A stretch of 64,000 nt of DNA from Psammoneis japonica. Its lineage: Eukaryota. Positions 1-64,000 of the stretch are shown here, piece by piece. Every line of letters begins with the position of its first letter. Position 1 is the stretch's first letter. The DNA lies in assembly GCA_008632985.1 (NCBI GenBank), contig QPGO01000044.1, positions 434,001 through 498,000 of the forward strand, written 5' to 3'. The position numbers and the translations under genes were made by a program. The notes under the pieces were generated by a model. The model saw only the letters and a list, made by a program, of their open reading frames with translations, searched no databases and was not told where the DNA came from.

Positions 1-1478
1 CTTGAATATGCGCCATGGATTGTGCTTGGGTGATAGGGAGTCGTGTGCTCTCCGGCAAACAACAATACGGGTCGTCTCGTAAAAGGGCAAAGGATGGGCT
101 CGGAACACTCCACCAAATCCTGAGCATCAGCACCGGGCGGCATGTACACAAAGGCACCCCTCGAATGCGGCTCCATGCCCCATCTAGTGACTGCGTAATC
201 CAACGGAGTCGGTGGGACCTGTCCCGTGGCTTGGTGCAAAACTCGCAAACAATCCTCCACAATCTCATCATTAGTCCATTCCTGTACTTCCTTGGCAAAG
301 TCTCCTCCAAACCAAAACACAAGCACCGGCTGTGGACGATTGTGATTCACCATCAAATGGAAGCGTTCCGATGAAACCACGCCAAGGAAATCGTCGTTTT
401 GCCAAAAGGCGTGTGAAAACAAGAGTGCGCACTTGTTGAACAAACCGCATCCCAGCTTTTTGATGGACTCTTTCTTTGAAAGAGGAAGAGGAGGGACAAA
501 GTCGACGCCCCCGTGAGCTGCATCCAGTTTGAGTACTCCCAAGGGCAACGTACAAACGACGGAATCCGCTTGCAGTGTCGTGCCGTCCGAAAGAGTCACA
601 TGTACAACAGTCCGTGGTTCTTGCTGCTTTGCAATAGCCTCATAGTACTCGTTGGAAGTTTCAGAGATGGTAAATGCCTTGGCTGCAACCCCTTTGTTTG
701 CACGTGAGGATCTTCTTACACTTTGAGTTGTGCTGCCATTCTGTTGCGGTGTTTCTTCAACTTTGCGCCGTGATTTGTCATTTAGAGCCACGTTTTCTAT
801 GCGTACCACCTGGGCGTTTTCTTGAATCGTCAATCCGCTTTTTAATTTTTCCATAACAGTAGACCAGGTGGCCTGATGCAAGGATACATGTTCACCGTCA
901 TAGCCATATGGCTCATCCTCATTCCAGTCATGGCCCAACTTGTGAAAGGAAGCTCCACAGGAAACTTCTAGGTTTTGCTGGTGCCAAGAGAACAGTGCTC
1001 GGTCTTCAGGAGACATTTTGTTTAAATGCGGCTCTGCCACCTCATCGAATATCGTTCCAAAATTATCATTCTTTGTACCTTCCACAGCAAAGCTTTCGTC
1101 TAATACTTTGTTAAATAGCTCTGAAACCGTTTGATCTTGAGCCGGATCGATTTGCAATCCGTCTTCATCAAACAGCAGCGTCGATGAAACGGGACGAGTC
1201 TCGATTCCCATATGACGACACAAATCATAAATCGGATTTTCGTCAATGCCATGAATTAAAGCACCACCTAAATCAATTTCGGTGCTAGTGTCGGTTGTGG
1301 AAGAACGCAGCGCCTCACCCTTGAGTCGTCCACCCACCCGATTTCTCGCTTCCAAAACAAGCACATTGTGACGTCGCTGACGTAATTCACGGGCACAAGC
1401 CAAACCAGAAACGCCAGCGCCAATTACAATTGTACGTGGTGGGGTTGTGTCGCCATCGTTGTTTGATGTAGTTGCCAT
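1..1478 (-). CDS. Flavin-containing amine oxidase (polyamine oxidase/LSD1-type catalytic domain, no SWIRM domain seen); 3' end runs off the window
   Basis: Segments translated by hand from ATG 1478: TIVIGAGVSGLACA...VLEARNRVGGR (FAD fold), DLGGALIHGIDENP, VVCTLPLGVLK, TRWGMEPHSRGAF, LFAGEHT...STIHGAYS. First and last segments are in the same frame; absent from the ORF track, probably because no stop lies in the window. Confidence 0.9.
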   Translation of the reverse strand, partial: MATTSNNDGDTTPPRTIVIGAGVSGLACARELRQRRHNVLVLEARNRVGGRLKGEALRSSTTDTSTEIDLGGALIHGIDENPIYDLCRHMGIETRPVSSTLLFDEDGLQIDPAQDQTVSELFNKVLDESFAVEGTKNDNFGTIFDEVAEPHLNKMSPEDRALFSWHQQNLEVSCGASFHKLGHDWNEDEPYGYDGEHVSLHQATWSTVMEKLKSGLTIQENAQVVRIENVALNDKSRRKVEETPQQNGSTTQSVRRSSRANKGVAAKAFTISETSNEYYEAIAKQQEPRTVVHVTLSDGTTLQADSVVCTLPLGVLKLDAAHGGVDFVPPLPLSKKESIKKLGCGLFNKCALLFSHAFWQNDDFLGVVSSERFHLMVNHNRPQPVLVFWFGGDFAKEVQEWTNDEIVEDCLRVLHQATGQVPPTPLDYAVTRWGMEPHSRGAFVYMPPGADAQDLVECSEPILCPFTRRPVLLFAGEHTTPYHPSTIHGAYS

Positions 1479-1719
1479 GTCGATATGCTGTTGTTACAAA
1501 GACTTTACAAATAGAATATAGCGTTTAATTTTTAGAGTGTCGCTCATCGCGTCATCGCATCAGCTGCCTGAGTTGGACGCGTGGATTTTGGTTTTCTGTG
1601 CTTTCGCCAATTCGTCGCCTTTTTATTTGAACATGTTCAGCGACGTAGGGTTTTAATATGTATATAACCTCCTACATGCACGTTAAAGTATTATTTTTTG
1701 GATGTCTCAGTCGTCACTC

Positions 1720-4000
1720 TGCCATTTTCTCGCACTTAGCCGTGTTGACCATTTGCCGATGCCGCTGAGCACCCCCCCAAACACACGTGATTGTGTCCAA
1801 GTCATGCCTTGACAGACATGCTTTTTTTCAATGCAGTGTCCATGGCCACAGATTAAAAAATCTGGTGCCGTTGGATGACACAGCTGTGGGAGCCTGCACC
1901 CCATGATCTTGAGTTTTGGGGCTGCTGCTTGGGCATCTTTTCATCTCTCTGCGCACCCACCTTCTTTTGGTGCACTGCCATTTTAGCTTCAATGACAAGC
2001 TGGTGCTTGCAGTTGATTCCTGTGCTTTCAATTTGGGTGCAGGTTTTTTGGACTCAGGGACAGCAACACATGAATGTGCGCATCAGCGAGGTCAAACTGA
2101 GGAGCATTTTTTTTCCATTGGGGGCAGTTGAGTGTCAAAATTTTGGGCATGTGGGACCCAACAAAAATGTTTTTTGTGATTGCAGGTTTTGCAAGTTGGA
2201 CAGCTTTCAGCATTTTTGGAGCACAGGACCAAGATGGCAGGCAGCCCCAGTCATCTGGTTTGGAGGCAGGGTGCACAAAGAGTGCGCAGCTGGCAGCCAG
2301 CGAGCTTGCACCATTTGGCAATGCCAGCAGCAGCAGCTGGAAAGGAAAAACAGGTGTTGCACATTGCAGCAGAGCAGCTGTTGTCATGCTTTCTGTTGGC
2401 TAAGAAGTTGCCACAGTCAGAGTGGCTGCCAAGGTGAGAGAGCTCCTCCTCTCAGCTTGGTTTGTGCTTTGCATGGCTGTGCGCCATTCTTTTTTGTTGG
2501 CTGAGCTCAGTGTGGGGTGCACTGCCATTTTGTCAAGGTGGGTGAGATCCCAGTGCAAAGTGGAAAGGTCAAAGCAAATGGAGCAATGTGTGAGAGAGGG
2601 GGGCAAGGAGGGAGAAGTTGTTGGCAGCAGCAGGCAAGCAAGCAAGTGTCCTTGCAAAAAGGGTTGAAACCATCTCTGGCAAGAACTGGCAGCATTGGAA
2701 GCACAGAAAAAAGAGCACATGTCAACACTCAAATGCTTGGAAATCAGGGCTCCACTGGGTGCTGGACTCAGATGCACAGCACTACAGTTTTCTGAGCATT
2801 TGTTTTGTGCACTTGGTGGCTTGAATTGGAAAATGCTTTTGCAGCGGCAATTGAGCACAATTTTTGCATTTGTTGTTGACTTTTGTTGGCTCATTCTGAA
2901 GAAACCTCTTGCCACATTGAAAAATGTTTGGCTCACCTTGCTCTGCAGAGATGTCTTGTCATTTTGTCACCTGGAGCAAGTGACAAAACTGCAGCAAGTT
3001 GCAAAAACAAGAATGGAGCTCTGCAGAAATGACAAGTGCACTCACAATTTTGTTCATTTCATGTGGCTCAAAGTGCCACTCTTGAGGAGTCATTGTTCAG
3101 CACCATGGCCAGTGGCCAGAAATTGTTGTGGACAATTTGTGTTTTGCTCTTTTTGCATGGCACAGCAATGGAGGTGACATTTGGCCTGCCCCATGTGTTG
3201 CACAAAATGACAGTGTCACAAGAGACAGAAGCAATCTCTCTAAACAAAACAATGCAGCAAAAGCCATTGGAGATGTGCTCAAAAGATCAGATCCAGAGTC
3301 AGCTTGTTGAGCAGACACTTCACCCAGATTGCTGGCACAGTCAAGTTTGCATGCGAAGCTCTTTTTTCAGCCCAGATGAAGAGCCACACAATGTTGAGCT
3401 GCTCAAGAGCGGGGCCCTGTTGTGTCGGCCAAGTCATGTGCTGGCTGTGTTTGATTTCTTGTTCAGGACATTCAGCCAATCATTTTTGGTGGATGTGCAA
3501 GCTGGTCTTTGGCACAGCAATTTTTGCAATCAAAGTTTTGAAGTGTGTGTCTTTAGAGTGTCTTCAATTTCCAGCCTCTTTGCTGTGTTGTCCACCCCCC
3601 CTCCCCCAAGAGAGTTGATCTCACTTCACATGTGGTGCATGGATGTTGTGTTCCAACTTGACTCTTGAGAATGCTCCCCAGCCAAGCATGCAAGCATGTG
3701 ACTGCATTGGCAATGGGGGGTGGTGAAAAACCGATCGAGCTGCATGCATGAAGGGGAATGGGGACTCAAAGCACAGCTCAATGCACACGGAAAAGCAGCA
3801 ATGGGCGATGCTGACCTGATTGTCTCTACAGAGTTTGTGCATCATTTTTAGTTGTTCGTTGTTGTCTTGACTGCAATGTGATGCCGCTCGCATGAGTGGC
3901 CTCAGTGATGGCGCAACTCACACGGCAACAATTGCTTCATTTGTTCTTTGTTCCACCCTCCAAGTGTGGCACGGCGTAATTTCGCATCCCACTCTCACTC
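1720..4000. other. CpG- and TpA-depleted hypermutated block 1 with unidentifiable gene relics
   Basis: TA and CG rare, TG/CA in excess; ORF-track peptides are Tyr-free and Cys/His-rich. 3036-3668 resembles a decayed type II membrane protein. Boundaries approximate. Confidence 0.75.
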
Positions 4001-4530
4001 CATGTTCTCGTCCCAATTGCCTGTACAAGTGATGGTCGCACAGGTTGAAGATCTTTTGAAGCATTTGTCCAGTCGCATTCTTGAGTTCAGATTTGTTATG
4101 CTCTCCAACATGTTTGGTTTGCCGCCATCGCTTTTAGCCAATGACTCTGTTGAACAAGCCCACAACTGTACAATCGGAAACTAGCTCCTTCCCCTCACCT
4201 GAATAGCCCACCCAGGTTTCTAATTCCTTGATAGATCCAGAAAAGGCTGATGGTCCTTCGTCACCCAACGGTCTTTCCACAATCCACAACGTCGCGTGTG
4301 TTAAAAATCAAAGAAGCTAGGAGCGTCTGGCTTGGGCGCGCACGTTGCAATGCGCACTCATTCAAATCGATGTCAGCCTTAGATTCACTATTTTTTAATC
4401 TGCTTCTGCCAAAGAGAGTGAACTTTCCCCCCTCGTCCTTTTCTAACCTTGGTCCATTCCCAAGCGAACCTCTTTCGAACGGTTCTATTGACTCCCCTGC
4501 AAAGGCGAAAGCTTGGCGCCACCACTGCTC
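3990..4530 (-). pseudogene. Deleted relic of a sulfotransferase paralogue
   Basis: Collinear fragments match the neighbouring gene: ADIDLNECALQRA ~ GDIDDAEEEWLSRA; FSGSIKELETWVGY ~ FSGSQQEREAWNRY; HWLKAM ~ QWLDAM; MLQKIFNLCDHHLYRQLG ~ ELRKLFHPYNQRLYAMLG. Confidence 0.55.
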
Positions 4531-4552
4531 CACTTCACACCCTCTGAACTGA

Positions 4553-6031
4553 TCAGCCCCATACGCCTTCCCAGTCCGCACCCAGCATGGCATACAGCCG
4601 CTGATTGTACGGATGGAAGAGTTTGCGCAATTCGTCACGAGTCTCGTTCTTTATTGGCGCTCTGTACGTTCCAACATTTCGATAATCGTGGTCTGGAAGC
4701 GTGAAATCGTCGACGCCGAGAAACTTCCAAATCTTGGACATTTGATCATCTGTCTTGGACTTGAGCAGCTCGCTTCTTACAATCATCAAGTCAGATCGAG
4801 GCTTTCCCGCCTCCTCCATGGCATCAAGCCATTGCTGCAACTGAAGAGCGTACAAACTTCGACCGACACAATTATCGTTTTTTCGTTGTGTTCTAATGTA
4901 TCTATTCCACGCTTCTCTCTCTTGTTGAGAGCCAGAAAAGCTTTCGAAATCAATCTTGTTCCAGTCTTGAAGGACACCTGATTGTTGCAGCACCTCCATG
5001 TCGGGTCGTATCCAATCTTCAAAGGATGGGACATCTCTGGGGCTTAGGTTCTTTGTACGATGATTGTAGTTGGAATAGATTCTCTCGATAGGGTCACGCA
5101 ACATTATCAATAGCTTGGCATGGGGAGCAACACACATAACTTGCTGAGGCACCCGATCGGACCAAAGGAGGTACGTGGGTGAATTATCTAGAGCCAACAC
5201 TGTAGAGTTCGTTTCTGCAAGCCCGTCTCGTCGAAACCATTCCGAGTATTCTTCACGTGCTTCCTTGAATAGAATCCCCTCAGTTGTCATGTAGTCATCA
5301 AAGTTATAATCAAAGAAATGCATCTCGTTCAACTTTGGGTCGAGAAACCTTGGGTGCTGTCGAATGTACTGAGAAAGCGCCGAGGTACCGCTCTTCATTG
5401 CTCCCAACAAAATGGCGCGAGGAGCACGCGATAACCATTCTTCCTCGGCATCATCAATGTCTCCATCATGCTTGATGCAAGTATGGTTGTCAAACTTGGG
5501 AAACATTATAGGTGCAAACGAACTCGGTTTAGGTCTAAAATAACGTGTCTTCTTGATGTTCTTTCCGCTGTTTCTGTGATGAGACGCGGCTCCCACAGTT
5601 GATGCTCGCCCTCGATGAAGCTTCTTCCTTTTTGAGATTATGCCTATTCCACCATGCTGATATGGCCTGCCCTGCTTGGAGCGAATCCTGTTTCCTTCCC
5701 ACCAAGCTATGTTTTCCTGACTGTTTACTTTACCTTCTTCCCAAGGAACACGCTTTGCGACGCCATTCTGGAGCGCTTCATTTTTTCCAAGACTTGCCTT
5801 TTCTATCTCTTCCGCGTCGTTTTTCTCCAGATCTTCCTTCAACATAAGTTGATTAGCTACCAGAGAAGCCGTCACCAACCCAACAACTAAGAGCTTCACA
5901 AGGATTCTCCAGCACTCTAGGTTTCCCTCTCTGCTAGCGTGGTCGGGTTTCGACTCTCTTGGAGAAACTAGTTCAGCTTTCTCCATGACATCATCTGTTT
6001 TGTCCTCGCTGTGCTGTCCCACACGCCTCAT
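4553..6031 (-). CDS. Type II membrane sulfotransferase (Sulfotransfer_1, heparan sulfate 3-O-sulfotransferase-like)
   Basis: 492-aa ORF; N-terminal TM; 5'-PSB motif LLGAMKSGTSAL, EMHFFD, 3'-PB motif LRDPIERIYSNY, C-terminal LFHPYNQRL. Confidence 0.9.
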   Translation of the reverse strand: MRRVGQHSEDKTDDVMEKAELVSPRESKPDHASREGNLECWRILVKLLVVGLVTASLVANQLMLKEDLEKNDAEEIEKASLGKNEALQNGVAKRVPWEEGKVNSQENIAWWEGNRIRSKQGRPYQHGGIGIISKRKKLHRGRASTVGAASHHRNSGKNIKKTRYFRPKPSSFAPIMFPKFDNHTCIKHDGDIDDAEEEWLSRAPRAILLGAMKSGTSALSQYIRQHPRFLDPKLNEMHFFDYNFDDYMTTEGILFKEAREEYSEWFRRDGLAETNSTVLALDNSPTYLLWSDRVPQQVMCVAPHAKLLIMLRDPIERIYSNYNHRTKNLSPRDVPSFEDWIRPDMEVLQQSGVLQDWNKIDFESFSGSQQEREAWNRYIRTQRKNDNCVGRSLYALQLQQWLDAMEEAGKPRSDLMIVRSELLKSKTDDQMSKIWKFLGVDDFTLPDHDYRNVGTYRAPIKNETRDELRKLFHPYNQRLYAMLGADWEGVWG

Positions 6032-6723
6032 GCTTCAACACTTTCTTTGCTCCTAAATTCCGCATTGTGTTTTCCACAAAGGCAGCGGCACTTCTCGATC
6101 CATCAGACATCAGACATGCTATCGTACCTTTATGCGTTGAACCGCTGTTTGCGGTTGGAGGGTGCGCGTAGACTGTCCGTTGGATTTTCTGCCCCCCCCC
6201 CCCCCCGCCACGTTTCACCTGGTGTGGGCATGCAGAGTCGTCGAGTGATGCCAGAGTCGTCAACACGCCAACAAAACCCGGATGCCAAAGTGTTGGAAGG
6301 AACACACAAAACAGCATCATTGACCACTGGCTGGTGGCAGCAGAAAGAGCTCTGGCAGAAGAGTGGCCCACATCAAAGGACAAGGAATTCCATTTGGGGC
6401 CAAGTGTGATGCCAAAGAAGAGCTGGCATGAAAGCCAAACATGCCCAGCCGGTCTTGGCCATTGTGGAAGCACGGCGCACATCAGACAGCAGTCGCGGCA
6501 GAGCAGCAAGTGGCCAGAGCAAGAGAAAGGCAAGAGGCTTTAGAGCAAGAATTGATTGACAAGCAAAAAAGAGATGAGGAAAAACAAACTCAGCACCAGG
6601 CCTTGGAAAATCCCAAGGCAGCTGCAAAAGAGCATTTGTGTGAGGGGGGGACGACCAAAAACAGAGGAAGGGCACAGCCAGGCAAAACAGGATGTTTCAA
6701 GAACAAGCAAGATGTAGAGAGAA

Positions 6724-7071
6724 TTGCCAATCAAGGCAAAAAGCAAAGGCACATTCAAGCTTCAACAGCAGCAGTCTAAACAGCGGCACAGTCACAGCTC
6801 CTCACAGCCAACCCTCTGCAGCAACAGCGGTCACAACAACAGAAGCTCAAATGTCGCCAGCAGTCACAATGATGGCAGTTGCAACAATCACAGTTTCCAC
6901 AATGGTGGTTGCCACAGTGGCAGCTGCAATGGCAGTGACTGCAGTGGCAGCAGTTGCAGTGCAGCCCAAATGGCAGCAGCCACAATGGTGCCAGCCACAA
7001 AACAGCAGCAATTTCAATGGCAGCAGCTGCAATGGTGGCAGTCAAAATGGCAGTGGTGGTGGCAGTCATGA
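6724..7071 (+). pseudogene. Low-complexity Gly/Ser/Asn tail of a decayed gene, probably Tyr-rich originally
   Basis: GSCNNHSFHNGGCHSGSCNGSDCSGSSCS reads as a GSY/NGGY-type repeat if Cys/His are reverted to Tyr (inference). Confidence 0.35.
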
Positions 7072-8599
7072 TGCCAAGAGCAGTGAACTCACAGGCACCA
7101 GCTTTTGAGGGCAGCGCAGCCCTGCTGCAGCTGAGATTTTAGGCCCACAGCATTGAAAGACATGCCCTTCCTTGGAAGTGTCAATCAATGCCTCAGACTT
7201 GTTCCAGACTTGGGTGGCATGCTCATGCCCATTTTTGCACAAAAAATGAATGTTTTGTGCTTTGTGCAACATTGTTGACATTTCATTTAAATGATCATGT
7301 GAATGGCTTTTAAGCAAAACAAACAGAGCAAATTCAAGTCAACAAACAGCCAAAACGGCCACGGCTTTCAGGGACCATGACGGCCCACTTTTTTCAACCT
7401 CATGGAAAATTGAATGTCATGACAAGGATCGCAGCATTTAACACAGTCTGTGTGGCATCTGTCACAACAATGAAAATGCCTGATGCAGGCTGCAGCGCGG
7501 CATGAGAAGACTCAATCTGTCAGCACCAACAATTGAGCCTCAATTCGCTCACAACAATTTGCCTCCAAGGTGCACATTTCTTTTCCATTCCCATGTGTGT
7601 TTCCTCCACAATGTGGACTCATGCAAGTGTGTCAGTCATTTGTGCCAAAAGAACAGTGAAAAAGGGTCCAAAGTTGATGCCATTGTGTGTGCTGAGCTTC
7701 ACTTCTTCTCACGTCTTCCGAAACTTGTCAATTGACATTTGTTTTGTTCAATCCATTGACAGCAACTTGTGTTCAAACAAGTGGATGAAATGTTGTTTAT
7801 GTTGCATTTGAGAGCACATTGGCACACAAGAACAACAATTGATGTTGTTCATTGACACAACACAAAAACAGTTGCAAATCGCTCATCAGAAAAAAGAGCT
7901 CTCATCTCACGGCACAATTTGGCGATCAACAACTTGGTCCACCATCCTCAGTTTCTCATGCATGGGTGCATGCACAAGACCTTTCTGCATGTGCCCATGT
8001 CAATGCATTTGAAGATCATCACATTTCAACCATTGAAAATTGCGCCGTAAGTTTGGACTGCGCGTTCATGTGAAAAGGGGCTTTTTTTTGCATGTGTGCA
8101 CACCTGAGTCTGGAACAAGTGCTCACCAGGGAGCAACCTCCCTTGGCTCCAGTTGGCTGTCTTGATGTTCAGAGGTGGGGGGGGGGGGGGGGGGCAAGCC
8201 ACGTGAGCATCTTTGCAAGAAGAAGTTGCCTGGGTGCCAGCCACTGCAGCCAGCGAGCAACCCATGCAGTCACTCAAATGTTCAGAGACAAAAGCAACCT
8301 CATTTGCCAGCTGTTCCCAGACTTTTCCAAAAGCGGCATGTTGCAGATTGTCACAACAAATGCCCTGTGCCCTTGAGCCACCCCTTTTCTCCCCTTTTGA
8401 CATGTTCCAGCCATGCACAAACCAAAGCGTGTGCACAAAAATAACATTTGTGTGAAAAGTCTTCACTCAGCTCTCTTTTCTCATGTGTGTGCACTTCTCT
8501 GAGTGCAATGAAGCATGGCATGTGTCAGCATTGTTGATGGGAAAAGTTTGGTGGCAAAGCAACATCAGAAACCCAAGAGTTGGGGAAAAACCCTTGACC

Positions 8600-11500
8600 T
8601 CAAACTCGATGCTGCACAACTTGCCAAATGTCAAGTCGTTCTGCCACATGAGGCACCCGTTGAACCGCAATGGTGCCATTTGCATGTTCTTGAACAACTG
8701 GGTGTGCACTGTGTGCTCGAGGAGTCAGCTTGGTGGGATCAATGGTCTTGACAAAAACTTGGCCACCAACTTGAAAGTCATGGATCAGTTCTTGGCATTC
8801 ACTCTGTGGAGAGTCATGTTGGTGATTGCTTGTTGACGTTCTTGAACAGCAGCAAGATCTGCCGGAACTGGCAGGGTCTAAGATCATGTCACATTAGAAA
8901 ACCACAGCACCAGGAGAAATCTTGAGAGCCCAGGACACCGCGCATCACATGGCATGCACACAGCTGTTGCCAGCACATCATCCACCAGCTGATCAGCTTG
9001 CCCAATGTTCTGCGGAGGGCAAAGATGAAGCAAAGCACGCAAGACATTGCCAACAATTTGATGCATGCATTTGCGTGCCACATTGGCCTGTGGATTTCTG
9101 GAAGCAGCAGGTGCATCCTCCACTCCCGCCTGCTGCAACAACAGTTGAAAATCCTCTCCAATGAACTCCCCTCCATTGTCATGAATGCAACGGTTGGGAT
9201 GAGGACAACAAGACAACCAACAATTCTTGAACTGTTGGGCAGTGTGAGCTGAGGTTTTGTTGTCAATTCGAGTGAGCTCAGCAACATTCGAAACAACATC
9301 AATGCAAGTCAAAGCATTGAATTCAATCTCCTGGCCCTGGACATCAATCTTCCACAGACCAATGAGGTCAACTGCCATTTCATTCCATGGGAGCAAAGAT
9401 GCTTCATGTTCAGGTGATTCCCCATGTCCTGGACCCAAAGTTTTTAAACATTGACAATCAGCACAATGAAGCTCTTTGCAAGTCAAATGAAGGACAGGAT
9501 GACAAAAATGTGCACCAACAGCAGAGTGCATTTGATGCACTCCCACATGCCCCAATGTCCCACGGCACCAGCAAATCATGTCACACAACAAACAAGCAGC
9601 AGCAGGAGTGCAGATTTTCCATGCCATTGGAGGATCATTGGGATGAGAACGATGACAAATCACAGGATGCTGGTTCACATGCTCTGCAACAAATTGTTCC
9701 AGATGCTGTTGCCATGTGTTGTTCAGTTCCATGTCAACAAATTGGTGCTCTTGGATCCGTTGCATGGTTGTGGGGTTTTGCATTTTGTCAAGTGAGGGAC
9801 AGTTCAAAAATGATTCACACAGCTCAGGGGATCATCAACGAAGGAGGAGTGGAGTTGAGATGGTTCTTCACAACAGGAAAATGAGACACATGATCCAGGT
9901 TGTCAAGCTCCTCTTTATGAGGCAGCATGGCAGTGTCAATCACCTTGAAATCTGTCAACTTGCCCTTGTTGGGAGCACACTTCCCTTCTGTTGGGGAGGC
10001 TCCATGTGAGGCAATTGTGAGAAACAGTTGGTCAACAGGTTGTCCTTGCCAACAACACACTCAAAGGTTGGAGCAAAGTCTTCCAAAAAGAGTCTTCACC
10101 TGAGTGCTCATTGAGAGTTGAGTGTGCGAAAGGTGAGATTTTTATGACAAGCAAAAACAGCACAATCAGCCCCAAGTGGCATGGTGCAGAACATTTTTTG
10201 AAACACATTGCCGCCGAGAGAAGCTCTTTCTCAATGGGTGAACAACTCTGTTGTGCTGCACTGAGCTTCTGCAACCAGCATGCTGCTGGCTTTCCTTCTT
10301 GCATGATCACTGCACCCATTTGATGATCGGAGGAGTTGGCACAAATGTGGAAGGGTTTGTCATGATTTGGACAGACCCAAAGGGTGTCATCCAACATCAA
10401 CGTTTTTGCATCTTCAAAGGCCTTCTGACATTCCAGAGTCCATTCCAACTTGCTCTTGCCGGTTAACTTTGGAAGTGGAGCAAGTGCATGAGAGCAACAG
10501 GGCCACATGTTGTGACAACAGGTTGCTGCACCAATGAAAGATCATAGCTGTGTCATGTTCTGGGGAGGTTGCATCCGTAGAACTGCTTCAACCTTTTTTT
10601 TTCACGGTTGAACTCCTGCAGGTGTGAGCCAATGGCCTGGAAAATCCATCTCTTGGATGCACCACTCACACTTGAGTGGATTGACCTTGAGATTGTTCTC
10701 TTCCAGTCTGGACAACAACTTGTTGAGTCAGTGCATGTGAGTGTCAAACGCATCATCAAACTGAGCAATGTCATCAACACAAGCTTCAACATCAAGTCCA
10801 TTTGCCACTTTCTCAATGACAGCTTGAGCAATGTTGGGAGAAGTCTTCAAACCCATGGCTGGTCGGCAGTGTTGGAACTTTCCAAATGGAGTGACAACAG
10901 CACACAAATGCTCAGATTCTTCATCAAGCTCGCAATGTGACAGCAGAACATGGTGAGGTCCAGCTTGGTTAAAAACTTGTGTCCTGATCATCGGTGCAAG
11001 ACATCTTGAACAATTGGCAGAGGACATGCTTTCCACTCAAGCACCTTGTTTAATTCTCAAAAGCAAGATGCCCACCTAACTTGCCTGTCCTTCTTGGGTG
11101 TTGTGAAGGTTCTGGCCACCCACTCTGTTGGTCCCATTGGTTCTGATGCACCAATGTTGCAAAGGTGTTGTGGTTCCTTCTTGAAAACAGCCTCATCTCT
11201 CTTGGACACTTCACAGGCTTTAGAGTGAAAGGGAACGGCGTTGGGATCAACTTCCAAATGAACAGTTTCATGTGGACATTTGCCAAGGGTCCCATCAAAA
11301 AGGGTTTCATGCTTTTCAAGCATGGCTTGAAGCTTGTCACATTGGTTTGGAGTTGAACGAGTTTGTGGTTGCACAACTTTCTCAGTTGATGCTTTTTCAC
11401 ACTTGGCATCTAACATGAAGGCTTGACCCTGGTGGTCTTCATCATTTTTGTCCTCCTCACAGCACATCCAACCAACTCTAAACTTGGTTCCAATGATTGG

Positions 11501-13381
11501 ATTGCTCCATTGGGATCAAAGCATCCAACCACTTTATGATTCTGAATCAAAAATCAAGTGCTGTGCCACCAGCCTTGGCAAGAAAGTCTTGGCCTGACAT
11601 CATGTCACATTTGCACGGAGAATCGAAAACTTGAGCAGCAATGTTGTCAACTTGTTTGGACCTGTCAAATTTGGGTGGCACCAAATCCTTCATGATGACA
11701 TGTTGGGAGGATTCATGATGCCCAGCTGCTGTCTGAAAACTCAGCCATCCCTCATGGTTCACAGCTGGATTGGTTCCCTCAGGCAGAACTTGAGAATGCA
11801 CAAGGGTGTCAACACCTCCTGAATCTGACAATGCACACAGTGCTTGCTTGCTCTTTTGGTTTTGAATTGTGCGTGCTGCCATCAACGTCGCAGGCACAAC
11901 ATTCAATGGTTCAGGAGTCACAGTTTTCAGGGTTGGCACAGTGCACTTCAAAGTGCCACCCATTTTTTCTTCATTCACAGCATGAGATTCCATCAGGTCT
12001 CCCACACTTTTATCAACATTGGAACACAAACATTCATCACAATCACACAAAACACAAAAAGATTGAGCAACACACTCTGACTCAGGCACTTCTGTCCTTT
12101 GTCAATCATGCCAACTGCACTGGCCTTGAGGGAAGCAACCACCCTGGTTGTGCCCATTTCCACCTTGCATCTCATGAGGCCCTCCTTGATCAAAATGGTG
12201 CAACTCCATTTGCCAGCCACCAGGAGGAGCTGCTCCACCCCGATTTCCACAGCCTCGGGCATCACCATTGGCTTGGGTGCTGTTTTAAAATCAGGATCCA
12301 CCACCTTGAGAATTGTGGGGACCTTGACAGTTGCCATGACCTCAGTTGCCACAATTGCCTTGGTTGCCACAGCTGCCACATCCTCAACCTTGGAAGTTGC
12401 CATGACCTCCTTGGCCTTGTGAACCTCTGCTCTGACAGTTCTCTTGGCCTCCACCTTGACCTCTGCCACGGTCTGACCTTGGTTGTCAATTTTGGCTCTC
12501 CAGGGTTCAAAATGCAGTCCTTCCACTTGTGATCATGATCAGTGTGCGCCGGACACCTGGACTCTGGATCCACTTGACTGCCATTCCCACAAAAAACGTC
12601 TTGAGGATTGGGATGAAGGAGCATCACTTTTTTTCTTGTCTTGCTTTTTGCTGTTGCTTTTGTCCGCAAAGGATTTCTTGTTGTTCGTGCAGCTGATGAT
12701 CTCCACGAGGCTGTCGTTGGCTGTCAAATGTCCCACACAAGCACACATTTCATGCCATGGACAAGGGAAGCTGTCAAATGTCATCTTTTTCTTCTGAGCA
12801 TTGTTGACTTGGGGGGCATTTCCAGGTGGCTTGTTTGAATGGCAAGTTGAAGTCTCCATGCAATCAGCGTGCACCTGCACTTCCAACTTGAATGGTTTTT
12901 TCATGGTCAGCAAGCATTCAATCACAGCATCACATGCTTCATTGTCACAGCAAGACAAACAGAAATGGTTCATCTCTTGATCAAAATGTGCAACAGTTTT
13001 GTCAGCATCAGCAACAGCATCAGTCAAGTTTGCCCACTTGTCTCCCACAGCATCAGCTGACACTTCCTCAAAACTGTCAAAACAATTCCTTGCCAGCAGT
13101 GAACATTCCAACTTCACTTCAATTTTATGAGAATGATCCTCAATGAACAACAATGCTTCAATGCCGTGAGCACCACCAAAATGTGGACACTTCCTGGTGT
13201 GGGTGCTGCCATCATCATCGCATGACTGACTTGATTTTACATCCTCCAAATCAGAGTGCTCAAACTTTGCCTCATGGTCCTTGATGCAGGGTTCCTTCAA
13301 TGATTCACAGTGGTCCTCTCCATGGACTCCACCTTTGACTCCAAATGGCACACTCAGCTTGCCAAATTCTGATCGTGTCAT
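8600..13381 (-). mobile_element. Degenerate Ty3/gypsy LTR retrotransposon (gag-protease-RT-RNase H-integrase); LTRs not resolved
   Basis: Gypsy domain order on the minus strand: gag (12539-13381), protease (ALSDSGG, 11547-12089), RT (VTPFGKFQHCR, CVDDI for YxDD), RNase H (HICANSSDHQMGAVIMQEGKP, IEKELLS), integrase (PWNEMAVDLIG, CIHDNGGEF, NPQAN). Many stops and frameshifts. Confidence 0.93.
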
Positions 13382-14853
13382 TTACATTGCTGCACTTGTT
13401 TCTGATGGTCAACCAGCCAAGCTGCTGCTCTTGCTGTTGCAGCTCTCTTTTCTCACATTCAGTCAATTTGTTTGTGTTGGCTTTGGTCTCCATCCAGTTC
13501 TTGAGTTGACTGCAATTACAGTGCAAAGTCCAATGAGATGAAGACTTGAGTGACAACAAAGTTGTGAGAGAAAGACCAAGGTGACAAGGTTGCTTTCAGC
13601 AAAGCCCATTACAATGGCTTCCTTTGCATCTGATGGGAACATCAACACTGGCTGCATGTCAGAAAAATGGGGTGCGCGACACTGCACCATGTGAGAGATC
13701 TCAAGGAGCATCTGCAAGAGAGATCAAAGCCAGTCTCTGTGAGGAAAAATGACCTTGCCAAGCGCAGATTGCTCTGCTGCATGTTGAGGACGATTTTGCA
13801 AACAGCAAATGTCGAGAAGCATTGTTGCTTGCTTGTCTCATGTGTTGCTTGCTGACAATTTTCACATGCCTCAAAGTTGTTTTTCCATTGTTTCGTTGAT
13901 CTGTTTGAATTTTGAAAGAGATTGTTGGGGTTGGTGACAAAGTGCTGGCCATGTGTCCCTGCAGCCAGTGGGGGCTTCACTCCCTGTGAGCAGCACCATG
14001 GTTGTCATGCAGCCAAAAATCTGTGCCCCACATGTTGGCTCAAATCAGCAGGGCCAGCACAGATTTTCAAGGACTCTGCAAAAACAGATGCAGGTTTTCA
14101 AAAAGAGCAGATGTTGGTTGATTCTGCCAAAAGTGGCACCAGTTTTTGATGGATTTTTCAAGTCCCTCAAAATGTGTGGGTGCAGTGCAGATCATTCTCA
14201 CTCTGGCACAGATTTTCTGCAGCAACTTCTTGCTGATTTGCTGGTGCAAGTGTTTGCCTTTCAGGCACTGTGCATCAAACATTTCTCAAAGTCATGTTGA
14301 TGTGCAGTGGTTTGCTCACTTTGTGCATCTTTGCATGACATTTTTCTGCAGGATTGCCAAAGATGCACTTTCACAGCATGGGAGGTTGGGATGGCAACAC
14401 TTTGCAACTTTCCTCTTGTTTTGGAAGGCAGCATTCTTGCATTCACAACACTCTGACATCACAAGAGTGCACGCGACACTTTCTTTTGCAAGGTCAATGG
14501 TTTTGTCAGATCTGCCCAATCTCAAAACAAGAAAGCGAGAAAGGAAGCAGCTTTGAGCACATTTTCTGATTCCTGCACTCCAAGGCATCTTGTCAAAGGC
14601 AGCGAAAGAGCAGCTGCAAGATGACACCCATGACCACCACAGCAACTGTTCCATGCCAAAACTGTCATTGCATGGGGTGCATGCTCACGAGTGCTTGGGC
14701 ATCAACAAAACCTGGCTCTGTGCTTCAATGGATTGTCAGTCGTTTGAAGGCATCACAAGATGCCACTGTGTGGTGCATGTGCTGATGAGGTTTCAATGTC
14801 CAATTGCAGACACTCACAAACTAGATGGCATTGCCATTTTCAGCTCTGCAGCT

Positions 14854-15569
14854 GTCACCAAACGGACAGCACACCACAGTGCATGCAGCGCGCAATGTGT
14901 GCAGACATCTGGCCACGAGTGTGAAGTGTGATTCTGGTCTCTGCTCTATGATGGTGTGCAGTGTGACATGCACAGCACATGCACCACACAATGTGATGCT
15001 CTAAATTCAAAATCTGTGAGCCAGAGCAGCCGTCAAGCAAGGGAAATTGTGCCTGAGTTTTTCAGAGCGTTTGTGTCATTTTTTTCTGCAACAGCTTTTC
15101 TTCATTCAATTCAATTCAATCTTAAAATTTACACCGCTTCTACAGCGGCCACCCAAGGCTCAGTCACGCCTGACATTCCCTTTCAATCCACAACCATGGA
15201 ATGGGGTCAGAACGTCAATTCACAAAACACACAATTCGCGCTTTCAGTTGTGGGCGATGATCACTGTTCGCACTGTTCGTCGCCAAACGGACAGCACTGT
15301 ACATACATACCGGCAGGGTCTATGAGAGTGAATACAGGACGTAGGTAATGTGTGGGATATCTAACCACGAGTATGAAGTATGATTCTGATCTCTACTCTA
15401 CGATGGTGTACAGTATGACATACACAGTACATACATTACGTACACAGTAATGTGATACTCCAAATTCAAAATCTGCGAGCTTAGTAGCCGTTAATTAAGC
15501 GCGGGAAATTCGCGCCTGAGTTTTTCAGAGCGTTCGCATCATTTTTTTCTGCGACAGCTTTTCTTCATT
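14854..15569 (+). repeat. Direct duplication: 14854-15106 (mutated copy) and 15279-15569 (unmutated copy)
   Basis: Both copies start near ccaaacggacagcac and end acagcttttcttcatt; 14904-14988 aligns without gaps to 15356-15440. Confidence 0.9.
15101..15200 (-). mobile_element. Possible 3' end of a non-LTR retroelement (stem-loop plus microsatellite tail)
   Basis: Minus strand reads ...CCGCTGTAGAAGCGGTGTAAATTTTAAGA followed by (TTGAA)3; CCGCT/AGCGG stem at 15134-15148. Confidence 0.35.
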
Positions 15570-15875
15570 GGCAGAGCTGAGGATAGGCACACCTACTTTC
15601 TAGAGAGAGTAGAGAGGGAGAGTGCGAATCGCAGGTTTTTTGAATTCACACCAAAACTGCGTAAAATGACAATAAGAAGCTCGCATGTACACCCCACACA
15701 AAAGCATACTTCATGCCAAAAACGAAACTCGGCAAGCTGCAAACTGAAAACGGTAGGGCCTTACTGTACTTTCAACGGATTTGGGCGACAGGCGACGACT
15801 CCTCCTCCCAGGGAAAACAAAAAGAGAACATTATGGGATGAAACACTCGTTTCTCCTTTTGTTCGCATTGAGAGA

Positions 15876-17015
15876 ATGCCAAGAATCGTCTCCGCGTTTT
15901 TGCTGGGGACATTCATCTTGATTCTTTTGCTCTACCGGTACTTTGATTTTTTGCCTCTGGGTACTCTCGTGAAACGTCATGGAGAGAACGCCGTGTCAAC
16001 CCACAAGTTGCAACGTGATGCGTGCTCCCAGCTCGAGCGATCTGACAAAGCGACACTGTCTGGAATTTCCTTGACGAATGCTGAGCTTCCTCCTTCTATT
16101 CGTCTTCCAAAAAGTGACTTCACGCTTCTGCACATTGGAAAGGCTGGAGGCGGAACTTTCAAGAACCGATTGGGAAGCATGTGGAACATTCGTCACGTTC
16201 AATGTCACCCAACGCCGTGTTGGGAACGATTGCAGGAAAAAAAACAAGAGACTGTGTTTGCCATTACCCTTCGTGATCCAATTGATCGTTTTGTTTCTGC
16301 CTTTTATTGGAGATCCATTGTGTTGTGCCATCCTGACGGAGATGATCGTAAAAGAGACGAAAAAGCCTATTTGAATCCCAACGAGTATTGCCAGGCTCGC
16401 AATCGACAGGCTCGCAATCGACAAATCGAAACGGACGTTATTTTTCATAAGTATAAGCGCAACGTCAGTTTGTTGGCGGAAGCAATGTGTCGCAACCCAC
16501 AAAGCGCTCGTTTGGATGTTGAAAGCATCGTGCACGCACAGTTTTCTATTGAAGATTGGTTGGGACATGTCTGGAGAAATAATAACGTGACAGACGTGTT
16601 GTTTCCAGTGGTGCTGGAAAACGAGTTTGACTACAATTTACAAATCGACAATGCTGTCCATTGGATCAATGATCGTCTTGATTTTGCCAATGCTTCCGAC
16701 ATGGCTCTCCGACAAGCTCACGTGAATAGCATTGATTGCCAACTGCAGCAACAGCAACACGACAATAGCACCGGTACGGATTTGTCTCGACTAGTCACGG
16801 TCTCTCGACATTCCTCCTCCTTGTCAAATAGAAACTTTGCTGCGCTCTCATCCTTGGGTGAATCCTGTCTTGCTCTTTTCTTTGAGCAAGATTATGCCAT
16901 TCTTCAAGATTTGAAGGAATTTGTCTGCAAGACCAACTTGTGCCGTGACGCGATTCAATCCATTCTTGACCGACGTGCACCCTTGTTTCGTCGTACAGAC
17001 AAAGACACGAATTAG
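15876..17015 (+). CDS. Type II membrane sulfotransferase (Sulfotransfer_2 family)
   Basis: ORF 15666-17015; likely start MPRIVSAFLLG before the TM; motifs LLHIGKAGGGTF and TLRDPIDRFVSAFY. Confidence 0.85.
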   Translation: MPRIVSAFLLGTFILILLLYRYFDFLPLGTLVKRHGENAVSTHKLQRDACSQLERSDKATLSGISLTNAELPPSIRLPKSDFTLLHIGKAGGGTFKNRLGSMWNIRHVQCHPTPCWERLQEKKQETVFAITLRDPIDRFVSAFYWRSIVLCHPDGDDRKRDEKAYLNPNEYCQARNRQARNRQIETDVIFHKYKRNVSLLAEAMCRNPQSARLDVESIVHAQFSIEDWLGHVWRNNNVTDVLFPVVLENEFDYNLQIDNAVHWINDRLDFANASDMALRQAHVNSIDCQLQQQQHDNSTGTDLSRLVTVSRHSSSLSNRNFAALSSLGESCLALFFEQDYAILQDLKEFVCKTNLCRDAIQSILDRRAPLFRRTDKDTN

Positions 17016-17099
17016 AAAGGAGACATGATGAGATGTATTTGTTTTGAGAAAAGAAGGAGAGCCACATGCATTGCATTGTGAGTGTTTGGCGCTCATGAA

Positions 17100-19860
17100 T
17101 GTGCTGAGCACAGAAATGCAATCCTTATGTTTGAATAATAGAGCAGTGCGCCGCGGGGTTAAAAACGGCGCAATATAAAGCTTGCCTGTCACATCACGAC
17201 GTTGTTTTACAAGGGCTTCAAAATTGAACAAAAAGTAGTTTTTCAAACTTTGTGCATTGGGGTCCAATGTACTTCCCTCTTTATCTAACAGCACCGTCTG
17301 AAAGGAGTTGTCGGCGTTGAATTCCACATCAAATGTACATCCCAATACCTTGAGCGCATTGGGGTGCACTGCCAACAATGCTCCCTTTTTGCCTTGGCAA
17401 TTTAATTCCACCACTTCGTGTCGTGTGGTGATGTTGTCGTTGGACCTGAAGTCAAAGGAAAACACATTGCGAGGCACACCGGCATTGAACTGTGTGTGCT
17501 GCAATTGAATTGCTTTTTTATCATTGTCAAGCAAGGAAGAAAACAGGGCATTGGCCTTGGGAGTGACTGGCAAGGGGTCTTTTCTTTGTCATGAGTGCCA
17601 TTGGAAGAAAAGAACCAAATGAGGTTGGAAATCATCATTTGTGTTGCCCTGCCATTCCAGAACACAGGACCACCACGGATTTGAGAGACTCCATTGCAAA
17701 ACTGTCTTGGGAGTTCCAAAGCAAAACTCCTCCATTTCATCATCAGGCCTCGTTGACATGGGACAAACATGGCTTGGGCTGCCAAGATCATCATGGTGGA
17801 TGAAAATGCTAGAATGATCAATGTCACTCTCAACCGTGTCAGCCATGCAGCATGTGCTTTGGGCACAGGCCCATTGCGCAGTGTGCAAAATGGGGATTTT
17901 CTGTCAGCAGAGTGCGCTTGCGCAGAGTGCGCACCAGCACGTGGAATGCACATGGTGCAGCACCAGGTTCAGTGCAACCGTGCTTCATTGCTGGCAATGC
18001 TGCAATGACACCGTTCATTGCTTCTTGATTGCATTTTACTGCACCACATTGCCAGCACATCACATTGCCACCAGATCATGTTGATCACATTGCTGCTGCA
18101 CTACATTGCCATTGAATCACACCCCTTTTGCCAACAAGAAAAAACGACACAACAAAATTGCATCATGCAAGCACACTTGAGCTGAGAAGAGCTCTCTCGA
18201 CTCTGGGCTTCTCTTGCAGCACTGCCAACAGTCTTGATTGACATCATGTCCCTTGTGCAAACTGGAAAAAAGATGCAACAAAATGGCATCATGCAACGTG
18301 TTGTGCTGGGCTGTCTCAACAACATGTGCTTGAGCTGTGAGAAAAACTTGCTCACTTTGCTGGAGCATTGGAAAGTTGCACAAGGACCGCCAGCCAGCCA
18401 GATGTTCAACTTCAGACATGGACAAACGCATCTCATGGTGAACACGCCACCATTCCCAAACCCTCCTTGCAACCTCTGCAGCATCTTCTTTGTTCCAAGC
18501 CAGTTGGTCCATGTGTTCTTCAATGTTGCTTGGACAATCGCGCTCCTCTCCAGCTTCTTCCTGCATTTTCAATGCAAGCATGGTGTCATGCTTGTCTGCT
18601 CCTTCAAGAGCAGTCCAATGGTCATCATCTGTTTCATCAGTCTTCTCCTTGTGCACCTTCAGCTCCTCTTTAAAATTCACAATGAATGCAGGGTGGTTGA
18701 ACTCTCATTCAACAGGCTTGTCATGTGTCTTGCTGTTGTCCAGCACCAGAGACACACGTGGAATTGCACGTGCTGCACAAAGTGCCAAAAAAGGTGCGCA
18801 ATTTGGGGTTTTGGAGTGCACAATGGGCCTGTGCCAAATGTGCTTCATGCACCCAGGTTGCCAAGTGCAACTCTCATAGATTCAGGATGGACGATGTGCG
18901 AGGATTGCATGCGTCATGTGCCATGGGAGGTGTGTCCCAAAAACCTCCGACATGTTTTGTGCAGAGTTCTCTTCAAAAATTGTTTTGCACATGCAAACTC
19001 AGTGCAGTGATTGGGGGTCACTCTGGGGCCAACCATCCATCCTCAATCAATGAGAGCCTCTGCCCTCCTCTGCAGACACTGCATGAAATGGGGGTCACTG
19101 GAGCCACAGGCCTGAAGTGTTGATGTCACAAGTGTGTTTTGCACCACAACACTGTGTGAGACACCTCGTCCCGTGATGTCATCACCCTCTAAAATTGTTG
19201 CATGATGAGCCAAAGGAGTTTTTGTGGGTGACCACATGACAAGTGTGCAATGACTCTGGTGCCAAGCAGCAGGTTCATTCTCCTCAACGGTGCATCACAG
19301 AGCTGCCACATTTTCTTTCCTTTGTTGAAACCTGCAATTTGCTTTGCTCAAAACTGTTAAAAATTTAAAAACATCTTGTTTGTTGCTTGCAAACCTGAAG
19401 ACCTGCTCCAAATCCCACTTGTCACAAGTTGAAGTCATGTCAAGACAGAAGTTCCAGTTGCCCAAATTTCAACACTTCAATGGCTTTTGACTCACCAGGT
19501 GGCATTTTTAAATTGTTCTGAAGAAAAGCATCATGAAATTTGGACCAGAGCATCACTTTTGATGACCACGATTGTGAGTCAGATGCCGGAAAATGTGCAT
19601 TGTGAGGTGAGCACTCCTTGAGCACAAGCTTTGTGACATTTTCTTTTGTTTTCCTCACAAAAACCTTTGTTTTTGACTTCTTAATTGTCAGGTTGAAGAA
19701 TGTTTTTGGCCTCTTCTTTCATGAAGAACAAGATCCAGAAGAGCTCGGCTGGCCAAAGGGAGCATTTTTTGCTCATTTTTTGGTTGATGTTGTTCTAAAA
19801 GACTCTGTCATTTTCAAGTTTGCTGTTGTGTTTTTGACACTTTCAAGGCTTTTTTGACAG
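17100..19860 (-). pseudogene. Decayed unidentified gene interrupted by the element at 17831-18860
   Basis: Coding-like minus-strand segments (16848-17573, 17589-17830, 19043-19237, 19440-19658); the part below ~17350 still keeps TA and CG. Confidence 0.3.
17831..18860 (-). mobile_element. Internally deleted hAT-like DNA transposon relic
   Basis: Degenerate inverted ends (caacc...ggcacaggcccattgcgca at 17831-17880 vs tgcacaatgggcctgtgcc...ggttg at ~18816-18860). Internal peptides AWNKEDAAEVARRVWEWWR and FFSQLK resemble a hAT C-terminal dimerisation region. No clear target-site duplication. Confidence 0.5.
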
Positions 19861-20264
19861 AAAGAAACCGGTCAAGAGTGTGCTGTTGTCTTGTAGAAGT
19901 GGGCCAGACTCAGGCTCTTGATGCAGTGGCTGGAAAGAAGGCACACTCAGACAGAGACATCAAGGCCAGACAATTTCTGGGTCTGGTCTTTTCACACTGG
20001 GCAGAATTCTGTTGAAATGCTCAAGCATCAATTGTGGGGTTGGCCATGCATTGGGTTGCATTTGGCTCTCCATCAAGCCCAGACCCAGATCTGATGCAAT
20101 TGAAGCATGCAGTGAGTGCTGGTGCAACACAGTGGCTTGGACACAAGCCAACTTCAGAGCCCCAGACAACTGGCTTGGGTGTTGTTTTTATCTGCAACAG
20201 AGTGCTGATGGTTTCAACATTGCTCAATCAACTTCTTACATTGGCTTGGTGGGGTGAGCCCAAT

Positions 20265-20802
20265 CTGTCAAAAATCTCCAATCAAACAGCTTTTGGCATC
20301 TCAAAGCAAAAGTGGGGTCATGTCCTGTGAGCTGCAATGGCACACTCCAATGCCTCAAATGCCTTGCATTGACACGGGGCAGAGAGGGGGCACACTCTTG
20401 GGGGGGTCTTTCTGGCTTTTTTCCTTTGGCTGCAAGAGCCACAGCACTCCATCAGAGCATGTGTTGCAGTGATCATTAAGGCTGTCTGTCTCACAGCAAT
20501 TGTCAACCTTTTTGCATGTGACATTTGTGCACTGTCAAAAATCTCCAATCAAACAGCTTTTGGCATCTCAAAGCAAAAGTGGGGTCATGTCCTGTGAGCT
20601 GCAATGGTGCACTCCAATGCCTCAAATGCCTTGCATTGACACAGGGCAGAGAGGGGGGCACACTCTTGGGGGGGTCTCTCTGGCTTTTTTCCTTTGGCTG
20701 CAAGAGCCACAGCACTCCATCAGAGCATGTGTTGCAGTGATCATCAAGGCTGTCTGTCTCACAGCAATTGTTGACCTTTTTGCATGTGACATTTGTGCAC
20801 TG
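20265..20802 (+). repeat. Tandem duplication, 2 x ~268 bp
   Basis: Units start ctgtcaaaaatctccaatc at 20265 and 20532. Confidence 0.95.
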
Positions 20803-21280
20803 AGATGGACAACCATCTGCCAGTTGTGCACTCAGTGAATGCGTGTCAACTGTGACAGATGAACATTTTCATGATGCTGCAGGATCTGTCCCCCCCATCC
20901 CAATCCCATGAGGAAAACATGTTTCACCATGAAACAGCTGTCCATGTTCCCTGCAAGAGTTCCCACCCTTTGCCTCTACAAAACCTGTGAATTAAAAGCA
21001 TTTGCACTGCAAATGCTCTGTTTTGTTGTTTGCATTTAATTCAAATGATGCTGATGGAGACAACACAATGATGCCCAAGGCCCGACATGCTCACCAGATG
21101 CAATCTGTGGACAAAAAACATGGAGGTCAGGTGACTGCACTGAGACTCTCAACTGCAAGAGCATGACACAGATGAGCTGACATGATCAATGGAAATGGCT
21201 GGCAATGGTGACGTAAACTTGCTGTTGGGTCTGCCGCTGCCACCACTGACTCTGGTGCCCTCAAGTTTGTGGTGGCAACT

Positions 21281-21760
21281 GCAGCTCTCTTTCTTGAAGT
21301 GCTGTCATTCTGATCCACCCCATTCATTGCCATAAAGTGCAGAAAACGTTGTGAGAGTGCAGTGTGGAGATGAACCAACACAACCAACAGGAGCAGCAAC
21401 ACAGACTTGCCGGTGCACCCAGTGCACCACTGATTCTGGAGCAGTCGAGTTTGCAGCAGCAGCAGCTGCAGCTCTCTTTCTTGGAGTGCTGTTGCTCTGA
21501 TCCACCCCTTGTTCATTGTCAAAAAGTGCAGAACATGTTGTGAGAGTGCAGTGTGGATGAACCAACACAACCAACAGGGGCAGCAACACAGACTTGCTGG
21601 TGCACCCGGCACTGCAGAGCAGGCAAGTTTGCAGCAGCAGCTGCTGCATGCAGCTCTCTTTCTTGAAGTGCTGTTGCCATGGTTCACCTTGATCACTGCC
21701 AAAAAGTGCAAAGCAGGTTGTGAAAGCACAGTGTGAATAAACCAACACAACCAATGGGAA
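21281..21760 (+). repeat. Degenerate tandem repeat, about 3 units of ~185 bp
   Basis: gcagctctctttcttg(a/g)agtgctgt recurs at ~21281, 21468 and 21650, each followed by aaccaacacaaccaa. Confidence 0.85.
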
Positions 21761-22592
21761 TGGCAACGTGGGCTCACCAGTGTGTCTGGTGCCAGCACTG
21801 ATTTTTCGGAGCAACTCGGCGTGCAATGTCGTGCACCCAACTCCATCCCCACAACTCAAAGAAAACACAGAAATGCTTGAGAAAGCATGTGAGGAAGCAA
21901 AACACATCTTAAGTTCCACAGAATGCATTCGTCAGATCAGCTGTGGGAACAAGCACCACCTGCATGATGTGCACAACACTGTGCAAGGCACTGCATGAAT
22001 GACAAGTCACAATGAGTGTGCATTTGATTGAAGCTTGTGTCAGAAAAGCCAATGAGACATCAGAAGAACAACACAAAACAAGTGCATTTTGTTGAATGCT
22101 GTTGCTGCCATTTTTCAAATTCTGCTGATTGACACTTTTGACAACGCACACGCAAAAAATCACAAGTGCCCAAATTGGCGCGTGCACTCTGATGTCGCGG
22201 GGTCCAACCACTGCTGAGGAGATCAAGAAACCTTCCTGAAAGTGCAAAACCAGTGCTCACATTTATGATTCTGAAGGTCTCTCTTTCTGTGGTGCAAGTT
22301 TTGTTGTCAGTCCTCTGTGGAGAGAGGTGTGTTGGCCAATGGACAGATGGACACACGGACGGACGCGTCCGGACATGACTGTTCAATGAAGAGCACAAGA
22401 GGCCACATTCGATCCAGCTCTCTCCCGCGCCAGAATTTTTTTGGAACTTGATCCGACAATCGTTCCCCAACGCATAACGCATGTCAAACAGCAAGTTCAA
22501 CGCAGCTGCTGTTGGACCACGACACTGTATGAGAGCCGCTTGTGTTTATGAAATCACAAAGTATATCCTGGAGCAAGGAAAGAGTGTGAAGC

Positions 22593-24023
22593 ATGAGACG
22601 TGTGGCACAGCACAGCGTCGACGAAATAGACGACGTGGAGAAAATGGAGCTGGTTTCGCCAAGAGAGAAACTCGACAACACGAGAGACGGCAACCAAGAG
22701 TACTGGAAAAAACTCCTTGTAAAGCTCTTAGTTATCGGATTGTTGACGGCTTCTCTGACGGCTCTTCAACTTTTGTTAACGGAAGATCAGGAGAAAAACG
22801 ACGTGGAAGAGGTAGACGAAGCAAGTCTTGGAAATGCGGCACTACAAGACGGTGTCGCAAAGCAAGTTCCTTGGGAAGAAGGCAAAGCAAACAGTCAGGG
22901 GAACATAGCTTGGTGGAAGACGAACCAAATTCGCTCCAAACGGGGCTGGTCACCTAAACAAAGTGGAGCAAACATATCCTCAAAAAACAAGTATCGCCAT
23001 CGAGGAGGGGCATCAACATTTGGCACCACGTCTCGTCACAAAGGTGAACCAGGAGCGAACCCTTCTCCACCCGAAATGTGGTCCAAGTTTGACAATCATT
23101 TTTGTATCAAGCAGGATGAGGACGTCGACGACACAGAGGAAGACGGGCTCTCTCGGGCTCCTCGTGCCATTTTGTTGGGTGCTATGAAGGGTGGTACATC
23201 ATCACTTTCAACATACATTCGTGAGCACCCAATGTTCCACAAGCCACAGAAGAAAGAGATGCATTTCTTTGATTATAACTTTGATGACTTCTTGACGGAA
23301 AATGGAATACTTTACAAAAAGGCACGCAAAGAGTATTCGGAATGGTTTCATCAAGAAGGGCTTTCAGATAGCTCTTCAATGCTGGCTCTGGATGATTCCC
23401 CACGGTATCTCTTTTGGTCTGATCGTGTACCTCAGAGAGTCATGTGTGTGGCTCCACATGCAAAGCTCTTGGTGGTAGTGCGTGACCCAATCGAGAGGTC
23501 GTATTCCAACTACAACCATCTCTTAAAGCACATACATCGAAATCCCCCGTCCTTTGACGAATTGGTACAGCTCGACTTGAAACAATTGCGACAATCGGGT
23601 GTCCTCCAAGATTGGGACAATGTAAATTTTGAGACTTTTTCCGGCTCCCAGGCCGAGAAAGAAGCTTGGAACAACTACGTTAGGGCAGGAAACCGGCATA
23701 AATATATCGTTGGTCGAAGTTTGTACTCTCTTCAGTTGCAACAATGGTTTGATGTTATGGATGAGTCTGGTAAGCCACGGTCTGACATGATGATTGTGCA
23801 AAGTGAATTGCTGAAGACCGAGACAGATGAACAGATGTCCAAGATTTGGAAGTTTCTGGGGGTGGACGGCATCGCGGTTCCAAACAAGGATTACAAAAAC
23901 GTTGGCTCCTACCGAGCGCCGATGAGAAACGAGACTCGTGATGAGCTGCGCAAACTCTTCCATCCGTACAATCAGCGGTTGCATGGCATGCTAGGAGCAG
24001 AATGGGAAGGTGTGTGGGATTGA
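22593..24023 (+). CDS. Type II membrane sulfotransferase (Sulfotransfer_1), inverted paralogue of 4553-6031
   Basis: 476-aa ORF; LLGAMKGGTSSL, EMHFFDY, VRDPIERSYSNY; aligns end to end with the first copy, including the 5' UTR. Confidence 0.9.
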   Translation: MRRVAQHSVDEIDDVEKMELVSPREKLDNTRDGNQEYWKKLLVKLLVIGLLTASLTALQLLLTEDQEKNDVEEVDEASLGNAALQDGVAKQVPWEEGKANSQGNIAWWKTNQIRSKRGWSPKQSGANISSKNKYRHRGGASTFGTTSRHKGEPGANPSPPEMWSKFDNHFCIKQDEDVDDTEEDGLSRAPRAILLGAMKGGTSSLSTYIREHPMFHKPQKKEMHFFDYNFDDFLTENGILYKKARKEYSEWFHQEGLSDSSSMLALDDSPRYLFWSDRVPQRVMCVAPHAKLLVVVRDPIERSYSNYNHLLKHIHRNPPSFDELVQLDLKQLRQSGVLQDWDNVNFETFSGSQAEKEAWNNYVRAGNRHKYIVGRSLYSLQLQQWFDVMDESGKPRSDMMIVQSELLKTETDEQMSKIWKFLGVDGIAVPNKDYKNVGSYRAPMRNETRDELRKLFHPYNQRLHGMLGAEWEGVWD

Positions 24024-24453
24024 GGGACGGATCGTGACGATACTGCGGTCAACCGCGAATTGTATGGCCCTGATTCGCGGCAGAGCAGACGCAGGGGTGT
24101 GTACATGCTTAGTGGATACCTCTCTAGCCCCTTGTCAATTATAGGGAACGGTGTATGGCACGGGTCACACTTCATCGCAACCCGCAAATTACGTCATGAT
24201 CATTTCTCGGTCGATGGCACTTGTGGCTAGATTACATACATTTACTACTATAGTAGTACACTTGGGCTACAGCGCTCGAGCCAATCGTCATCGACGAAAA
24301 ATAGCAGCATTTCCTGATGTGGTGTGGTTTGCACACTCAACACTACCCCACAGTGCCAATAACACCACCACTACAAGAAGGAAAAGCTTAGCTCTTCTGC
24401 GACTACTGTGGGATCGCATTGAGTGGTTGCACTTCAAGATGTACACCTTTGAT

Positions 24454-25662
24454 CTATTGCAGCATTATATAGTTTTGTTGTTTTTCTTCCAAAGAGGGTG
24501 AGCTTTTCTCGCCCTTCCAAACCATGGTCCCTCTCTTCCGTATCGGCGCCCACTGAAAACAACGGCGAATTCGCTTGGGCGTCAAATTGTGCCCCATAAT
24601 GTAGTAATTATCCCTTACACAGTTTCCTTGAAAAGCAAACATTTTCGATTGGACCCATGTGGCGTTGAAGGGCGCTTCATCCAGCCAAATCCCCATGGAG
24701 GTATCTTCTCCCTGATAATATCTGAATAAAATATCAGAAGCAGTGGAAAGATATTCAGCAATGGCGCGAGAAAATACATAGCCTCTGGAACCTCTCGGCC
24801 ACAATGGATATGTTGACTCAGGATAATAGCGCTCTGCCCATCTACTATGATGACGGAGTACAGTTGCGTTCGTTGCAATGTCACCCATGATGGTGTGCTC
24901 AGAGTGATTGAAAGACGAAACATAGTCCCGAAGACTTGGCATACGCATCACCATGTCATCATCTGCTTTCGCAATCCATTGTGCTTCCGTGTGGTTCACA
25001 ATCCATGATATGCCACCAATTAGTTTTAGAGGCAAAGATCGATAAGATTCCTTGACAGCCACCAAAAGCAGATCATTGTATTCTGATTGCTCTTTCACCA
25101 AAGCTTCGTCAAGATCATGGTTGTCACCTTTTAGATGGGCGCGCTTGCGTCTAGTTTGACGTGGAGGACGTTGTTGTTTGAGTGATTCGGAGGTTGCGTT
25201 CATCGCTCGGCAGGCCAAGTCTTCGCGTTGACCGAAGGGGATGTCGCACTTGGTTCCCACTACAAAGTATACGTTGTCGTGTGCCCATGTCTCTCGTATA
25301 GCTTGTCGTTGTGCAAAATTACTCCGTGCGCTCAAAACCAGAACCACCAGGGAGTCATTGGTTGGTCGAGGCTCGATCCAATTTGACGGAATTGTTGTGT
25401 TTTCCATGGACCGATCCACATTTTCTTTCTTCAAGATTTCCACGGTTTTATTTCTCAACGCTGACACCGGATGCTGGAGTGGTGGAAGGTTAAATGCATT
25501 CAAGTAATCGTCGTCATTGTAATAGTTCGTTTGCAAACGCTGAATATTGCGAATATTCCACAACAACAACAACAGCGCACATGTTGTCCATAATATTATC
25601 CCCCAGCGTCGAACCTTTTGGCATGGCTCACTGGTAGCAAATGGTATTTTCTTAGTCTTCAT
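24454..25662 (-). CDS. Glycosyltransferase family 31 (beta-1,3-galactosyltransferase-like)
   Basis: 402 aa; N-terminal TM; VLSARSNFAQRQAIRETW, WIAKADDD, GEDTSMGIWL. Confidence 0.88.
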   Translation of the reverse strand: MKTKKIPFATSEPCQKVRRWGIILWTTCALLLLLWNIRNIQRLQTNYYNDDDYLNAFNLPPLQHPVSALRNKTVEILKKENVDRSMENTTIPSNWIEPRPTNDSLVVLVLSARSNFAQRQAIRETWAHDNVYFVVGTKCDIPFGQREDLACRAMNATSESLKQQRPPRQTRRKRAHLKGDNHDLDEALVKEQSEYNDLLLVAVKESYRSLPLKLIGGISWIVNHTEAQWIAKADDDMVMRMPSLRDYVSSFNHSEHTIMGDIATNATVLRHHSRWAERYYPESTYPLWPRGSRGYVFSRAIAEYLSTASDILFRYYQGEDTSMGIWLDEAPFNATWVQSKMFAFQGNCVRDNYYIMGHNLTPKRIRRCFQWAPIRKRGTMVWKGEKSSPSLEEKQQNYIMLQ

Positions 25663-26038
25663 CTTCTCTTCCAGGAGTACGATAACGCACGGGTGCTAAT
25701 AGGGTTACCATATAAGTGTGGTGAGTGGTGATTGTGCAACTCTTGATGTCTCGTCGAAAAATGTGAGCAGCTTCACCACAGATATACATCCGCGAGGATA
25801 TGATTATTCGCTGATATGACGTTTCATAAATGTTAGAAAGTATGCATATATCGTTTTCTCTCTCAACGCACAATCTGCCTCCAACGCTCGGGCATAAATA
25901 ACTTTTGCAAAGGGATGAATATGTTTATTTTCCCTCCTCACATTTTTCACGCACACCCAAAAATAGTTTTTGTTTCATGTCCCTCTCGACTTCGGCATCC
26001 CTTGTCTCTGCTCTATGAAGTAGAAGGGTGGCAACGAT

Positions 26039-27079
26039 ATGCTAGGATTAAGGTCATTTTTCTTGCTCATTGGTGTCCTATATCTCCCGCTTTTGCTGAT
26101 ATCTCTCAAGCTTTCTCTTCCACCAAGGGAAACCACGATCTGGGAAGATGCGAATGACTACGCGCTACCAGGCGATGAACACGAAAAGACGGCTAATATC
26201 AACAGGGGAAGGAAACGCCCATTACAGTTTGTGCACATTACAAAAACCGGCGGGACTGCTATAGAAGCTGCTGCAGCAAAGGCCGGTGTGACTTGGGGCA
26301 TGTGTCACTATCTACGAAATGAATTGTGCGTTCAAGACAACAGCAGCTCGATTATCAGAAATCCTTCTATTGCCTCCCCAATGCACTTTAAGTTCGAGAA
26401 GTGGCATACGCCTCATACTTGGTTCAAGTCGCCGTCGGTCTATACCAACGCAGATACCTTTGTGGTCTTAAGAAATCCGTATGATAGGATGATCAGTGAA
26501 TATTATTGCAAGTTTTACGGGCGTGACGCACAGATCCGGAAAAGAGGAGGTTCGAGATTGCACCGAAGAAGCGGTACACGAAACAGGATTTCTCATCTTG
26601 ACGGAGATGCACGGGTGAGAGAGCGACGACTCGGGCGCGCTACTCAAGACAAGCGTTGGCCGCGTAATCATGTTACAGAACGTTGGCCGAGAAATATTGG
26701 TACTCGGAGTACCAAGAAAAAGAAAACACCAGAAGACTTGAATAAGTGGATTCAACAAGAATTGAAAGCAGGCTTCAACACAAAGACGGCGCATTTGTTT
26801 CCGCAGCATTTCTACGTGTATGATGACACTGGGAAACAAACCGTTACCCACATTTTGAAATACGAAACACTCCACGATGAATTTTCGCGCTTGATGAAGG
26901 ACTACGGCCTTCCTGTCGTCTTGCCCTCTAGTACCAATGGGTTCGTCAATGCAGGCATCAGTGGAGGCATGGAAAAAAAGATGACGTTTGCAGATCTGAC
27001 GCCTAGAACTATTCAAATGATCAACGAAGTCTACACAGATGACTTTCAATTACTTGACTACCCAATGCAGAAGGGCTAG
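26039..27079 (+). CDS. Type II membrane sulfotransferase (Sulfotransfer_2 family)
   Basis: 346 aa; TM; FVHITKTGGTAIE, VLRNPYDRMISEY, HILKYETL, YTDDFQLLDY. Confidence 0.87.
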   Translation: MLGLRSFFLLIGVLYLPLLLISLKLSLPPRETTIWEDANDYALPGDEHEKTANINRGRKRPLQFVHITKTGGTAIEAAAAKAGVTWGMCHYLRNELCVQDNSSSIIRNPSIASPMHFKFEKWHTPHTWFKSPSVYTNADTFVVLRNPYDRMISEYYCKFYGRDAQIRKRGGSRLHRRSGTRNRISHLDGDARVRERRLGRATQDKRWPRNHVTERWPRNIGTRSTKKKKTPEDLNKWIQQELKAGFNTKTAHLFPQHFYVYDDTGKQTVTHILKYETLHDEFSRLMKDYGLPVVLPSSTNGFVNAGISGGMEKKMTFADLTPRTIQMINEVYTDDFQLLDYPMQKG

Positions 27080-27307
27080 TACATATACGATGGCATGAGT
27101 CGACTCGCGAATCAACCAGAGCTGTGAAAATCAAGAAGCAGAAGAAAATATCTTTCATGCGTGCAGTGCTCCCCAGAGCACCAAAGCGTACAGGAAAGTA
27201 GCAATCTCAAAGCCAGCGCACAACCAACGCCGCCGACATGTATCGCAATTCACTACTTCTAAATGACATAAATGATGAACAAGACGATGCTACTCTTGCA
27301 TCAGCAA

Positions 27308-28370
27308 TCACAGCAATGTAGAGAATAGAAGTTCAACGATGCCTGATGTGTTCAAAACCACATCAGCGTCATGGGACGCATCATTCTTGTGGAAAGGAAA
27401 GATCACAGACTTGGCATGGATGCAGTGACAGTGTGCCACAGGACCACAAACTTTACCGCACTGTCCCTCATTTGCTGACCCAGCCACTGTCATGTTGCCT
27501 TGTTCCTTAGATGGAAGCCACCTCATGTTGGTCAAACTTGCACCATGCCCGCCAATCAGAGCATGTGCCTTGCTAAAATGGTTGGCGCAATCTCTGGGCA
27601 AGAAATTTGCAGCTCTGCATCAGAAGGAACATCAAAAGAAATGTGTGGACACATCTCTTTGAGTCTTTCCATAAGGGCCTTGAAATTCCAAGCTTGTCAC
27701 TGGATTTCTCTTTTTAACTCACCAGTCATCTTTGTGCAAGTGGGAGGATTGACAAACAACTGTTGGGTGCAGCTTGGTGCAGAGCCACGTCTGCAACAAT
27801 GCCATGTTTGCTCAACATGCAGGCCACAAATTTGCCACAATTCTTAAAATGAAGCTCATTGCATTGTTGTTTTTGTGTGGGAAAAATCAATGTTGGAAGA
27901 GTGGTGTGATGATTTTCTTGGCAGAGGATCAATCTCCCAGTCAAACAATGAGAACAATGGAATCTTGCTAAGACGATTCTTTTTTGGTGTCACGCCAGTC
28001 GACACCTGACTGTTCCAACATTTTGCACTGTAATCAAGATGGGATGGTGCAGCATGCATGGGTTGGTTGGGGCATCTGTGCTTGTTCTTCATGGGCACAT
28101 CATCACCCTGCCTTGGATGAAGCTCTTGAAGCAGCTCCAAACAATGGCACAAGTTGCTTTGCATTTAGAGACAACGACTGCAAAGGGGTTGCCAAGGCAT
28201 GTGCTGAACCTTGTTGGTCAAACAGCTCTGGAGCAGGAGCACAAGATTGGGGAAGCAATGGTGCAGGCTGGGCCATGCTCGCAAGTGGGCTTGTGGCATT
28301 TTATGCAAGTGTGGTGACAATGGTTCTCTTCAAGTGCAGCGTGAAGAAAGAGAAGCTGCATTGATTGTTG
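27308..28370 (-). pseudogene. Hypermutated glycosyltransferase family 61-like relic
   Basis: C-terminal FSKAHALIGGHGASLTNMRWLP matches the GT61 HGAGLTN motif; upstream SNLCHCLE resembles NxYH. Broken frames; 5' limit uncertain. Confidence 0.6.
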
Positions 28371-30650
28371 ATGGCTCTGCTGGCATGACAAAGGAATGGA
28401 GATTCAATGCAAGTGACATCATTCTCAATGACAAAGTGCTGTGTCCTTTGCAGCCATCATCTTTTGCCACTCTTCCACCCAAGCAATTGAACATTGTGGC
28501 AAGCAGGCACTGAGTGCTGAAACAGTCCAGCATGCATTGGCAATGGGGTGTGCCACAACAAATGACTTGGCGTGAACCCTGGACAAGGATGCATGCAATG
28601 ACATCACATGCACTGCGACCGTCATCACACACAGCAGTCTAATTGTGTGCATGCAGAATGAACAACATGCTGACAAAGATTGCCATGTCACACTTTTAGC
28701 ATTTCCACTTCTGTTGTGAAGGCATGCCAACAAAGATTGCCACATCGTGCTTTCAGCATTTCCACATCTGTTGTGAAGGTCCAAAGCATGTTTCTTAAAA
28801 ATTGAAACACGCCAATGTCAAAAGCAGCTGCCAGCATTGAAATCAGTTGTGCAGGTTTGCCTCAAAAGCACGATCAAAAGATGGTGTTAAGGATGTGTGC
28901 ACTTCACATCAAGAAACAATGAACTTTTGTTTGGCAAAGCTGCTGAGTCATGCTTGAGCTCTGAGCTCTGTTGGCCACTGGTGCCTCCATGGGAAGACTT
29001 GAGGGGGGGGGGGCATGTGCAGAAACAAACAGTGTTTTGGTGGCAGACTGTGACAATGGATTTCACGGCATGTGTCAACAGGTGAAAAAGTCATGTCTGT
29101 TCCTGCTGCAAGAAATTCTGGCACATCTGGCATTTCCCTGATGACATTGTCAGGCATCCAAGGTTCTTGTTGGAGTGAATGTCTTTCCCTGATGGGGCCA
29201 GCTGCAGGTCCACCATGGTGGTGGAGGAAGAAAATGGCAAAAAATTGTGTAAAAATGCAAGCACATTTTAGAAGCTACGACAACAACCAGCGGGCCTTTT
29301 TTGACAGTGGATGAAGTGTCGATTCCTGCCGCATGTTTTTGGGTGTGGAGAACTCAACTGTGGGGTCTGTTCATTGTTTCTGTTGTTGAAGATTTGAAAA
29401 AATTGCGGCCCATGTCTGGGCCACAAACGGGCATCTGATGCGATTGGCATTGGCAACAACAACAACGCATCTTCCGACAGGGGGCTCTGGCTCTGCAAAA
29501 AAACCCAGAACTTCACAAGAGAAATGAAAGCATGTTGCACCATGATTGTGTGTGAGCAAAACAAGAGGTTGGGCATGCTCAATGGCCCGCCCTGAGGGTG
29601 AGGGGTTGTCCAGCTTGATGAAGGCCTCTTTCTGGGCAGCACCCATCACTCACATCATGCGTGACTTGAGTCACAGCAGCACCCACAGTTGCCCTTCCTT
29701 TTCACCAATTGTCTGAGCATCTTTCATGATGAGCACCACACATCTTCTGGAGGGCACTCAGCTCCATTGTCAGAAGATTTCTCACCACACAAAAATGCTG
29801 CACTTCTTAAATCTGAAAACAGGAGGCAGGCGCAAAGCAGCAAGCGTGCTGACTTCATCCACATTTTGAGCAGCTTTTGCAAAGTTCAGGAACAGGGTTT
29901 CTTGATCTCTGCTGGAAGCAGAGGGCTCATCAGTGAAAATGTGGAATGTGGTGCCTCTCACATGACTGACTCTGGCAAAATCCAAGCAGAGTTTTCACAC
30001 TGCCGGGCCCACAAGAAGCAACTTGACACCTGCCATTTTCTTCTTTGCTGCTACGCCATCAGGCTCGTCTCCTCTGAGCCAGTGCCTTGAGCCTCTGGGG
30101 CTGGAGCAAGGAGCGAGCTGTCACTCGTTGAGGTTTGCAGGGCCATTGCGCCGACTCTTGAAGTCAGTTGATGTTCAGACACCAAGCATGCATGCAGGAA
30201 ATCACATCACTGTCAACCTGCTGCATGCACGCACTGCAAACACAACGTTTCTCCACAGGGCCCCACTGTCAAAAATTCAAATGTCATGCAATTATTCGGA
30301 TTCTGATGTTAATGTAAATAACGTGCGTCATGACACAGGCTCAAATGATGGATTCGAGGTACGAGCTCCACAAAAACAGCACGGGAACAGTGCGCGACGA
30401 ATGGCCAACGGCCGTTTCCACCTGCAGTGCAGCTGCTAAAAAATGACTGTGCCACCACAAATGGAGGTCTGAATGAACAATGCTACACCAATCCTCATCA
30501 CATTGATGCATGAATGGATCCTGAGCAGCTTTGTTGCTGCAGTCCATGGATCCATTGACTTGCTCCTCGTGGCTCTCCTCTGTTTCTCCAGTGCCTCTCA
30601 TTGAACTCTTCTGGCTTTTGAAAATTTCAACTAGTTTCTCCTTATTGTAC
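27330..30650. other. CpG- and TpA-depleted hypermutated block 4
   Basis: Same signature; includes a 2 x ~57 bp repeat at ~28675-28780 and a decayed minus-strand gene starting near 30742. Confidence 0.78.
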
Positions 30651-30984
30651 TGACCTTCACGAATAAAGATGACACAGTCAACAAACATGATGGAGCACAT
30701 TCTTCCGTCTTCGGAGGCTTCTTCGGCGGCACCATGGTGCATCTTTTATGTCGTGTCGATGCGATGTGGGGATCCTACGTAGGACGTAGTACTAATTCTA
30801 CGTATGTGACGTGGAGGGCCTTAAATCACGACCATGTTATCATCCTCGCTCGTCGGACATTTTGGTTCGCGCACCAAAACTCATCAACTATACGGATTTG
30901 AAAAAGCGGAATATTTTTTTTTCTGACAAGTTCAACGAGATCTTCATATATGTAGTTCTTAGCCGGGCCTTAAATTGCGTTCTA

Positions 30985-31347
30985 TGGGGACATACCGAAT
31001 GATTTTAGCCAGTGGCTAAAATCTTGTGTAGACACATACCACTTTTGTACGCTGGTATATTTTCTACACAGAAAATATTTACTATCCATTTTAATGAACC
31101 TATAAATGTCATATCTGTAACGGTTTGCTGCTTACTATAACGTTCGTTAATATAAAACCTTCAGCTTTTCAAGCCTTTAAAAATAAATACAAAAACAAAA
31201 AACTACAAATAATAATATGTATATAAAAGAAAACAATGGGGTGGCGTTAAAAGGCGTTATAATTAAATAAATCGCATACCAGGAGAAATGCGTAGAATTG
31301 TACAGGAGGTTTTTAGCCACTGGCTAAATTTATTCGGGATGTCCCCA
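30985..31347. mobile_element. MITE with ~35-bp terminal inverted repeats and TA target-site duplication (Tc1/mariner-type)
   Basis: Left TA|TGGGGACATACCGAATGATTTTAGCCAGTGGCTAAAA; right end reverse-complemented TA|TGGGGACATCCCGAATAAATTTAGCCAGTGGCTAAAA; AT-rich non-coding interior. Confidence 0.8.
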
Positions 31348-31438
31348 TACTCTACTACAGTGTATTCAACGACCTCAATATCAAAACTGCACCACCTTTT
31401 TGCTCTGCCATGTAGAAGAGTATGTACAAATAATAACA

Positions 31439-32725
31439 ATGCACACAGCAGTAGATGGAAAGGCTATGGCGAGAGATTTGCAACGCCGATTTGGCATCTG
31501 CCTCCTGGTGTGCCTGTTGCCAGTTCCTCTTATTCATATCCAACCAGTGTTCCTTTCGGATGAACCCGAGGAGAGTGGTCTTCGAAACAGCACTCTGCCA
31601 ATAACACCAAAATCGACGGAGAGATTCCTACTGTACGGGGTCACATCTGGCTGGTCCAATCAATTGATTTCTCTGGAACACGCCCTTTGGCTCTGTAAAC
31701 TGACCAATCGGACTCTGGTACTACCGCCGGTTCTTACTCATTTTGAGAAACAACCCGACCACCCTCGAACAGGCAAAACCCTGTCCATACCCAAAATATA
31801 CACTTCCCTAATGGTATCTCGTCCACCAATGAAGCAAATTTTGAATCTGTCCTGGTCTGCCATTCCAACCATGGACTTTAAGGATTTCTCCCAAACAGAC
31901 ATTTTGCCACCGGAAATGCTCAAAGTGGATCACAGTGGCACTGGCAAATACAGCAACTGCAAAACAAATACCTTTACCGCCAACCGCAGTCGTCACGGGA
32001 TGAAGGAATATACCATGATGTGTAATGGCGATGCACACCAGACCAAGGAACCATTTGAATTTTCCACTGCTCGCCACCCGGCCATGCTGCCCGAACAGGA
32101 CCAACAGGTGTGGATTCTCGATTTTGTATATCCGTTGGGTTTGTTTGACAACGAACTTGTCGAGCAAATGGGTGACATGCCACTGCTCTATGCCAATCCC
32201 ATTCGCGAGGAGGCTCGTCGTCTTTTAGCTAGCTGGGAACCTTGTGTCGCGGTCCACGTACGAGGAGGAGACTGGCCGTTCTCCACACAAAACTGGGATG
32301 CCGTCTTTCCAAAACTGAATAAATTCATTTCGGAGACTATCTCTCGTGTTGGCAATAGATCAGCGACGGTTCTCCTTTTGACAGATATAGTGGGAATTGC
32401 ACAGAAAAATGAGTCGGATCCAATGTATCAAAAATGGCTACAATACGAAAAAGAACAATCTCAGCAAGAACAACAAGAGAATCCCAATGCAACCAGACCA
32501 TGGAGGACCATATCAGCTGTAAACTACACCGACAGCATCCAGAAATTAAATCCCGTGGTTGGTGAGGAAGCTGCGGTTTATCTCGATCAACAATTGGCCG
32601 CGTGTGCAACCTTGGGCTTCCTTCATGATAACAATCCAAAAAAGTACCTTTCATCGACGCATCGACTCCATGCGGAAACAAGATATCAATCCATGTTGAT
32701 AAACGATAGGATATACAATGTATAG
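31439..32725 (+). CDS. GDP-fucose O-fucosyltransferase family protein (O-FucT/POFUT-like)
   Basis: TM; YGVTSGWSNQLISLEHALWLCKLTNRTLVLPP and VAVHVRGGD; start may be 31439 or the next Met. Confidence 0.8.
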   Translation: MHTAVDGKAMARDLQRRFGICLLVCLLPVPLIHIQPVFLSDEPEESGLRNSTLPITPKSTERFLLYGVTSGWSNQLISLEHALWLCKLTNRTLVLPPVLTHFEKQPDHPRTGKTLSIPKIYTSLMVSRPPMKQILNLSWSAIPTMDFKDFSQTDILPPEMLKVDHSGTGKYSNCKTNTFTANRSRHGMKEYTMMCNGDAHQTKEPFEFSTARHPAMLPEQDQQVWILDFVYPLGLFDNELVEQMGDMPLLYANPIREEARRLLASWEPCVAVHVRGGDWPFSTQNWDAVFPKLNKFISETISRVGNRSATVLLLTDIVGIAQKNESDPMYQKWLQYEKEQSQQEQQENPNATRPWRTISAVNYTDSIQKLNPVVGEEAAVYLDQQLAACATLGFLHDNNPKKYLSSTHRLHAETRYQSMLINDRIYNV

Positions 32726-32833
32726 ACAGCGAAACTCTACCATTTCTATTCAAATTCTAATCTAAATCTTTTGTCCACGCAATCGCTTTCACGCATCTGC
32801 TAGAGGCAGGCAGCGCTTTTAGTAACAGGACTT

Positions 32834-35800
32834 TTACTCTACTTCCCTCGCAGCAACCTTCCTTGCTTTGTATTGAAGGTAAGTAACAGAAATCACATGG
32901 ATGGAGTGCTGTACTTTCTTCAAGAGCTGTAGTTGTCTCATTCGTTGCCTGACATCAGCTCCACTAACGGGCGAAGCGGTCGTGGCAATGCGCATGATGG
33001 AATGCGTTCGATCGATGCGGTATCCAAGCAACCCAAAAGAGATTCTAAAGAAGAAGTCACTCACACGCTTTCCCATTTGGTGGAACATAACAGTCATGGC
33101 GACGAAGCGCTGCAGCGATGCAATCCGAGTCTCGTAAAGCTCTTGAGCAAAGTGCTGGCTACGGGCCAACATGAAATCAACGGCATCTGTTTCCGACTTG
33201 CCCCCATTGATCTTGCGGAGAGTCTCTCCAAAGTACTTTTCATTGCTGGCTTCGACCTGGATGATGCCGCGATCGTCTCTGTTGCTTGGTGGTAGTTTGA
33301 CACCACTATGGAGATCGGAGATGCGTAGGAGTTCAAAGAATTCGTCAACATCCAAGTCTCCCGACCCATCTTCGTCCGCCAATCGAAAAAGAGATCGAAG
33401 GTGATCATCCGAGAGGGACGCCTGCAATCGATAGGATCCTTCAATGAACTCTTCTTCCGAAATGAAACCATTTCCGTCAAGGTCTAACGCATGGAAGAGT
33501 TTGCGAGCGGTGTCTGACCATTTTCGCTCTTTGATGGCCTCGTCCACCACCTTCTGCACTGTCAGGGCATCATCACTATCTGTTTCAACGGACGGGGACG
33601 ATGGCTGCTCAAAGTTAGCGTAAGCACCAATCAGAGCAGCAGCAGAACGACGCTTTTTGACACGTGGTTTGATGCTAGGATCGTGAATGCTAGTCGAGTG
33701 GTGACTGGATGCATCAAGAACAGACGCCATGTCGCGACGGCAGGGAATACAGTCCAGAATCGACCGCCTCCGAGGCATGATCGAATCGCTGTCGCCCTGA
33801 GCTCTCAACGACTGGGTTTCTTCATTGTAGTCAGTCTCGACCAGCATGCGCTCACATAAGAACAACGGCCGTTTGCGCTTGAGAAAGATAGCACTGTGGC
33901 TCAATGGAAGCTTGAATGGGTTGTGACCAATTGTAATGGACTCGCAAGTTCCACCAATTGACTGAATGCTACTCGCCTGGTTAATCGAAAGGGTAACGGA
34001 GGCTTCTGCAGTACTCAACGCCGACAGCCGTCCATCTGGTCGGCCACAAATCACCAAAGAACCACGAACTACCCTGTGCGTGTGCCGATGGACAAAGTGA
34101 TCCGCTGGATTTCCAGATAAGACGTTCAGACCAGCAATGCTGTAGGAGCAGGCAAAAAGCTTGCTCAGGAAGGCCTCAGCAGCCTGTGCCACGTATGGGA
34201 TATCTCCAATAACTACTGTCCTTCCCACCATGCGATGCTTCAAGTTTCGACCTTGGATCAATCGAAGAATCGTGATACAAATCTGTGGCATCCAAAAGTA
34301 AATGGCTGAATCAAAAAGACGCACTAAAAAGAACGAGAAAGATAGAATGAATAAGCTGTTAGCTCTGCTGGTTTTAAGGCACAATCAAAGCCGCAATCTC
34401 ATGCGTTCAAAGTTCTCACCTAGATACATCCAGTCACTCGAATCATCCAGACCAGCAGCAACGGCTACGCCAAAGCAAAGAGGATAACCGATTGTGACAG
34501 TGACAAAGATGTAAATGAACGTCATTATGTACGCTCGAGCATTCTCCAAAACATGATTTGCCCACAAATCACCTGCCTGGCGAAGTACAATCTCCGTGGC
34601 TGGCCTATGAAGGACAAAGGGCTCTGCCATGGTTGTGACACCGATTATCTCACACAGAGCTTCGATATTCTCTCTGTTGCATTTTTCAAGGATCTGTAGA
34701 TCTGTTTCGGTGATGACCGCTCCCGACATGCGGCGGAAACGGCGATCGCTCAAAATGACAACACAGATATACTCAAACAAATTCGTTAGAAGCTGGTGCG
34801 TTGCAACCACAGACACGGAGCACGGCTCTGCGGGACGCATACCAACTTCAGTAGAGAAGATACGGCTGTTGAAGATGTAATCTTCATCGACGTCATCTAG
34901 AGCGTCCATCGCTCGAAGTTGCTTTCCAATCTGGGTATCCCATTCACTTGTTACGACAAAGATATTCTTTGTTTGGCTCTGATTGAAAACAAGCGAACAA
35001 ATACTGAGGAAACACCAATCCTACGAATAAGTATCAACACTACACATCTCGACGGCATACCTGTAACAGATTGGAACACGAGAGCGGAGAAAATGTCCCA
35101 CCAGATCCTTGCACCCGAAGAGGTGTACGGAACAATTCGGTTGCACATGACTGATTTGTACCACCTAGAAGAAAGTAGAAGATCATGCCGCTAGGGTCTC
35201 GCTGCATTAACAATAATCTATTTCAAAATTAAAAATAGTTTCCATGTTTCCATTTAATATACTTCTACATGCCACTGCCCATTATTCTTGAGTTGCTTGA
35301 GTTTCTCCTATCAATCCTCTCCTTTGTTACTCGCAACTTGTTCCAGTGCGTCCTGGATTCCGGGCATCATCCCCTTCGCCTAGTTACATAATATCATTCC
35401 TATGATAAGGGATCACATGATAGCCATCAATGTCTGAGCCGCGGTCGTTGCCATTGTGATTGCCGGTATCGTCTGTTGTGTCGTCGTCGTGGTCGCGGTC
35501 GTTGCCAGTTGTACCAACTTCGTAATCTTTCCAAAACTCTAAACGGTTCCTCATTTCTATCAAGCTGGAAGTATTGATATTGGATAGAAGACTAGATACG
35601 TAGTTCAACTCGGTCTCGACAATGTTCTTGGTGTCATCTCTGGTTGTGAGAGGGATCTCGACGTAGCGCTTAGAAAACATCTTCTTCTGTGCACAAGCAA
35701 ACGTTCCTCTGTTCAACAAGGCATGTTCAATATAAAGCATAGCAATTTGATCGGCCACGTCTTCCTTGTCCAGAGCATCTTCTCCATTCGTTACCAAAAT

Positions 35801-38800
35801 CTCAAAGACGCGCTGAAGGTGAGGGGCTTTCTTCAATTGTTTACGAAAGATGCTGTCGTTCCAACACAATCCATCAAGCTCTCTCGTCGCTGTCTCTGAA
35901 AAGAAAAGCAAAGAAGATGCAGATACACCCTCATATTCGACTCGAGACATGGCCATGGGTATGAAAGACTCAAGGAGACCAACGACGCCCTGTTAACTTT
36001 GGGGTCGACGGTTGTTATAAGAGTGACTGCTGATTGTGCTGCGACGCCTCGCTTTCAGTGGATCTTGTTCTCGTGTATGTCTAGTACATTTTCTACTTAC
36101 ACAAGATTGTATTGGGCATCGCCTTTGCTCGTGGTGACGCATGTTCTTCTGTGTTCTTCCGAGTATGTACTGATCTAGTACAGTTTCTACCTACACAAAA
36201 AACATATTGGAGTCACCCGTGCGTGTTGAAGTCAATTTTCTGGCGCGCCAGGAGAATTCTTCGTAGATATAGTACAGTTTTTACCTACGAGAGAGTTTCG
36301 TATTCCTTCTCGTAGACCGAATCTCACGGTTTTGCAGCGTCTCATTTTTCGTTCACTTTTGCACACGCGTCGTGTGCAGTCCTTCATCGACGATGGGGGA
36401 CAGCCTTGATTTTTTTGCGCCTCGCAAGAAGCGAGCGAAAGTCGATACCTCCGTTATGCCCGCCGCCTCCATGCCCGATGCCTCTGTTATGCCCGTCGCT
36501 GCCAAAGTCCACACCGACGAAATGGACGCCCCGATCATACCCGATACCTCCGTGATGGACGCCGCCTCCATGCCCGATACCACCGAGAGGGACGCCCCCG
36601 CCGATTACTCCGAGATGGACTCCGTCATTGGCGAACGCTACTTCAATCTTGAAGAGACTGCGAAACACCCGGTGAGGAAGATTCCAAAAGCCTATTCTCA
36701 AATTACCACGCTCAAGGCGAACGAGCCTTCGATGAAGGGCAAAACTCCCGTGGAACGCAAGGGATTTGTCGACGAAAATGGAAAGAGGGTGGTCCGAGAT
36801 TGTTTTGTTGGCTGGTCGGCTGCGCAAATTCGCTCATGGTTGCCAGGTAAGTCATTCAATTGTCCACATCTGCATTTTGTTATGAGCATCAGAGCACCAT
36901 CTTACATTCTTGTTCCTTGCACTTAGAAAAAGTGGACTGCCCGTTATGCCTCAGAAAGGACGTCCATAGAGACAAGATGGTCATCGATCGAAGCCGGGCT
37001 CATGGGTATAGAGAATGCGACGTTTGTGCTTCAGAAACCAAGCATAGGAATAGGTATGACTCAGACAAGGGTCTGGTCCACGAGCTAGTGAAGTACCCAA
37101 CTTGTGTCGGATGCGGCGCAAATTTACAGAAAATGTACGTCAACGAACATTTGCGTCATCTCGTGCACCAAGACCATTGCCATCACGAGAAGTGCACGGT
37201 AAGTGACTTTGCATTTTCGTTCTCTTCGTGTTTTGCACTCTTTGTTCTAACGTTCCCTGACTTGCCTCTTCTGCTGCAGAACAACGTCAGGAATCCCAAG
37301 TGTTCTGATTGCAACAACATACTCAAGCTGGCTGGTGACAACCCTACCGTTCTAGAAAACCTGGCGAGAGATTGCCTGAATCACAGGCGCGTGTCCCCCA
37401 ATTGCGAAGGGGGTATCAGAAGAGCGTTGGATGCCGAACTGCAGGAATTGCCGGATCACCAAGACGCCTTTGCTGCCATTGTAGCTGCAGTAAAGACTTC
37501 CTCAACGAAAATCGCCCCCACTGACAAAGCTCGTAAAGAAGAGGGTCGCCACGACGGCACGCCGGCTAATCCAAAGACCACCGACGTTGTGTTCTCCCGC
37601 AAACGGGCTTACCAGAAGTTTGCCGGCTACGTCATATACAAAAAGCTCTTGGCGGAGAATGTCACTCGCTATTATCAAGCAATTGGCAACAAGTCCAGGC
37701 AAGCCATCAAGTGCGAAATCATCCGCACCGTAGAGGACACTGGTGGCCGGTTCATCACAGAGGATGGTGGCAAGTTTTACGTGATGACATTTGGTGCAGT
37801 ACTCTACAAATTGAGCGGTTCTTTTTTACGTGAGAAACAGAAGAAGGAGAAGAAAGTGTAGACTTAGAGCTTTTAGTAGAAGAGGTGTTGAATTTCTCGT
37901 GCTTTCGTTGTTTCTCGTTTACCACGCTCAGAGTGGCTTACGATGATGACAATTGCATCGTGCAGATGATGCGTCGTCGGGCTGTCTGGAAAGCCAAATG
38001 CAGGCACAGCAATTTCTTGTCCATAGAGTCCAAGCAACTTGTTGCTACTCACAGCTTTGATCCTCAGATTTGGAAACGCTTTCTGAAGGTCACTGGCAAA
38101 CTGTTCCGCTAGCCACAAGGACACTTCACATCCCGTTAGAAGAATATCAATGGCACGAGGATGAGTCTTTCCGGCAATATGGGCTTCGAGACGTGCTCTG
38201 AGGCACCGAGAGAGATTGAAAGCGGTCAACCGGTTAAGGCTGGAGGATGCCTTGTCGGACTGCCACTCATCTTGGATCGCCTGACAAACCTTGGGGATGT
38301 CTTGAATGTCAGCCAGAACAGGATCCGTCGCATCTGGTTGTAGTGGCTTGATGAATCTGTTTCTCGTCAATCGAGTCATTCGGTGGTATATCTGAGGGTC
38401 TTGAGTCGTAGCTTTGCTCTCTTGGTACAAAATCACGTCGAGAGATCCGTTCATGAGCTCATGTATCAGTAGCTTCTCGTTGGGCTTGGACATTGGAGGG
38501 CTCTTATACTTGGCTCTACCCCAGTCAAGTAATACAATCTCTCCACCCAAATCGTCAAGGTCAAGACGTAAAGCATCATTGTCAATATCGCCTTGTGATC
38601 TCCCAAGTACATCTGCATCGTCTCCAGGAAAGGCAAAATTCATTCCTGCCTTGACAGCCGCTTGCTCACTTCCGTAGCATAAGAGTCCCTTGTTTGGATA
38701 AAAGGCCACCGACATTGTCTGACCGCGGGCTGCCAGACAGATCTGTCGATAAGCATCCAACGAAGACGAGACGCAAAGTCCAAAGGAACCCTTGGCGTTT

Positions 38801-40185
38801 TGGAGAAAGGCCTTGGTCGTCATGAGGAGATCGTTATCAAAAAAGGCATTGATTGTCTTGAGGCAAAAGTCAAATATACTGTTTCCGCTTTCACCCTCTC
38901 TGGAAATCCACCGATTCAGAGGTTCAATCAATGTATCGCACCGAGCTTCCAGTTTTGTTGCCACACGCATGGCAAAGGAACGACGGATATCGTCTTGATC
39001 TGAAATACGTTCAAACCCAGTCGTCTTGAGCATCTCGCCAAGAACGTCTTCAAACAGAGAACCAATCGATTCAAAGTAATGATAGTCGGGAAACGTTTTA
39101 TTCTTGATTTGCAAGGTACTCGTCGAAAGGCCCAAACAAATAGCATAGCGGGCACTCAGCCCAAAGCTACCTTGGGTACGCATCAAATCGACAAGGCCGG
39201 CAATAGCACAAGAATCGACAGGTGCCGGCATGGGACCAAGAACCGTTTGTAGAAAGGTCTGGACTACTTCCAAGTCGTACGTAACTCCATTCAACTTAAA
39301 ATACTCAAAGTCACCATTGTGCGTGACAAAGTTCTCCACCCGAGTATTGCGTGGTACAAAGTCGTGGCTGCCGGTATGCTCCACCTTCATATTGTAAACG
39401 CGACAAGTCCTTGGCGGAGTCCATTGCTGAGGATGAGTGCCCTCAAAGGTGGCCTTGGACGTTGTTGCAAAACGAGTATGGCCAGCAAAAAAGCTACAGT
39501 CACCGCCGTGAGGAAGATTTACATCGCGTTCAATGCGCTTTCGAACCAATTGACTAAGGTCCGTTCTCTTTCTATTCACAACACGACTCCGAATTCCCTT
39601 GAGACCATCACTGCTCTTGTTGTTGTTATCGGGCTGAAAGGTCACGACACCACCCGACTGAGCTCCTCTCATGCTTGTCACTCGAATCATGGTTGCTAAA
39701 ATGTCTAGTGCCGTCCTGCCGCCATTGTCACTCGACCATGCCTTGTGAAGCAAAAGTATTCCAAAGTTTCCGCAGTAAAAGACATGAAGAGACCGAGATC
39801 CTAAAATACCAACGAGATCGGTAGAAACGGCCTCCAAGGCTGTAATTAGAGCCATCATACGAGCAATGCGACAATGGCTTGTATGATTCTGGTTATCCGT
39901 CGTGATCCAGACAACAGCAGCCAGAATCACACTCGCTATCCATCCAGCATGACGAACCACGGCAGAGTCAATGACATTATCCGCGAGCTCTGGAACAACA
40001 ACTTGACGCAAGAACAAGGATCGGAGTATCACACCGATAATGCCATTACGGCTAAGTATATCATCTGAATAGCCAAGCGCCGCCGCGGTCAAGAGATGAG
40101 CTCCTTCATGAAGTGCTCCGAACAAAAGATACCAGAAAAGTAGGACCAACATCCGCTCATGAGCAACCTTGTTGCTCATGGTCAC
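32834..40185 (-). CDS. Membrane-associated class II glutamine amidotransferase/SIS (GFAT/GlmS-like) protein with EF-hand pair, interrupted by a 2.8-kb insertion
   Basis: Exons 40185-~37929, ~35105-35061, 34978-34420, 34323-32834; GT-AG introns 35060-34979 and 34419-34324. Motifs CGNFG, GHTRFATTS, THNGDF, IIVSHS|GGTF across the insertion, and EF-hands DLDGNGFISEEEF and DEDGSGDLDVDEF. Confidence 0.85.
35384..35956 (-). CDS. Hypothetical protein inside the insertion (acidic C-terminal tail)
   Basis: 190-aa ORF with normal composition, divergent from the nuclease gene; no recognised motif. Confidence 0.55.
   Translation of the reverse strand: MAMSRVEYEGVSASSLLFFSETATRELDGLCWNDSIFRKQLKKAPHLQRVFEILVTNGEDALDKEDVADQIAMLYIEHALLNRGTFACAQKKMFSKRYVEIPLTTRDDTKNIVETELNYVSSLLSNINTSSLIEMRNRLEFWKDYEVGTTGNDRDHDDDTTDDTGNHNGNDRGSDIDGYHVIPYHRNDIM
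36082..36288 (+). promoter_or_regulatory. Three 19-bp direct repeats at 94-bp spacing between the divergent genes
   Basis: TAGTACATTTTCTACTTAC (36082), TAGTACAGTTTCTACCTAC (36176), TAGTACAGTTTTTACCTAC (36270); regulatory role inferred from position only. Confidence 0.6.
36393..37861 (+). CDS. Endonuclease VII-like (His-Me finger) nuclease fused to a DUF6824-like domain, with N-terminal NLS; ~435 aa after splicing
   Basis: Introns 36847-36926 and 37199-37279 (GTAAGT...AG). Spliced: CVGC...QDHCHHEKCTNNVRNPKCSDCNNILKLAGDNP. C-terminal TDVVFSRKR...TGGRFI...YKLSGSFLRE. NLS PRKKRAKV. Confidence 0.75.
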
Positions 40186-40806
40186 TGCAATCTTTTGTCA
40201 CTGAGAGTCTTTCGCTTCTTTTTCAGTTACGATATTAAAATATGATGGAGTCGAATCCGATGAACACAAGAGAAATCATTCCAATGCTGACGATGATGAT
40301 GGTTTGCATTTGCATTGAATCTTGAAATTGTGAGTTTCACACGTTGACGTTTTCGTGACACCTCTCGCGCGCAGATGCCGTAGTTTTGATGGCGCGCGAA
40401 ACTTCGAGTCGAACTAGTCAAAAAGTAAGAAAAAAATAAAAAATAGAAGGCATAACTTTTGAGAGTACCGGTAGTAGAGTGTCACTAAGGATACCGTATC
40501 GGGAAGTGTTTAAAGTAGCCGGGTAGACGAATACCTCTTGCTAGTAGAAAGTAGGAACCACGTCAAGCAACTTTGAGTATAATAGGAATCGATGAACACG
40601 GACAACAAGAGAAACGTAAGCAATGCTACGAAGAAACGAAGAAGCAAAGACTACAAAGGATGTTCTTGTACACTTCCAGATAGTGCAACTTGCAGTAGGT
40701 TTAGCTTTTTACTGAGTTTGACAAGAAATGAGAAGCCATGCACCTTATCCGACTTAATCCAATGAAATGTGAGTGCGGGTCGCAGTAAGTCGTAGCAAAT
40801 TCTTTC

Positions 40807-41721
40807 TTAAAAGTTGGTGAGAACACGCCCCTCAAAGACTCCAGCCTTTTCCAAAATGCCCTTGACAGCTTCTGCCATTCCCTTCATGCCGCACATCAGA
40901 GCGCCCGAGTTTCGGGGAATGGCTACCCCATCCTCTTCCAAACAGTTTTGCACATAGCCAGTACGTCCCTGCCAACTTTCTGGCGGGTCACTCATGACGG
41001 GTACTACCTGAAATCCAGCCTCTTCCCACTTTGGGAATTCATGAACAAAGCACAAGTCTGCTGGGCTCCTGACGCCATAGTACAGACGAGCCGTGCGTCC
41101 ACCCGATTTACCAACATTTAATTGTCCACTTTCCATGGCAGCCTTTAGAGGTGCAATTCCGGATCCAGCGGCAAACAAGAGAACGTTTTGAGTCGGAAAA
41201 TCGTACTTGAATCCATCAAAATTCTCCTCGATTGGAAATCCTCCACCCAACACTTGCGATACTTGAATGGTACTCCCCGGCTTGGCCGACGTCATCCAAT
41301 CGTTATCGTCCGTCTTTTTCACTAAAAATTCAAACTCGGTGCTCTCTTCGGGACCTGGCGGAGCGCTTGCAATGGCCAAAAAGAGTGGTTTCGTATCATC
41401 GTTTAAACGGACCTGCACGTATTGTCCCGGGATTTTGTAGTCGGCAGCCGTGTCATCCGGCACATTGACCTTGAGAGAAACACAAAGTTCCGAAGGACAA
41501 GCAGCCTCATTCGACAGCACTTCAGCGCTCGTCCAGATTGGTTCGGGACCCCATCCCATAAACAAGACACCACGAGATTGTTTAGATGGTCTGCCTGGAG
41601 TTGTTGTAACAAAGGCTGGCGGAGATGGACGTGCCGTCGTCACGAGAGATCTCGAATTCGCCACAAACGCATGGCTCGTAGTGGCACATAGTGCTAGCAG
41701 CAGTGAGACAAGCTTTACCAT
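40807..41721 (-). CDS. Plastid-targeted FAD/NAD(P)-binding oxidoreductase (FNR-like, pKIWI502-like)
   Basis: Signal peptide ending TSHA|F plus transit peptide; PGQYVQVR, FLAIASAP, LFAAGSGIAP, LYYGVR, MCGMKGM. Confidence 0.88.
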   Translation of the reverse strand: MVKLVSLLLALCATTSHAFVANSRSLVTTARPSPPAFVTTTPGRPSKQSRGVLFMGWGPEPIWTSAEVLSNEAACPSELCVSLKVNVPDDTAADYKIPGQYVQVRLNDDTKPLFLAIASAPPGPEESTEFEFLVKKTDDNDWMTSAKPGSTIQVSQVLGGGFPIEENFDGFKYDFPTQNVLLFAAGSGIAPLKAAMESGQLNVGKSGGRTARLYYGVRSPADLCFVHEFPKWEEAGFQVVPVMSDPPESWQGRTGYVQNCLEEDGVAIPRNSGALMCGMKGMAEAVKGILEKAGVFEGRVLTNF

Positions 41722-42012
41722 GTTGATGCAGCTTTGCCTCTTTTCTTAGCCATAGCAACAGCAACAGAGAAATGTGAGGTGAATGCAATCCGAAAACGGA
41801 CGCGATCGCTTTGAAAACACGTCACTCCCTCCAAGATCGCGCGAAAATCGCGCGAAAAATCTCCCACGTGTCGAATCTTTTTTTGCTCACATTTTTCACG
41901 CACGACCAACGACCAACGCAACCGGGTGTGTCACCTCCATTGTACTCGTACCTAACAGAAAAGGATGAACGATGAGTGAGACTCATGTCTTCTGCAGTCG
42001 CTTCTCTTCATC

Positions 42013-42900
42013 ATGAAGTTCCTCTTATTCTTGATATGTCTCTTGCTACGACGCTGTGATTCCAAAATTATTTCAAAGTCTTCCGAGATTGTAGGTGCCG
42101 GTCTCTTTCGCTATCACTATGACGACAATCACACACAACACAAGAGCGTCGTCATTTTGGGAGTTGGGACTGCAATGACCATTTCCGATTACGACTTGGT
42201 GGCCAAGGAAATTGTATTTTCCAATACAGATTCGATTGTGTTTGTTATCGATCCAGAACCGGATTGGTTCATCAAGACAAATGCAGCGCTATGCCAAGCT
42301 GGCAAACGCGATTGTGGACGAGACGCTATCCAAGAATTGTACAGTGATTGTCTGTAGCATACATTTGAATCGTCACGACTTGAATATTTTGATCGGAGGC
42401 CATTCTGCGGGCGGAGAGGCCGCCATGGGATCTTTGCCACATCTCTCGGCGTTTACTCCGAAAGGATATCTTTATTGGATCCATTTGAAATCGACGAGAA
42501 TCATTCACTAGTTTTGCCGGCGCTCTTTTGGGGTTTTCGACAACAACTGTGGTGTCAATGTCGATAAGGCTGCCAAGGCTGGCTATCAGATCACAAGGAA
42601 GAAACATCGGGTCTTTTATCAAATACGAAACGACACGAAAACGACAAGATGATTCATCATTGCATCTTTACCAACAATGGTTGTTGTGCGTGTCCCAAGA
42701 TCCTTCCACTGACAAGCAAAAGGTAATTCTTGAATTGGTTGGAAAATCGACAAATCGATTCCTTCGAGCGATAAACGAGAAAAGCTTTATGCGAAAAGCC
42801 TTTGAGCTGGGTCAGGACGACGACGGTGTTACCTGTTTGTGAATGAGGATCAAGTCGATATGGATTCGACCAAATGTGAATTTCGAATAGATATCTTGAT
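42013..42900 (+). pseudogene. Secreted alpha/beta-hydrolase (chlorophyllase-like) with several frameshifts; pseudogene or assembly errors
   Basis: Signal peptide; ILIGGHSAGG nucleophile elbow in ORF 42212-42511; coding sequence is spread over at least three frames. Confidence 0.55.
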
Positions 42901-43279
42901 AGATAAAATGATAAGCGCAGTTTCCAGCTTGTCGATTGCGTCGACTGCTATAGAGAAGTATGCTTTCTTTTTCTCTCTTGTACCGCAGGTAGTGCGTGGC
43001 TTCGTTCCCTCAGCGCGGCTTTGAATTCTAATTAGAGATAAGCAAGGAAGCATAAATATCTTTTTTCTAGATGAGTGAACCATTCTGTATCAGCCTCTCC
43101 TAGCATATCTTGGTACACCGAGAGCAGCACTCAAGTCATGAGCAAGTAGAACGATCGACGCAGTACGATGAGTGGAATGACAAAGGCATATCCAAGTGTC
43201 GTTGCTAGATGTGTCATCCGCACCGATTCGACCAAAAGCTACAACTGGCTGCTTTCTCCTTCGGAAACCAAACCTCTTC

Positions 43280-45125
43280 TCAGGGTAAAACTATTTCAGT
43301 GCCTTCAGCCGGGACTCGTTTTGATATCCACTTTTCAATTACGATACCTTCCGACCGCATGTTACGTTCCAGCTGCACCATCATTCTGAAACATTCGACC
43401 GTCATGGCCACGAATTCTGGGAGCCACACCCAACGGGAGGGAAGGATGCTGTCATTGAACAAGAACTTCATAGGCGTTCGCATGGAATTTAGCATTATCC
43501 CAGCTAAAGCAAAGTCAAAGTGAACCCGATGCTGAGTCTTTGGCGAGGCGAAAGAACATACAATGAGTGTCAGTGCCAGGTACTCTCGCAACAAAAACCC
43601 CACAAAGAAATCCACTAAGTCCCGTCAAGACTCCGACAACAGACGTAGCGAGCCCTACGTATCTATGCATAGTTGATGCCTTTCGGGCCACGACCCATCG
43701 ATTCAAGGGGTAGAGCGCTAGATAGCAACCAGCAAAAACGCGGTGAAGGAGAACAGTTGTTGTTGCACTAAACGGAATCAAAGCGTGCTCTTCCTCTAAA
43801 ATCCAGAGGTGATGCCCGCCGAAAGCTCGTATGATATCGTGGAAAATTTGATAAGCCGTCACACCCGCAACAATGCCGACAGCTGCTTTAACATTTCGGT
43901 GGTTACTCATGCTGAGAACAACCGACACAATCGGAACGGTCACGACAAGTAGCAATAAAAGACGACGCTCAAAGTCCCCCAAATGGTGCTGAACCCAATA
44001 ATCCGATTGCATCCCTCGCGGTATGGAGATCCACGCAACTGCACTAAACGTCGCTGCAAATGTCGAGTAGGGCACCGTATGCAAAATGTGTCGCAACTTG
44101 GATGAGAGCAGCAGGTCACTGCGCATCAGCACGAGGTGACCAGCGGCGGGGACGAGCCAGTGGCTCATGTAACCAAATCTTGTCCACTCGTAAATGGCGG
44201 TGCCGGCGCAAACAGCACTTGCAAAGCAGGCGTACACGAACCGAAGCGAGTTCCAATTCATTTGCCGGAACGCTTCCTGATAGAGAACGTTGGTGGCACT
44301 CGTGGCTGCCGCGCCCTTGGTCCAGAGCTGGTGTTGTATGTCCAAGCCCCAAAAGGTCGAGGGTTTTATTGGGCGTAAAAAGCCGGTAATCGCAATCAGA
44401 GTTAGCCACAGCGTCCACAGTTTGCCCAGGTGAACGTGGTGCTTAACATGTTGTTTCTTATCACCCTTTGGGTACCACATGATTGCGGCAATGAGAATGG
44501 TTGTGCTGTACACGAGGAAATTGTGGATTCGGTGGTTCCAACCAACCCAATCCCCTCCTGAAAAGTAGTGCATCAACATGATAAAGAGCGGGTCCGCCAA
44601 CAAGCCGAGGTAGACTGCGTTTAACCATTCTGCATCAGCCACTCCACAATCTCTGTATGGAGACGGCACATTCCAGAGGTACAAAGCGGACCAAACAAGA
44701 CGGTAGGCACAGATTGCGATAAAAAGCACCGTCATTGCATCAACCCCTCGGGACAACCAGGTGTCTCGGTCCGCTGAGCCAACAACCAACATGAGCATGC
44801 TCACAGTATTGATTCCGTGGAGTTCAATGTTCCGTAGCGTTATCTCGGCTTGTCGATACCAGAAACAGTTCGTTACCCAATAGCCCACCGAGCACACAGT
44901 CGAGAACGCTGCTGCGATCCACAGCAATTGCGTTTTCTTTGTATCATCATCCTCTTCTTGCATAGTGCTAGAGCCAAACTCGTAAACGACAAGGGCTACG
45001 CAGTTGAAGGCTTGGCTGAGATAGGTCGCCTGATACCAGCATTGAGTCCACGACATACGTATGGTCAAAGATGCGTGATACACCGCGACCACAAGACGAA
45101 ACAAAAACGCCGCTGTCATTGTCAT
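43280..45125 (-). CDS. Multi-pass membrane protein of unknown function; probable frameshift near 43600
   Basis: 536-aa ORF 43515-45125 with many hydrophobic helices and His motifs (HVHLGKLW, MHRYVG); overlapping ORF 43280-43615 looks like its continuation. Confidence 0.65.
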
Positions 45126-45497
45126 CGTTTCTTCTTATGTGCCATGAGGTAATGAGAAAATGAAATCCAAAAAAAGTGGACCATCGCCGCGATCGCCAAA
45201 CATTCGCCAGCCAAAATTCCGAAAAATCCATGGTTCCTACCGGTACGGGACGTAATTAAAGTTATAAATTGAACGTTAAATTTTAATTAACAACGTACCG
45301 ATGATTAGCGACTATTTTTATATCTCTTCTCCAGTAATTTTGAAGCTGATTTAAAAATCTCAATGCTCCCGCGCAAAATAAAATTTGGAAAATTTCATTC
45401 CGCACAAAAAAAGCGCCAGAAAAGCACCATCAAAACCGCACCACGACCCCATCCTTACAAGCATAGGTTTGTTTTTTCAGGACGACCTTGCGCTATA

Positions 45498-46323
45498 ATG
45501 TCACAGTCTAATACAGATACAGACCCGCGATTCTCGCTGACAGACTGGGAACGTGAAAGCGTCCTTCGCCTCAAGGAGGCTTGCGACAAGGAGGGCCTAA
45601 AATATGGATCAGTTTTTGATCTTGCAAAAATATGTTTTGGTGAGCAAAAGCGTTGCCAAGGACAAGGATAAACGCGCCGACGAGAAGCGTCTCAACGAGG
45701 CTCTAAAGAGAATTCGCAAGTATCGGGACATTGTTACTAAAATGGGTTTAGAAAAGGTGAATCCCAAGTCTGTGCTAGAAGAACTGAATCAGAAATCGCC
45801 GGGTTTCTTGGTGTTTGATTACCGCCGAGACAAGGAAGGACACCAAGTTCTAGCCCAGTGCTATCAACACTCACCAACGTACCTTTTAAAAGCCACAGAA
45901 CAAGAGGTAGCAGAGTGCATAGCGGAAGCCTTTTGGAGGCTCGACCTTGCGGCTGCTGACATGGTGGAGGCTCGACGGGGTGTGGCGCTGGTAGTACGCA
46001 GTTCCGAAACAGAAAAAACAACCGTGAGCAAGGCTGTGGATCACGCCCGTTTGATGCTGAAGTTTAAACGCTACCCCACCAGAGACGCTCATCACGTCCG
46101 TGTGACCAAGCTTTATGCGCAACTTTCTCCCGTCATTGAACATTTAGTCGACCTGGGCAAGAAACTAATTTTACCAAAGAAATACGCAAATCGTCTCCAG
46201 CTGGTGTCCACCGTGTCTGAATTGGAAACGTATGTGGAACGAGACCCGATATCACTACAGGATTGGGTCACGGAGCGCGAAGCTACTTACAAGGAGACTG
46301 TCGAAAAACTGCGCCTCGAATGA
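45498..46323 (+). CDS. Diatom CRAL-TRIO-like protein; +1 frameshift in an A run at ~45626-45630
   Basis: Joining ORFs 45363-45671 and 45604-46323 gives a protein collinear with the intact paralogue at 62746-63570. Family call is tentative. Confidence 0.7.
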
Positions 46324-46827
46324 GCACGAAAGCGACATGTAATGTTGCAGCCAACGCGATATCTTACACGGCCTACATGCGTCCAACTCTACAGATATTG
46401 ATATAATGATAGTGGATGAGTTGTCATTGAAGTAGCTAGGGAAAGGTCACCACCAGGACACTAAACATATTGACGCAAATGGCATCAAACGAAGAGGCCG
46501 GCTTGCAACCGTAGAAATCGTTGACGAATGATTTCACGAAGGAGCTTGGGAGGATTAACATCTGACGATTTCTTGTAAGTTATTGTCATGACCGATTTTG
46601 GGTAGAAGTGATTGACGGTAAAGATTTGTTTTTGTGTCTCAATCGTTGTTTGCTATTGCCACGAAATTTGAGCAGCAATGAATTGATCCCGATCGACACA
46701 CCAAAACCCGAAACTGCATTCATTCACAAGAAAACCGAGCACAAAGCAAGTCTCTTCTTTTCATGCTGATGCAGAGACCAATCAATCGTTTCTCTTTTGC
46801 AAGTCCCATTGACCTTACAAACAAGAG

Positions 46828-48552
46828 ATGGCTTCATCGTCTCCCGACAAGCAGCGTATTGCGGAACTCGAGCAAGAAAACGAGAAACTCCGTCGGCGCG
46901 TGGCTGAACTCGAGGAACCAATCATTTCTGGCGTTACTCCGGAAAATCTCAACATTCCTTTGGACGGGACAAAGGAGACTCGTGAACTGGTACTGTCTGC
47001 AATCAAGGACCGCAAGATTCATTTCTGTGATCTCAAGATGGAATGGCAGAATGACATGGAGATTGTATGCAGCGCCTTTCATGCCTTTCCAGCACGGCGC
47101 TGTGTAGGTCCAGACAGGTCGACATCTGCACGCATTAAACACCACAAGCAAGTTTGCTACTCGCGTCTACCTTATAATCTGATGGTAAACGAAAATGTCC
47201 TTATTGCTGCTTTGGCGTCCCGTGGTGGTCCTGCTTCATGGGAAGATGTTCCGACTTGGTTGCGAACCAAACCCGACGTTATCGCGGCAGCTCTCATGTA
47301 CCGGAGAATTGACTTCGAGGACGTACCAGAGAAGCTTAGGCTTGGTCACCCCAAAATTGCATATGTTGGAGTTGCTAAAAACAAGATTCATGCCGACGAT
47401 TGTGATTGCATTGGCATTGACATGTGGAAGATTGGAGTCACGAGTGGAGATATGATTTGGACACAGCTGCCAACAGGCCTACAATCTGACCCCACTTTTG
47501 CTCGTGATCTCGTTGAAGAACCGCTTAGTTTTACGTTGGCAAAAACCATTTTGACGCATGTGGCCGGATTGTGTCACGATGCGAAAACTTGGAACAAGCT
47601 ACTCTCCGTAGCAATAGATGAGCACTCCCACACTTTCACGCGATACCAATTTCAGGAGCTTTTTGAGGAGTTCACACCTGCTCAACTGCTTTCTAATTGG
47701 GATTTCATGGCTTACATGTGCAAGCATCACGAAGAGGCATTTTGTGAGGCCGACCGTTTCCTGGCGACGAATGCAGACTTTTTGGCGGAAATTCTCCACG
47801 GAAATGTACGAGTGCTCAGGTTCTTGGGCCATGGACCTCAACTAACACACTTACCTCTCGTCATAGACGTATTGTCATCTCTTCGGCATCCTGATGTAGA
47901 TTCGAATGTTGCGTATATGATCCAAAGGGCGATTGCACCCTCCCTTTGGGATAACATGGAATTTGCCCGAGCCTGGATGAAGGCCGGTCTAGGTTTTCCG
48001 CATGTAATTGGAGGAGACAAACGTTGGGAATGGGGAGAGGACCGTGAAATCTGTTTTGCGCATGCCACGATGAACGGTAATTTGGAATACACACCTGAAA
48101 AGTGGCTTGATGACGAAGAGTTCATGCTTTCAGTTGTCAACCATTGCAAGAACCCAAAGGTGTTAAACGACGTGTGCGAACATGCACCCACCGGAAAGGT
48201 CGTCGTTGCTGTGTTTGCAGCGTCGTCTGAGCTTACAGCAAAGAAGCTGTTAAGTCTGCATATTGAAGGAAGGGATCAGTCCATCAAGAAGGCTTGTGAT
48301 TGCTTGCGGCGGAATCTTCAAGTGTACGACACTTTTTCAGAGTGCATTCTCGGTAGCATGCTTTCGACATGTACCGTTGAATCCACAGGAACGCCGTTGA
48401 GCCTTCTCAATCAAGGACCAGATACTTCTCTTCTTTACAAGCAAAATCTTGCTGAGTACATTGGTGTGCCAACTGGAAAATGGTTGCGACAGCTTCGTCA
48501 GGCCGGAGAAAACCTTCGTCGTGCTGTTGCCCCTTGGGCACCTGACCTCTGA
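46828..48552 (+). CDS. DUF4116-like helical repeat protein
   Basis: 574-aa ORF; N-terminal coiled coil; recurring D/N-x-E/D-F/I/V units (WQNDMEIV, WDNMEFA, LDDEEFMLSVV). Confidence 0.7.
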   Translation: MASSSPDKQRIAELEQENEKLRRRVAELEEPIISGVTPENLNIPLDGTKETRELVLSAIKDRKIHFCDLKMEWQNDMEIVCSAFHAFPARRCVGPDRSTSARIKHHKQVCYSRLPYNLMVNENVLIAALASRGGPASWEDVPTWLRTKPDVIAAALMYRRIDFEDVPEKLRLGHPKIAYVGVAKNKIHADDCDCIGIDMWKIGVTSGDMIWTQLPTGLQSDPTFARDLVEEPLSFTLAKTILTHVAGLCHDAKTWNKLLSVAIDEHSHTFTRYQFQELFEEFTPAQLLSNWDFMAYMCKHHEEAFCEADRFLATNADFLAEILHGNVRVLRFLGHGPQLTHLPLVIDVLSSLRHPDVDSNVAYMIQRAIAPSLWDNMEFARAWMKAGLGFPHVIGGDKRWEWGEDREICFAHATMNGNLEYTPEKWLDDEEFMLSVVNHCKNPKVLNDVCEHAPTGKVVVAVFAASSELTAKKLLSLHIEGRDQSIKKACDCLRRNLQVYDTFSECILGSMLSTCTVESTGTPLSLLNQGPDTSLLYKQNLAEYIGVPTGKWLRQLRQAGENLRRAVAPWAPDL

Positions 48553-48729
48553 GATTGCTCACCACTCAAGTCTCATACATGGCACTTCTCTATGCATGCG
48601 GGGCGTTGCGAAAAACAGAGGTTACATTGCGGACTATTTTGGTCGCAATTATATCGATCACACCGTAGTTTGTTTCAGCTTCTAATATGTTGTCTTGGGC
48701 CCTCTTCTCCGCCCTCTACCGTAGAACAA

Positions 48730-50990
48730 TGTGTTGTTCAAAGCTTTGTCTGTTCCTTCACAACTTTCAACTTGAAACATTTTGGTTTGAGTCGCTGTTT
48801 GATGTGGCCCCAGTTTTGAAGTGCCGTGGCCGGAAAGTCAAAGTGCCGCAGAAATCTGCTTCCAATTGAATGTTCATTTCTTTTCTAGCTTGAGACAAAT
48901 TTGACCTTGTTCAGCACATGTCAGCGACATCAACACGGCTTAACTCCAAGCACTTCAAACTCAGTGAATCCCCAGTTTGTGCATGAAAGCACTTGTCATC
49001 TTTGTGGGGTTTCAGATGCACCAGTGGGCTCGAACGTCTCCAGCTTAAAGATGAAGATAAACCGCACAGTGGAAAAGGAAATGGGTTGATGTGCCTGCAT
49101 TGAAGCTGCTGCAACCTTTCCCTTGTGAGTCACCAGCACCTCAGATTCATTCCATCCCACAAGGTGATTGTTCCCCTCACTGTCACATGTGAGGCAAAGG
49201 CCATCACATTGTGGGTGTTTCCATTTTGCTGGGTGCATCATCATTTGTGATGATGCAATGCAGGCACTTGGATGATTCAACCTGTTTGGTTCCTGCATGT
49301 TGTGCATGTCATGACATCAACAACTCCCTTGCAAATGAAAGAAATGGTGAAGGACATCCCTTGCACAACAATGCTTGCAGTGGCAAAACTGCCAAATGCT
49401 GTCTTGGTGCTGGCTTTCCTTCTGTTCTTTGGAAGAATGACCAAAAGAGAAGAAAAAAGCTGAGACAAATGAGCTCCCATGACAGTTGTCAGCACTGTGC
49501 TCAACTTGCACATTGATTCAGCAGGTGGCTGACTGGCGAAATCATCACAACTGCCTCTCTCTTTGACTTCTTGACAGGACAGCAGCCCACTTTGCTTCCT
49601 CTTTGATGCAGGGTGCCTGGCTCACTCACCACTGCAAGGCTTTGTGCAACAATTGTGCAAGCCCTGCATGTGTGTGCCTTGTCTAAAGAGGCTCTTGCAG
49701 ATTCGGAACAGATGGCACAAAAAAAAATGGCTAAAGTGATGTTTGTTGTGTGGAGCTCATCTGCACACACATGTTCGTTTGGCTCAGTGCCAAGTCAGGA
49801 GTGTGCTCACAACACCGCTGCAATGCACAATGGTGCAAATTGCGCCATTGTGCTCAAAGTCATTTTCTGTTTTGTTGTTGCTGTGACATTGCCTCTGTGC
49901 ACAGCAGTGTCAACTGAGCTCATGTTGACAGGTGCAAGCAATGAGCGCAGCTTGCGATTGTTGCACATCTTTCAATGGACAGCACAGGGCAGAATTGCAC
50001 TCTTTTTGCTGAAGAATCCTTTGTGAAGTGCAGCCATCAAGAGAGTCTGTGCCAGCTGAACAAAAGCAAGATGCTCACATTGTCTCATTTTTGAAACATG
50101 GTGCAGCCTCCAGAGCATCTCCAGCAGCACACTTGGTCTGTTCCAAGCAGCAAGACAACAGTGAAGCCATGTGGAAACTCTGAAAAAACACAAAAAAACA
50201 CTTGCAATTGTTCCACCATGTGCCAAATGTGAGACCCCACATTGCATTTGCTTGGAGCCTCAGGGCTGAGGTCAAATCACTTCTCATGTGGACACCAACA
50301 AACAATGCCAAGGTGCTGCATGCTCGGCTGAAAACTGAAAACCTGCACAACAACAAGGGAAACAAACAACACAAGAATCATGTTGATCCTGGTCAGCCTT
50401 TTTGCCACCCACCAGTGCCATGACTCTCACATTTGATGAGCCACAAATCAAGTTTCTTGCCCTCTCAAGAGAGGTGCCTGGAGCCTCAGGGCTGAGGTCA
50501 AATTGCCTCTCATGTGGACACCAACAAACAATTCCAAGGCATCACACACTGGACTGAAAGCTGAAAACCTGCATGACAACAAGGGAAACAGACAAGACAA
50601 GAATCATGTTGGTCCCGGACAGCCTTTTTGCTGCCCACCCGTGCCGCGACTCTCATCTTTGGTGTGTCACAAATCAAGTTTCACCCTCTCAAGGTGGCAA
50701 CTGTGCACAAAACAGGAGCTTGCATCTTGACACTCCAAACACATGCTTGCAACCATTCGTGGCTCATGGCACAGGTTCAACACAGCACGTGGGCATTCCA
50801 GAACGTGACCATCACATCATGCAACATCATGTTGTGTGGTGCATGAGCCGGGTGAGTCATCTTGCCAAATGGTGCCAACAGGCAACTGGCAGATGGTGCG
50901 CATCAATCGACTCATGTTTAAATGCAGCAGCAGAGGCAAGGCTGTCGGCAACACATGGTCCTCACTGGGATTGTGGTGACAGTGTGGAGC
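48730..50990. other. CpG- and TpA-depleted hypermutated block 5
   Basis: Same signature; content unidentified. Confidence 0.78.
50253..50693 (+). repeat. Tandem duplication, 2 x ~226 bp
   Basis: Units start tggagcctcagggctgaggtcaaat at 50253 and 50479. Confidence 0.92.
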
Positions 50991-51191
50991 TGTACCGTAC
51001 AATGCTGACCGACGCTGTCGAACAAATGCTTTCTATCCGTCATTGTAGAGACATGCCAGTCTGGCAACTGCCTCTCTAGCTACTAGAGAGTGGTCATAGC
51101 ATGTGCCTGCCGGTACGTAACTCCACCGCTGACTCCTCCACAGGCTGAGCAATGCAATTATTTTATTTTAACTGGTGTGCTGGACGGCACT

Positions 51192-54100
51192 TTATTGTTG
51201 AAGCCTACGAATGTCTTCCAGCACAGCATCCTGGAGTGGCAACATTCCTTTAGTCCCCGCAAGAGAATACATTCTAATGCCGCATATGTCTGGCAGCTTT
51301 CGGCTGATGTTGTCCCACCACCGTTCAAGCATTCTCTGGTTAACCCGCCCGTCATTCACAAAGAAATCCATGAATTCCTTTTCTTTTGGGAAATCATTTG
51401 GTCCCTTGAGTTCGTCAAAGAAAATTGGTAAGATTATTTTCTCATGTTGCAGCGCAAGGTCGAGTTCCAGCATACACCAGTGGCGTTGAAAATACTTCGG
51501 AGACAAGACAGCAACAAATATGGAGCAATTCCTTGCCTCTAATCGGATCCGACGCTCGAGGTTCTCTCCCGTTTGCAGACACGTGTCATCATAGAAATAC
51601 ACCATGCTCTCACGTTTCAACTCTCTTTCGAGGTATGCTGTAAAATCGGCCGCTCTAGTGTCCTTGCCCGTGTGACTGAGGAAAACCTTTGGCTTGTCTG
51701 TAATGATGCCAAGTACCTCTTGGTTGAGCTGCTTGACATAGCCGACTTGCTCTCCCGTTGTGATAAAGTCACTTTTATCACTTCGGTGCACCCATACATT
51801 ACCAATCTCAGGGATTTTAACTTTTACGTAGTTGTCGCCTGTTTTCTGCCCTAGGTTGAATTTACATTCCTCATCATGGGGCGACCATACTAAACCCGTT
51901 GGTATTCCTTCGTATTCAGGGGGTCGTAGTGGCTTGTTCTTTTGAATCATCTCCACAATGGATTTCATTTCCCCGTGTTGTAACCCTGTCGTTTGAGTCT
52001 CCATCGATACGCTCACACCTAGAGTCCTATCCAGCCGAACCGTCTCAGGTTCCAGGTGGGGCAGAGAGGGAAAGCTAGGTGTCCGCTCTTGGTCTCGTAT
52101 GTCAGCCAAAGTGCGCGGAGTTTCAGACGACGGCAATCGTTACACCCTCCAGATAGCAGGTGCTCTTGTTTCGCCAAGAGGAGGTAGCAAATGATGTGGG
52201 GCTCGTTCGCATGTTTTTCAAAAAGGTTTCGCAGTGAGTCTAACGTGTCTGCTCTCGAAGACGAATCAGGCTCACTATTCTGCCCACTTTTGACCCTGCT
52301 CTCCTCTAGTGTCCTCTGTCGCTTTAGGTTTCGTGGTGAGTCTAACGTGTCTGGTCTCAAAGACGAATCAGGCTCACTCTCCTGCCCGCTTTTGTCCCAG
52401 CTCTCCTCTAGTGTCCTCTGTCGCTGCTTCTTCACTCCAAGCAGCCATTCTGCCACTTTGTCAATCTCACGGACCGAATGACATAGTGGACAAACGGCAA
52501 CAGCTTGTCGATAGTCTTGAAGCGTTTCCATGCCCCAACTCTCTGACAACAACCGCCTGCCAATCGCGAAGCACATTCCACATCCAAACGTACGAGATCC
52601 ACCCCAGGAAAGTCTTTCAGGCAAGAGCTTATTGCTTGCAGGATACGATACTGCAGGAGCCTGCCTTGCCCGTATGTATTAACCAGTACGACTCGCTCAT
52701 CCTCTTCCCAAACGAGTCTTCCAAAGCTTATTAGGGCTTTCTGACCGTCCGAGGTGATTGTTTCCATAACTACGCAGCCATTCTTCCACCATCCACCAAT
52801 CAACGTCGATCCACGAAGCTTCACCTGAAGCTCCGGCCACAAACGTCGGGACTGAGTAGATAACTCGATTTGTATAATAGGATTCGGTTTCAAAGCGCTG
52901 TTGTCTGCGGCGAGCTCTTCCACAAGTGTCTCCATTGCCGAACCAGACCGAGAAATCATAGCCGGAACTAGTGTTGCTTCGTATTTCTCTCCGTCGTCAT
53001 CACGAATCGGAAAGCCAACTTCGCATTCATGGATCAGAGCTAGAAAACCATCATGAAGCTCTTTCGGATAGTCCTTCCAAACTGCACCAAGTTCCCGGTG
53101 CCGCAGGTATCCATCGCGTGCGTTCCTAACGTATCGCTTGTCATTGGTAACTACTCGTGCCAAGACTTGAGCCAGTTCCGGTGGGTCAAGGATGATCTCT
53201 CCCGTCGGCAAGCGCAGCACTTCGCCAATCTCATTGAAGAAGGTCAGTACACGGTCAACGCGTTCTTCCTCGGCGATGTTTACATCCTTGGCATGAGAGT
53301 CCCATTCATCTCTTGTCAGAAAAAACTTCCCGTCTTGCCGGAGATCGGCCAACTTCGATCGTAGACGTATGTACGTGCTCGGCACCAGCATGTCCTTGAC
53401 CCCGACGGTGGCACCAATGTCATCCATCACCGACTTGGCCGTGGCCTTGATTCGTTCCATCAGACCAGAGGTGCCGTTTCCGTCTTTTGCGCTCGTGTGC
53501 ATGTAATCAACAAAGTTTCGGCCGTACAAATCTTTCAACTTATCCTCCACGTCTGGCGATAGACTAGCGTGGCCCATGTCAGACTTTGTTGTCACAAAGA
53601 TAATTCGAGCATTTGGGTTTGCATCTAGAACGTCTTCGGCATAGCGATGGAAGGGCGTGTCCGTTTGGCGGTTGTCCCACACCACCACAAACACGGCTCG
53701 GGTGCGTAGAAAGAGTTGGTGTGTCGTGGCATAAATAGGTTGACCTCCAAAATCATAAAACACCAATTCGAGACCACTCTCATCCTTGATTCGTTCCTCC
53801 AGCATACCGTTAGTCATTGCAGGTGGCGGCGTTGTTGGATATTCATCTCGTACCAAGCGAGACACGAGACACGTCTTTCCTGCTTCGCCTGGACCTGTAA
53901 CGATAACCTTGGTTATGGCGAGTGCCTCCTCGCCCGTTTCCCACCGTTCACGCAAAAAGGTGAGAATTTCTCTGTTATCCTTGTTGTTGTACTCAAGGGG
54001 CACTTGAAGCAGGGGTAGGTACTCGTTCAATTGAAGGAAATCAATGTATTCGAGTTTGGGAAATTTTTGCTCCAACAAGGCTCGAGCAAATTTCTCACCC

Positions 54101-55470
54101 GTATCGCGGTCACATGATCGTCCAAGATACACATGTCTGAGGCTGTCGTTATGGCTAGATGCCATGGATGAGACAATAGAATTGGCGCCGTTGTCTCCAA
54201 TGCTATTGTCGTAAAGGACGAGCTCTCGCAATGTACCATTGTTTGGCAAGGCCTGCGCCAACGCCGTGGCTCCCTCGGCTCCAATGCTGTTTCCGCCAAG
54301 CTGGAGCACTAGCAATGTACCATTGTTTGGCAAGGCCTGCGCCAACGCCGTGGCTCCCTCGTCTCCAATGCTATTTCCGTAAAGGAAGAGTACTTGCAAT
54401 GTACCATTGTTTGGCAAGGCCTGCGCCAACGCCGTGGCTCCCTCGTCTCCAATGCTATTGCCGGAAAGGTAGAGCTCTTGCAATGTACCATTGTTTGGCA
54501 AGGCCTGCGCCAACGCCGTGGCTCCCTCGTCTCCAATTCTATTTCCGCCAAGGTTGAGCACTTTCAATGTACCATTGTTTGGCAAGGCCTGCGCCAACGC
54601 CGTGGCTCCCTCGGCTCCAATGCTATTTCCGCCAAGGACGAGCTCTCGCAATGTACCATTGTTTGGCAAGGCCTGCGCCAACGCCGTGGCTCCCTCGTCT
54701 CCAATGCTATTTCCGCCAAGGTCGAGCTCTTGCAATGTACCATTGTTTGGCAAGGTCTGCGCCAACGCCGTGGCTCCGTCGACCCTAATGCTATTGTAGG
54801 AAAGGCCGAGCACTTTCAATGTACCATTGTTTGGCAAGGCCTGCGCCAACGCCGTGACTCCCTCGTCTCCAATGCTATTTCCGCCAAGGTGGAGCGTTTG
54901 CAATGTACCATTGTTTGGCAAGGCCTGCGCCAACGCCGTGGCTCCCTCGTCTCCAATTTTATTGTGGGAAAGGCCGAGCACTTGCAATGTACCATTGTTT
55001 GGCAAGGCCTGCGCCAACGCCGTGGCTCCCTTGTCTCCAATTCTATTTCCGCCAAGGAAGAGCTTTTGCAATGTACCATTCTTTGGCAAGGCCTGCGCCA
55101 ACGCCGTGGCTCCCTCGTCTCCAATGCTATTTCCGACAAGGTCGAGCACTTGCAATGTACCATTGTTTGGCAAGGCCCGCGCCAACGCCGTGGCTCCCTC
55201 GTCTCCAATGCTATTTCCGCCAAGGTCGAGCACTTTCAATGTACCATGGTTTGGCAAGGCCTGTGCCAACGCCGTGGCTCCCTCGTCTCCAATATTCCTT
55301 CCTCTCAATTTGATCTCCGTTAGCTGTGGATCATTTTGTTGGAGTCGACGGCAGTACTCCGCCACCGTTGAATTTTGGTTGGACGTTGCATGCTGGTTCG
55401 ACGTTGAATTTTGGTTGGACGTTGCATGCTGGTTTGACGAAGCATTGTCGGCGGACATGGATGATCCCAT
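51192..55470 (-). CDS. LRR-Roc-COR-TIR (Roco-type) receptor; two apparent frameshifts near 52545 and 52020
   Basis: 13 RI-type 28-aa LRRs; Roc GTPase (VTGPGEAGKT, YDFGGQ, TKSD, TSAK); COR-like region; linker in ORF 52019-52624; TIR in ORF 51192-52136 (KVFLSHTGKD, VLSPKYFQRHWCMLEL). Confidence 0.85.
52225..52428 (-). repeat. Coding tandem repeat, 2 x 102 bp
   Basis: RQRTLEES...DTLDS.RNL occurs twice, 34 aa apart. Confidence 0.85.
54200..55295 (-). repeat. Array of 13 x 84-bp LRR units
   Basis: Near-invariant caatgtaccattgtttggcaaggcctgcgccaacgccgtggctccctcgtctccaat alternating with ~25-nt variable segments. Confidence 0.97.
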
Positions 55471-56199
55471 CGTTGTTGGGATGTTGTAGATACACGTGTA
55501 CAAGTAAGTGGAAGAGTCACACGGTCCGTTTCTAGTTCAACAAAAATGGAATGGCTCCCGCAGGATATAACCTGATGGGTTTGACAAAGAAAATAGCAAC
55601 AGCAAAAAATTGGACCGTGAGCAACACTTATTTGTCGTTAAAGGGATGAAAGCTCTTGCGACGTCACGCATGATCACGAGAAAACGATAGCCGACAGCAA
55701 ATGTTTTGTTCCTTCGACATACCAAGGGATCACTTACTATTTCTGGAACAACTTGTCAAACTAGTGGCAACAATAACAAATCAGAAACAATGGCACGCAA
55801 CTTCTTTCTGAAAAGCTTGTTTCGAGATGCGGTGATTCGCGGCACGATTCGGAAACGCGGATGATTCGAATGATTCGATGAAATGCACACAAAAGCGTTT
55901 ATCGTGGACGGATTTGCTTCTGTTTGCAATTCAAATGCTGTAAACCTCTTGGAATCAAACTCCAACACAATGTATCTTGGTTGCGAGGCTGCTTTGAACC
56001 GTTTCGAAAAGTGTAGTCAATGGACGATGATCGTCATGGCGGCGGGCAGCGATGTACTGTACGTAGGCCCTGCTGTGTGGATACCGAGCAGCGACTGCGA
56101 AATGCGAACGATGTGCGTGCGTGTGATGACGTCATCACATGCGTTGATTGTTGATTGAGTGGCGGGCAGATTTCAAGATGCTGACATTCTTCCCCCCAC

Positions 56200-59100
56200 T
56201 CTAGAGAGAGCACGGAACGCTTCCCTGAACGGGGCTGTGCATCACAATTGTTGCCGCATTTTTCAATCTCAAAGAGAGAAGGACATCTGCACTGTTCTTG
56301 GGCATCCTTTGGATGTTTGTCACTTGTCGGCCTGCACCCTGTCATTTTGCCAGGCTGTTGAAGAAATTGCCACCAATGTTCGCCAAAGTCGCTCTGCTTG
56401 TGTGCGGCCAACAAGCGAAACATCGTGCGTGGCCACAACAATTGTCTGAGCATTCTGTGACATCCTGGAAATGGGCAAAGCATGGCCTGTCACCAGAAAA
56501 ACTTTGTTTGGCAATCACGCACATTTGGCACCACAAGTGTCCATCCTTGCCCCTGTGGAGGTCATGTGGCATGTCATTTTCAACTGCTTTTTGTCCCCAT
56601 TCATGCTGTTGTCTTTGACGCAACAAAGCACATGAGGACAAGAAGAGCTGGCTTTAGGGGCATTGTGAAAACAACACGAAAAAAGCTCGGGCTGCACTGT
56701 TGCCCATGTTGCTGATGCAAAAAACCGTGGGCAAGGATGCAACATGTCAGCCCACTGAGGTTTGGAGGGCAACACACCAACGTGCATCAGAGCCTGCTCC
56801 ACAAGGCTGCAAAAAGTGAGCCGTCATGGTTTGGCTCTGTTTGTTTGTTTGTTTGAATTTATTCTGTTTGTTTCAACCATCAGCCATTGACATGTGATCA
56901 ACACAACAAAATGTGCACAGTGTTTGACAAAGCACAAAACATTTGTTTTTTGTGCAAAAAGGGGCATGTGCAAAGCTTGCTTTGCTTGGCAGCCCACATG
57001 TTTGTCCACCTGCCCTCTTGCTTTCCATTCTCTGTTGAAGGGCAATGTGCGCTTGACTCTGACAATGACTTCAATGAGAACAAGCCATGGTTTTTGGATG
57101 TTTTGGATGACTCTGCTCAGCTTTGCAAAAGAACAAGGTGGAGTTTAAGAAGCTGAGCAACTCACCGCTCTCCAGCTGGTCACTTTGGCATCACAAGCAC
57201 TCAAAGGTTTAGGCTGCTGAGCTGGGTTGCCTGTGCGTCAAATGCAAAAGCTGCGTGATGCAGGGCTTGTGCATCTCTCACACTCAATGCTGCACTGGTG
57301 TTGCCACAACAACAAGAACAACTGCAGCCAGCTTTGACAAAGGAAAGCATCTGCGCACCAGTTGTTTCTTTGTCACATGTGTGTTTCTTTGATGGGGTGT
57401 GCATTGGCCAGCAAATCTGTGTGACTTCATTGCTTCCTTTTCAAGGGCATGGGCTCAGTGTGGAATCTTGGCGTTGTTGTTGCTGGATGTTGACATCTGC
57501 CCTGGAGCCACATCCACCAATGGTGGCACCTTTTCAGGACTTTGGCCAAGTTGGTCTTGACTCTGGTCTCATGGGGATGAACCTGATGACCCCAAATTGG
57601 ATGTTGGACAAGGTCTGCCAAAGGACTTTGTCTGATGGATGGAATTGCTGCAAGATGTGGATCTGGAAGCATTTGAAGGACTTCTTGCTGTTTCACCCAT
57701 GAGTGAATCTGCACAACCAGCATGGTGTTTTAACCCTGGAGGATCTTTGCTGGACAAAAAATTGTTTCTGCCAAACTTGCCTTCTGGCATTGCCAAGTCA
57801 TTTCTCACATGGACGGGCTCCAATCCTGGGTGGGACTCCGTGTGACATTGGGCCCGTAGAATTCTGCATGCAAGCTCCACAGTGATTTTGTCAAGCAATG
57901 AAAATGTGAATGATCGCCAACAGAAAAAGAGGCAATTTTACGAGTGCATCTCCTCCTTCACACTTGCAGCACATGAACAATGGCATGCATGGGCACATTC
58001 TGCAGACATTAAAGAATGTGCCCAGAACATTTTCGTTGTCACAAATGTTGAAAATGGAAAGCCTTTGGCTTTGCAAAATGGGAAGTGTGAAACAATTTTG
58101 TGGAGCATCATGCCATCCACGTGCATGACATGCGGCACGATCCAAAAAACCATTGATGTCACAGTTCAGCAGTGCAAGGTCCCACCCAGAGCTGGAATGC
58201 ATCCATGCTCACCCATTCAGCCCTGAGGTTCCCAGCTGCAGACACCTTGTTTTGCTGACTGCCAATCTCCTCATCACCAAAATGTGGCAAAGAATTGCCT
58301 GTGAGTGTGCATTCACAAATCTGTCTTACATCCAAACATTTTGCCCCTGGGTGCAATGACCCCGGTGGCCACCACCAAGGCACAAGAACACACAGACTAA
58401 AAAAAGCAGAGCGCGCAATGATGCATCACAAGTTGCTGTCAGACTGTCCAAAGTCTTCTTCTCTGGCATTGCCTGTCTTGGATTTACACACCAACTGGTT
58501 CCAAATGTCATTTCCATGGCAAATTTTTTTTAAATTCCATGCTGGAATTAGCGCACGCATTGGTTGATTTTTTGCCTGAAACAGACTGCCGGCAAAAAAG
58601 CAGAGTGCGCAATCATGATGCAGATCCAAACAAAGCAAGTGTGGGTTGCACTGGTCAAAGCACCACAATGATGTCCATTGTTGACCATGTGTCACAACAA
58701 TTGCCCAAGTGGTTGAGCGACATGCAACCATTCATCATTTGTTTGGGGAACAATTCTTCTCATGACCGTGGCGTCACAGGCGTCCATGCATTTTTCCAGC
58801 AGAGTGCTTGTGTCATGGGGCAGCAACAAGTTGTGGGTGCTCTTGCTTTCCCCAATTGCTGAGACTTTCCCATCATGATTTTTGAAGCAAAAGTCTGGCT
58901 TGCCAACTGGGGCTGATTCTCTTGTGACAGAATGAACCAGGTGGGCTCTTCTTAGAAACTGAGTGCGCCTGTCATTGGGTGATTTTCCTCTGATGTTTCC
59001 GACCGGCAGGAAGCATCGCTGGATTTCAACACATCCAAGAAGACAGTGAACACAACTGGTCTCAACTCTCTCGCATTCGGTTCATGCTTGGAAGCCTTCC

Positions 59101-59446
59101 CGATGAAGCCTCTCCACATGAGGACACTTGGAGATGGAGGAGGATGCATGCAACCGCTCCTTGGTTCATCAATCCTGGTGTGTGCAGCAATGTCGCTGCT
59201 TTCCAAAAGAGGGGGAATCAGATGCTGCTCCAAAAGTTCTCCTGTTGAGTCAACGGATGGCGCAGCCAAGTTCAGGTCCAAGTGATGACTGAAAATTTCA
59301 TGAAATTTGTTGTTCCACTCGGTTCATTCTTTTTTCTCCTTGCGTGATGGTTGCTTGATGTTCACAGCTTCTGAGCTCAAGTCGCCGTCAAGAACATAGC
59401 CATCGTTTGCGGTTTGGTCAAGGAAATCGTAGTAATCCTCAGCCAT
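56200..59446 (-). mobile_element. Hypermutated block 6: long decayed minus-strand gene, possibly a piggyBac/IS4-like transposase
   Basis: Starts MAEDYYDFLDQ at ~59446 (still unmutated), then degenerates; ends in a Cys-rich segment (WCQMC...CFACW). No terminal repeats or TTAA found; class is a guess. Confidence 0.3.
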
Positions 59447-59736
59447 TTTGCCGCCATCGTGGGCAGGATGTGCTCGAGTGCTCGAACAAGGGATTGTGCA
59501 CTGTGTGTTCCTTTGGCTCGAACCTCGAACCGACTGACGAGGGTTGACAGAAAGACGTCAGTCATTTGCAGTTCGCAAATCGCGAACACCAATGTTTGAT
59601 CCGTTGCGTTCTACGTACACTCAGTACTGAACCTGCGTACACTGTAAAAGTGGTACGAGATACGTTACGCCGCAAATGACTATGCCCTGCACCAGGCAGT
59701 GCCGCAACCGATAACACAACAAACAGCGCAATAACC

Positions 59737-61854
59737 ATGGTGAAGTTACCGCTGCTGCTCCTCACGGCGGCGGCTTCATCCGTCTATGGTGACATGAAGG
59801 ATCATGTCTATAAAAATGGAGATCATGTGGAATTGTGGGTGAATAAAGTGAGCAAATACAAAAACAAGTTGTTTCTGCAGTGTCGGCTCTTGTGTGCTAT
59901 GATTTTTTTCTCTGTAAGCTTACAGTTACTCTTTCTCTTTCTTAGGTCGGCCCGTATGCCAATCCCCAAGAAGCGTACGAGTATTACACGCTTCCGTATT
60001 GTGCTCCCGATACCAAACACCACCCCGACGCCAAGGATACGGAACGATTCAATGAGCTCAAACCGCACACTCTTGCAGAATCGTTGGGCGGACACGCGTT
60101 GAGGCATTCCGGTCACGATGTTGTCTATGGCAAAAACGAAAAGGAATCCTGCAGCACGACAAAAGCTCTCTCCCAAGAACAAGCCACGCTGTTCCAAAAG
60201 GCCATTCAGCACCGTTGGTTTTATCAAATGTATCTCGATGATTTGCCCGTGTGGGGCATGGTGGGAGAAATGCTTCCTCCCAATTCGTCTCCCAAAATAC
60301 AGGGTGAGCTCGATGATAAGAACCGTCTCGATGCGGTTGCGGATTTGTCGGATCAAGAATCGGAGAATTTGGTCCCTTACATTTACACATCCCGTAATTT
60401 GGAGATTTATTACAATCAAGACCGCATCGTCAAGGTGGATCTGACGAGTGATCCCTCGTCGCTTCAAAAGGTCCAACCGGGCTTGTCCCTCAAGTTTGAA
60501 TTGGATATTTCCTGGCACGCCACCACTGAGAAATTCCATTCCCGCTTTGATCGATACCTTGATCATCAATTCTTTAAACACCAAATCCATTGGTTTTCCA
60601 TTTTCAATTCCTTCATGATGGTCTTGTTCTTGACGGGATTGGTCGCACTCATTTTACTCCGTACTCTCAAAAAGGATTACGCCCGTTATGGACTTGTCCA
60701 TGATTTGGAAAGTGCTTCATCCGCTCAAGATGTGGATGACGATGACGATGAAGCCAAACCGCTTCATCCCGACAGTCACAAGGGACACGGTGGTGGTGCT
60801 GGTACCGAAGATGCGGGTTGGAAACAAGTACACGGTGATGTCTTTCGAGCACCGTCCTATCTCATGCTCTTTGCCGCCCTGCTTGGAACGGGTTGGCAGC
60901 TCATTGTGTTGACGCTGGGTGTCATGTTGTTTGCCGTGAGTGGTCCGTTGCACGGTGCTGTCCATGAAGAGCGTGGTGAGGTCCTTCATGCCATTCTCGT
61001 GTGCTATTCTCTTTCGAGTATCGTCGCGGGATATGCATCGGGACAATTCTTCAAGAGGTATTATCCCACCACGGCGGCAGCACGACGCAGCACACCGGCA
61101 TCGTCGTCGGCGTGGCAAGTCACCATGGGACTCACCATTTGCTTGTTGCCCACCGTGACGGCCACCATTTTGACGATTCTCAATGCCATTTCCTTGGCAT
61201 ACGGGACCATCAATACCATTCCATTCTTGGTGATTGTCAAGCTCTTTTTGCTATGGATTTTTGTTTCCGTTCCACTCTGTGTAGTGGGAACTCTTCTGGG
61301 ACGTCATGCGAGGCTTGCCGGTGGTGGTGGTACGGGAGGCGGCGATGCACAACAATTCTTCCCCTGCCGTGTCAATGCCATTCCCGTCCCATTCCCGAAG
61401 ATGTTCCATGGTATGGCAAACCGTCCGGTTTGATCCCACTGGCGGGTTTGCTTTCGTTTGGATCCATCTTTATTGAACTCTATTACGTCTTGACGTCGTT
61501 GTGGAATTACAAGTTTTATCATGTTTACGGATTCTTGCTTGGCGTGTACGGTATCATGGCCATTGTCGTTTGCATGACGTCCATTATTGTGGTGTACTTT
61601 TGCCTCAATGCCGAAAATTACCATTGGCAATGGACGGCCTTTTTCAGTGGCGCCAGTACGGCGGCCTATGTCTTTGCGTACGGCGTTTATTATTATGCCA
61701 TTAAAACGCAAATGAATGGGTTCTTGCAATTTTCCTTTTACTTTGGATACATGAGCATTATTTCCTTGACGTTGGGATTGCTCTGTGGGACGCTGGGACA
61801 CGTGGCGTCGTCCAAGTTTGTCCGAGCCATTTTCAAAATGTAAAGGTGGATTGA
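59737..61854 (+). CDS. TM9SF3: Transmembrane 9 superfamily protein (EMP70/nonaspanin)
   Basis: Signal peptide; intron 59848-59945 gives WVNK|VGPYANPQEAYEYY; HQIHWFSIFNSFMMV; GWKQVHGDVFR. Restoring one base in homopolymers at ~61384 and ~61832 gives NAIPRPIP and the C-terminus NVKVD. Confidence 0.93.
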
Positions 61855-61906
61855 TGCTCGAAAAGAATTATAATGTGGTGTAGAGGGAATATTAGCATTA
61901 GTTGAA

Positions 61907-62173
61907 ATGATTTGTGTAGTGTTTTGGTGCTTGCCACCCTTTTCTCTCCCAGGAGCAAACCCTGATAATTCAGGATCGGTCAATGAGCCACCCGTTGTCC
62001 CCCCAGTAGGAACGGATTCAGGAATGGTTCCTTATTCAGGATCGGGCATTGGGCAACGTTCGGGTCCTCCTGGATCAAGTCTCGATGATTCGGCGGGAGC
62101 GTTTGCTGGACCCAGTACTCACGCTTCTACGTCTGCTATCCTTTTCATAGTCGTTGCTTCTGCGCTCTTTTGA
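61907..62173 (+). CDS. Short Ser/Gly/Pro-rich ORF with hydrophobic C-terminus (possible GPI-signal-like gene remnant)
   Basis: 88 aa ending STSAILFIVVASALF; no convincing N-terminus. Confidence 0.25.
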   Translation: MICVVFWCLPPFSLPGANPDNSGSVNEPPVVPPVGTDSGMVPYSGSGIGQRSGPPGSSLDDSAGAFAGPSTHASTSAILFIVVASALF

Positions 62174-62745
62174 GTTGTTTTCCGATTGCTTGCGATCGTG
62201 AGCGCTCTCCCGCTTTTTAAACATTAGAATAAACTATGCTAGAAGCCTATGCTTGCCTGCTATCCACTGCATAGTTCTGAACCATCTGCAGTGAAATAAT
62301 TCTAAATGAGGCAATGCTCCCAACCCTTGCCAAACTCGATTTGAATGGAAGGAAACAATAATGCTAGAGTGATGCTCGTTCTAGAGAGAATCTTGCCTCA
62401 TCCTCGATCCCAAAAGAGCACTTTCGAATTATTGACACTGGAATTGGCACTGCCGCGAAACCATGAATGCCTAGCTTCGACAACATATGTTGGACGTGCA
62501 AGCACAACAACAACGATGAGTTATCTTCGGAGAAGGACAGAAAGGGCAAGAGTATCATAGGTAAAAACTCGGTCTCATCCCAAATAAGATTAATCGGCAG
62601 AGAAACGACTTCGCACCATACTGAAGCAAGCCCTGTCTCCAATAGATATCATGTTTGGCTTTCTGTTCCATGTCCTGGTGGTATCTCTCCCTAGCTGTTG
62701 CAATGGTAACATCCTACTATCTTTAGATCTAGGACGAACTTAGCT

Positions 62746-63570
62746 TCATTTGAGACGCAGCTTGTCGACAGTCTCCTTGTAAGTAGCTTCCCGTTCCGAG
62801 ACCCAATCCTGTAGTGAGACCGGGTCTTGCTCCACATAGGTTTCCAATTCCTTCACGGTTGACACCAGCTGGAGGCGACTTGCCAATTTCTTTGGTAAAA
62901 CCAGTTTCTTCCCAATTGCGACTAAATGTTCAACGACGGGAGGAACTTGCACATAAAGCTTGCCCAAACGGACGTGATGAGTCTCTACATCGTGAATTCG
63001 TTTCAGCTTGACCATCAAGCGGCCGTGATCCACGGCCTTACTCACGGTTGTTTTTTCTGTTTCAGAACTGCGAAGAACTACCGCCACACCCCGTCGTGCC
63101 TCCACCATGTCGGCAGCCGAAAGGTCTAACGCCCAAAACCTCATCGCCAGGAATTCTGCTATCTCTTGATCCGTGCCTTTCAAAAGGTATGTTGGTGAGT
63201 GTTGATAGCACCGAGCAAGAACTCGGCGTCCTTCGTTGTCTCGGCGATAATCAAAAATCAAAAATCCCGGCGATTTCTGATTCAGTTTTTCTAGCACAGA
63301 CTTGGGATCTATCTTGTCAAGATCCATTTTCGTCACAATATCCCGGTAGTTGCGAAGTCTCTTCAGAGCCTCATTGAGACGCTTCTCGTCGGCACGTTTA
63401 TCCGTGTCCTTGGCAACACTTTTGCTCACCAAAACATACTTTGCGAGATCAAAAACCGATCCATACTTTAGCCCCTCCTTGTCGCAAGCCTCCTTGAGGC
63501 GAAGGACACTTTCACGTTCCCAGTCTGTCAGCGAGAATCGAGGGTCTTTATCTGTATTAGGCTGTGGCAT
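62746..63570 (-). CDS. Diatom CRAL-TRIO-like protein, intact inverted paralogue of 45498-46323
   Basis: Starts MPQPNTDKDPRFSLTDWERES; high identity to the other copy. Confidence 0.8.
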   Translation of the reverse strand: MPQPNTDKDPRFSLTDWERESVLRLKEACDKEGLKYGSVFDLAKYVLVSKSVAKDTDKRADEKRLNEALKRLRNYRDIVTKMDLDKIDPKSVLEKLNQKSPGFLIFDYRRDNEGRRVLARCYQHSPTYLLKGTDQEIAEFLAMRFWALDLSAADMVEARRGVAVVLRSSETEKTTVSKAVDHGRLMVKLKRIHDVETHHVRLGKLYVQVPPVVEHLVAIGKKLVLPKKLASRLQLVSTVKELETYVEQDPVSLQDWVSEREATYKETVDKLRLK

Positions 63571-63895
63571 GAGTGCAACTTTGTTCTGCAAAAACAAAAG
63601 ACCCTGTATTAGTAGCAATCGAAAGTGACCATTGTGAAAGTCGCTCGGTTTTTGCCGGAGAATTGTGAATTTTTCAATCAACGTTTTCAGAACCTAAGAA
63701 ATTCATAAAAATGGCGCGCTAGAAATCGGATCGTTCCTAATTAAAGTTTAACGCTCGTTTTGAATTTTACTTCAGATACGAAGGAAGCATTTATTTTTGG
63801 AATTTTGGCGAAGAATATTATTTTGATTGGACAGATGCTTTGCCTCCGTCTTTCATTGGTGCTCGACATGATTGTGTAGTGTGTTGGATGGGCTC

Positions 63896-64000
63896 ATGAG
63901 TAACCACCAAAATGTTATAGCAGTTGTCGGCATTGTTGCGGGTGCGGCGGCTCATCAATTTCTCCACGATGTTATACGAGCTTTCGGCGGGCATCACCTC
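63896..64000 (+). pseudogene. 5'-truncated paralogue of the membrane protein at 43280-45125; runs off the window
   Basis: MSNHQNVIAVVGIVAGAAAHQFLHDVIRAFGGHHL vs MSNHRNVKAAVGIVAGVTAYQIFHDIIRAFGGHHL (43806-43910). Confidence 0.8.

Follow-up and report, generated by a model that had tools for sequence, protein, structure and literature searches.

Six blocks of diatom-like DNA depleted in TpA and CpG point to a targeted DNA-mutating process of a kind reported once before, in an unrelated alga

We analyzed a 64-kb window, meaning the whole stretch of DNA under study, and found that six blocks within it have lost most of their TpA and CpG dinucleotides to TpG and CpA. Results suggest a defence that targets mobile elements by mutating their DNA and that has been reported once before, in an unrelated alga. 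The most likely source of the TpA loss is adenine deamination by a putative enzyme, targeted to silenced repeats and running alongside the decay of 5-methylcytosine (5mC).

Segmentation in 300-bp windows returned exactly six blocks depleted in both TA and CG, as the initial annotation had described them, with observed/expected (o/e) ratios of 0.056-0.098 for TA, 0.17-0.29 for CG, 1.63-2.01 for TG and 1.80-2.07 for CA, and a GC content of 0.471-0.481 (Table 1). Together they cover 23,850 bp and hold 109 TA and 297 CG, where ~930 and ~1,310 are expected at flanking-DNA frequencies; survival is 12% for TpA (loss 88%) against 23% for CpG (loss 77%), and the TpA frequency left in the blocks is 0.46%. 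When the blocks were pooled and compared with the 36,550 bp outside them, 300-bp margins being excluded, TA stood at 109 (o/e 0.07) inside versus 1428 (0.57) outside (binomial p ~1e-264) and CG at 297 (0.22) versus 2015 (0.98; p ~1e-262), while TG reached 2657 (1.78) versus 2606 (1.18) and CA 2798 (1.89) versus 2747 (1.17). TA and CG were down by 7.7% of sites and TG and CA up by 8.2%, which are near-equal amounts, and GC was 0.475 both inside and outside, without any shift. The depletion of TA and CG in the six blocks is therefore confirmed.

Among 128 windows of 500 bp, 44 were low in both dinucleotides, 3 in TA only, none in CG only and 81 in neither, and all three TA-only windows sit at block edges. 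These edges are sharp to 100-400 bp, the blocks are flanked by intact ORFs, and the TA-free zone reaches 100-400 bp past the CpG-poor zone. For example, block 1 lies between an amine-oxidase gene (3-1478) and a sulfotransferase gene (4553-6031), with a left edge sharp within ~100 bp; at the left edge of block 2, DNA is TA-free from 6170 and CpG-poor from ~6280, and at the right end of block 6 there is no TA between 58953 and 59397.

We also compared the assembly with reads. Read contigs of 990, 1,555, 1,505 and 1,256 bp (word depth 67-105) showed 2, 2, 1 and 0 differences to it, one of the matching contigs crossing the edge of block 3; these reads may come from the very sample that was assembled, with no library type on record, hence this support is not fully independent. 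Of the read-versus-assembly differences listed, 11/40 were TA to TG or CA.

Table 1. Coordinates of the blocks and of the features discussed in the text (positions in the 64-kb window)
Feature	Position	Strand	Description
Block 1	1751..3900	.	8 TA, 21 CG; TA o/e 0.056, CG o/e 0.17
Block 2	6251..15100	.	35 TA, 105 CG in 8,850 bp; degraded Ty3/gypsy element and flanking repeat DNA
Block 3	17351..22350	.	25 TA, 59 CG; tandem duplicate 20265-20802 (97% identity) and three ~185-bp repeats (21241-21790)
Block 4	27351..30200	.	19 TA, 39 CG; TA o/e 0.098
Block 5	48901..51000	.	8 TA, 25 CG; 220-bp tandem repeat at 50249-50693
Block 6	56251..59150	.	14 TA, 48 CG; TA-free zone runs on to 59396
Gypsy pol remnant (protease/RT, RNase H, integrase)	8606..12035	-	4-5 frame segments; rve and RT_RNaseH_2 domains; tblastn with intact relatives
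RT active site, YIDD to CVDD	10770..10781	-	TAT to TGT, ATT to GTT; relatives Y 43/48, I 46/48, each D 48/48
FQHCR motif (FQYCR in relatives)	10863-10877	-	Y in 48/48 relatives
SDHQ motif (SDYQ in relatives)	10320-10331	-	Y in 46/48 relatives
Integrase R-Y-P-R-P to CCPHP	9196..9210	-	CGT to TGT, TAT to TGT, CGT to CAT; relatives R 46/48, Y 47/48, P 48/48
Mutated copy of 220-bp segment	14894..15106	+	Inside block 2; versus 15347-15569: 14 TA to TG/CA, 5 CG to TG/CA
Unmutated copy of 220-bp segment	15347..15569	+	240 bp outside block 2; 13 TA per 100 bp, normal CpG

The direction of change was read from the gypsy element of block 2 (minus strand) at columns conserved among 48 intact gypsy relatives. 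At the 20 columns where relatives carry Tyr, the element keeps none (14 Cys as TGY, 4 His as CAY, 2 Phe as TTY), with 18 transitions against 2 transversions. Conserved Arg was kept at 8 of 31 columns, and 20 of the 23 changed codons are now TGN or CAN, whereas other conserved residues were largely kept (Gln 10/10, Trp 12/14, Gly 31/35). The initial annotation had fixed the direction from four altered motifs, CVDD, FQHCR, SDHQ and CCPHP; all four are indeed present, and the ancestral residues are found in 43-48 of the 48 relatives. Both strands were altered, as Tyr to Cys reflects A-to-G on the coding strand, while coding-strand T-to-C gave Tyr to His, Leu to Pro (CCA, 4), Leu to Ser (TCA, 3) and Val to Ala (GCA, 5). 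The DNA of five intact relatives is near normal (TA o/e 0.60-0.81, CG o/e 0.78-1.30), and therefore the depletion is no inherent property of this element family.

A 220-bp segment present twice provided an internal control, one copy inside block 2 and the other just outside it (Table 1). Between them, 26 of 30 mismatches are transitions and, because the copy inside the block alone is mutated, position rather than sequence matters. The outgroups and this paralogous duplicate show that TpA and CpG were converted into TpG and CpA, and support the proposal of the initial annotation that a second, region-specific process changes TpA in the CpG-depleted blocks.

Five in-block repeat pairs, with 139 mismatches over 1,017 bp and 75% transitions, showed 22 CA<->TG doubles. 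Four paralogue pairs outside the blocks, with 481 mismatches over 2,543 bp and 55% transitions, showed 3, a control count that omits the pair 54183-55125 / 54351-55293 (aligned onto itself, 0 mismatches). From this excess we conclude that hits were independent, in place and on both strands. The tandem-repeat pair of block 5 is 84% identical as bases and 96% when purine/pyrimidine-coded, with 6 CA<->TG doubles, and another in-block pair rises from 80% to 92.5% under the same scoring. The process went on after a late duplication, as the 97% tandem duplicate of block 3 differs at leftover TA and CG sites (2 CA<->TG doubles, 1 CA/CG, 1 CA/TA, 1 other transition and 1 indel).

We then considered the sequence context of the changes. 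At codon position 2 of the gypsy remnant, A-to-G occurred at 14 of 20 sites after T versus 6 of 110 after other bases (Fisher p = 5e-10), that is, TA 14/20, AA 2/41, CA 2/23 and GA 2/46, so that A-to-G is far commoner at TpA than elsewhere. At codon position 1, T-to-C was found at 4 of 20 TA sites versus 1 of 42 TG and TT sites (p = 0.03). The surviving TA are mostly in the four words named by the initial annotation (TTAA 31, CTAA 16, TTAG 15, TTAT 11; 73/109), and those it had called nearly absent are so, with ATAC, ATAT and GTAT at 0 and GTAC at 2 inside the blocks while the four make up 454 of 1428 TA outside and 29.6% of the 679 TA in 12.6 kb of intact relatives' DNA. Fitted cumulative hits per strand were 2.36 for T-A-T, 1.91 for T-A-C, 0.99 for T-A-G and 0.06 for T-A-A (likelihood-ratio chi-square 160, 3 df), rates which assume that the original blocks had the tetranucleotide make-up of flanking DNA, an assumption checked against the 12.6 kb of relatives only. 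The order of TpA motifs is T-A-Y >> T-A-G >> T-A-A, with T-A-A ~35-fold less hit than T-A-Y, and the preference for A-to-G at TAY was thus correctly anticipated. CpG loss also depended on the 5' base, in the order TCG > ACG > CCG > GCG, whereas in the human clock-like CpG signature TCG is the slowest context.

Metagenomic relatives allowed the two losses to be told apart. Three of them show the same Tyr loss, and one of the three retains its Arg codons; the TpA and CpG losses are therefore separable. Protein P0046 keeps 0 of 9 conserved Tyr (6 Cys, 3 His) and 16 of 18 Arg, while P0181, 81% identical to it, has normal Tyr; exchanges between these proteins are Y>C 10, Y>H 6, I>V 9, T>A 5, I>M 4 and V>A 4. 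The DNA encoding P0046 was found neither among the metagenome_contigs matches (5 loci, all ordinary relatives) nor in viral_contigs. P0189 was also considered as a hypermutated case on account of its low Tyr by composition, yet it keeps 7 of 9 conserved Tyr and was dropped.

Regarding the content of the blocks, Pfam scans took in 93 ORFs with a length of 100 aa or more, plus 108 with 62-99 aa. Mobile-element domains were found in block 2 only; scans of ORFs of at least 62 aa revealed no recognisable element in blocks 1, 3, 4, 5 and 6, block 1 being without any Pfam match, and the sole other match, weak and below threshold, was to Glyco_transf_61 at the left edge of block 4. No LTR pair was found for the gypsy element by blastn or by purine/pyrimidine-coded blastn. 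The weak matches of the coded search look low-complexity. Summed contig depth in block 2 reaches 2,628 versus ~100 in neighbouring genes, and therefore many diverged copies exist; contig depth gives repeat status only to blocks 2 and 3, within which the parts 13796-15123 and 19772-20435 look single-copy at 85% likeness. A segment of block 2 (7220-7406) is related to one of block 6 (56972-56798). We infer that the blocks are silenced repeat or transposon DNA, the silencing being an assumption and an element being shown in block 2 alone.

The explanation that we find somewhat more probable than all the others together is that silenced repeats were mutated in place by two transition processes, of which the one acting on TpA would be adenine deamination. 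Both acted on both strands, over a long period, and end ~100-400 bp from neighbouring genes. CpG to TpG/CpA would be the expected decay of CG-methylated repeats through deamination of 5-methylcytosine. TpA to TpG/CpA proceeded at a per-site speed at least equal to that of the CpG process, confined to A after T, with T-A-Y strongly preferred, T-A-G intermediate and T-A-A almost immune. The TpA step may consist in enzymatic deamination of adenine to hypoxanthine in DNA, read as G, by a deaminase that would recognise the 5' T and be recruited to silent chromatin, and it would be of the same kind as the TpA-only hypermutation in silent integrated viruses of Bigelowiella natans. Proteins would be ruined by missense changes, namely Tyr to Cys or His, Ile to Val or Met, Val to Ala and Leu to Pro. 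Of the mechanisms offered by the initial annotation, adenine deamination fits the data, while the Pol eta-like repair does not sit well with them, as discussed below.

Considering that A-to-G on one strand is T-to-C on the other, a process altering thymine fits the sequence equally well. A TET/JBP-type dioxygenase with 5-methylpyrimidines of silent chromatin as its substrate could oxidise the T of TpA to 5-hydroxymethyl- or 5-formyl-uracil, causing T-to-C at R-T-A, which is T-A-Y read on the other strand, and the same enzyme class could act on 5mC too. 5-Formyluracil mispairs with G, dinoflagellates place 5hmU mainly at TpA and TpC, and the same blocks lose both 5-methylpyrimidine-purine steps, tightly coupled over the 128 windows. 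We nonetheless regard this as unlikely, although it is the strongest of the competing readings: P0046 lost TpA without losing CpG, so a shared enzyme is not required, no sign of such bases or enzymes in diatoms came up in the analysis, and the authors of the sole experimental precedent prefer adenine deamination, which they put forward as no more than a hypothesis (bioRxiv 10.64898/2026.01.13.699255). Another possibility is collateral error-prone repair, in which non-canonical mismatch repair is drawn to the T:G mismatches that 5mC deamination leaves, and a Pol eta-like polymerase then miscopies the T of WA motifs, much as happens in phase 2 of antibody hypermutation. TA is the top hotspot of Pol eta, and TpA and CpG losses do always go together in the 64-kb window. 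However, Pol eta gives many transversions, which are scarce in the Tyr codons, and the AA half of the WA motif was spared. Moreover, TpA was lost more fully than CpG, although CpG deamination would be the trigger, and the TA-free zone outreaches the CpG-poor one; P0046 lost Tyr codons with Arg codons intact, and hypermutable regions of B. natans are described as mutated at TpA only. Repair of the Pol eta type is thus disfavoured, and we give it a low probability.

The three remaining explanations appear less probable still. The changes could predate integration, through ADAR-like RNA editing or a cDNA altered by a deaminase or an error-prone reverse transcriptase, and be fixed by retrotransposition. 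A retroelement is present in block 2, and ADARs prefer a 5' U according to the Discussion of the preprint (bioRxiv 10.64898/2026.01.13.699255). Both strands are altered within one element, though, side-by-side tandem repeats differ by CA<->TG doubles, the 220-bp duplicate is mutated at one of two neighbouring positions only, and five blocks are without a retroelement domain in ORFs of at least 62 aa. ADARs also prefer a 3' G, while here the 3' preference is for Y, so that an origin before integration is very doubtful. Equally hard to sustain is an artefact of long reads miscalled or mispolished over heavily modified DNA. Methylation of the blocks is likely, and the supporting run has no recorded library type, yet word-based contigs at ~70-105x reproduce them with 0-2 differences per 1-1.5 kb, inside blocks and across one edge, and the disagreement between reads and assembly that would betray miscalling was not seen. 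A systematic error would not yield CA in one copy of a repeat and TG in its neighbour, independent metagenome proteins show the same Tyr-to-Cys/His pattern, and in B. natans it was Illumina data from which this type of mutation was called. Least credible of all is that the blocks are foreign DNA, never mutated, with a native avoidance of CpG and TpA; such avoidance is known in viruses from several papers, but it is precisely at TA and CG codons that coding capacity was lost, TA and CG are at normal levels in intact relatives, and an unmutated paralogous copy lies 240 bp away.

If adenine deamination is indeed the cause, we may tentatively consider, as a minority view, that diatoms, and with B. 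natans perhaps a wide span of SAR, have a chromatin- or RNA-guided DNA adenine-deamination defence, an A:T counterpart of RIP. It would recognise T-A-(not A), outpace methyl-CpG decay, permanently scramble transposons and integrated viruses without introducing stop codons, and cease to act a few hundred bases or less from host genes. In the strain it may be active to this day, leaking into block-side genes and helping to lower TpA across the genome in general. Cytosine is a known target of programmed hypermutation in mobile DNA (RIP, APOBEC), while a DNA process directed at A:T pairs was described just recently, in a single rhizarian alga and with no enzyme assigned to it. The 64-kb window presents the end state of what looks like the B. 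natans process, namely saturated retrotransposon or repeat DNA with precise borders, and extends the phenomenon to another of the major, ecologically dominant algal lineages. The signature can be scanned for in any genome, and phylogenetic profiling could then find the responsible gene. For annotation, similarity-based transposon searches will miss such blocks, and long false ORFs arise in them because TAA and TAG vanish. Finally, a strict motif would make a naturally occurring DNA adenine deaminase attractive for base editing.

Several known systems resemble these blocks in part. Fungal RIP is similar in that it inactivates repeated or mobile DNA irreversibly and in place, by transitions only, at a dinucleotide target and within sharp limits. 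RIP changes C to T, mostly in CpA, creating TpA and stop codons, while here TpA was destroyed (o/e 0.07), CpA was raised (1.89), GC is unchanged and TpA changes cannot create stop codons. Only one of two neighbouring 220-bp copies is mutated, so duplication alone may not be the trigger, although the segment is short, below the RIP threshold. Decay of 5mC accounts for the CpG side of the signal and for its occurrence in repeats only, and diatom transposons are CG-methylated through DNMT5 (PMC12344493). It leaves TpA untouched, though, and TpA was lost more fully than CpG; the statement of the initial annotation that neither RIP nor CpG decay accounts for the TpA loss therefore holds.

Hypermutation by AID and Pol eta and hyper-editing by ADAR are also programmed and local, with T or U before A, but here AA sites escape, few transversions occur, both strands carry changes, the change is in place at the DNA level and a 3' pyrimidine is preferred. 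Among deaminases, the natural target of ADAT, tRNA A34, is always preceded by U33. The ADAT2/ADAT3 and TadA-type class, of which the ADAT2/TadA-like enzymes bear an HxE-PCxxC motif, can deaminate A and C in DNA, and amphioxus BjADAT2 prefers 5'-TCG for cytosine and GAA for adenine (PMC10354150); the former agrees with the CpG-loss order found here and the latter does not match TAY. BjADAT2 is the only ADAT2 tested on DNA, and its activity in E. coli was weak and not targeted to regions (PMC10354150), and Trypanosoma ADAT2 acting on DNA is cited in bioRxiv 10.64898/2026.01.13.699255.

The closest system is the TpA-specific hypermutation of integrated viral DNA in B. natans (Mettrop et al., April 2026, bioRxiv 10.64898/2026.01.13.699255). 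In the literature, we found no report of a TpA process in diatoms, in transposons at saturation or together with CpG decay. B. natans is a rhizarian alga, while the DNA here is diatom-like (stramenopile), and its targets are giant-virus and virophage inserts with TpA at 3.3% and 9.2%, against transposon or repeat blocks near saturation. CpG has 0 occurrences in the available text of the preprint, whereas here its decay always accompanies TpA loss, and the main text gives no 3' context to set against the sparing of T-A-A. The rate was measured in living lines, where the process is de novo and ~1000-fold above background, while here the process is known from its footprint. Two silent viral inserts acquired 231 mutations in the mutation-accumulation lines; 230 of these were A-to-G or T-to-C, and the authors place all of those 230 on TpA (bioRxiv 10.64898/2026.01.13.699255). 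The long-term footprint in B. natans, TpA depletion with CpA and TpG gain, is enriched for reverse-transcriptase and transposase domains, and its authors propose a genome-defence role. In both algae, the changes are A-to-G and T-to-C transitions at TpA, giving TpG and CpA, and are confined to discrete regions beside normal genes, the rest of the genome being normal.

Across the window as a whole the observed/expected ratio (o/e) was 0.38 for TA and 0.69 for CG, and the deficit is distributed unevenly along the sequence. Segmentation in 300-bp windows delimited six blocks, in which TA o/e ranged from 0.056 to 0.098 and CG o/e from 0.17 to 0.29, with TG (1.63–2.01) and CA (1.80–2.07) in excess. 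Pooled counts, with the 300-bp margins beside the blocks dropped from the outside set, gave 109 TA and 297 CG for block DNA (23,850 bp), compared to 1428 TA and 2015 CG for the DNA outside (36,550 bp) (binomial p ~1e-264 and ~1e-262, respectively). By arithmetic on the pooled counts, TA plus CG drop by 7.7% of sites and TG plus CA rise by 8.2%, so that the gained dinucleotides account for the lost ones; because the gain offsets the loss, the GC content of the blocks (0.471–0.481) is the same as in the rest of the window. The six blocks poor in both CpG and TpA that the initial annotation had described were recovered by segmentation.

The loss of TpA is more complete than that of CpG, with a survival per site of 12% versus 23%. 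Among the leftover TA in the blocks, TTAA (31), CTAA (16), TTAG (15) and TTAT (11) made up 73 of 109, while ATAC, ATAT and GTAT were absent and GTAC occurred twice. These four RTAY words, 2 in total inside the blocks, represent 454 of the 1428 TA outside and 29.6% of the 679 TA found in the DNA of intact relatives. This is the pattern of surviving words reported in the initial annotation, whose factual statements on the sequence were all reproduced.

The direction of change was established on the gypsy pol gene of block 2, using as outgroups 48 intact relatives aligned by tblastn (those reaching 900 aa or more in the first 60 of 112 hits) and keeping the 424 columns with at least 80% agreement among at least 15 relatives. 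Results showed that none of the 20 conserved Tyr was retained, as they are now Cys (14, TGY), His (4, CAY) or Phe (2), and that 8 of 31 conserved Arg were kept, 20 of the 23 changed ones being TGA, TGG, TGY, CAY or CAA. Retention was 10/10 for Gln, 12/14 for Trp, 31/35 for Gly, 32/37 for Pro, 20/23 for Lys and 18/21 for Phe. Other common changes, namely Leu to Pro (CCA, 4), Leu to Ser (TCA, 3), Val to Ala (GCA, 5) and Ile to Met (ATG, 2), each correspond to TA becoming TG or CA within the codon. The four altered motifs from which a fixed direction had been proposed are present, and the residues replaced in them are Tyr or Arg in 43 to 48 of the 48 relatives. At codon position 2, transitions had occurred at 14 of 20 sites in the TA context versus 2/41 for AA, 2/23 for CA and 2/46 for GA (Fisher p = 5e-10); A-to-G change is thus more frequent at TpA than elsewhere, the point on which the original claim had been made to depend. 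A second, independent proof of direction lies within the window, where one copy of a 220-bp duplicated segment is inside block 2 and the other just outside: TA or CG stands outside where TG or CA stands inside, with 14 TA-type and 5 CG-type differences, and transitions account for 26 of the 30 mismatches. The outgroups and this duplicate support the central proposal, a region-specific second mutagenic process converting TpA to TpG/CpA, and the observation itself is confirmed.

Both strands were mutated within one pol gene, since A-to-G on the coding strand gives Tyr to Cys and T-to-C gives Tyr to His, Leu to Pro, Leu to Ser and Val to Ala. As TA and CG are self-complementary and become TG or CA according to the strand hit, copies mutated independently should differ by adjacent two-base CA<->TG doubles. 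Five in-block repeat pairs showed 22 such doubles in 139 mismatches over 1,017 aligned bp (75% transitions), compared to 3 in 481 mismatches over 2,543 bp (55% transitions) for four paralogue pairs outside, a fifth outside pair having been excluded from the control count because it aligned onto itself. When bases were scored as purine or pyrimidine, in-block pairs with 84% and 80% identity reached 96% and 92.5%, respectively. Neighbouring tandem copies were mutated independently of each other. The youngest repeat differs between its copies by 2 CA<->TG doubles, 1 CA/CG, 1 CA/TA (at TTAA), 1 other transition and 1 indel; thus, its duplication came after most sites had already been converted, and the process continued later.

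To describe the sequence context, survival of NTAN words was modelled by multiplying two independent terms, one per strand hit and each set by the base 3' of A, with flanking DNA as baseline (a similar baseline is obtained from the DNA of intact relatives). The fitted cumulative hits were 2.36 for T-A-T, 1.91 for T-A-C, 0.99 for T-A-G and 0.06 for T-A-A; this model was strongly favoured over a single rate (likelihood-ratio chi-square 160, 3 df) and reasonably reproduced all 16 NTAN counts. For CpG, blocks pooled, the rate by base 5' of C was 1.05 for T, 0.81 for A, 0.69 for C and 0.41 for G (chi-square 34.5). CpG loss shares the 5'-T preference of the TpA process.

The two losses largely coincide in space. 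When TA and CG were scored in 128 windows of 500 bp, both were low in 44 and neither in 81, while TA alone was low in 3 and CG alone in 0 (r = 0.81). All three TA-only windows are block edges, and the TA-free zone outreaches the CpG-poor zone by 100–400 bp at 6170-6280, 22356-22475 and 58960-59396; as this occurs at several edges, the TpA process seems to act over a slightly wider domain than CpG decay does. We also screened 210 gypsy pol relatives, five of which contained less than 1.5% Tyr. Two of them, P0189 (7/9 conserved Tyr kept) and P0184 (2/3 kept), were dropped as hypermutated candidates. Conserved Tyr were kept at 0/9 in P0046 (6 Cys, 3 His), 2/7 in P0200 and 0/3 in P0208, all gypsy pol fragments from JGI metagenome sources, and P0046 kept 16 of 18 conserved Arg. 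Among the 106 differences between P0046 and its unmutated relative P0181 (81% identical, normal Tyr at 3.85%), the most frequent are Y>C (10), I>V (9), Y>H (6), T>A (5), I>M (4) and V>A (4). The H>C differences of P0046 from P0200 (4) and its C>H differences from P0208 (2) are the trace of CA<->TG doubles at the protein level. A single enzyme with a 5'-T pocket causing both losses is conceivable, but P0046 argues that they are separable, as it lost its Tyr yet kept its Arg; these environmental proteins indicate that the TpA process also acts in another element family, with no need for CpG decay.

Outside block 2, no mobile-element domain was found in the blocks, the ORFs searched being 93 of 100 aa or longer and 108 of 62–99 aa. 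Read contigs at 85% likeness to blocks 2 and 3 reach a summed depth of 2,628, versus about 100 in genes, and many diverged copies of these sequences therefore exist genome-wide. Copies differ from the window mainly by transitions (A>G 195, C>T 165, G>A 133, T>C 146), with only 12–27 transversions per type. A change of TA to TG or CA is unable to generate a stop codon; the stops in the remnant of pol are TGA codons that were once CGA (5 of the 23 conserved Arg that changed). Because TAA and TAG have vanished, long frames stay open on both strands of the blocks, and they could be miscalled as genes.

Each block occupies one intergenic gap, its edges 100–400 bp from the adjoining ORFs, whose products are typical of eukaryotes, namely an amine oxidase, sulfotransferases, a galactosyltransferase, an EF-hand protein, DUF6824 and DUF4116 proteins, a TIR protein, an LRR-Roc-COR (ROCO) protein and EMP70. 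Since all named relatives of the amine oxidase (40–51% identity) are from diatoms (Phaeodactylum, Fragilariopsis, Fistulifera, Nitzschia, Amphora), the host is a diatom or close ally. The inverted sulfotransferase paralogues bracket blocks 2 and 3 and a gene at 15666-17015, and a third sulfotransferase and the galactosyltransferase come next, at 24454-27079; this arrangement suggests a cluster of sulfated-glycan genes. The TIR and ROCO genes, both located between blocks 5 and 6, look like an innate-immunity-type pair, and the LRR part of the latter consists of 13 tandem 84-bp units (54099-55406, 86–91% identity). Inverted duplicates about 17–20 kb apart (45468-46323/62746-63598, 85%; 43806-43964/63847-64000, 81%) are ordinary in TA content, CG content and share of transitions.

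Coordinates of blocks, repeats and genes in the window
Feature	Position	Strand	Remarks
Block 1	1751-3900		
Block 2	6251-15100		
Block 3	17351-22350		
Block 4	27351-30200		
Block 5	48901-51000		
Block 6	56251-59150		
Ty3/gypsy pol	8606-12035	(-)	block 2; 4-5 frame segments
Long open frames in blocks	11699-12529; 18186-19007	(+)	274-315 aa
Long open frames in blocks	12542-13381; 8887-9831	(-)	274-315 aa
220-bp duplicated segment	14894-15106; 15347-15569		within block 2; just outside
Youngest repeat	20265-20802		tandem duplicate, 97% identity
Sulfotransferase paralogues	4553-6031; 22593-24023	(-); (+)	inverted, 74% DNA identity
TIR-domain gene	51192-52136	(-)	adjoins LRR-Roc-COR gene
LRR-Roc-COR (ROCO) gene	52432-55503	(-)	between blocks 5 and 6

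We compared the assembly with two read runs. X1, a public run from the same sample and with no library type on record, contains 87% of the words sampled from 8000-12000. Its contigs of 990 bp (8539-9528), 1,555 bp (13581-15135), 1,505 bp (18790-20294) and 1,256 bp (22030-23285, crossing the right edge of block 3) have 31-letter-word depths of 67–105 and agree with the assembly apart from 2, 2, 1 and 0 differences, although X1 is possibly the run used to build or polish it; exact words reaching such depth require accurate reads. Window and contigs differ at 824 positions, and among the 40 listed, 11 are TA in the window and TG/CA in the reads, 6 are CG becoming TG/CA, 6 rows form three CA<->TG doubles, 2 are TG/CA to TA, 1 is TG to CG and 14 are other. 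In the second run, X2, a 1,678-bp contig over the intact minus-strand sulfotransferase gene differs only at 4563, 5111 and 5387, all TA to TG/CA and all absent from X1 of the same sample. X2 covers genes and little else and may be a transcriptome. The three changes could reflect recent TpA mutation of a host gene beside block 2, or an RNA-level effect; the process may still be active and reach genes beside the blocks.

Base-calling artefact, by which the pattern would belong to the assembly and not to the DNA, is very unlikely considering the match of the X1 contigs, the alternation of CA and TG between copies and the independent metagenome proteins. RNA editing before integration is contradicted as well: adjoining tandem copies were hit independently, and the mutations therefore arose in the chromosome and not in RNA or cDNA. 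Specific results also contradict Pol eta-type repair, one of the candidates of the initial annotation, and an intrinsic composition of the blocks. The CpG half would be as expected for CG-methylated diatom transposons, methylation in Phaeodactylum being limited to transposons (Huff and Zilberman 2014 and Hoguin 2023, cited in PMC12344493).

The TpA half is transition-only, affects both strands, is limited by domain rather than by sequence, depends strictly on a 5' T, is strongly influenced by the 3' base, and is faster than methyl-CpG decay. These properties are those of a DNA-acting enzyme that operates within a chromatin domain and whose chemistry may be deamination of adenine to hypoxanthine. 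We regard this as the most likely chemistry, but tentatively, at slightly short of an even chance when taken alone; the explanation as a whole, including its well-shown parts, is reasonably probable. The main rival is oxidation of the thymine of TpA, which from sequence alone would give the same picture. The natural target of TadA/ADAT-type enzymes, A34, comes after U33. The pocket of such enzymes accommodates both the target base and the base 5' to it (PMC10354150). When expressed in E. coli, amphioxus ADAT2 favours TCG for cytosine, in agreement with the order found in the blocks, but GAA for adenine, unlike the blocks (PMC10354150), and the match of the block signature to known enzymes is thus incomplete.

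Fungal RIP is a functional analogue with opposite chemistry and footprint. In full-text searches with little coverage of subscription journals, we found no other report of transposons hypermutated at TpA, and no diatom report, besides the closest known case, the TpA hypermutation of Bigelowiella natans (Mettrop et al., bioRxiv 10.64898/2026.01.13.699255). There, 231 of 302 nuclear mutations in 15 mutation-accumulation lines fell in two integrated viral regions, 230 of these 231 being A-to-G or T-to-C and all placed on TpA by the authors, at a rate of ~6e-7 per site per generation. The same genome contains clusters that are poor in TpA, rich in CpA+TpG and enriched for domains of reverse transcriptase and transposase, and the authors propose an ADAT2-like DNA deaminase; in the text of that preprint, CpG, diatoms and trinucleotide context have 0 occurrences each. 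The process itself has therefore already been described once, and the blocks add to it a second lineage, transposons and repeats as targets, a footprint that is saturated and has T-A-(not A) as its defined motif, and a co-occurring CpG decay.

Follow-up and report, generated by a model that had tools for sequence, protein, structure and literature searches.

A 2823-bp, gene-carrying insertion without terminal inverted repeats in a coding exon of a conserved diatom gene

The locus lies in a window of 64,000 nucleotides (64 kb) from Psammoneis japonica, to which all coordinates refer. The interrupted host gene is read from the minus strand and is composed as follows.

37930..40179, minus strand: upstream exon, start codon to S-H-S; frame intact
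35061..35102, minus strand: short exon G-G-T-F-S-P-L-S-C-S-N-L-L-Q, followed by a GT intron (35060-34979)
32837..34978, minus strand: downstream exons including EF-hands, with an intron at 34324-34419; collinear with orthologues, no frameshift

The upstream ORF ends in ...V-S-H-S, with the last Ser codon at 37932-37930, and the frame resumes at 35102 with G-G-T-F-S-P-L. The gene had been called GFAT-like in a preliminary description. Support for this is weak: R-G-x-x-S-x-G and H-T-R-x-A-T lined up in order when hhalign compared the gene with E. coli GlmS (E = 0.082, probability 0.7%), and Pfam returned no match in the amidotransferase/SIS parts of the window protein and three orthologues, and the host protein had no PDB match by sequence or by profile. 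The family, conserved in diatoms and uncharacterised, joins EF-hands to a predicted membrane region and to parts resembling an amidotransferase and a sugar isomerase.

The insertion is delimited by the following features, read from the window sequence.

35102..35105: left 4-bp direct repeat CAGA (TCTG in host-gene sense); empty site reconstructed
35106..37928: insertion body, 2823 bp; missing from every orthologue examined, no other copy in the window
37929..37932: right CAGA copy; AGA is the last Ser codon of S-H-S (minus strand)
37919..37930, plus strand: last 12 nt at the right junction, identical to 36703-36714 in exon 1 of the plus-strand insert gene

In silico deletion of 35106-37932 (2823 bp plus one CAGA) gave the empty site ...CCCAC CAGA GTGGC... 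and regained the reading V-S-H-S-G-G-T-F with no further change required. The uninterrupted motif was found in 11/11 fetched orthologues (taken from 120 listed of 346 matches) and is invariant across their alignment. Coordinates, empty-site reconstruction and orthologues together confirmed the original observation of a 2823-bp segment within the S-H-S-G-G codons, flanked by a 4-bp CAGA duplication; the insertion is real and clean, and lies inside a coding exon. The target is a CCAC-N4-GTGG palindrome, 4 + 4 nt around the duplicated CAGA (CCAC-CAGA-GTGG). A 4-bp direct repeat needs CAGA to be kept on both target ends, which suggests cleavage with a stagger or crossing-over inside CAGA. A public contig of 8685 nt, built separately but perhaps from the same reads as this assembly, matched 33500-39500 without differences or gaps and crossed both junctions. 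The empty-site allele proposed earlier as a check, with the flanks joined directly, was not seen among the public-run contigs aligned.

Two divergent genes are carried by the insert.

35384..35956, minus strand: orphan gene, an intronless ORF of 190 codons plus stop, acidic C-terminus, in the orientation of the host gene
36080..36292: three copies of a 25-nt motif at 94-nt spacing, between the divergent genes (presumed shared promoter)
36393..36846, plus strand: exon 1, basic NLS-like start, then 33-nt tandem repeats
36847-36926, plus strand: intron 1, GT..AG; skipped in one contig of public run X2
36927..37198, plus strand: exon 2, Cys/His-rich, three CxxC motifs, then H-x-D-H-x-H
37097..37363, plus strand: weak likeness to endonuclease VII (His-Me finger), split by intron 2
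37199-37279, plus strand: intron 2, GT..AG; skipped in the same X2 contig as intron 1
37280..37861, plus strand: exon 3, V-R...CxxCN, then the DUF6824 domain (about 37583-37819) and stop codon

Run X2 is labelled 'DNA?' and was taken here as cDNA. Its contigs cover the insert in two pieces, 35282-35985 (over the orphan gene) and 36366-37887, and the 2823-bp insert thus holds both genes whole and little else. These genes are processed, as X2 contigs lack both introns of the plus-strand insert gene and one intron of the host. The claim of a divergent orphan gene was borne out by the ORF, by the lack of any Pfam or PHROGs family for its protein and by a single distant homologue (P0164, 37% identity across 135 aligned positions).

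The spliced CDS of the plus-strand gene comprises 435 codons. DUF6824 (PF20710) was identified in Pfam at 40.6 bits (E = 3.5e-10), passing the gathering cutoff of 27 bits. All matches in a representative library of 1.84 billion proteins (41/41) fell on the DUF6824 part (query residues 128-308), and the domain, a diatom-wide family, was carried by 7/8 of those that were scanned. The preliminary description had named this an intron-containing endonuclease VII-like gene. The two introns were confirmed by the X2 contig, but the nuclease likeness stayed below all thresholds: Endonuclease_7 (PF02945) scored 15.7 bits (E = 0.014) under a cutoff of 23.6 bits, on a translation reading through intron 2, and a PHROGs match (phrog_2633, E = 0.0093) was likewise sub-threshold. 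In pairwise alignment with T4 gp49, 120/1000 shuffles scored as well, and a profile that we built from 14 annotated phage proteins gave -3.5 bits for the spliced domain, shuffles reaching up to 11.2. The representative library of 1.84 billion proteins contained no homologue of the Cys/His-rich nuclease-like region. The order of the motifs CxxC, D-H, V-R and CxxC-N, which we take to be the zinc and catalytic motifs of endonuclease VII, is collinear with T4 gp49 and with the 14-member profile. The label 'endonuclease VII' is accordingly a weak one, matched by motif order alone. Both insert genes resemble ordinary genes of the lineage more than transposon genes.

Hallmarks of the known transposon classes were sought in the insert. 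Inverted alignment of its 80-nt ends scored below the shuffle mean (991/1000 shuffles do as well), no inverted repeat pair in the repeat listing joined the two ends, and no long terminal direct repeats, LTRs or poly-A tail were present. Pfam gave no transposase, recombinase or reverse transcriptase match in the two genes and 20 further ORFs of at least 60 aa, in which tyrosine recombinase, DDE and Rep/helicase were likewise not found. End alignment, repeat listing and ORF scans agree in this with the earlier statement that inverted ends, LTRs, poly-A, RT, DDE transposase and recombinase are lacking. A TIR DNA transposon was rejected, inverted ends and a DDE-type transposase both being missing, as was an LTR or non-LTR retrotransposon, for which LTRs, a poly-A or simple-repeat tail and reverse transcriptase are all missing. 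Group I and group II introns were rejected by an Rfam covariance search at E up to 1, which detected no Rfam family in the insert, only a chance-level bacterial sRNA match. Helitrons insert between A and T without duplication and have a 3' hairpin. The insert does not have 5'-TC...CTRR-3' ends on either strand, its end folds are not significant (z -1.5 to +2.0) and it encodes no Rep/helicase, and a Helitron was rejected. Short direct repeats at or close to the termini and variable duplications characterise Replitrons, which were not detected in diatoms (PMC10288648). The insert resembles Helitrons and Replitrons in having no TIRs and in that a second locus shares a terminal stretch alone, as in variable-cargo families; it differs from them in the missing Rep/helicase, TC...CTRR ends and significant end folds.

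Direct repeats had also been noted near both ends.

35117..35126, plus strand: subterminal 10-mer GAAGAGGTGT, left copy, exact match
37879..37888, plus strand: subterminal 10-mer GAAGAGGTGT, right copy, exact match, same orientation as the left

The positions and direct orientation were correct, and GAAGAGGTGT has exactly two matches in the 64-kb window, both on the plus strand (0.14 expected); in local alignment of the two 80-nt ends, however, its score was equalled in 91/1000 shuffles, and the pair is not clearly beyond chance. CpG observed/expected is 1.05 and TpA 0.62 in the insert, in line with the normal content noted earlier; CpG and TpA are almost stripped from transposon-like blocks of the same window. 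Together with the intact host frames, this fits a recent event, or an insert escaping treatment as a repeat.

One further sequence shares the left end of the insert.

35105..35168: terminal 64 nt, 57/64 identical to a stretch in the middle of a different contig (11,434 nt) of run X1

The likeness begins at the left boundary of the insert, and the flanks in the X1 contig are unrelated on both sides. Given the three short look-alike pieces seen, we estimate that a boundary would coincide to within 1 nt in about 1 in 1000 cases, and the shared boundary favours a defined element end. This terminus recurs just once, at 89% identity, and the right end has no look-alike in the contigs compared. Other copies had been called for: no second full copy was found in the 64-kb window, also with purines and pyrimidines collapsed, nor did any second contig cover the insert interior at 85% likeness or more among the four X1 contigs aligned, under a filter that may discard contigs; the one contig sharing the left 64 nt is what was recovered. 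No related gene pair was present in any protein collection searched (5.8 billion and 1.84 billion proteins); the matches were 41 to DUF6824 only and one orphan homologue at 37% identity.

The insert is most likely an unclassified mobile cassette without TIRs, a reading to which we give about an even chance and which is favoured by the clean insertion, the 4-bp repeat, the palindromic target, the shared left terminus, the two whole genes and the normal CpG and TpA. We infer mobility, a staggered cut and an enzyme as follows. A self-contained 2.8-kb cassette would have integrated at a 4-nt staggered break in the palindromic CCAC-CAGA-GTGG, in an exon of a conserved diatom gene, and fill-in would have duplicated CAGA. 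Its cargo would be two divergent, transcribed genes of diatom type that flank a common promoter region, and the cassette would represent one copy of a DNA element that is present in few copies, lacks TIRs and has a defined end. The mover most probably acted in trans, and may have been a recombinase of the Crypton type, with its crossover inside CAGA, or a different stagger-cutting enzyme; the cassette's own Cys/His-rich protein would be a less likely agent than a trans-supplied enzyme. In PMC3212892, Cryptons are described as lacking TIRs, having 4-6-bp terminal direct repeats and occurring in a diatom, with CryptonS in oomycetes and Phaeodactylum and TATGG termini for most CryptonS. Like Cryptons as described there, the insert has neither TIRs nor long direct repeats and has short end repeats, which in Cryptons are taken as the crossover site; unlike them it has no tyrosine recombinase ORF, its termini are not TATGG and one copy was seen, although it could be non-autonomous. 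Against a mobile cassette stand the single copy (window, and four X1 contigs at 85% likeness or more), the lack of a transposition enzyme in the two genes and 20 further ORFs, the lack of relatives of the gene pair beyond the DUF6824-only matches and the one orphan homologue, a terminus shared only once more with no counterpart at the right end, the equivocal 10-mer and the resemblance of both genes to ordinary lineage genes. Of the unclassified mobile element of unknown family first proposed, the absence of known-class hallmarks holds, and the word 'family' rests on a single shared terminus; mobilisation by its own nuclease stays speculation, as the nuclease assignment passes no statistical test.

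The insert may also behave as an introner, that is, as a spliceosomal intron of 2.7-2.8 kb with nested genes, leaving the host gene functional, its loop lengthened a little. This is tentatively entertained as a serious possibility; it is compatible with a mobile cassette, being about consequence and not origin. Candidate sites lie near both ends.

37917..37925, minus strand: candidate 5' splice sites just within the insert, GTGGTA from 37925 and GTAAAC from 37922
35108..35174, minus strand: candidate 3' splice sites, TTTCTTCTAG ending 35165 (with a pyrimidine tract) and GCAAG ending 35108

Each of the donor-acceptor pairs (4/4) keeps the frame and introduces no stop, the host reading frames are undamaged up- and downstream, and both sides are present in X2 contigs with the downstream intron spliced; in-frame pairs would, however, arise by chance in about 1 case in 3. 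No canonical pair restores the original codons, each product adding 3-22 residues between the invariant S and G, and a 2.8-kb intron is a strong outlier against the four known introns at the locus (80-96 nt). No junction-spanning RNA contig across the insertion was seen among the X2 contigs. According to PMC12130899, introners come from many transposon classes, 72% of them unclassified, most introner families are unclassified, and most introners are short, non-autonomous and multi-copy. The insert is like them in its coding-exon insertion, target duplication and frame-keeping GT..AG sites near both ends; it differs in its 2.8-kb length, two genes of its own, the single copy seen and the impossibility of exact codon restoration. 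Splicing in frame from these GT..AG sites may occur, though we lean against it. The host gene was either recently knocked out or is rescued by splicing at them.

A less likely account of the origin is one-off repair capture, in which a free or translocated chromosomal fragment, not itself mobile, was taken up at a staggered break, or two CAGA-microhomology template switches took place. The single copy as far as seen, the missing transposition enzyme and the ordinary diatom-type genes would suit this, as would a 4-bp repeat, which is within the range of repair microhomology; the 12 nt that the right junction shares with an internal site hint at template-guided events. Copying should, however, leave a near-identical donor, and none was present among the contigs aligned at 85% likeness or more. 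By our estimate, a fragment of 2.8 kb taken at random would contain both complete genes in only about 1 of 12 cases. The left boundary falls where a sequence shared with another locus begins, and the palindrome at the target is a further point against capture.

Far less probable is a homing-type selfish cassette, whose own NLS-bearing His-Me protein, with DUF6824 as its DNA-binding part, would cut CCAC-CAGA-GTGG and have the cassette copied into the cut allele. Homing elements typically sit in the most conserved motifs of conserved genes, as this insert does, and the collinear CxxC...DH.H...VR...CxxCN motifs, the weak matches to two endonuclease VII profiles, the NLS-like start, the palindromic target and the unseen empty-site form all point the same way. 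The nuclease assignment nonetheless fails every statistical test run and its region is without homologue in the representative proteins, gene conversion leaves no target duplication, the insert has no group I/II intron or other Rfam family, and we know of no nuclear exon-borne homing cassettes. Compared with HNH/His-Me homing genes and T4 gp49, the insert shares the Cys/His motif order and the position in an invariant motif of a conserved gene, but has sub-threshold likeness, spliceosomal introns, an NLS-like start and DUF6824; unlike free-standing homing genes it is flanked by a duplication, and it has no self-splicing intron or intein. A nuclear homing cassette of a new kind, in which an NLS-bearing His-Me nuclease fused to DUF6824 makes a 4-nt staggered cut at CCAC-N4-GTGG within the invariant S-H-S-G-G-T codons, inserts with a partner gene and is tolerated through removal by the spliceosome as a giant intron, is highly doubtful; if true, it would connect homing endonuclease biology to spliceosomal intron gain. 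An assembly artefact misjoining two loci, for which no supporting point was found, is the most improbable account, given the 8685-nt contig crossing both junctions (reads possibly shared), host halves that are collinear and in the same orientation, and an exact 4-bp repeat at the junctions.

The prevailing view is that LTR retrotransposons predominate in diatom genomes, alongside a few classes of DNA transposon. A cassette that carries genes, lacks TIRs and lands with a 4-bp duplication would indicate an integration pathway uncatalogued in diatoms. Splicing of the insert from the host transcript would make it a rare example of an intron observed while being gained, with whole genes nested in it, and would reveal how much extra length an invariant active-site loop tolerates. 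Should it be only a repair accident, the result is a clean natural knock-out in a gene family that is conserved in diatoms and uncharacterised.

The host gene begins at a minus-strand start codon at 40179, and its exon of 2.25 kb closes with ...I-V-I-I-V-S-H-S, whose final Ser codon occupies 37932-37930; the frame picks up at 35102 with G-G-T-F-S-P-L-S-C-S-N-L-L-Q, followed by a GT..AG intron (35060-34979), past which the exons are collinear with the orthologues as far as the EF-hand region. Host reading frames were unbroken either side of the insert, a 2823-bp segment (35106-37928) whose ends are flanked by CAGA at 35102-35105 and 37929-37932. Deletion of 35106-37932 (2823 bp plus one CAGA) gave ...CCCAC CAGA GTGGC... 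and regained the exact codons. Eleven orthologues were fetched, picked from 120 listed relatives as the seven closest (70-86% identity) and four longer ones. V-S-H-S-G-G-T-F was unbroken in all 11, and in their alignment the run I-x-I-I-V-S-H-S-G-G-T-F-x-P-L was invariant (11/11). The insertion point lies firmly between two invariant residues of the most conserved run of the host family; regained codons and uninterrupted orthologues bear out the preliminary description of an insertion within the S-H-S-G-G codons with a 4-bp CAGA duplication. In the seven closest relatives, uninterrupted ORF calls end just past N-L-L-Q, at the position of the window's next intron, so that this intron appears to be shared and the 2.8-kb segment is not.

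Two public sequencing runs of the sample, X1 and X2, were used as contigs. An X1 contig of 8685 nt spans both junctions with zero differences from window 33500-39500, which argues against the joining error considered earlier as a refutation, although X1 is possibly the assembly's own source and hence no independent proof. X2, for which the label 'DNA?' was a guess, we infer to be cDNA because three introns were missing across two genes: a 1361-nt contig covers 36366-36844, 36925-37197 and 37279-37887 and lacks both GT..AG introns of the insert's three-exon gene, and another contig lacks the host intron 34324-34419. No contig directly linked the host flanks as an empty allele, contigs showing presence and not absence; among X2 contigs none linked the flanks across the insert, with 34946-35253 and 37888-37955 lying outside X2 coverage. 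No canonical splice-site pair restored the original host codons, and the following candidate sites were found just inside the insert:

GTGGTA from 37925 and GTAAAC from 37922, minus (host) strand: candidate donors
TTTCTTCTAG ending at 35165 and GCAAG ending at 35108, minus (host) strand: candidate acceptors

The four donor-acceptor pairs are all in frame and stop-free, and would put 3, 4, 21 or 22 extra residues between S and G, both of which are invariant. An intron of 2.8 kb would be exceptional beside the four already known here, which measure 80-96 nt.

The host protein had 346 relatives in a large protein collection, and the few named ones among the 120 listed were diatoms (Mayamaea, Thalassiosira, Ditylum). 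The family (orthologues P0025, P0031 and P0085) is conserved in diatoms; its proteins, about 1100-1200 residues long, begin with membrane helices and go on with GlmS-like motifs that lack the N-terminal Cys, an S-H-S-G-G-T loop, further membrane helices and, at the C terminus, EF-hands. Pfam amidotransferase and SIS models gave no match to the window protein or three orthologues, EF-hands being the sole Pfam domain; PDB chains gave no match by sequence or by an 11-member profile, and an AlphaFold model of a host orthologue from an 11-row alignment (pLDDT 45.2) was too poor for fold searches. Alignment with E. coli GlmS by hhalign (E = 0.082) kept R-G-x-x-S-x-G and H-T-R-x-A-T...H-P in their proper sequence, so the earlier GFAT-like label is reasonable at the level of motifs and goes unmatched in Pfam and the PDB. 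A 32-nt host stretch (34914-34945, codons ...V-V-T-S-E-W-D-T...) matches another contig of the sample (8677 nt), which is probably a paralogue that might stand in for the host copy if this is knocked out.

Two genes were read in the insert:

36393-36846, 36927-37198 and 37280-37861, plus strand: three-exon gene, 435 codons
35956-35384, minus strand: orphan gene, intronless, 190 codons, same direction as the host gene; X2 contig covers 35282-35985

The product of the three-exon gene has a basic NLS-like start, followed by 33-nt tandem repeats, a Cys/His-rich region and a C-terminal DUF6824 domain (40.6 bits, cutoff 27). Among 1.84 billion representative proteins scanned it had 41 matches; every one fell within query residues 128-308, the C-terminal part that contains DUF6824, and none touched the Cys/His motifs (0/41); DUF6824 proteins made up seven of the eight matches scanned, with one to four domain copies each. 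A word-index protein search with this gene gave no match, and the literature search found no paper on DUF6824. The divergent orphan gene of the preliminary description holds as an intronless ORF present in an X2 contig, with one distant homologue in the collections (P0164, 37% identity). A metagenome scan with P0164 returned one locus (L001), which was rejected as chance (23-residue match, 38% G+C, nothing else related). The stretch separating the two genes has a 25-nt motif in triplicate, at 94-nt spacing.

Translation of the three-exon gene through intron 2 scored 15.7 bits (E = 0.014) against Pfam Endonuclease_7, for which the cutoff is 23.6, and E = 0.0093 against the PHROGs 'endonuclease VII' family. 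Since intron 2 splits the motif in this query and penalizes both scores, the gene was spliced by script and tested two ways. Local alignment with T4 gp49 placed CxxC, D-H, V-R and CxxC-N in order at a score equalled by 120/1000 shuffles. A home-built profile of 14 annotated phage endonuclease VII proteins aligned the same elements at a score of -3.5 bits, with shuffles of the Cys/His-rich domain reaching 11.2. Single-sequence AlphaFold modelling of the Cys/His region, with intron 2 translated, gave a model too poor for use (pLDDT 43.7), a PDB sequence search with the protein gave chance-level matches only (E ~1), and the literature search returned no relevant paper, by title or abstract, on endonuclease VII in diatoms. 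A His-Me finger in the product is plausible from the motif order. What survives of the endonuclease VII-like gene described earlier is its introns, skipped in X2, and this order; the family score lies under the cutoffs and is no better than shuffles.

The 80-nt ends of the insert, aligned in inverted orientation, scored under the shuffle mean, and no inverted repeat pair connects them; LTR-like repeats, poly-A and simple-repeat tails were not found in the insert, and its terminal hairpins were no better than shuffles. Transposase, recombinase, Rep/helicase and reverse transcriptase had no Pfam match in the two genes and 20 further ORFs of at least 60 aa. The absences reported earlier (inverted ends, LTRs, poly-A, RT, transposase, recombinase) were thus borne out in these tests. 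No Rfam family, group I and II introns included, was found in the insert. The plasmid collection gave no match to the insert, which is therefore not vector DNA; the viral contig collection held relatives of neither insert protein, and phage tblastn with the window protein gave no match. A purine/pyrimidine-collapsed search for worn (transition) copies in the window returned only low-complexity sequence (6818-7020) and, from the gene itself, its tandem repeats.

Searching the sample's contigs at a likeness of at least 85% turned up short look-alikes at other loci, three in all, with no piece for the right end of the insert and no second contig for its interior. One piece of 64 nt (57/64 identical), mid-way in an 11,434-nt contig and with unrelated sequence either side, corresponds to window 35105-35168, its start being the left boundary of the insert; we put the odds of a piece meeting the boundary this closely, to within one base, at about 1 in 1000 (three pieces over 6 kb). 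The 72 nt at 35254-35325, which lie past the stop of the orphan gene, recur with 65/72 identical in another contig, in X1 and X2, so that a second locus shares the orphan's tail sequence. The direct 10-mer GAAGAGGTGT, previously noted near both ends, occurs only twice in 64 kb, in the same orientation, lying 11 nt in from the left boundary and 40 nt in from the right; its score in alignment of the 80-nt ends was reached by 91/1000 shuffles. At the right junction the final 12 nt (37919-37930, TTACCACGCTCA) have an identical counterpart at 36703-36714, within exon 1 of the insert's gene; chance predicts about 0.45 pairs of this kind in 3.9 kb, but the position of one copy at the junction is odd. 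The CAGA target is flanked by inverted 4-mers, CCAC...GTGG (chance about 1 in 256, one post hoc instance), and sites of this kind are favoured by symmetric-dimer cutting enzymes.

The window is eukaryotic nuclear DNA, dense in genes with short GT..AG introns, and adjacent ORFs encode ordinary proteins (amine oxidase, sulfotransferases, galactosyltransferase, ROCO/LRR protein, EMP70, TIR-domain protein). The TIR-domain ORF adjoins the large LRR-Roc-COR (ROCO) ORF (51195-55536, minus strand), an innate-immunity-like domain pair in a diatom. About 40% of the window has observed/expected ratios of 0.13-0.35 for CpG, 0.04-0.10 for TpA and 1.6-2.1 for TpG/CpA at ordinary G+C, genic DNA being normal:

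2001-4000, 6001-14000, 18001-22000, 28001-30000, parts of 48001-52000 and 56001-60000: CpG/TpA-depleted blocks

These blocks look like the result of a transition process (CG, TA to TG/CA) in transposon-derived DNA, one unlike fungal RIP, since RIP enriches TpA; the literature search found no report of such depletion in diatoms. An integrase core (rve) ORF within a depleted block (8887-9831, minus strand; E = 4.8e-7, just under the Pfam cutoff) is probably an LTR-retrotransposon relic. Observed/expected CpG and TpA in the insert (1.05 and 0.62) are as in surrounding genic DNA, so the insert was spared by the process that wore down these blocks. The normal composition noted earlier thus holds, and fits a recent arrival or a single-copy sequence ignored by the process.

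Four target bases being duplicated, CAGA was kept by both target ends, as would follow either from a 4-nt staggered cut with fill-in or from the element, in circular form, crossing over with the target inside CAGA. The duplication, shared left terminus, palindromic target and content of two whole genes with little else favour integration of a defined, low-copy element without terminal inverted repeats, a reading to which we give an even chance. Its closest structural match is the Crypton, described in PMC3212892 as without terminal inverted repeats, with 4-6-bp terminal direct repeats and known from Phaeodactylum; the defining recombinase is absent, and the insert is thus at most a non-autonomous relative. 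With Rep-type elements (PMC10288648) it has in common the pairing of a conserved end with variable cargo, as well as short direct repeats; Replitrons were not found in diatoms, however, and its end sequences do not fit Helitrons. One-off repair capture, which would account for there being one copy and for genes of ordinary appearance, leaves the shared terminus and the missing donor unexplained and seems rather unlikely. A cassette that mobilises itself by its putative nuclease is highly improbable. Of the unclassified mobile element proposed earlier, what holds is an insertion that is real, clean, unusual and without fit to any transposon class tested; seen as one copy, with a single shared terminus and a nuclease that is putative, the insert is short of a demonstrated new element and is a good candidate for one.
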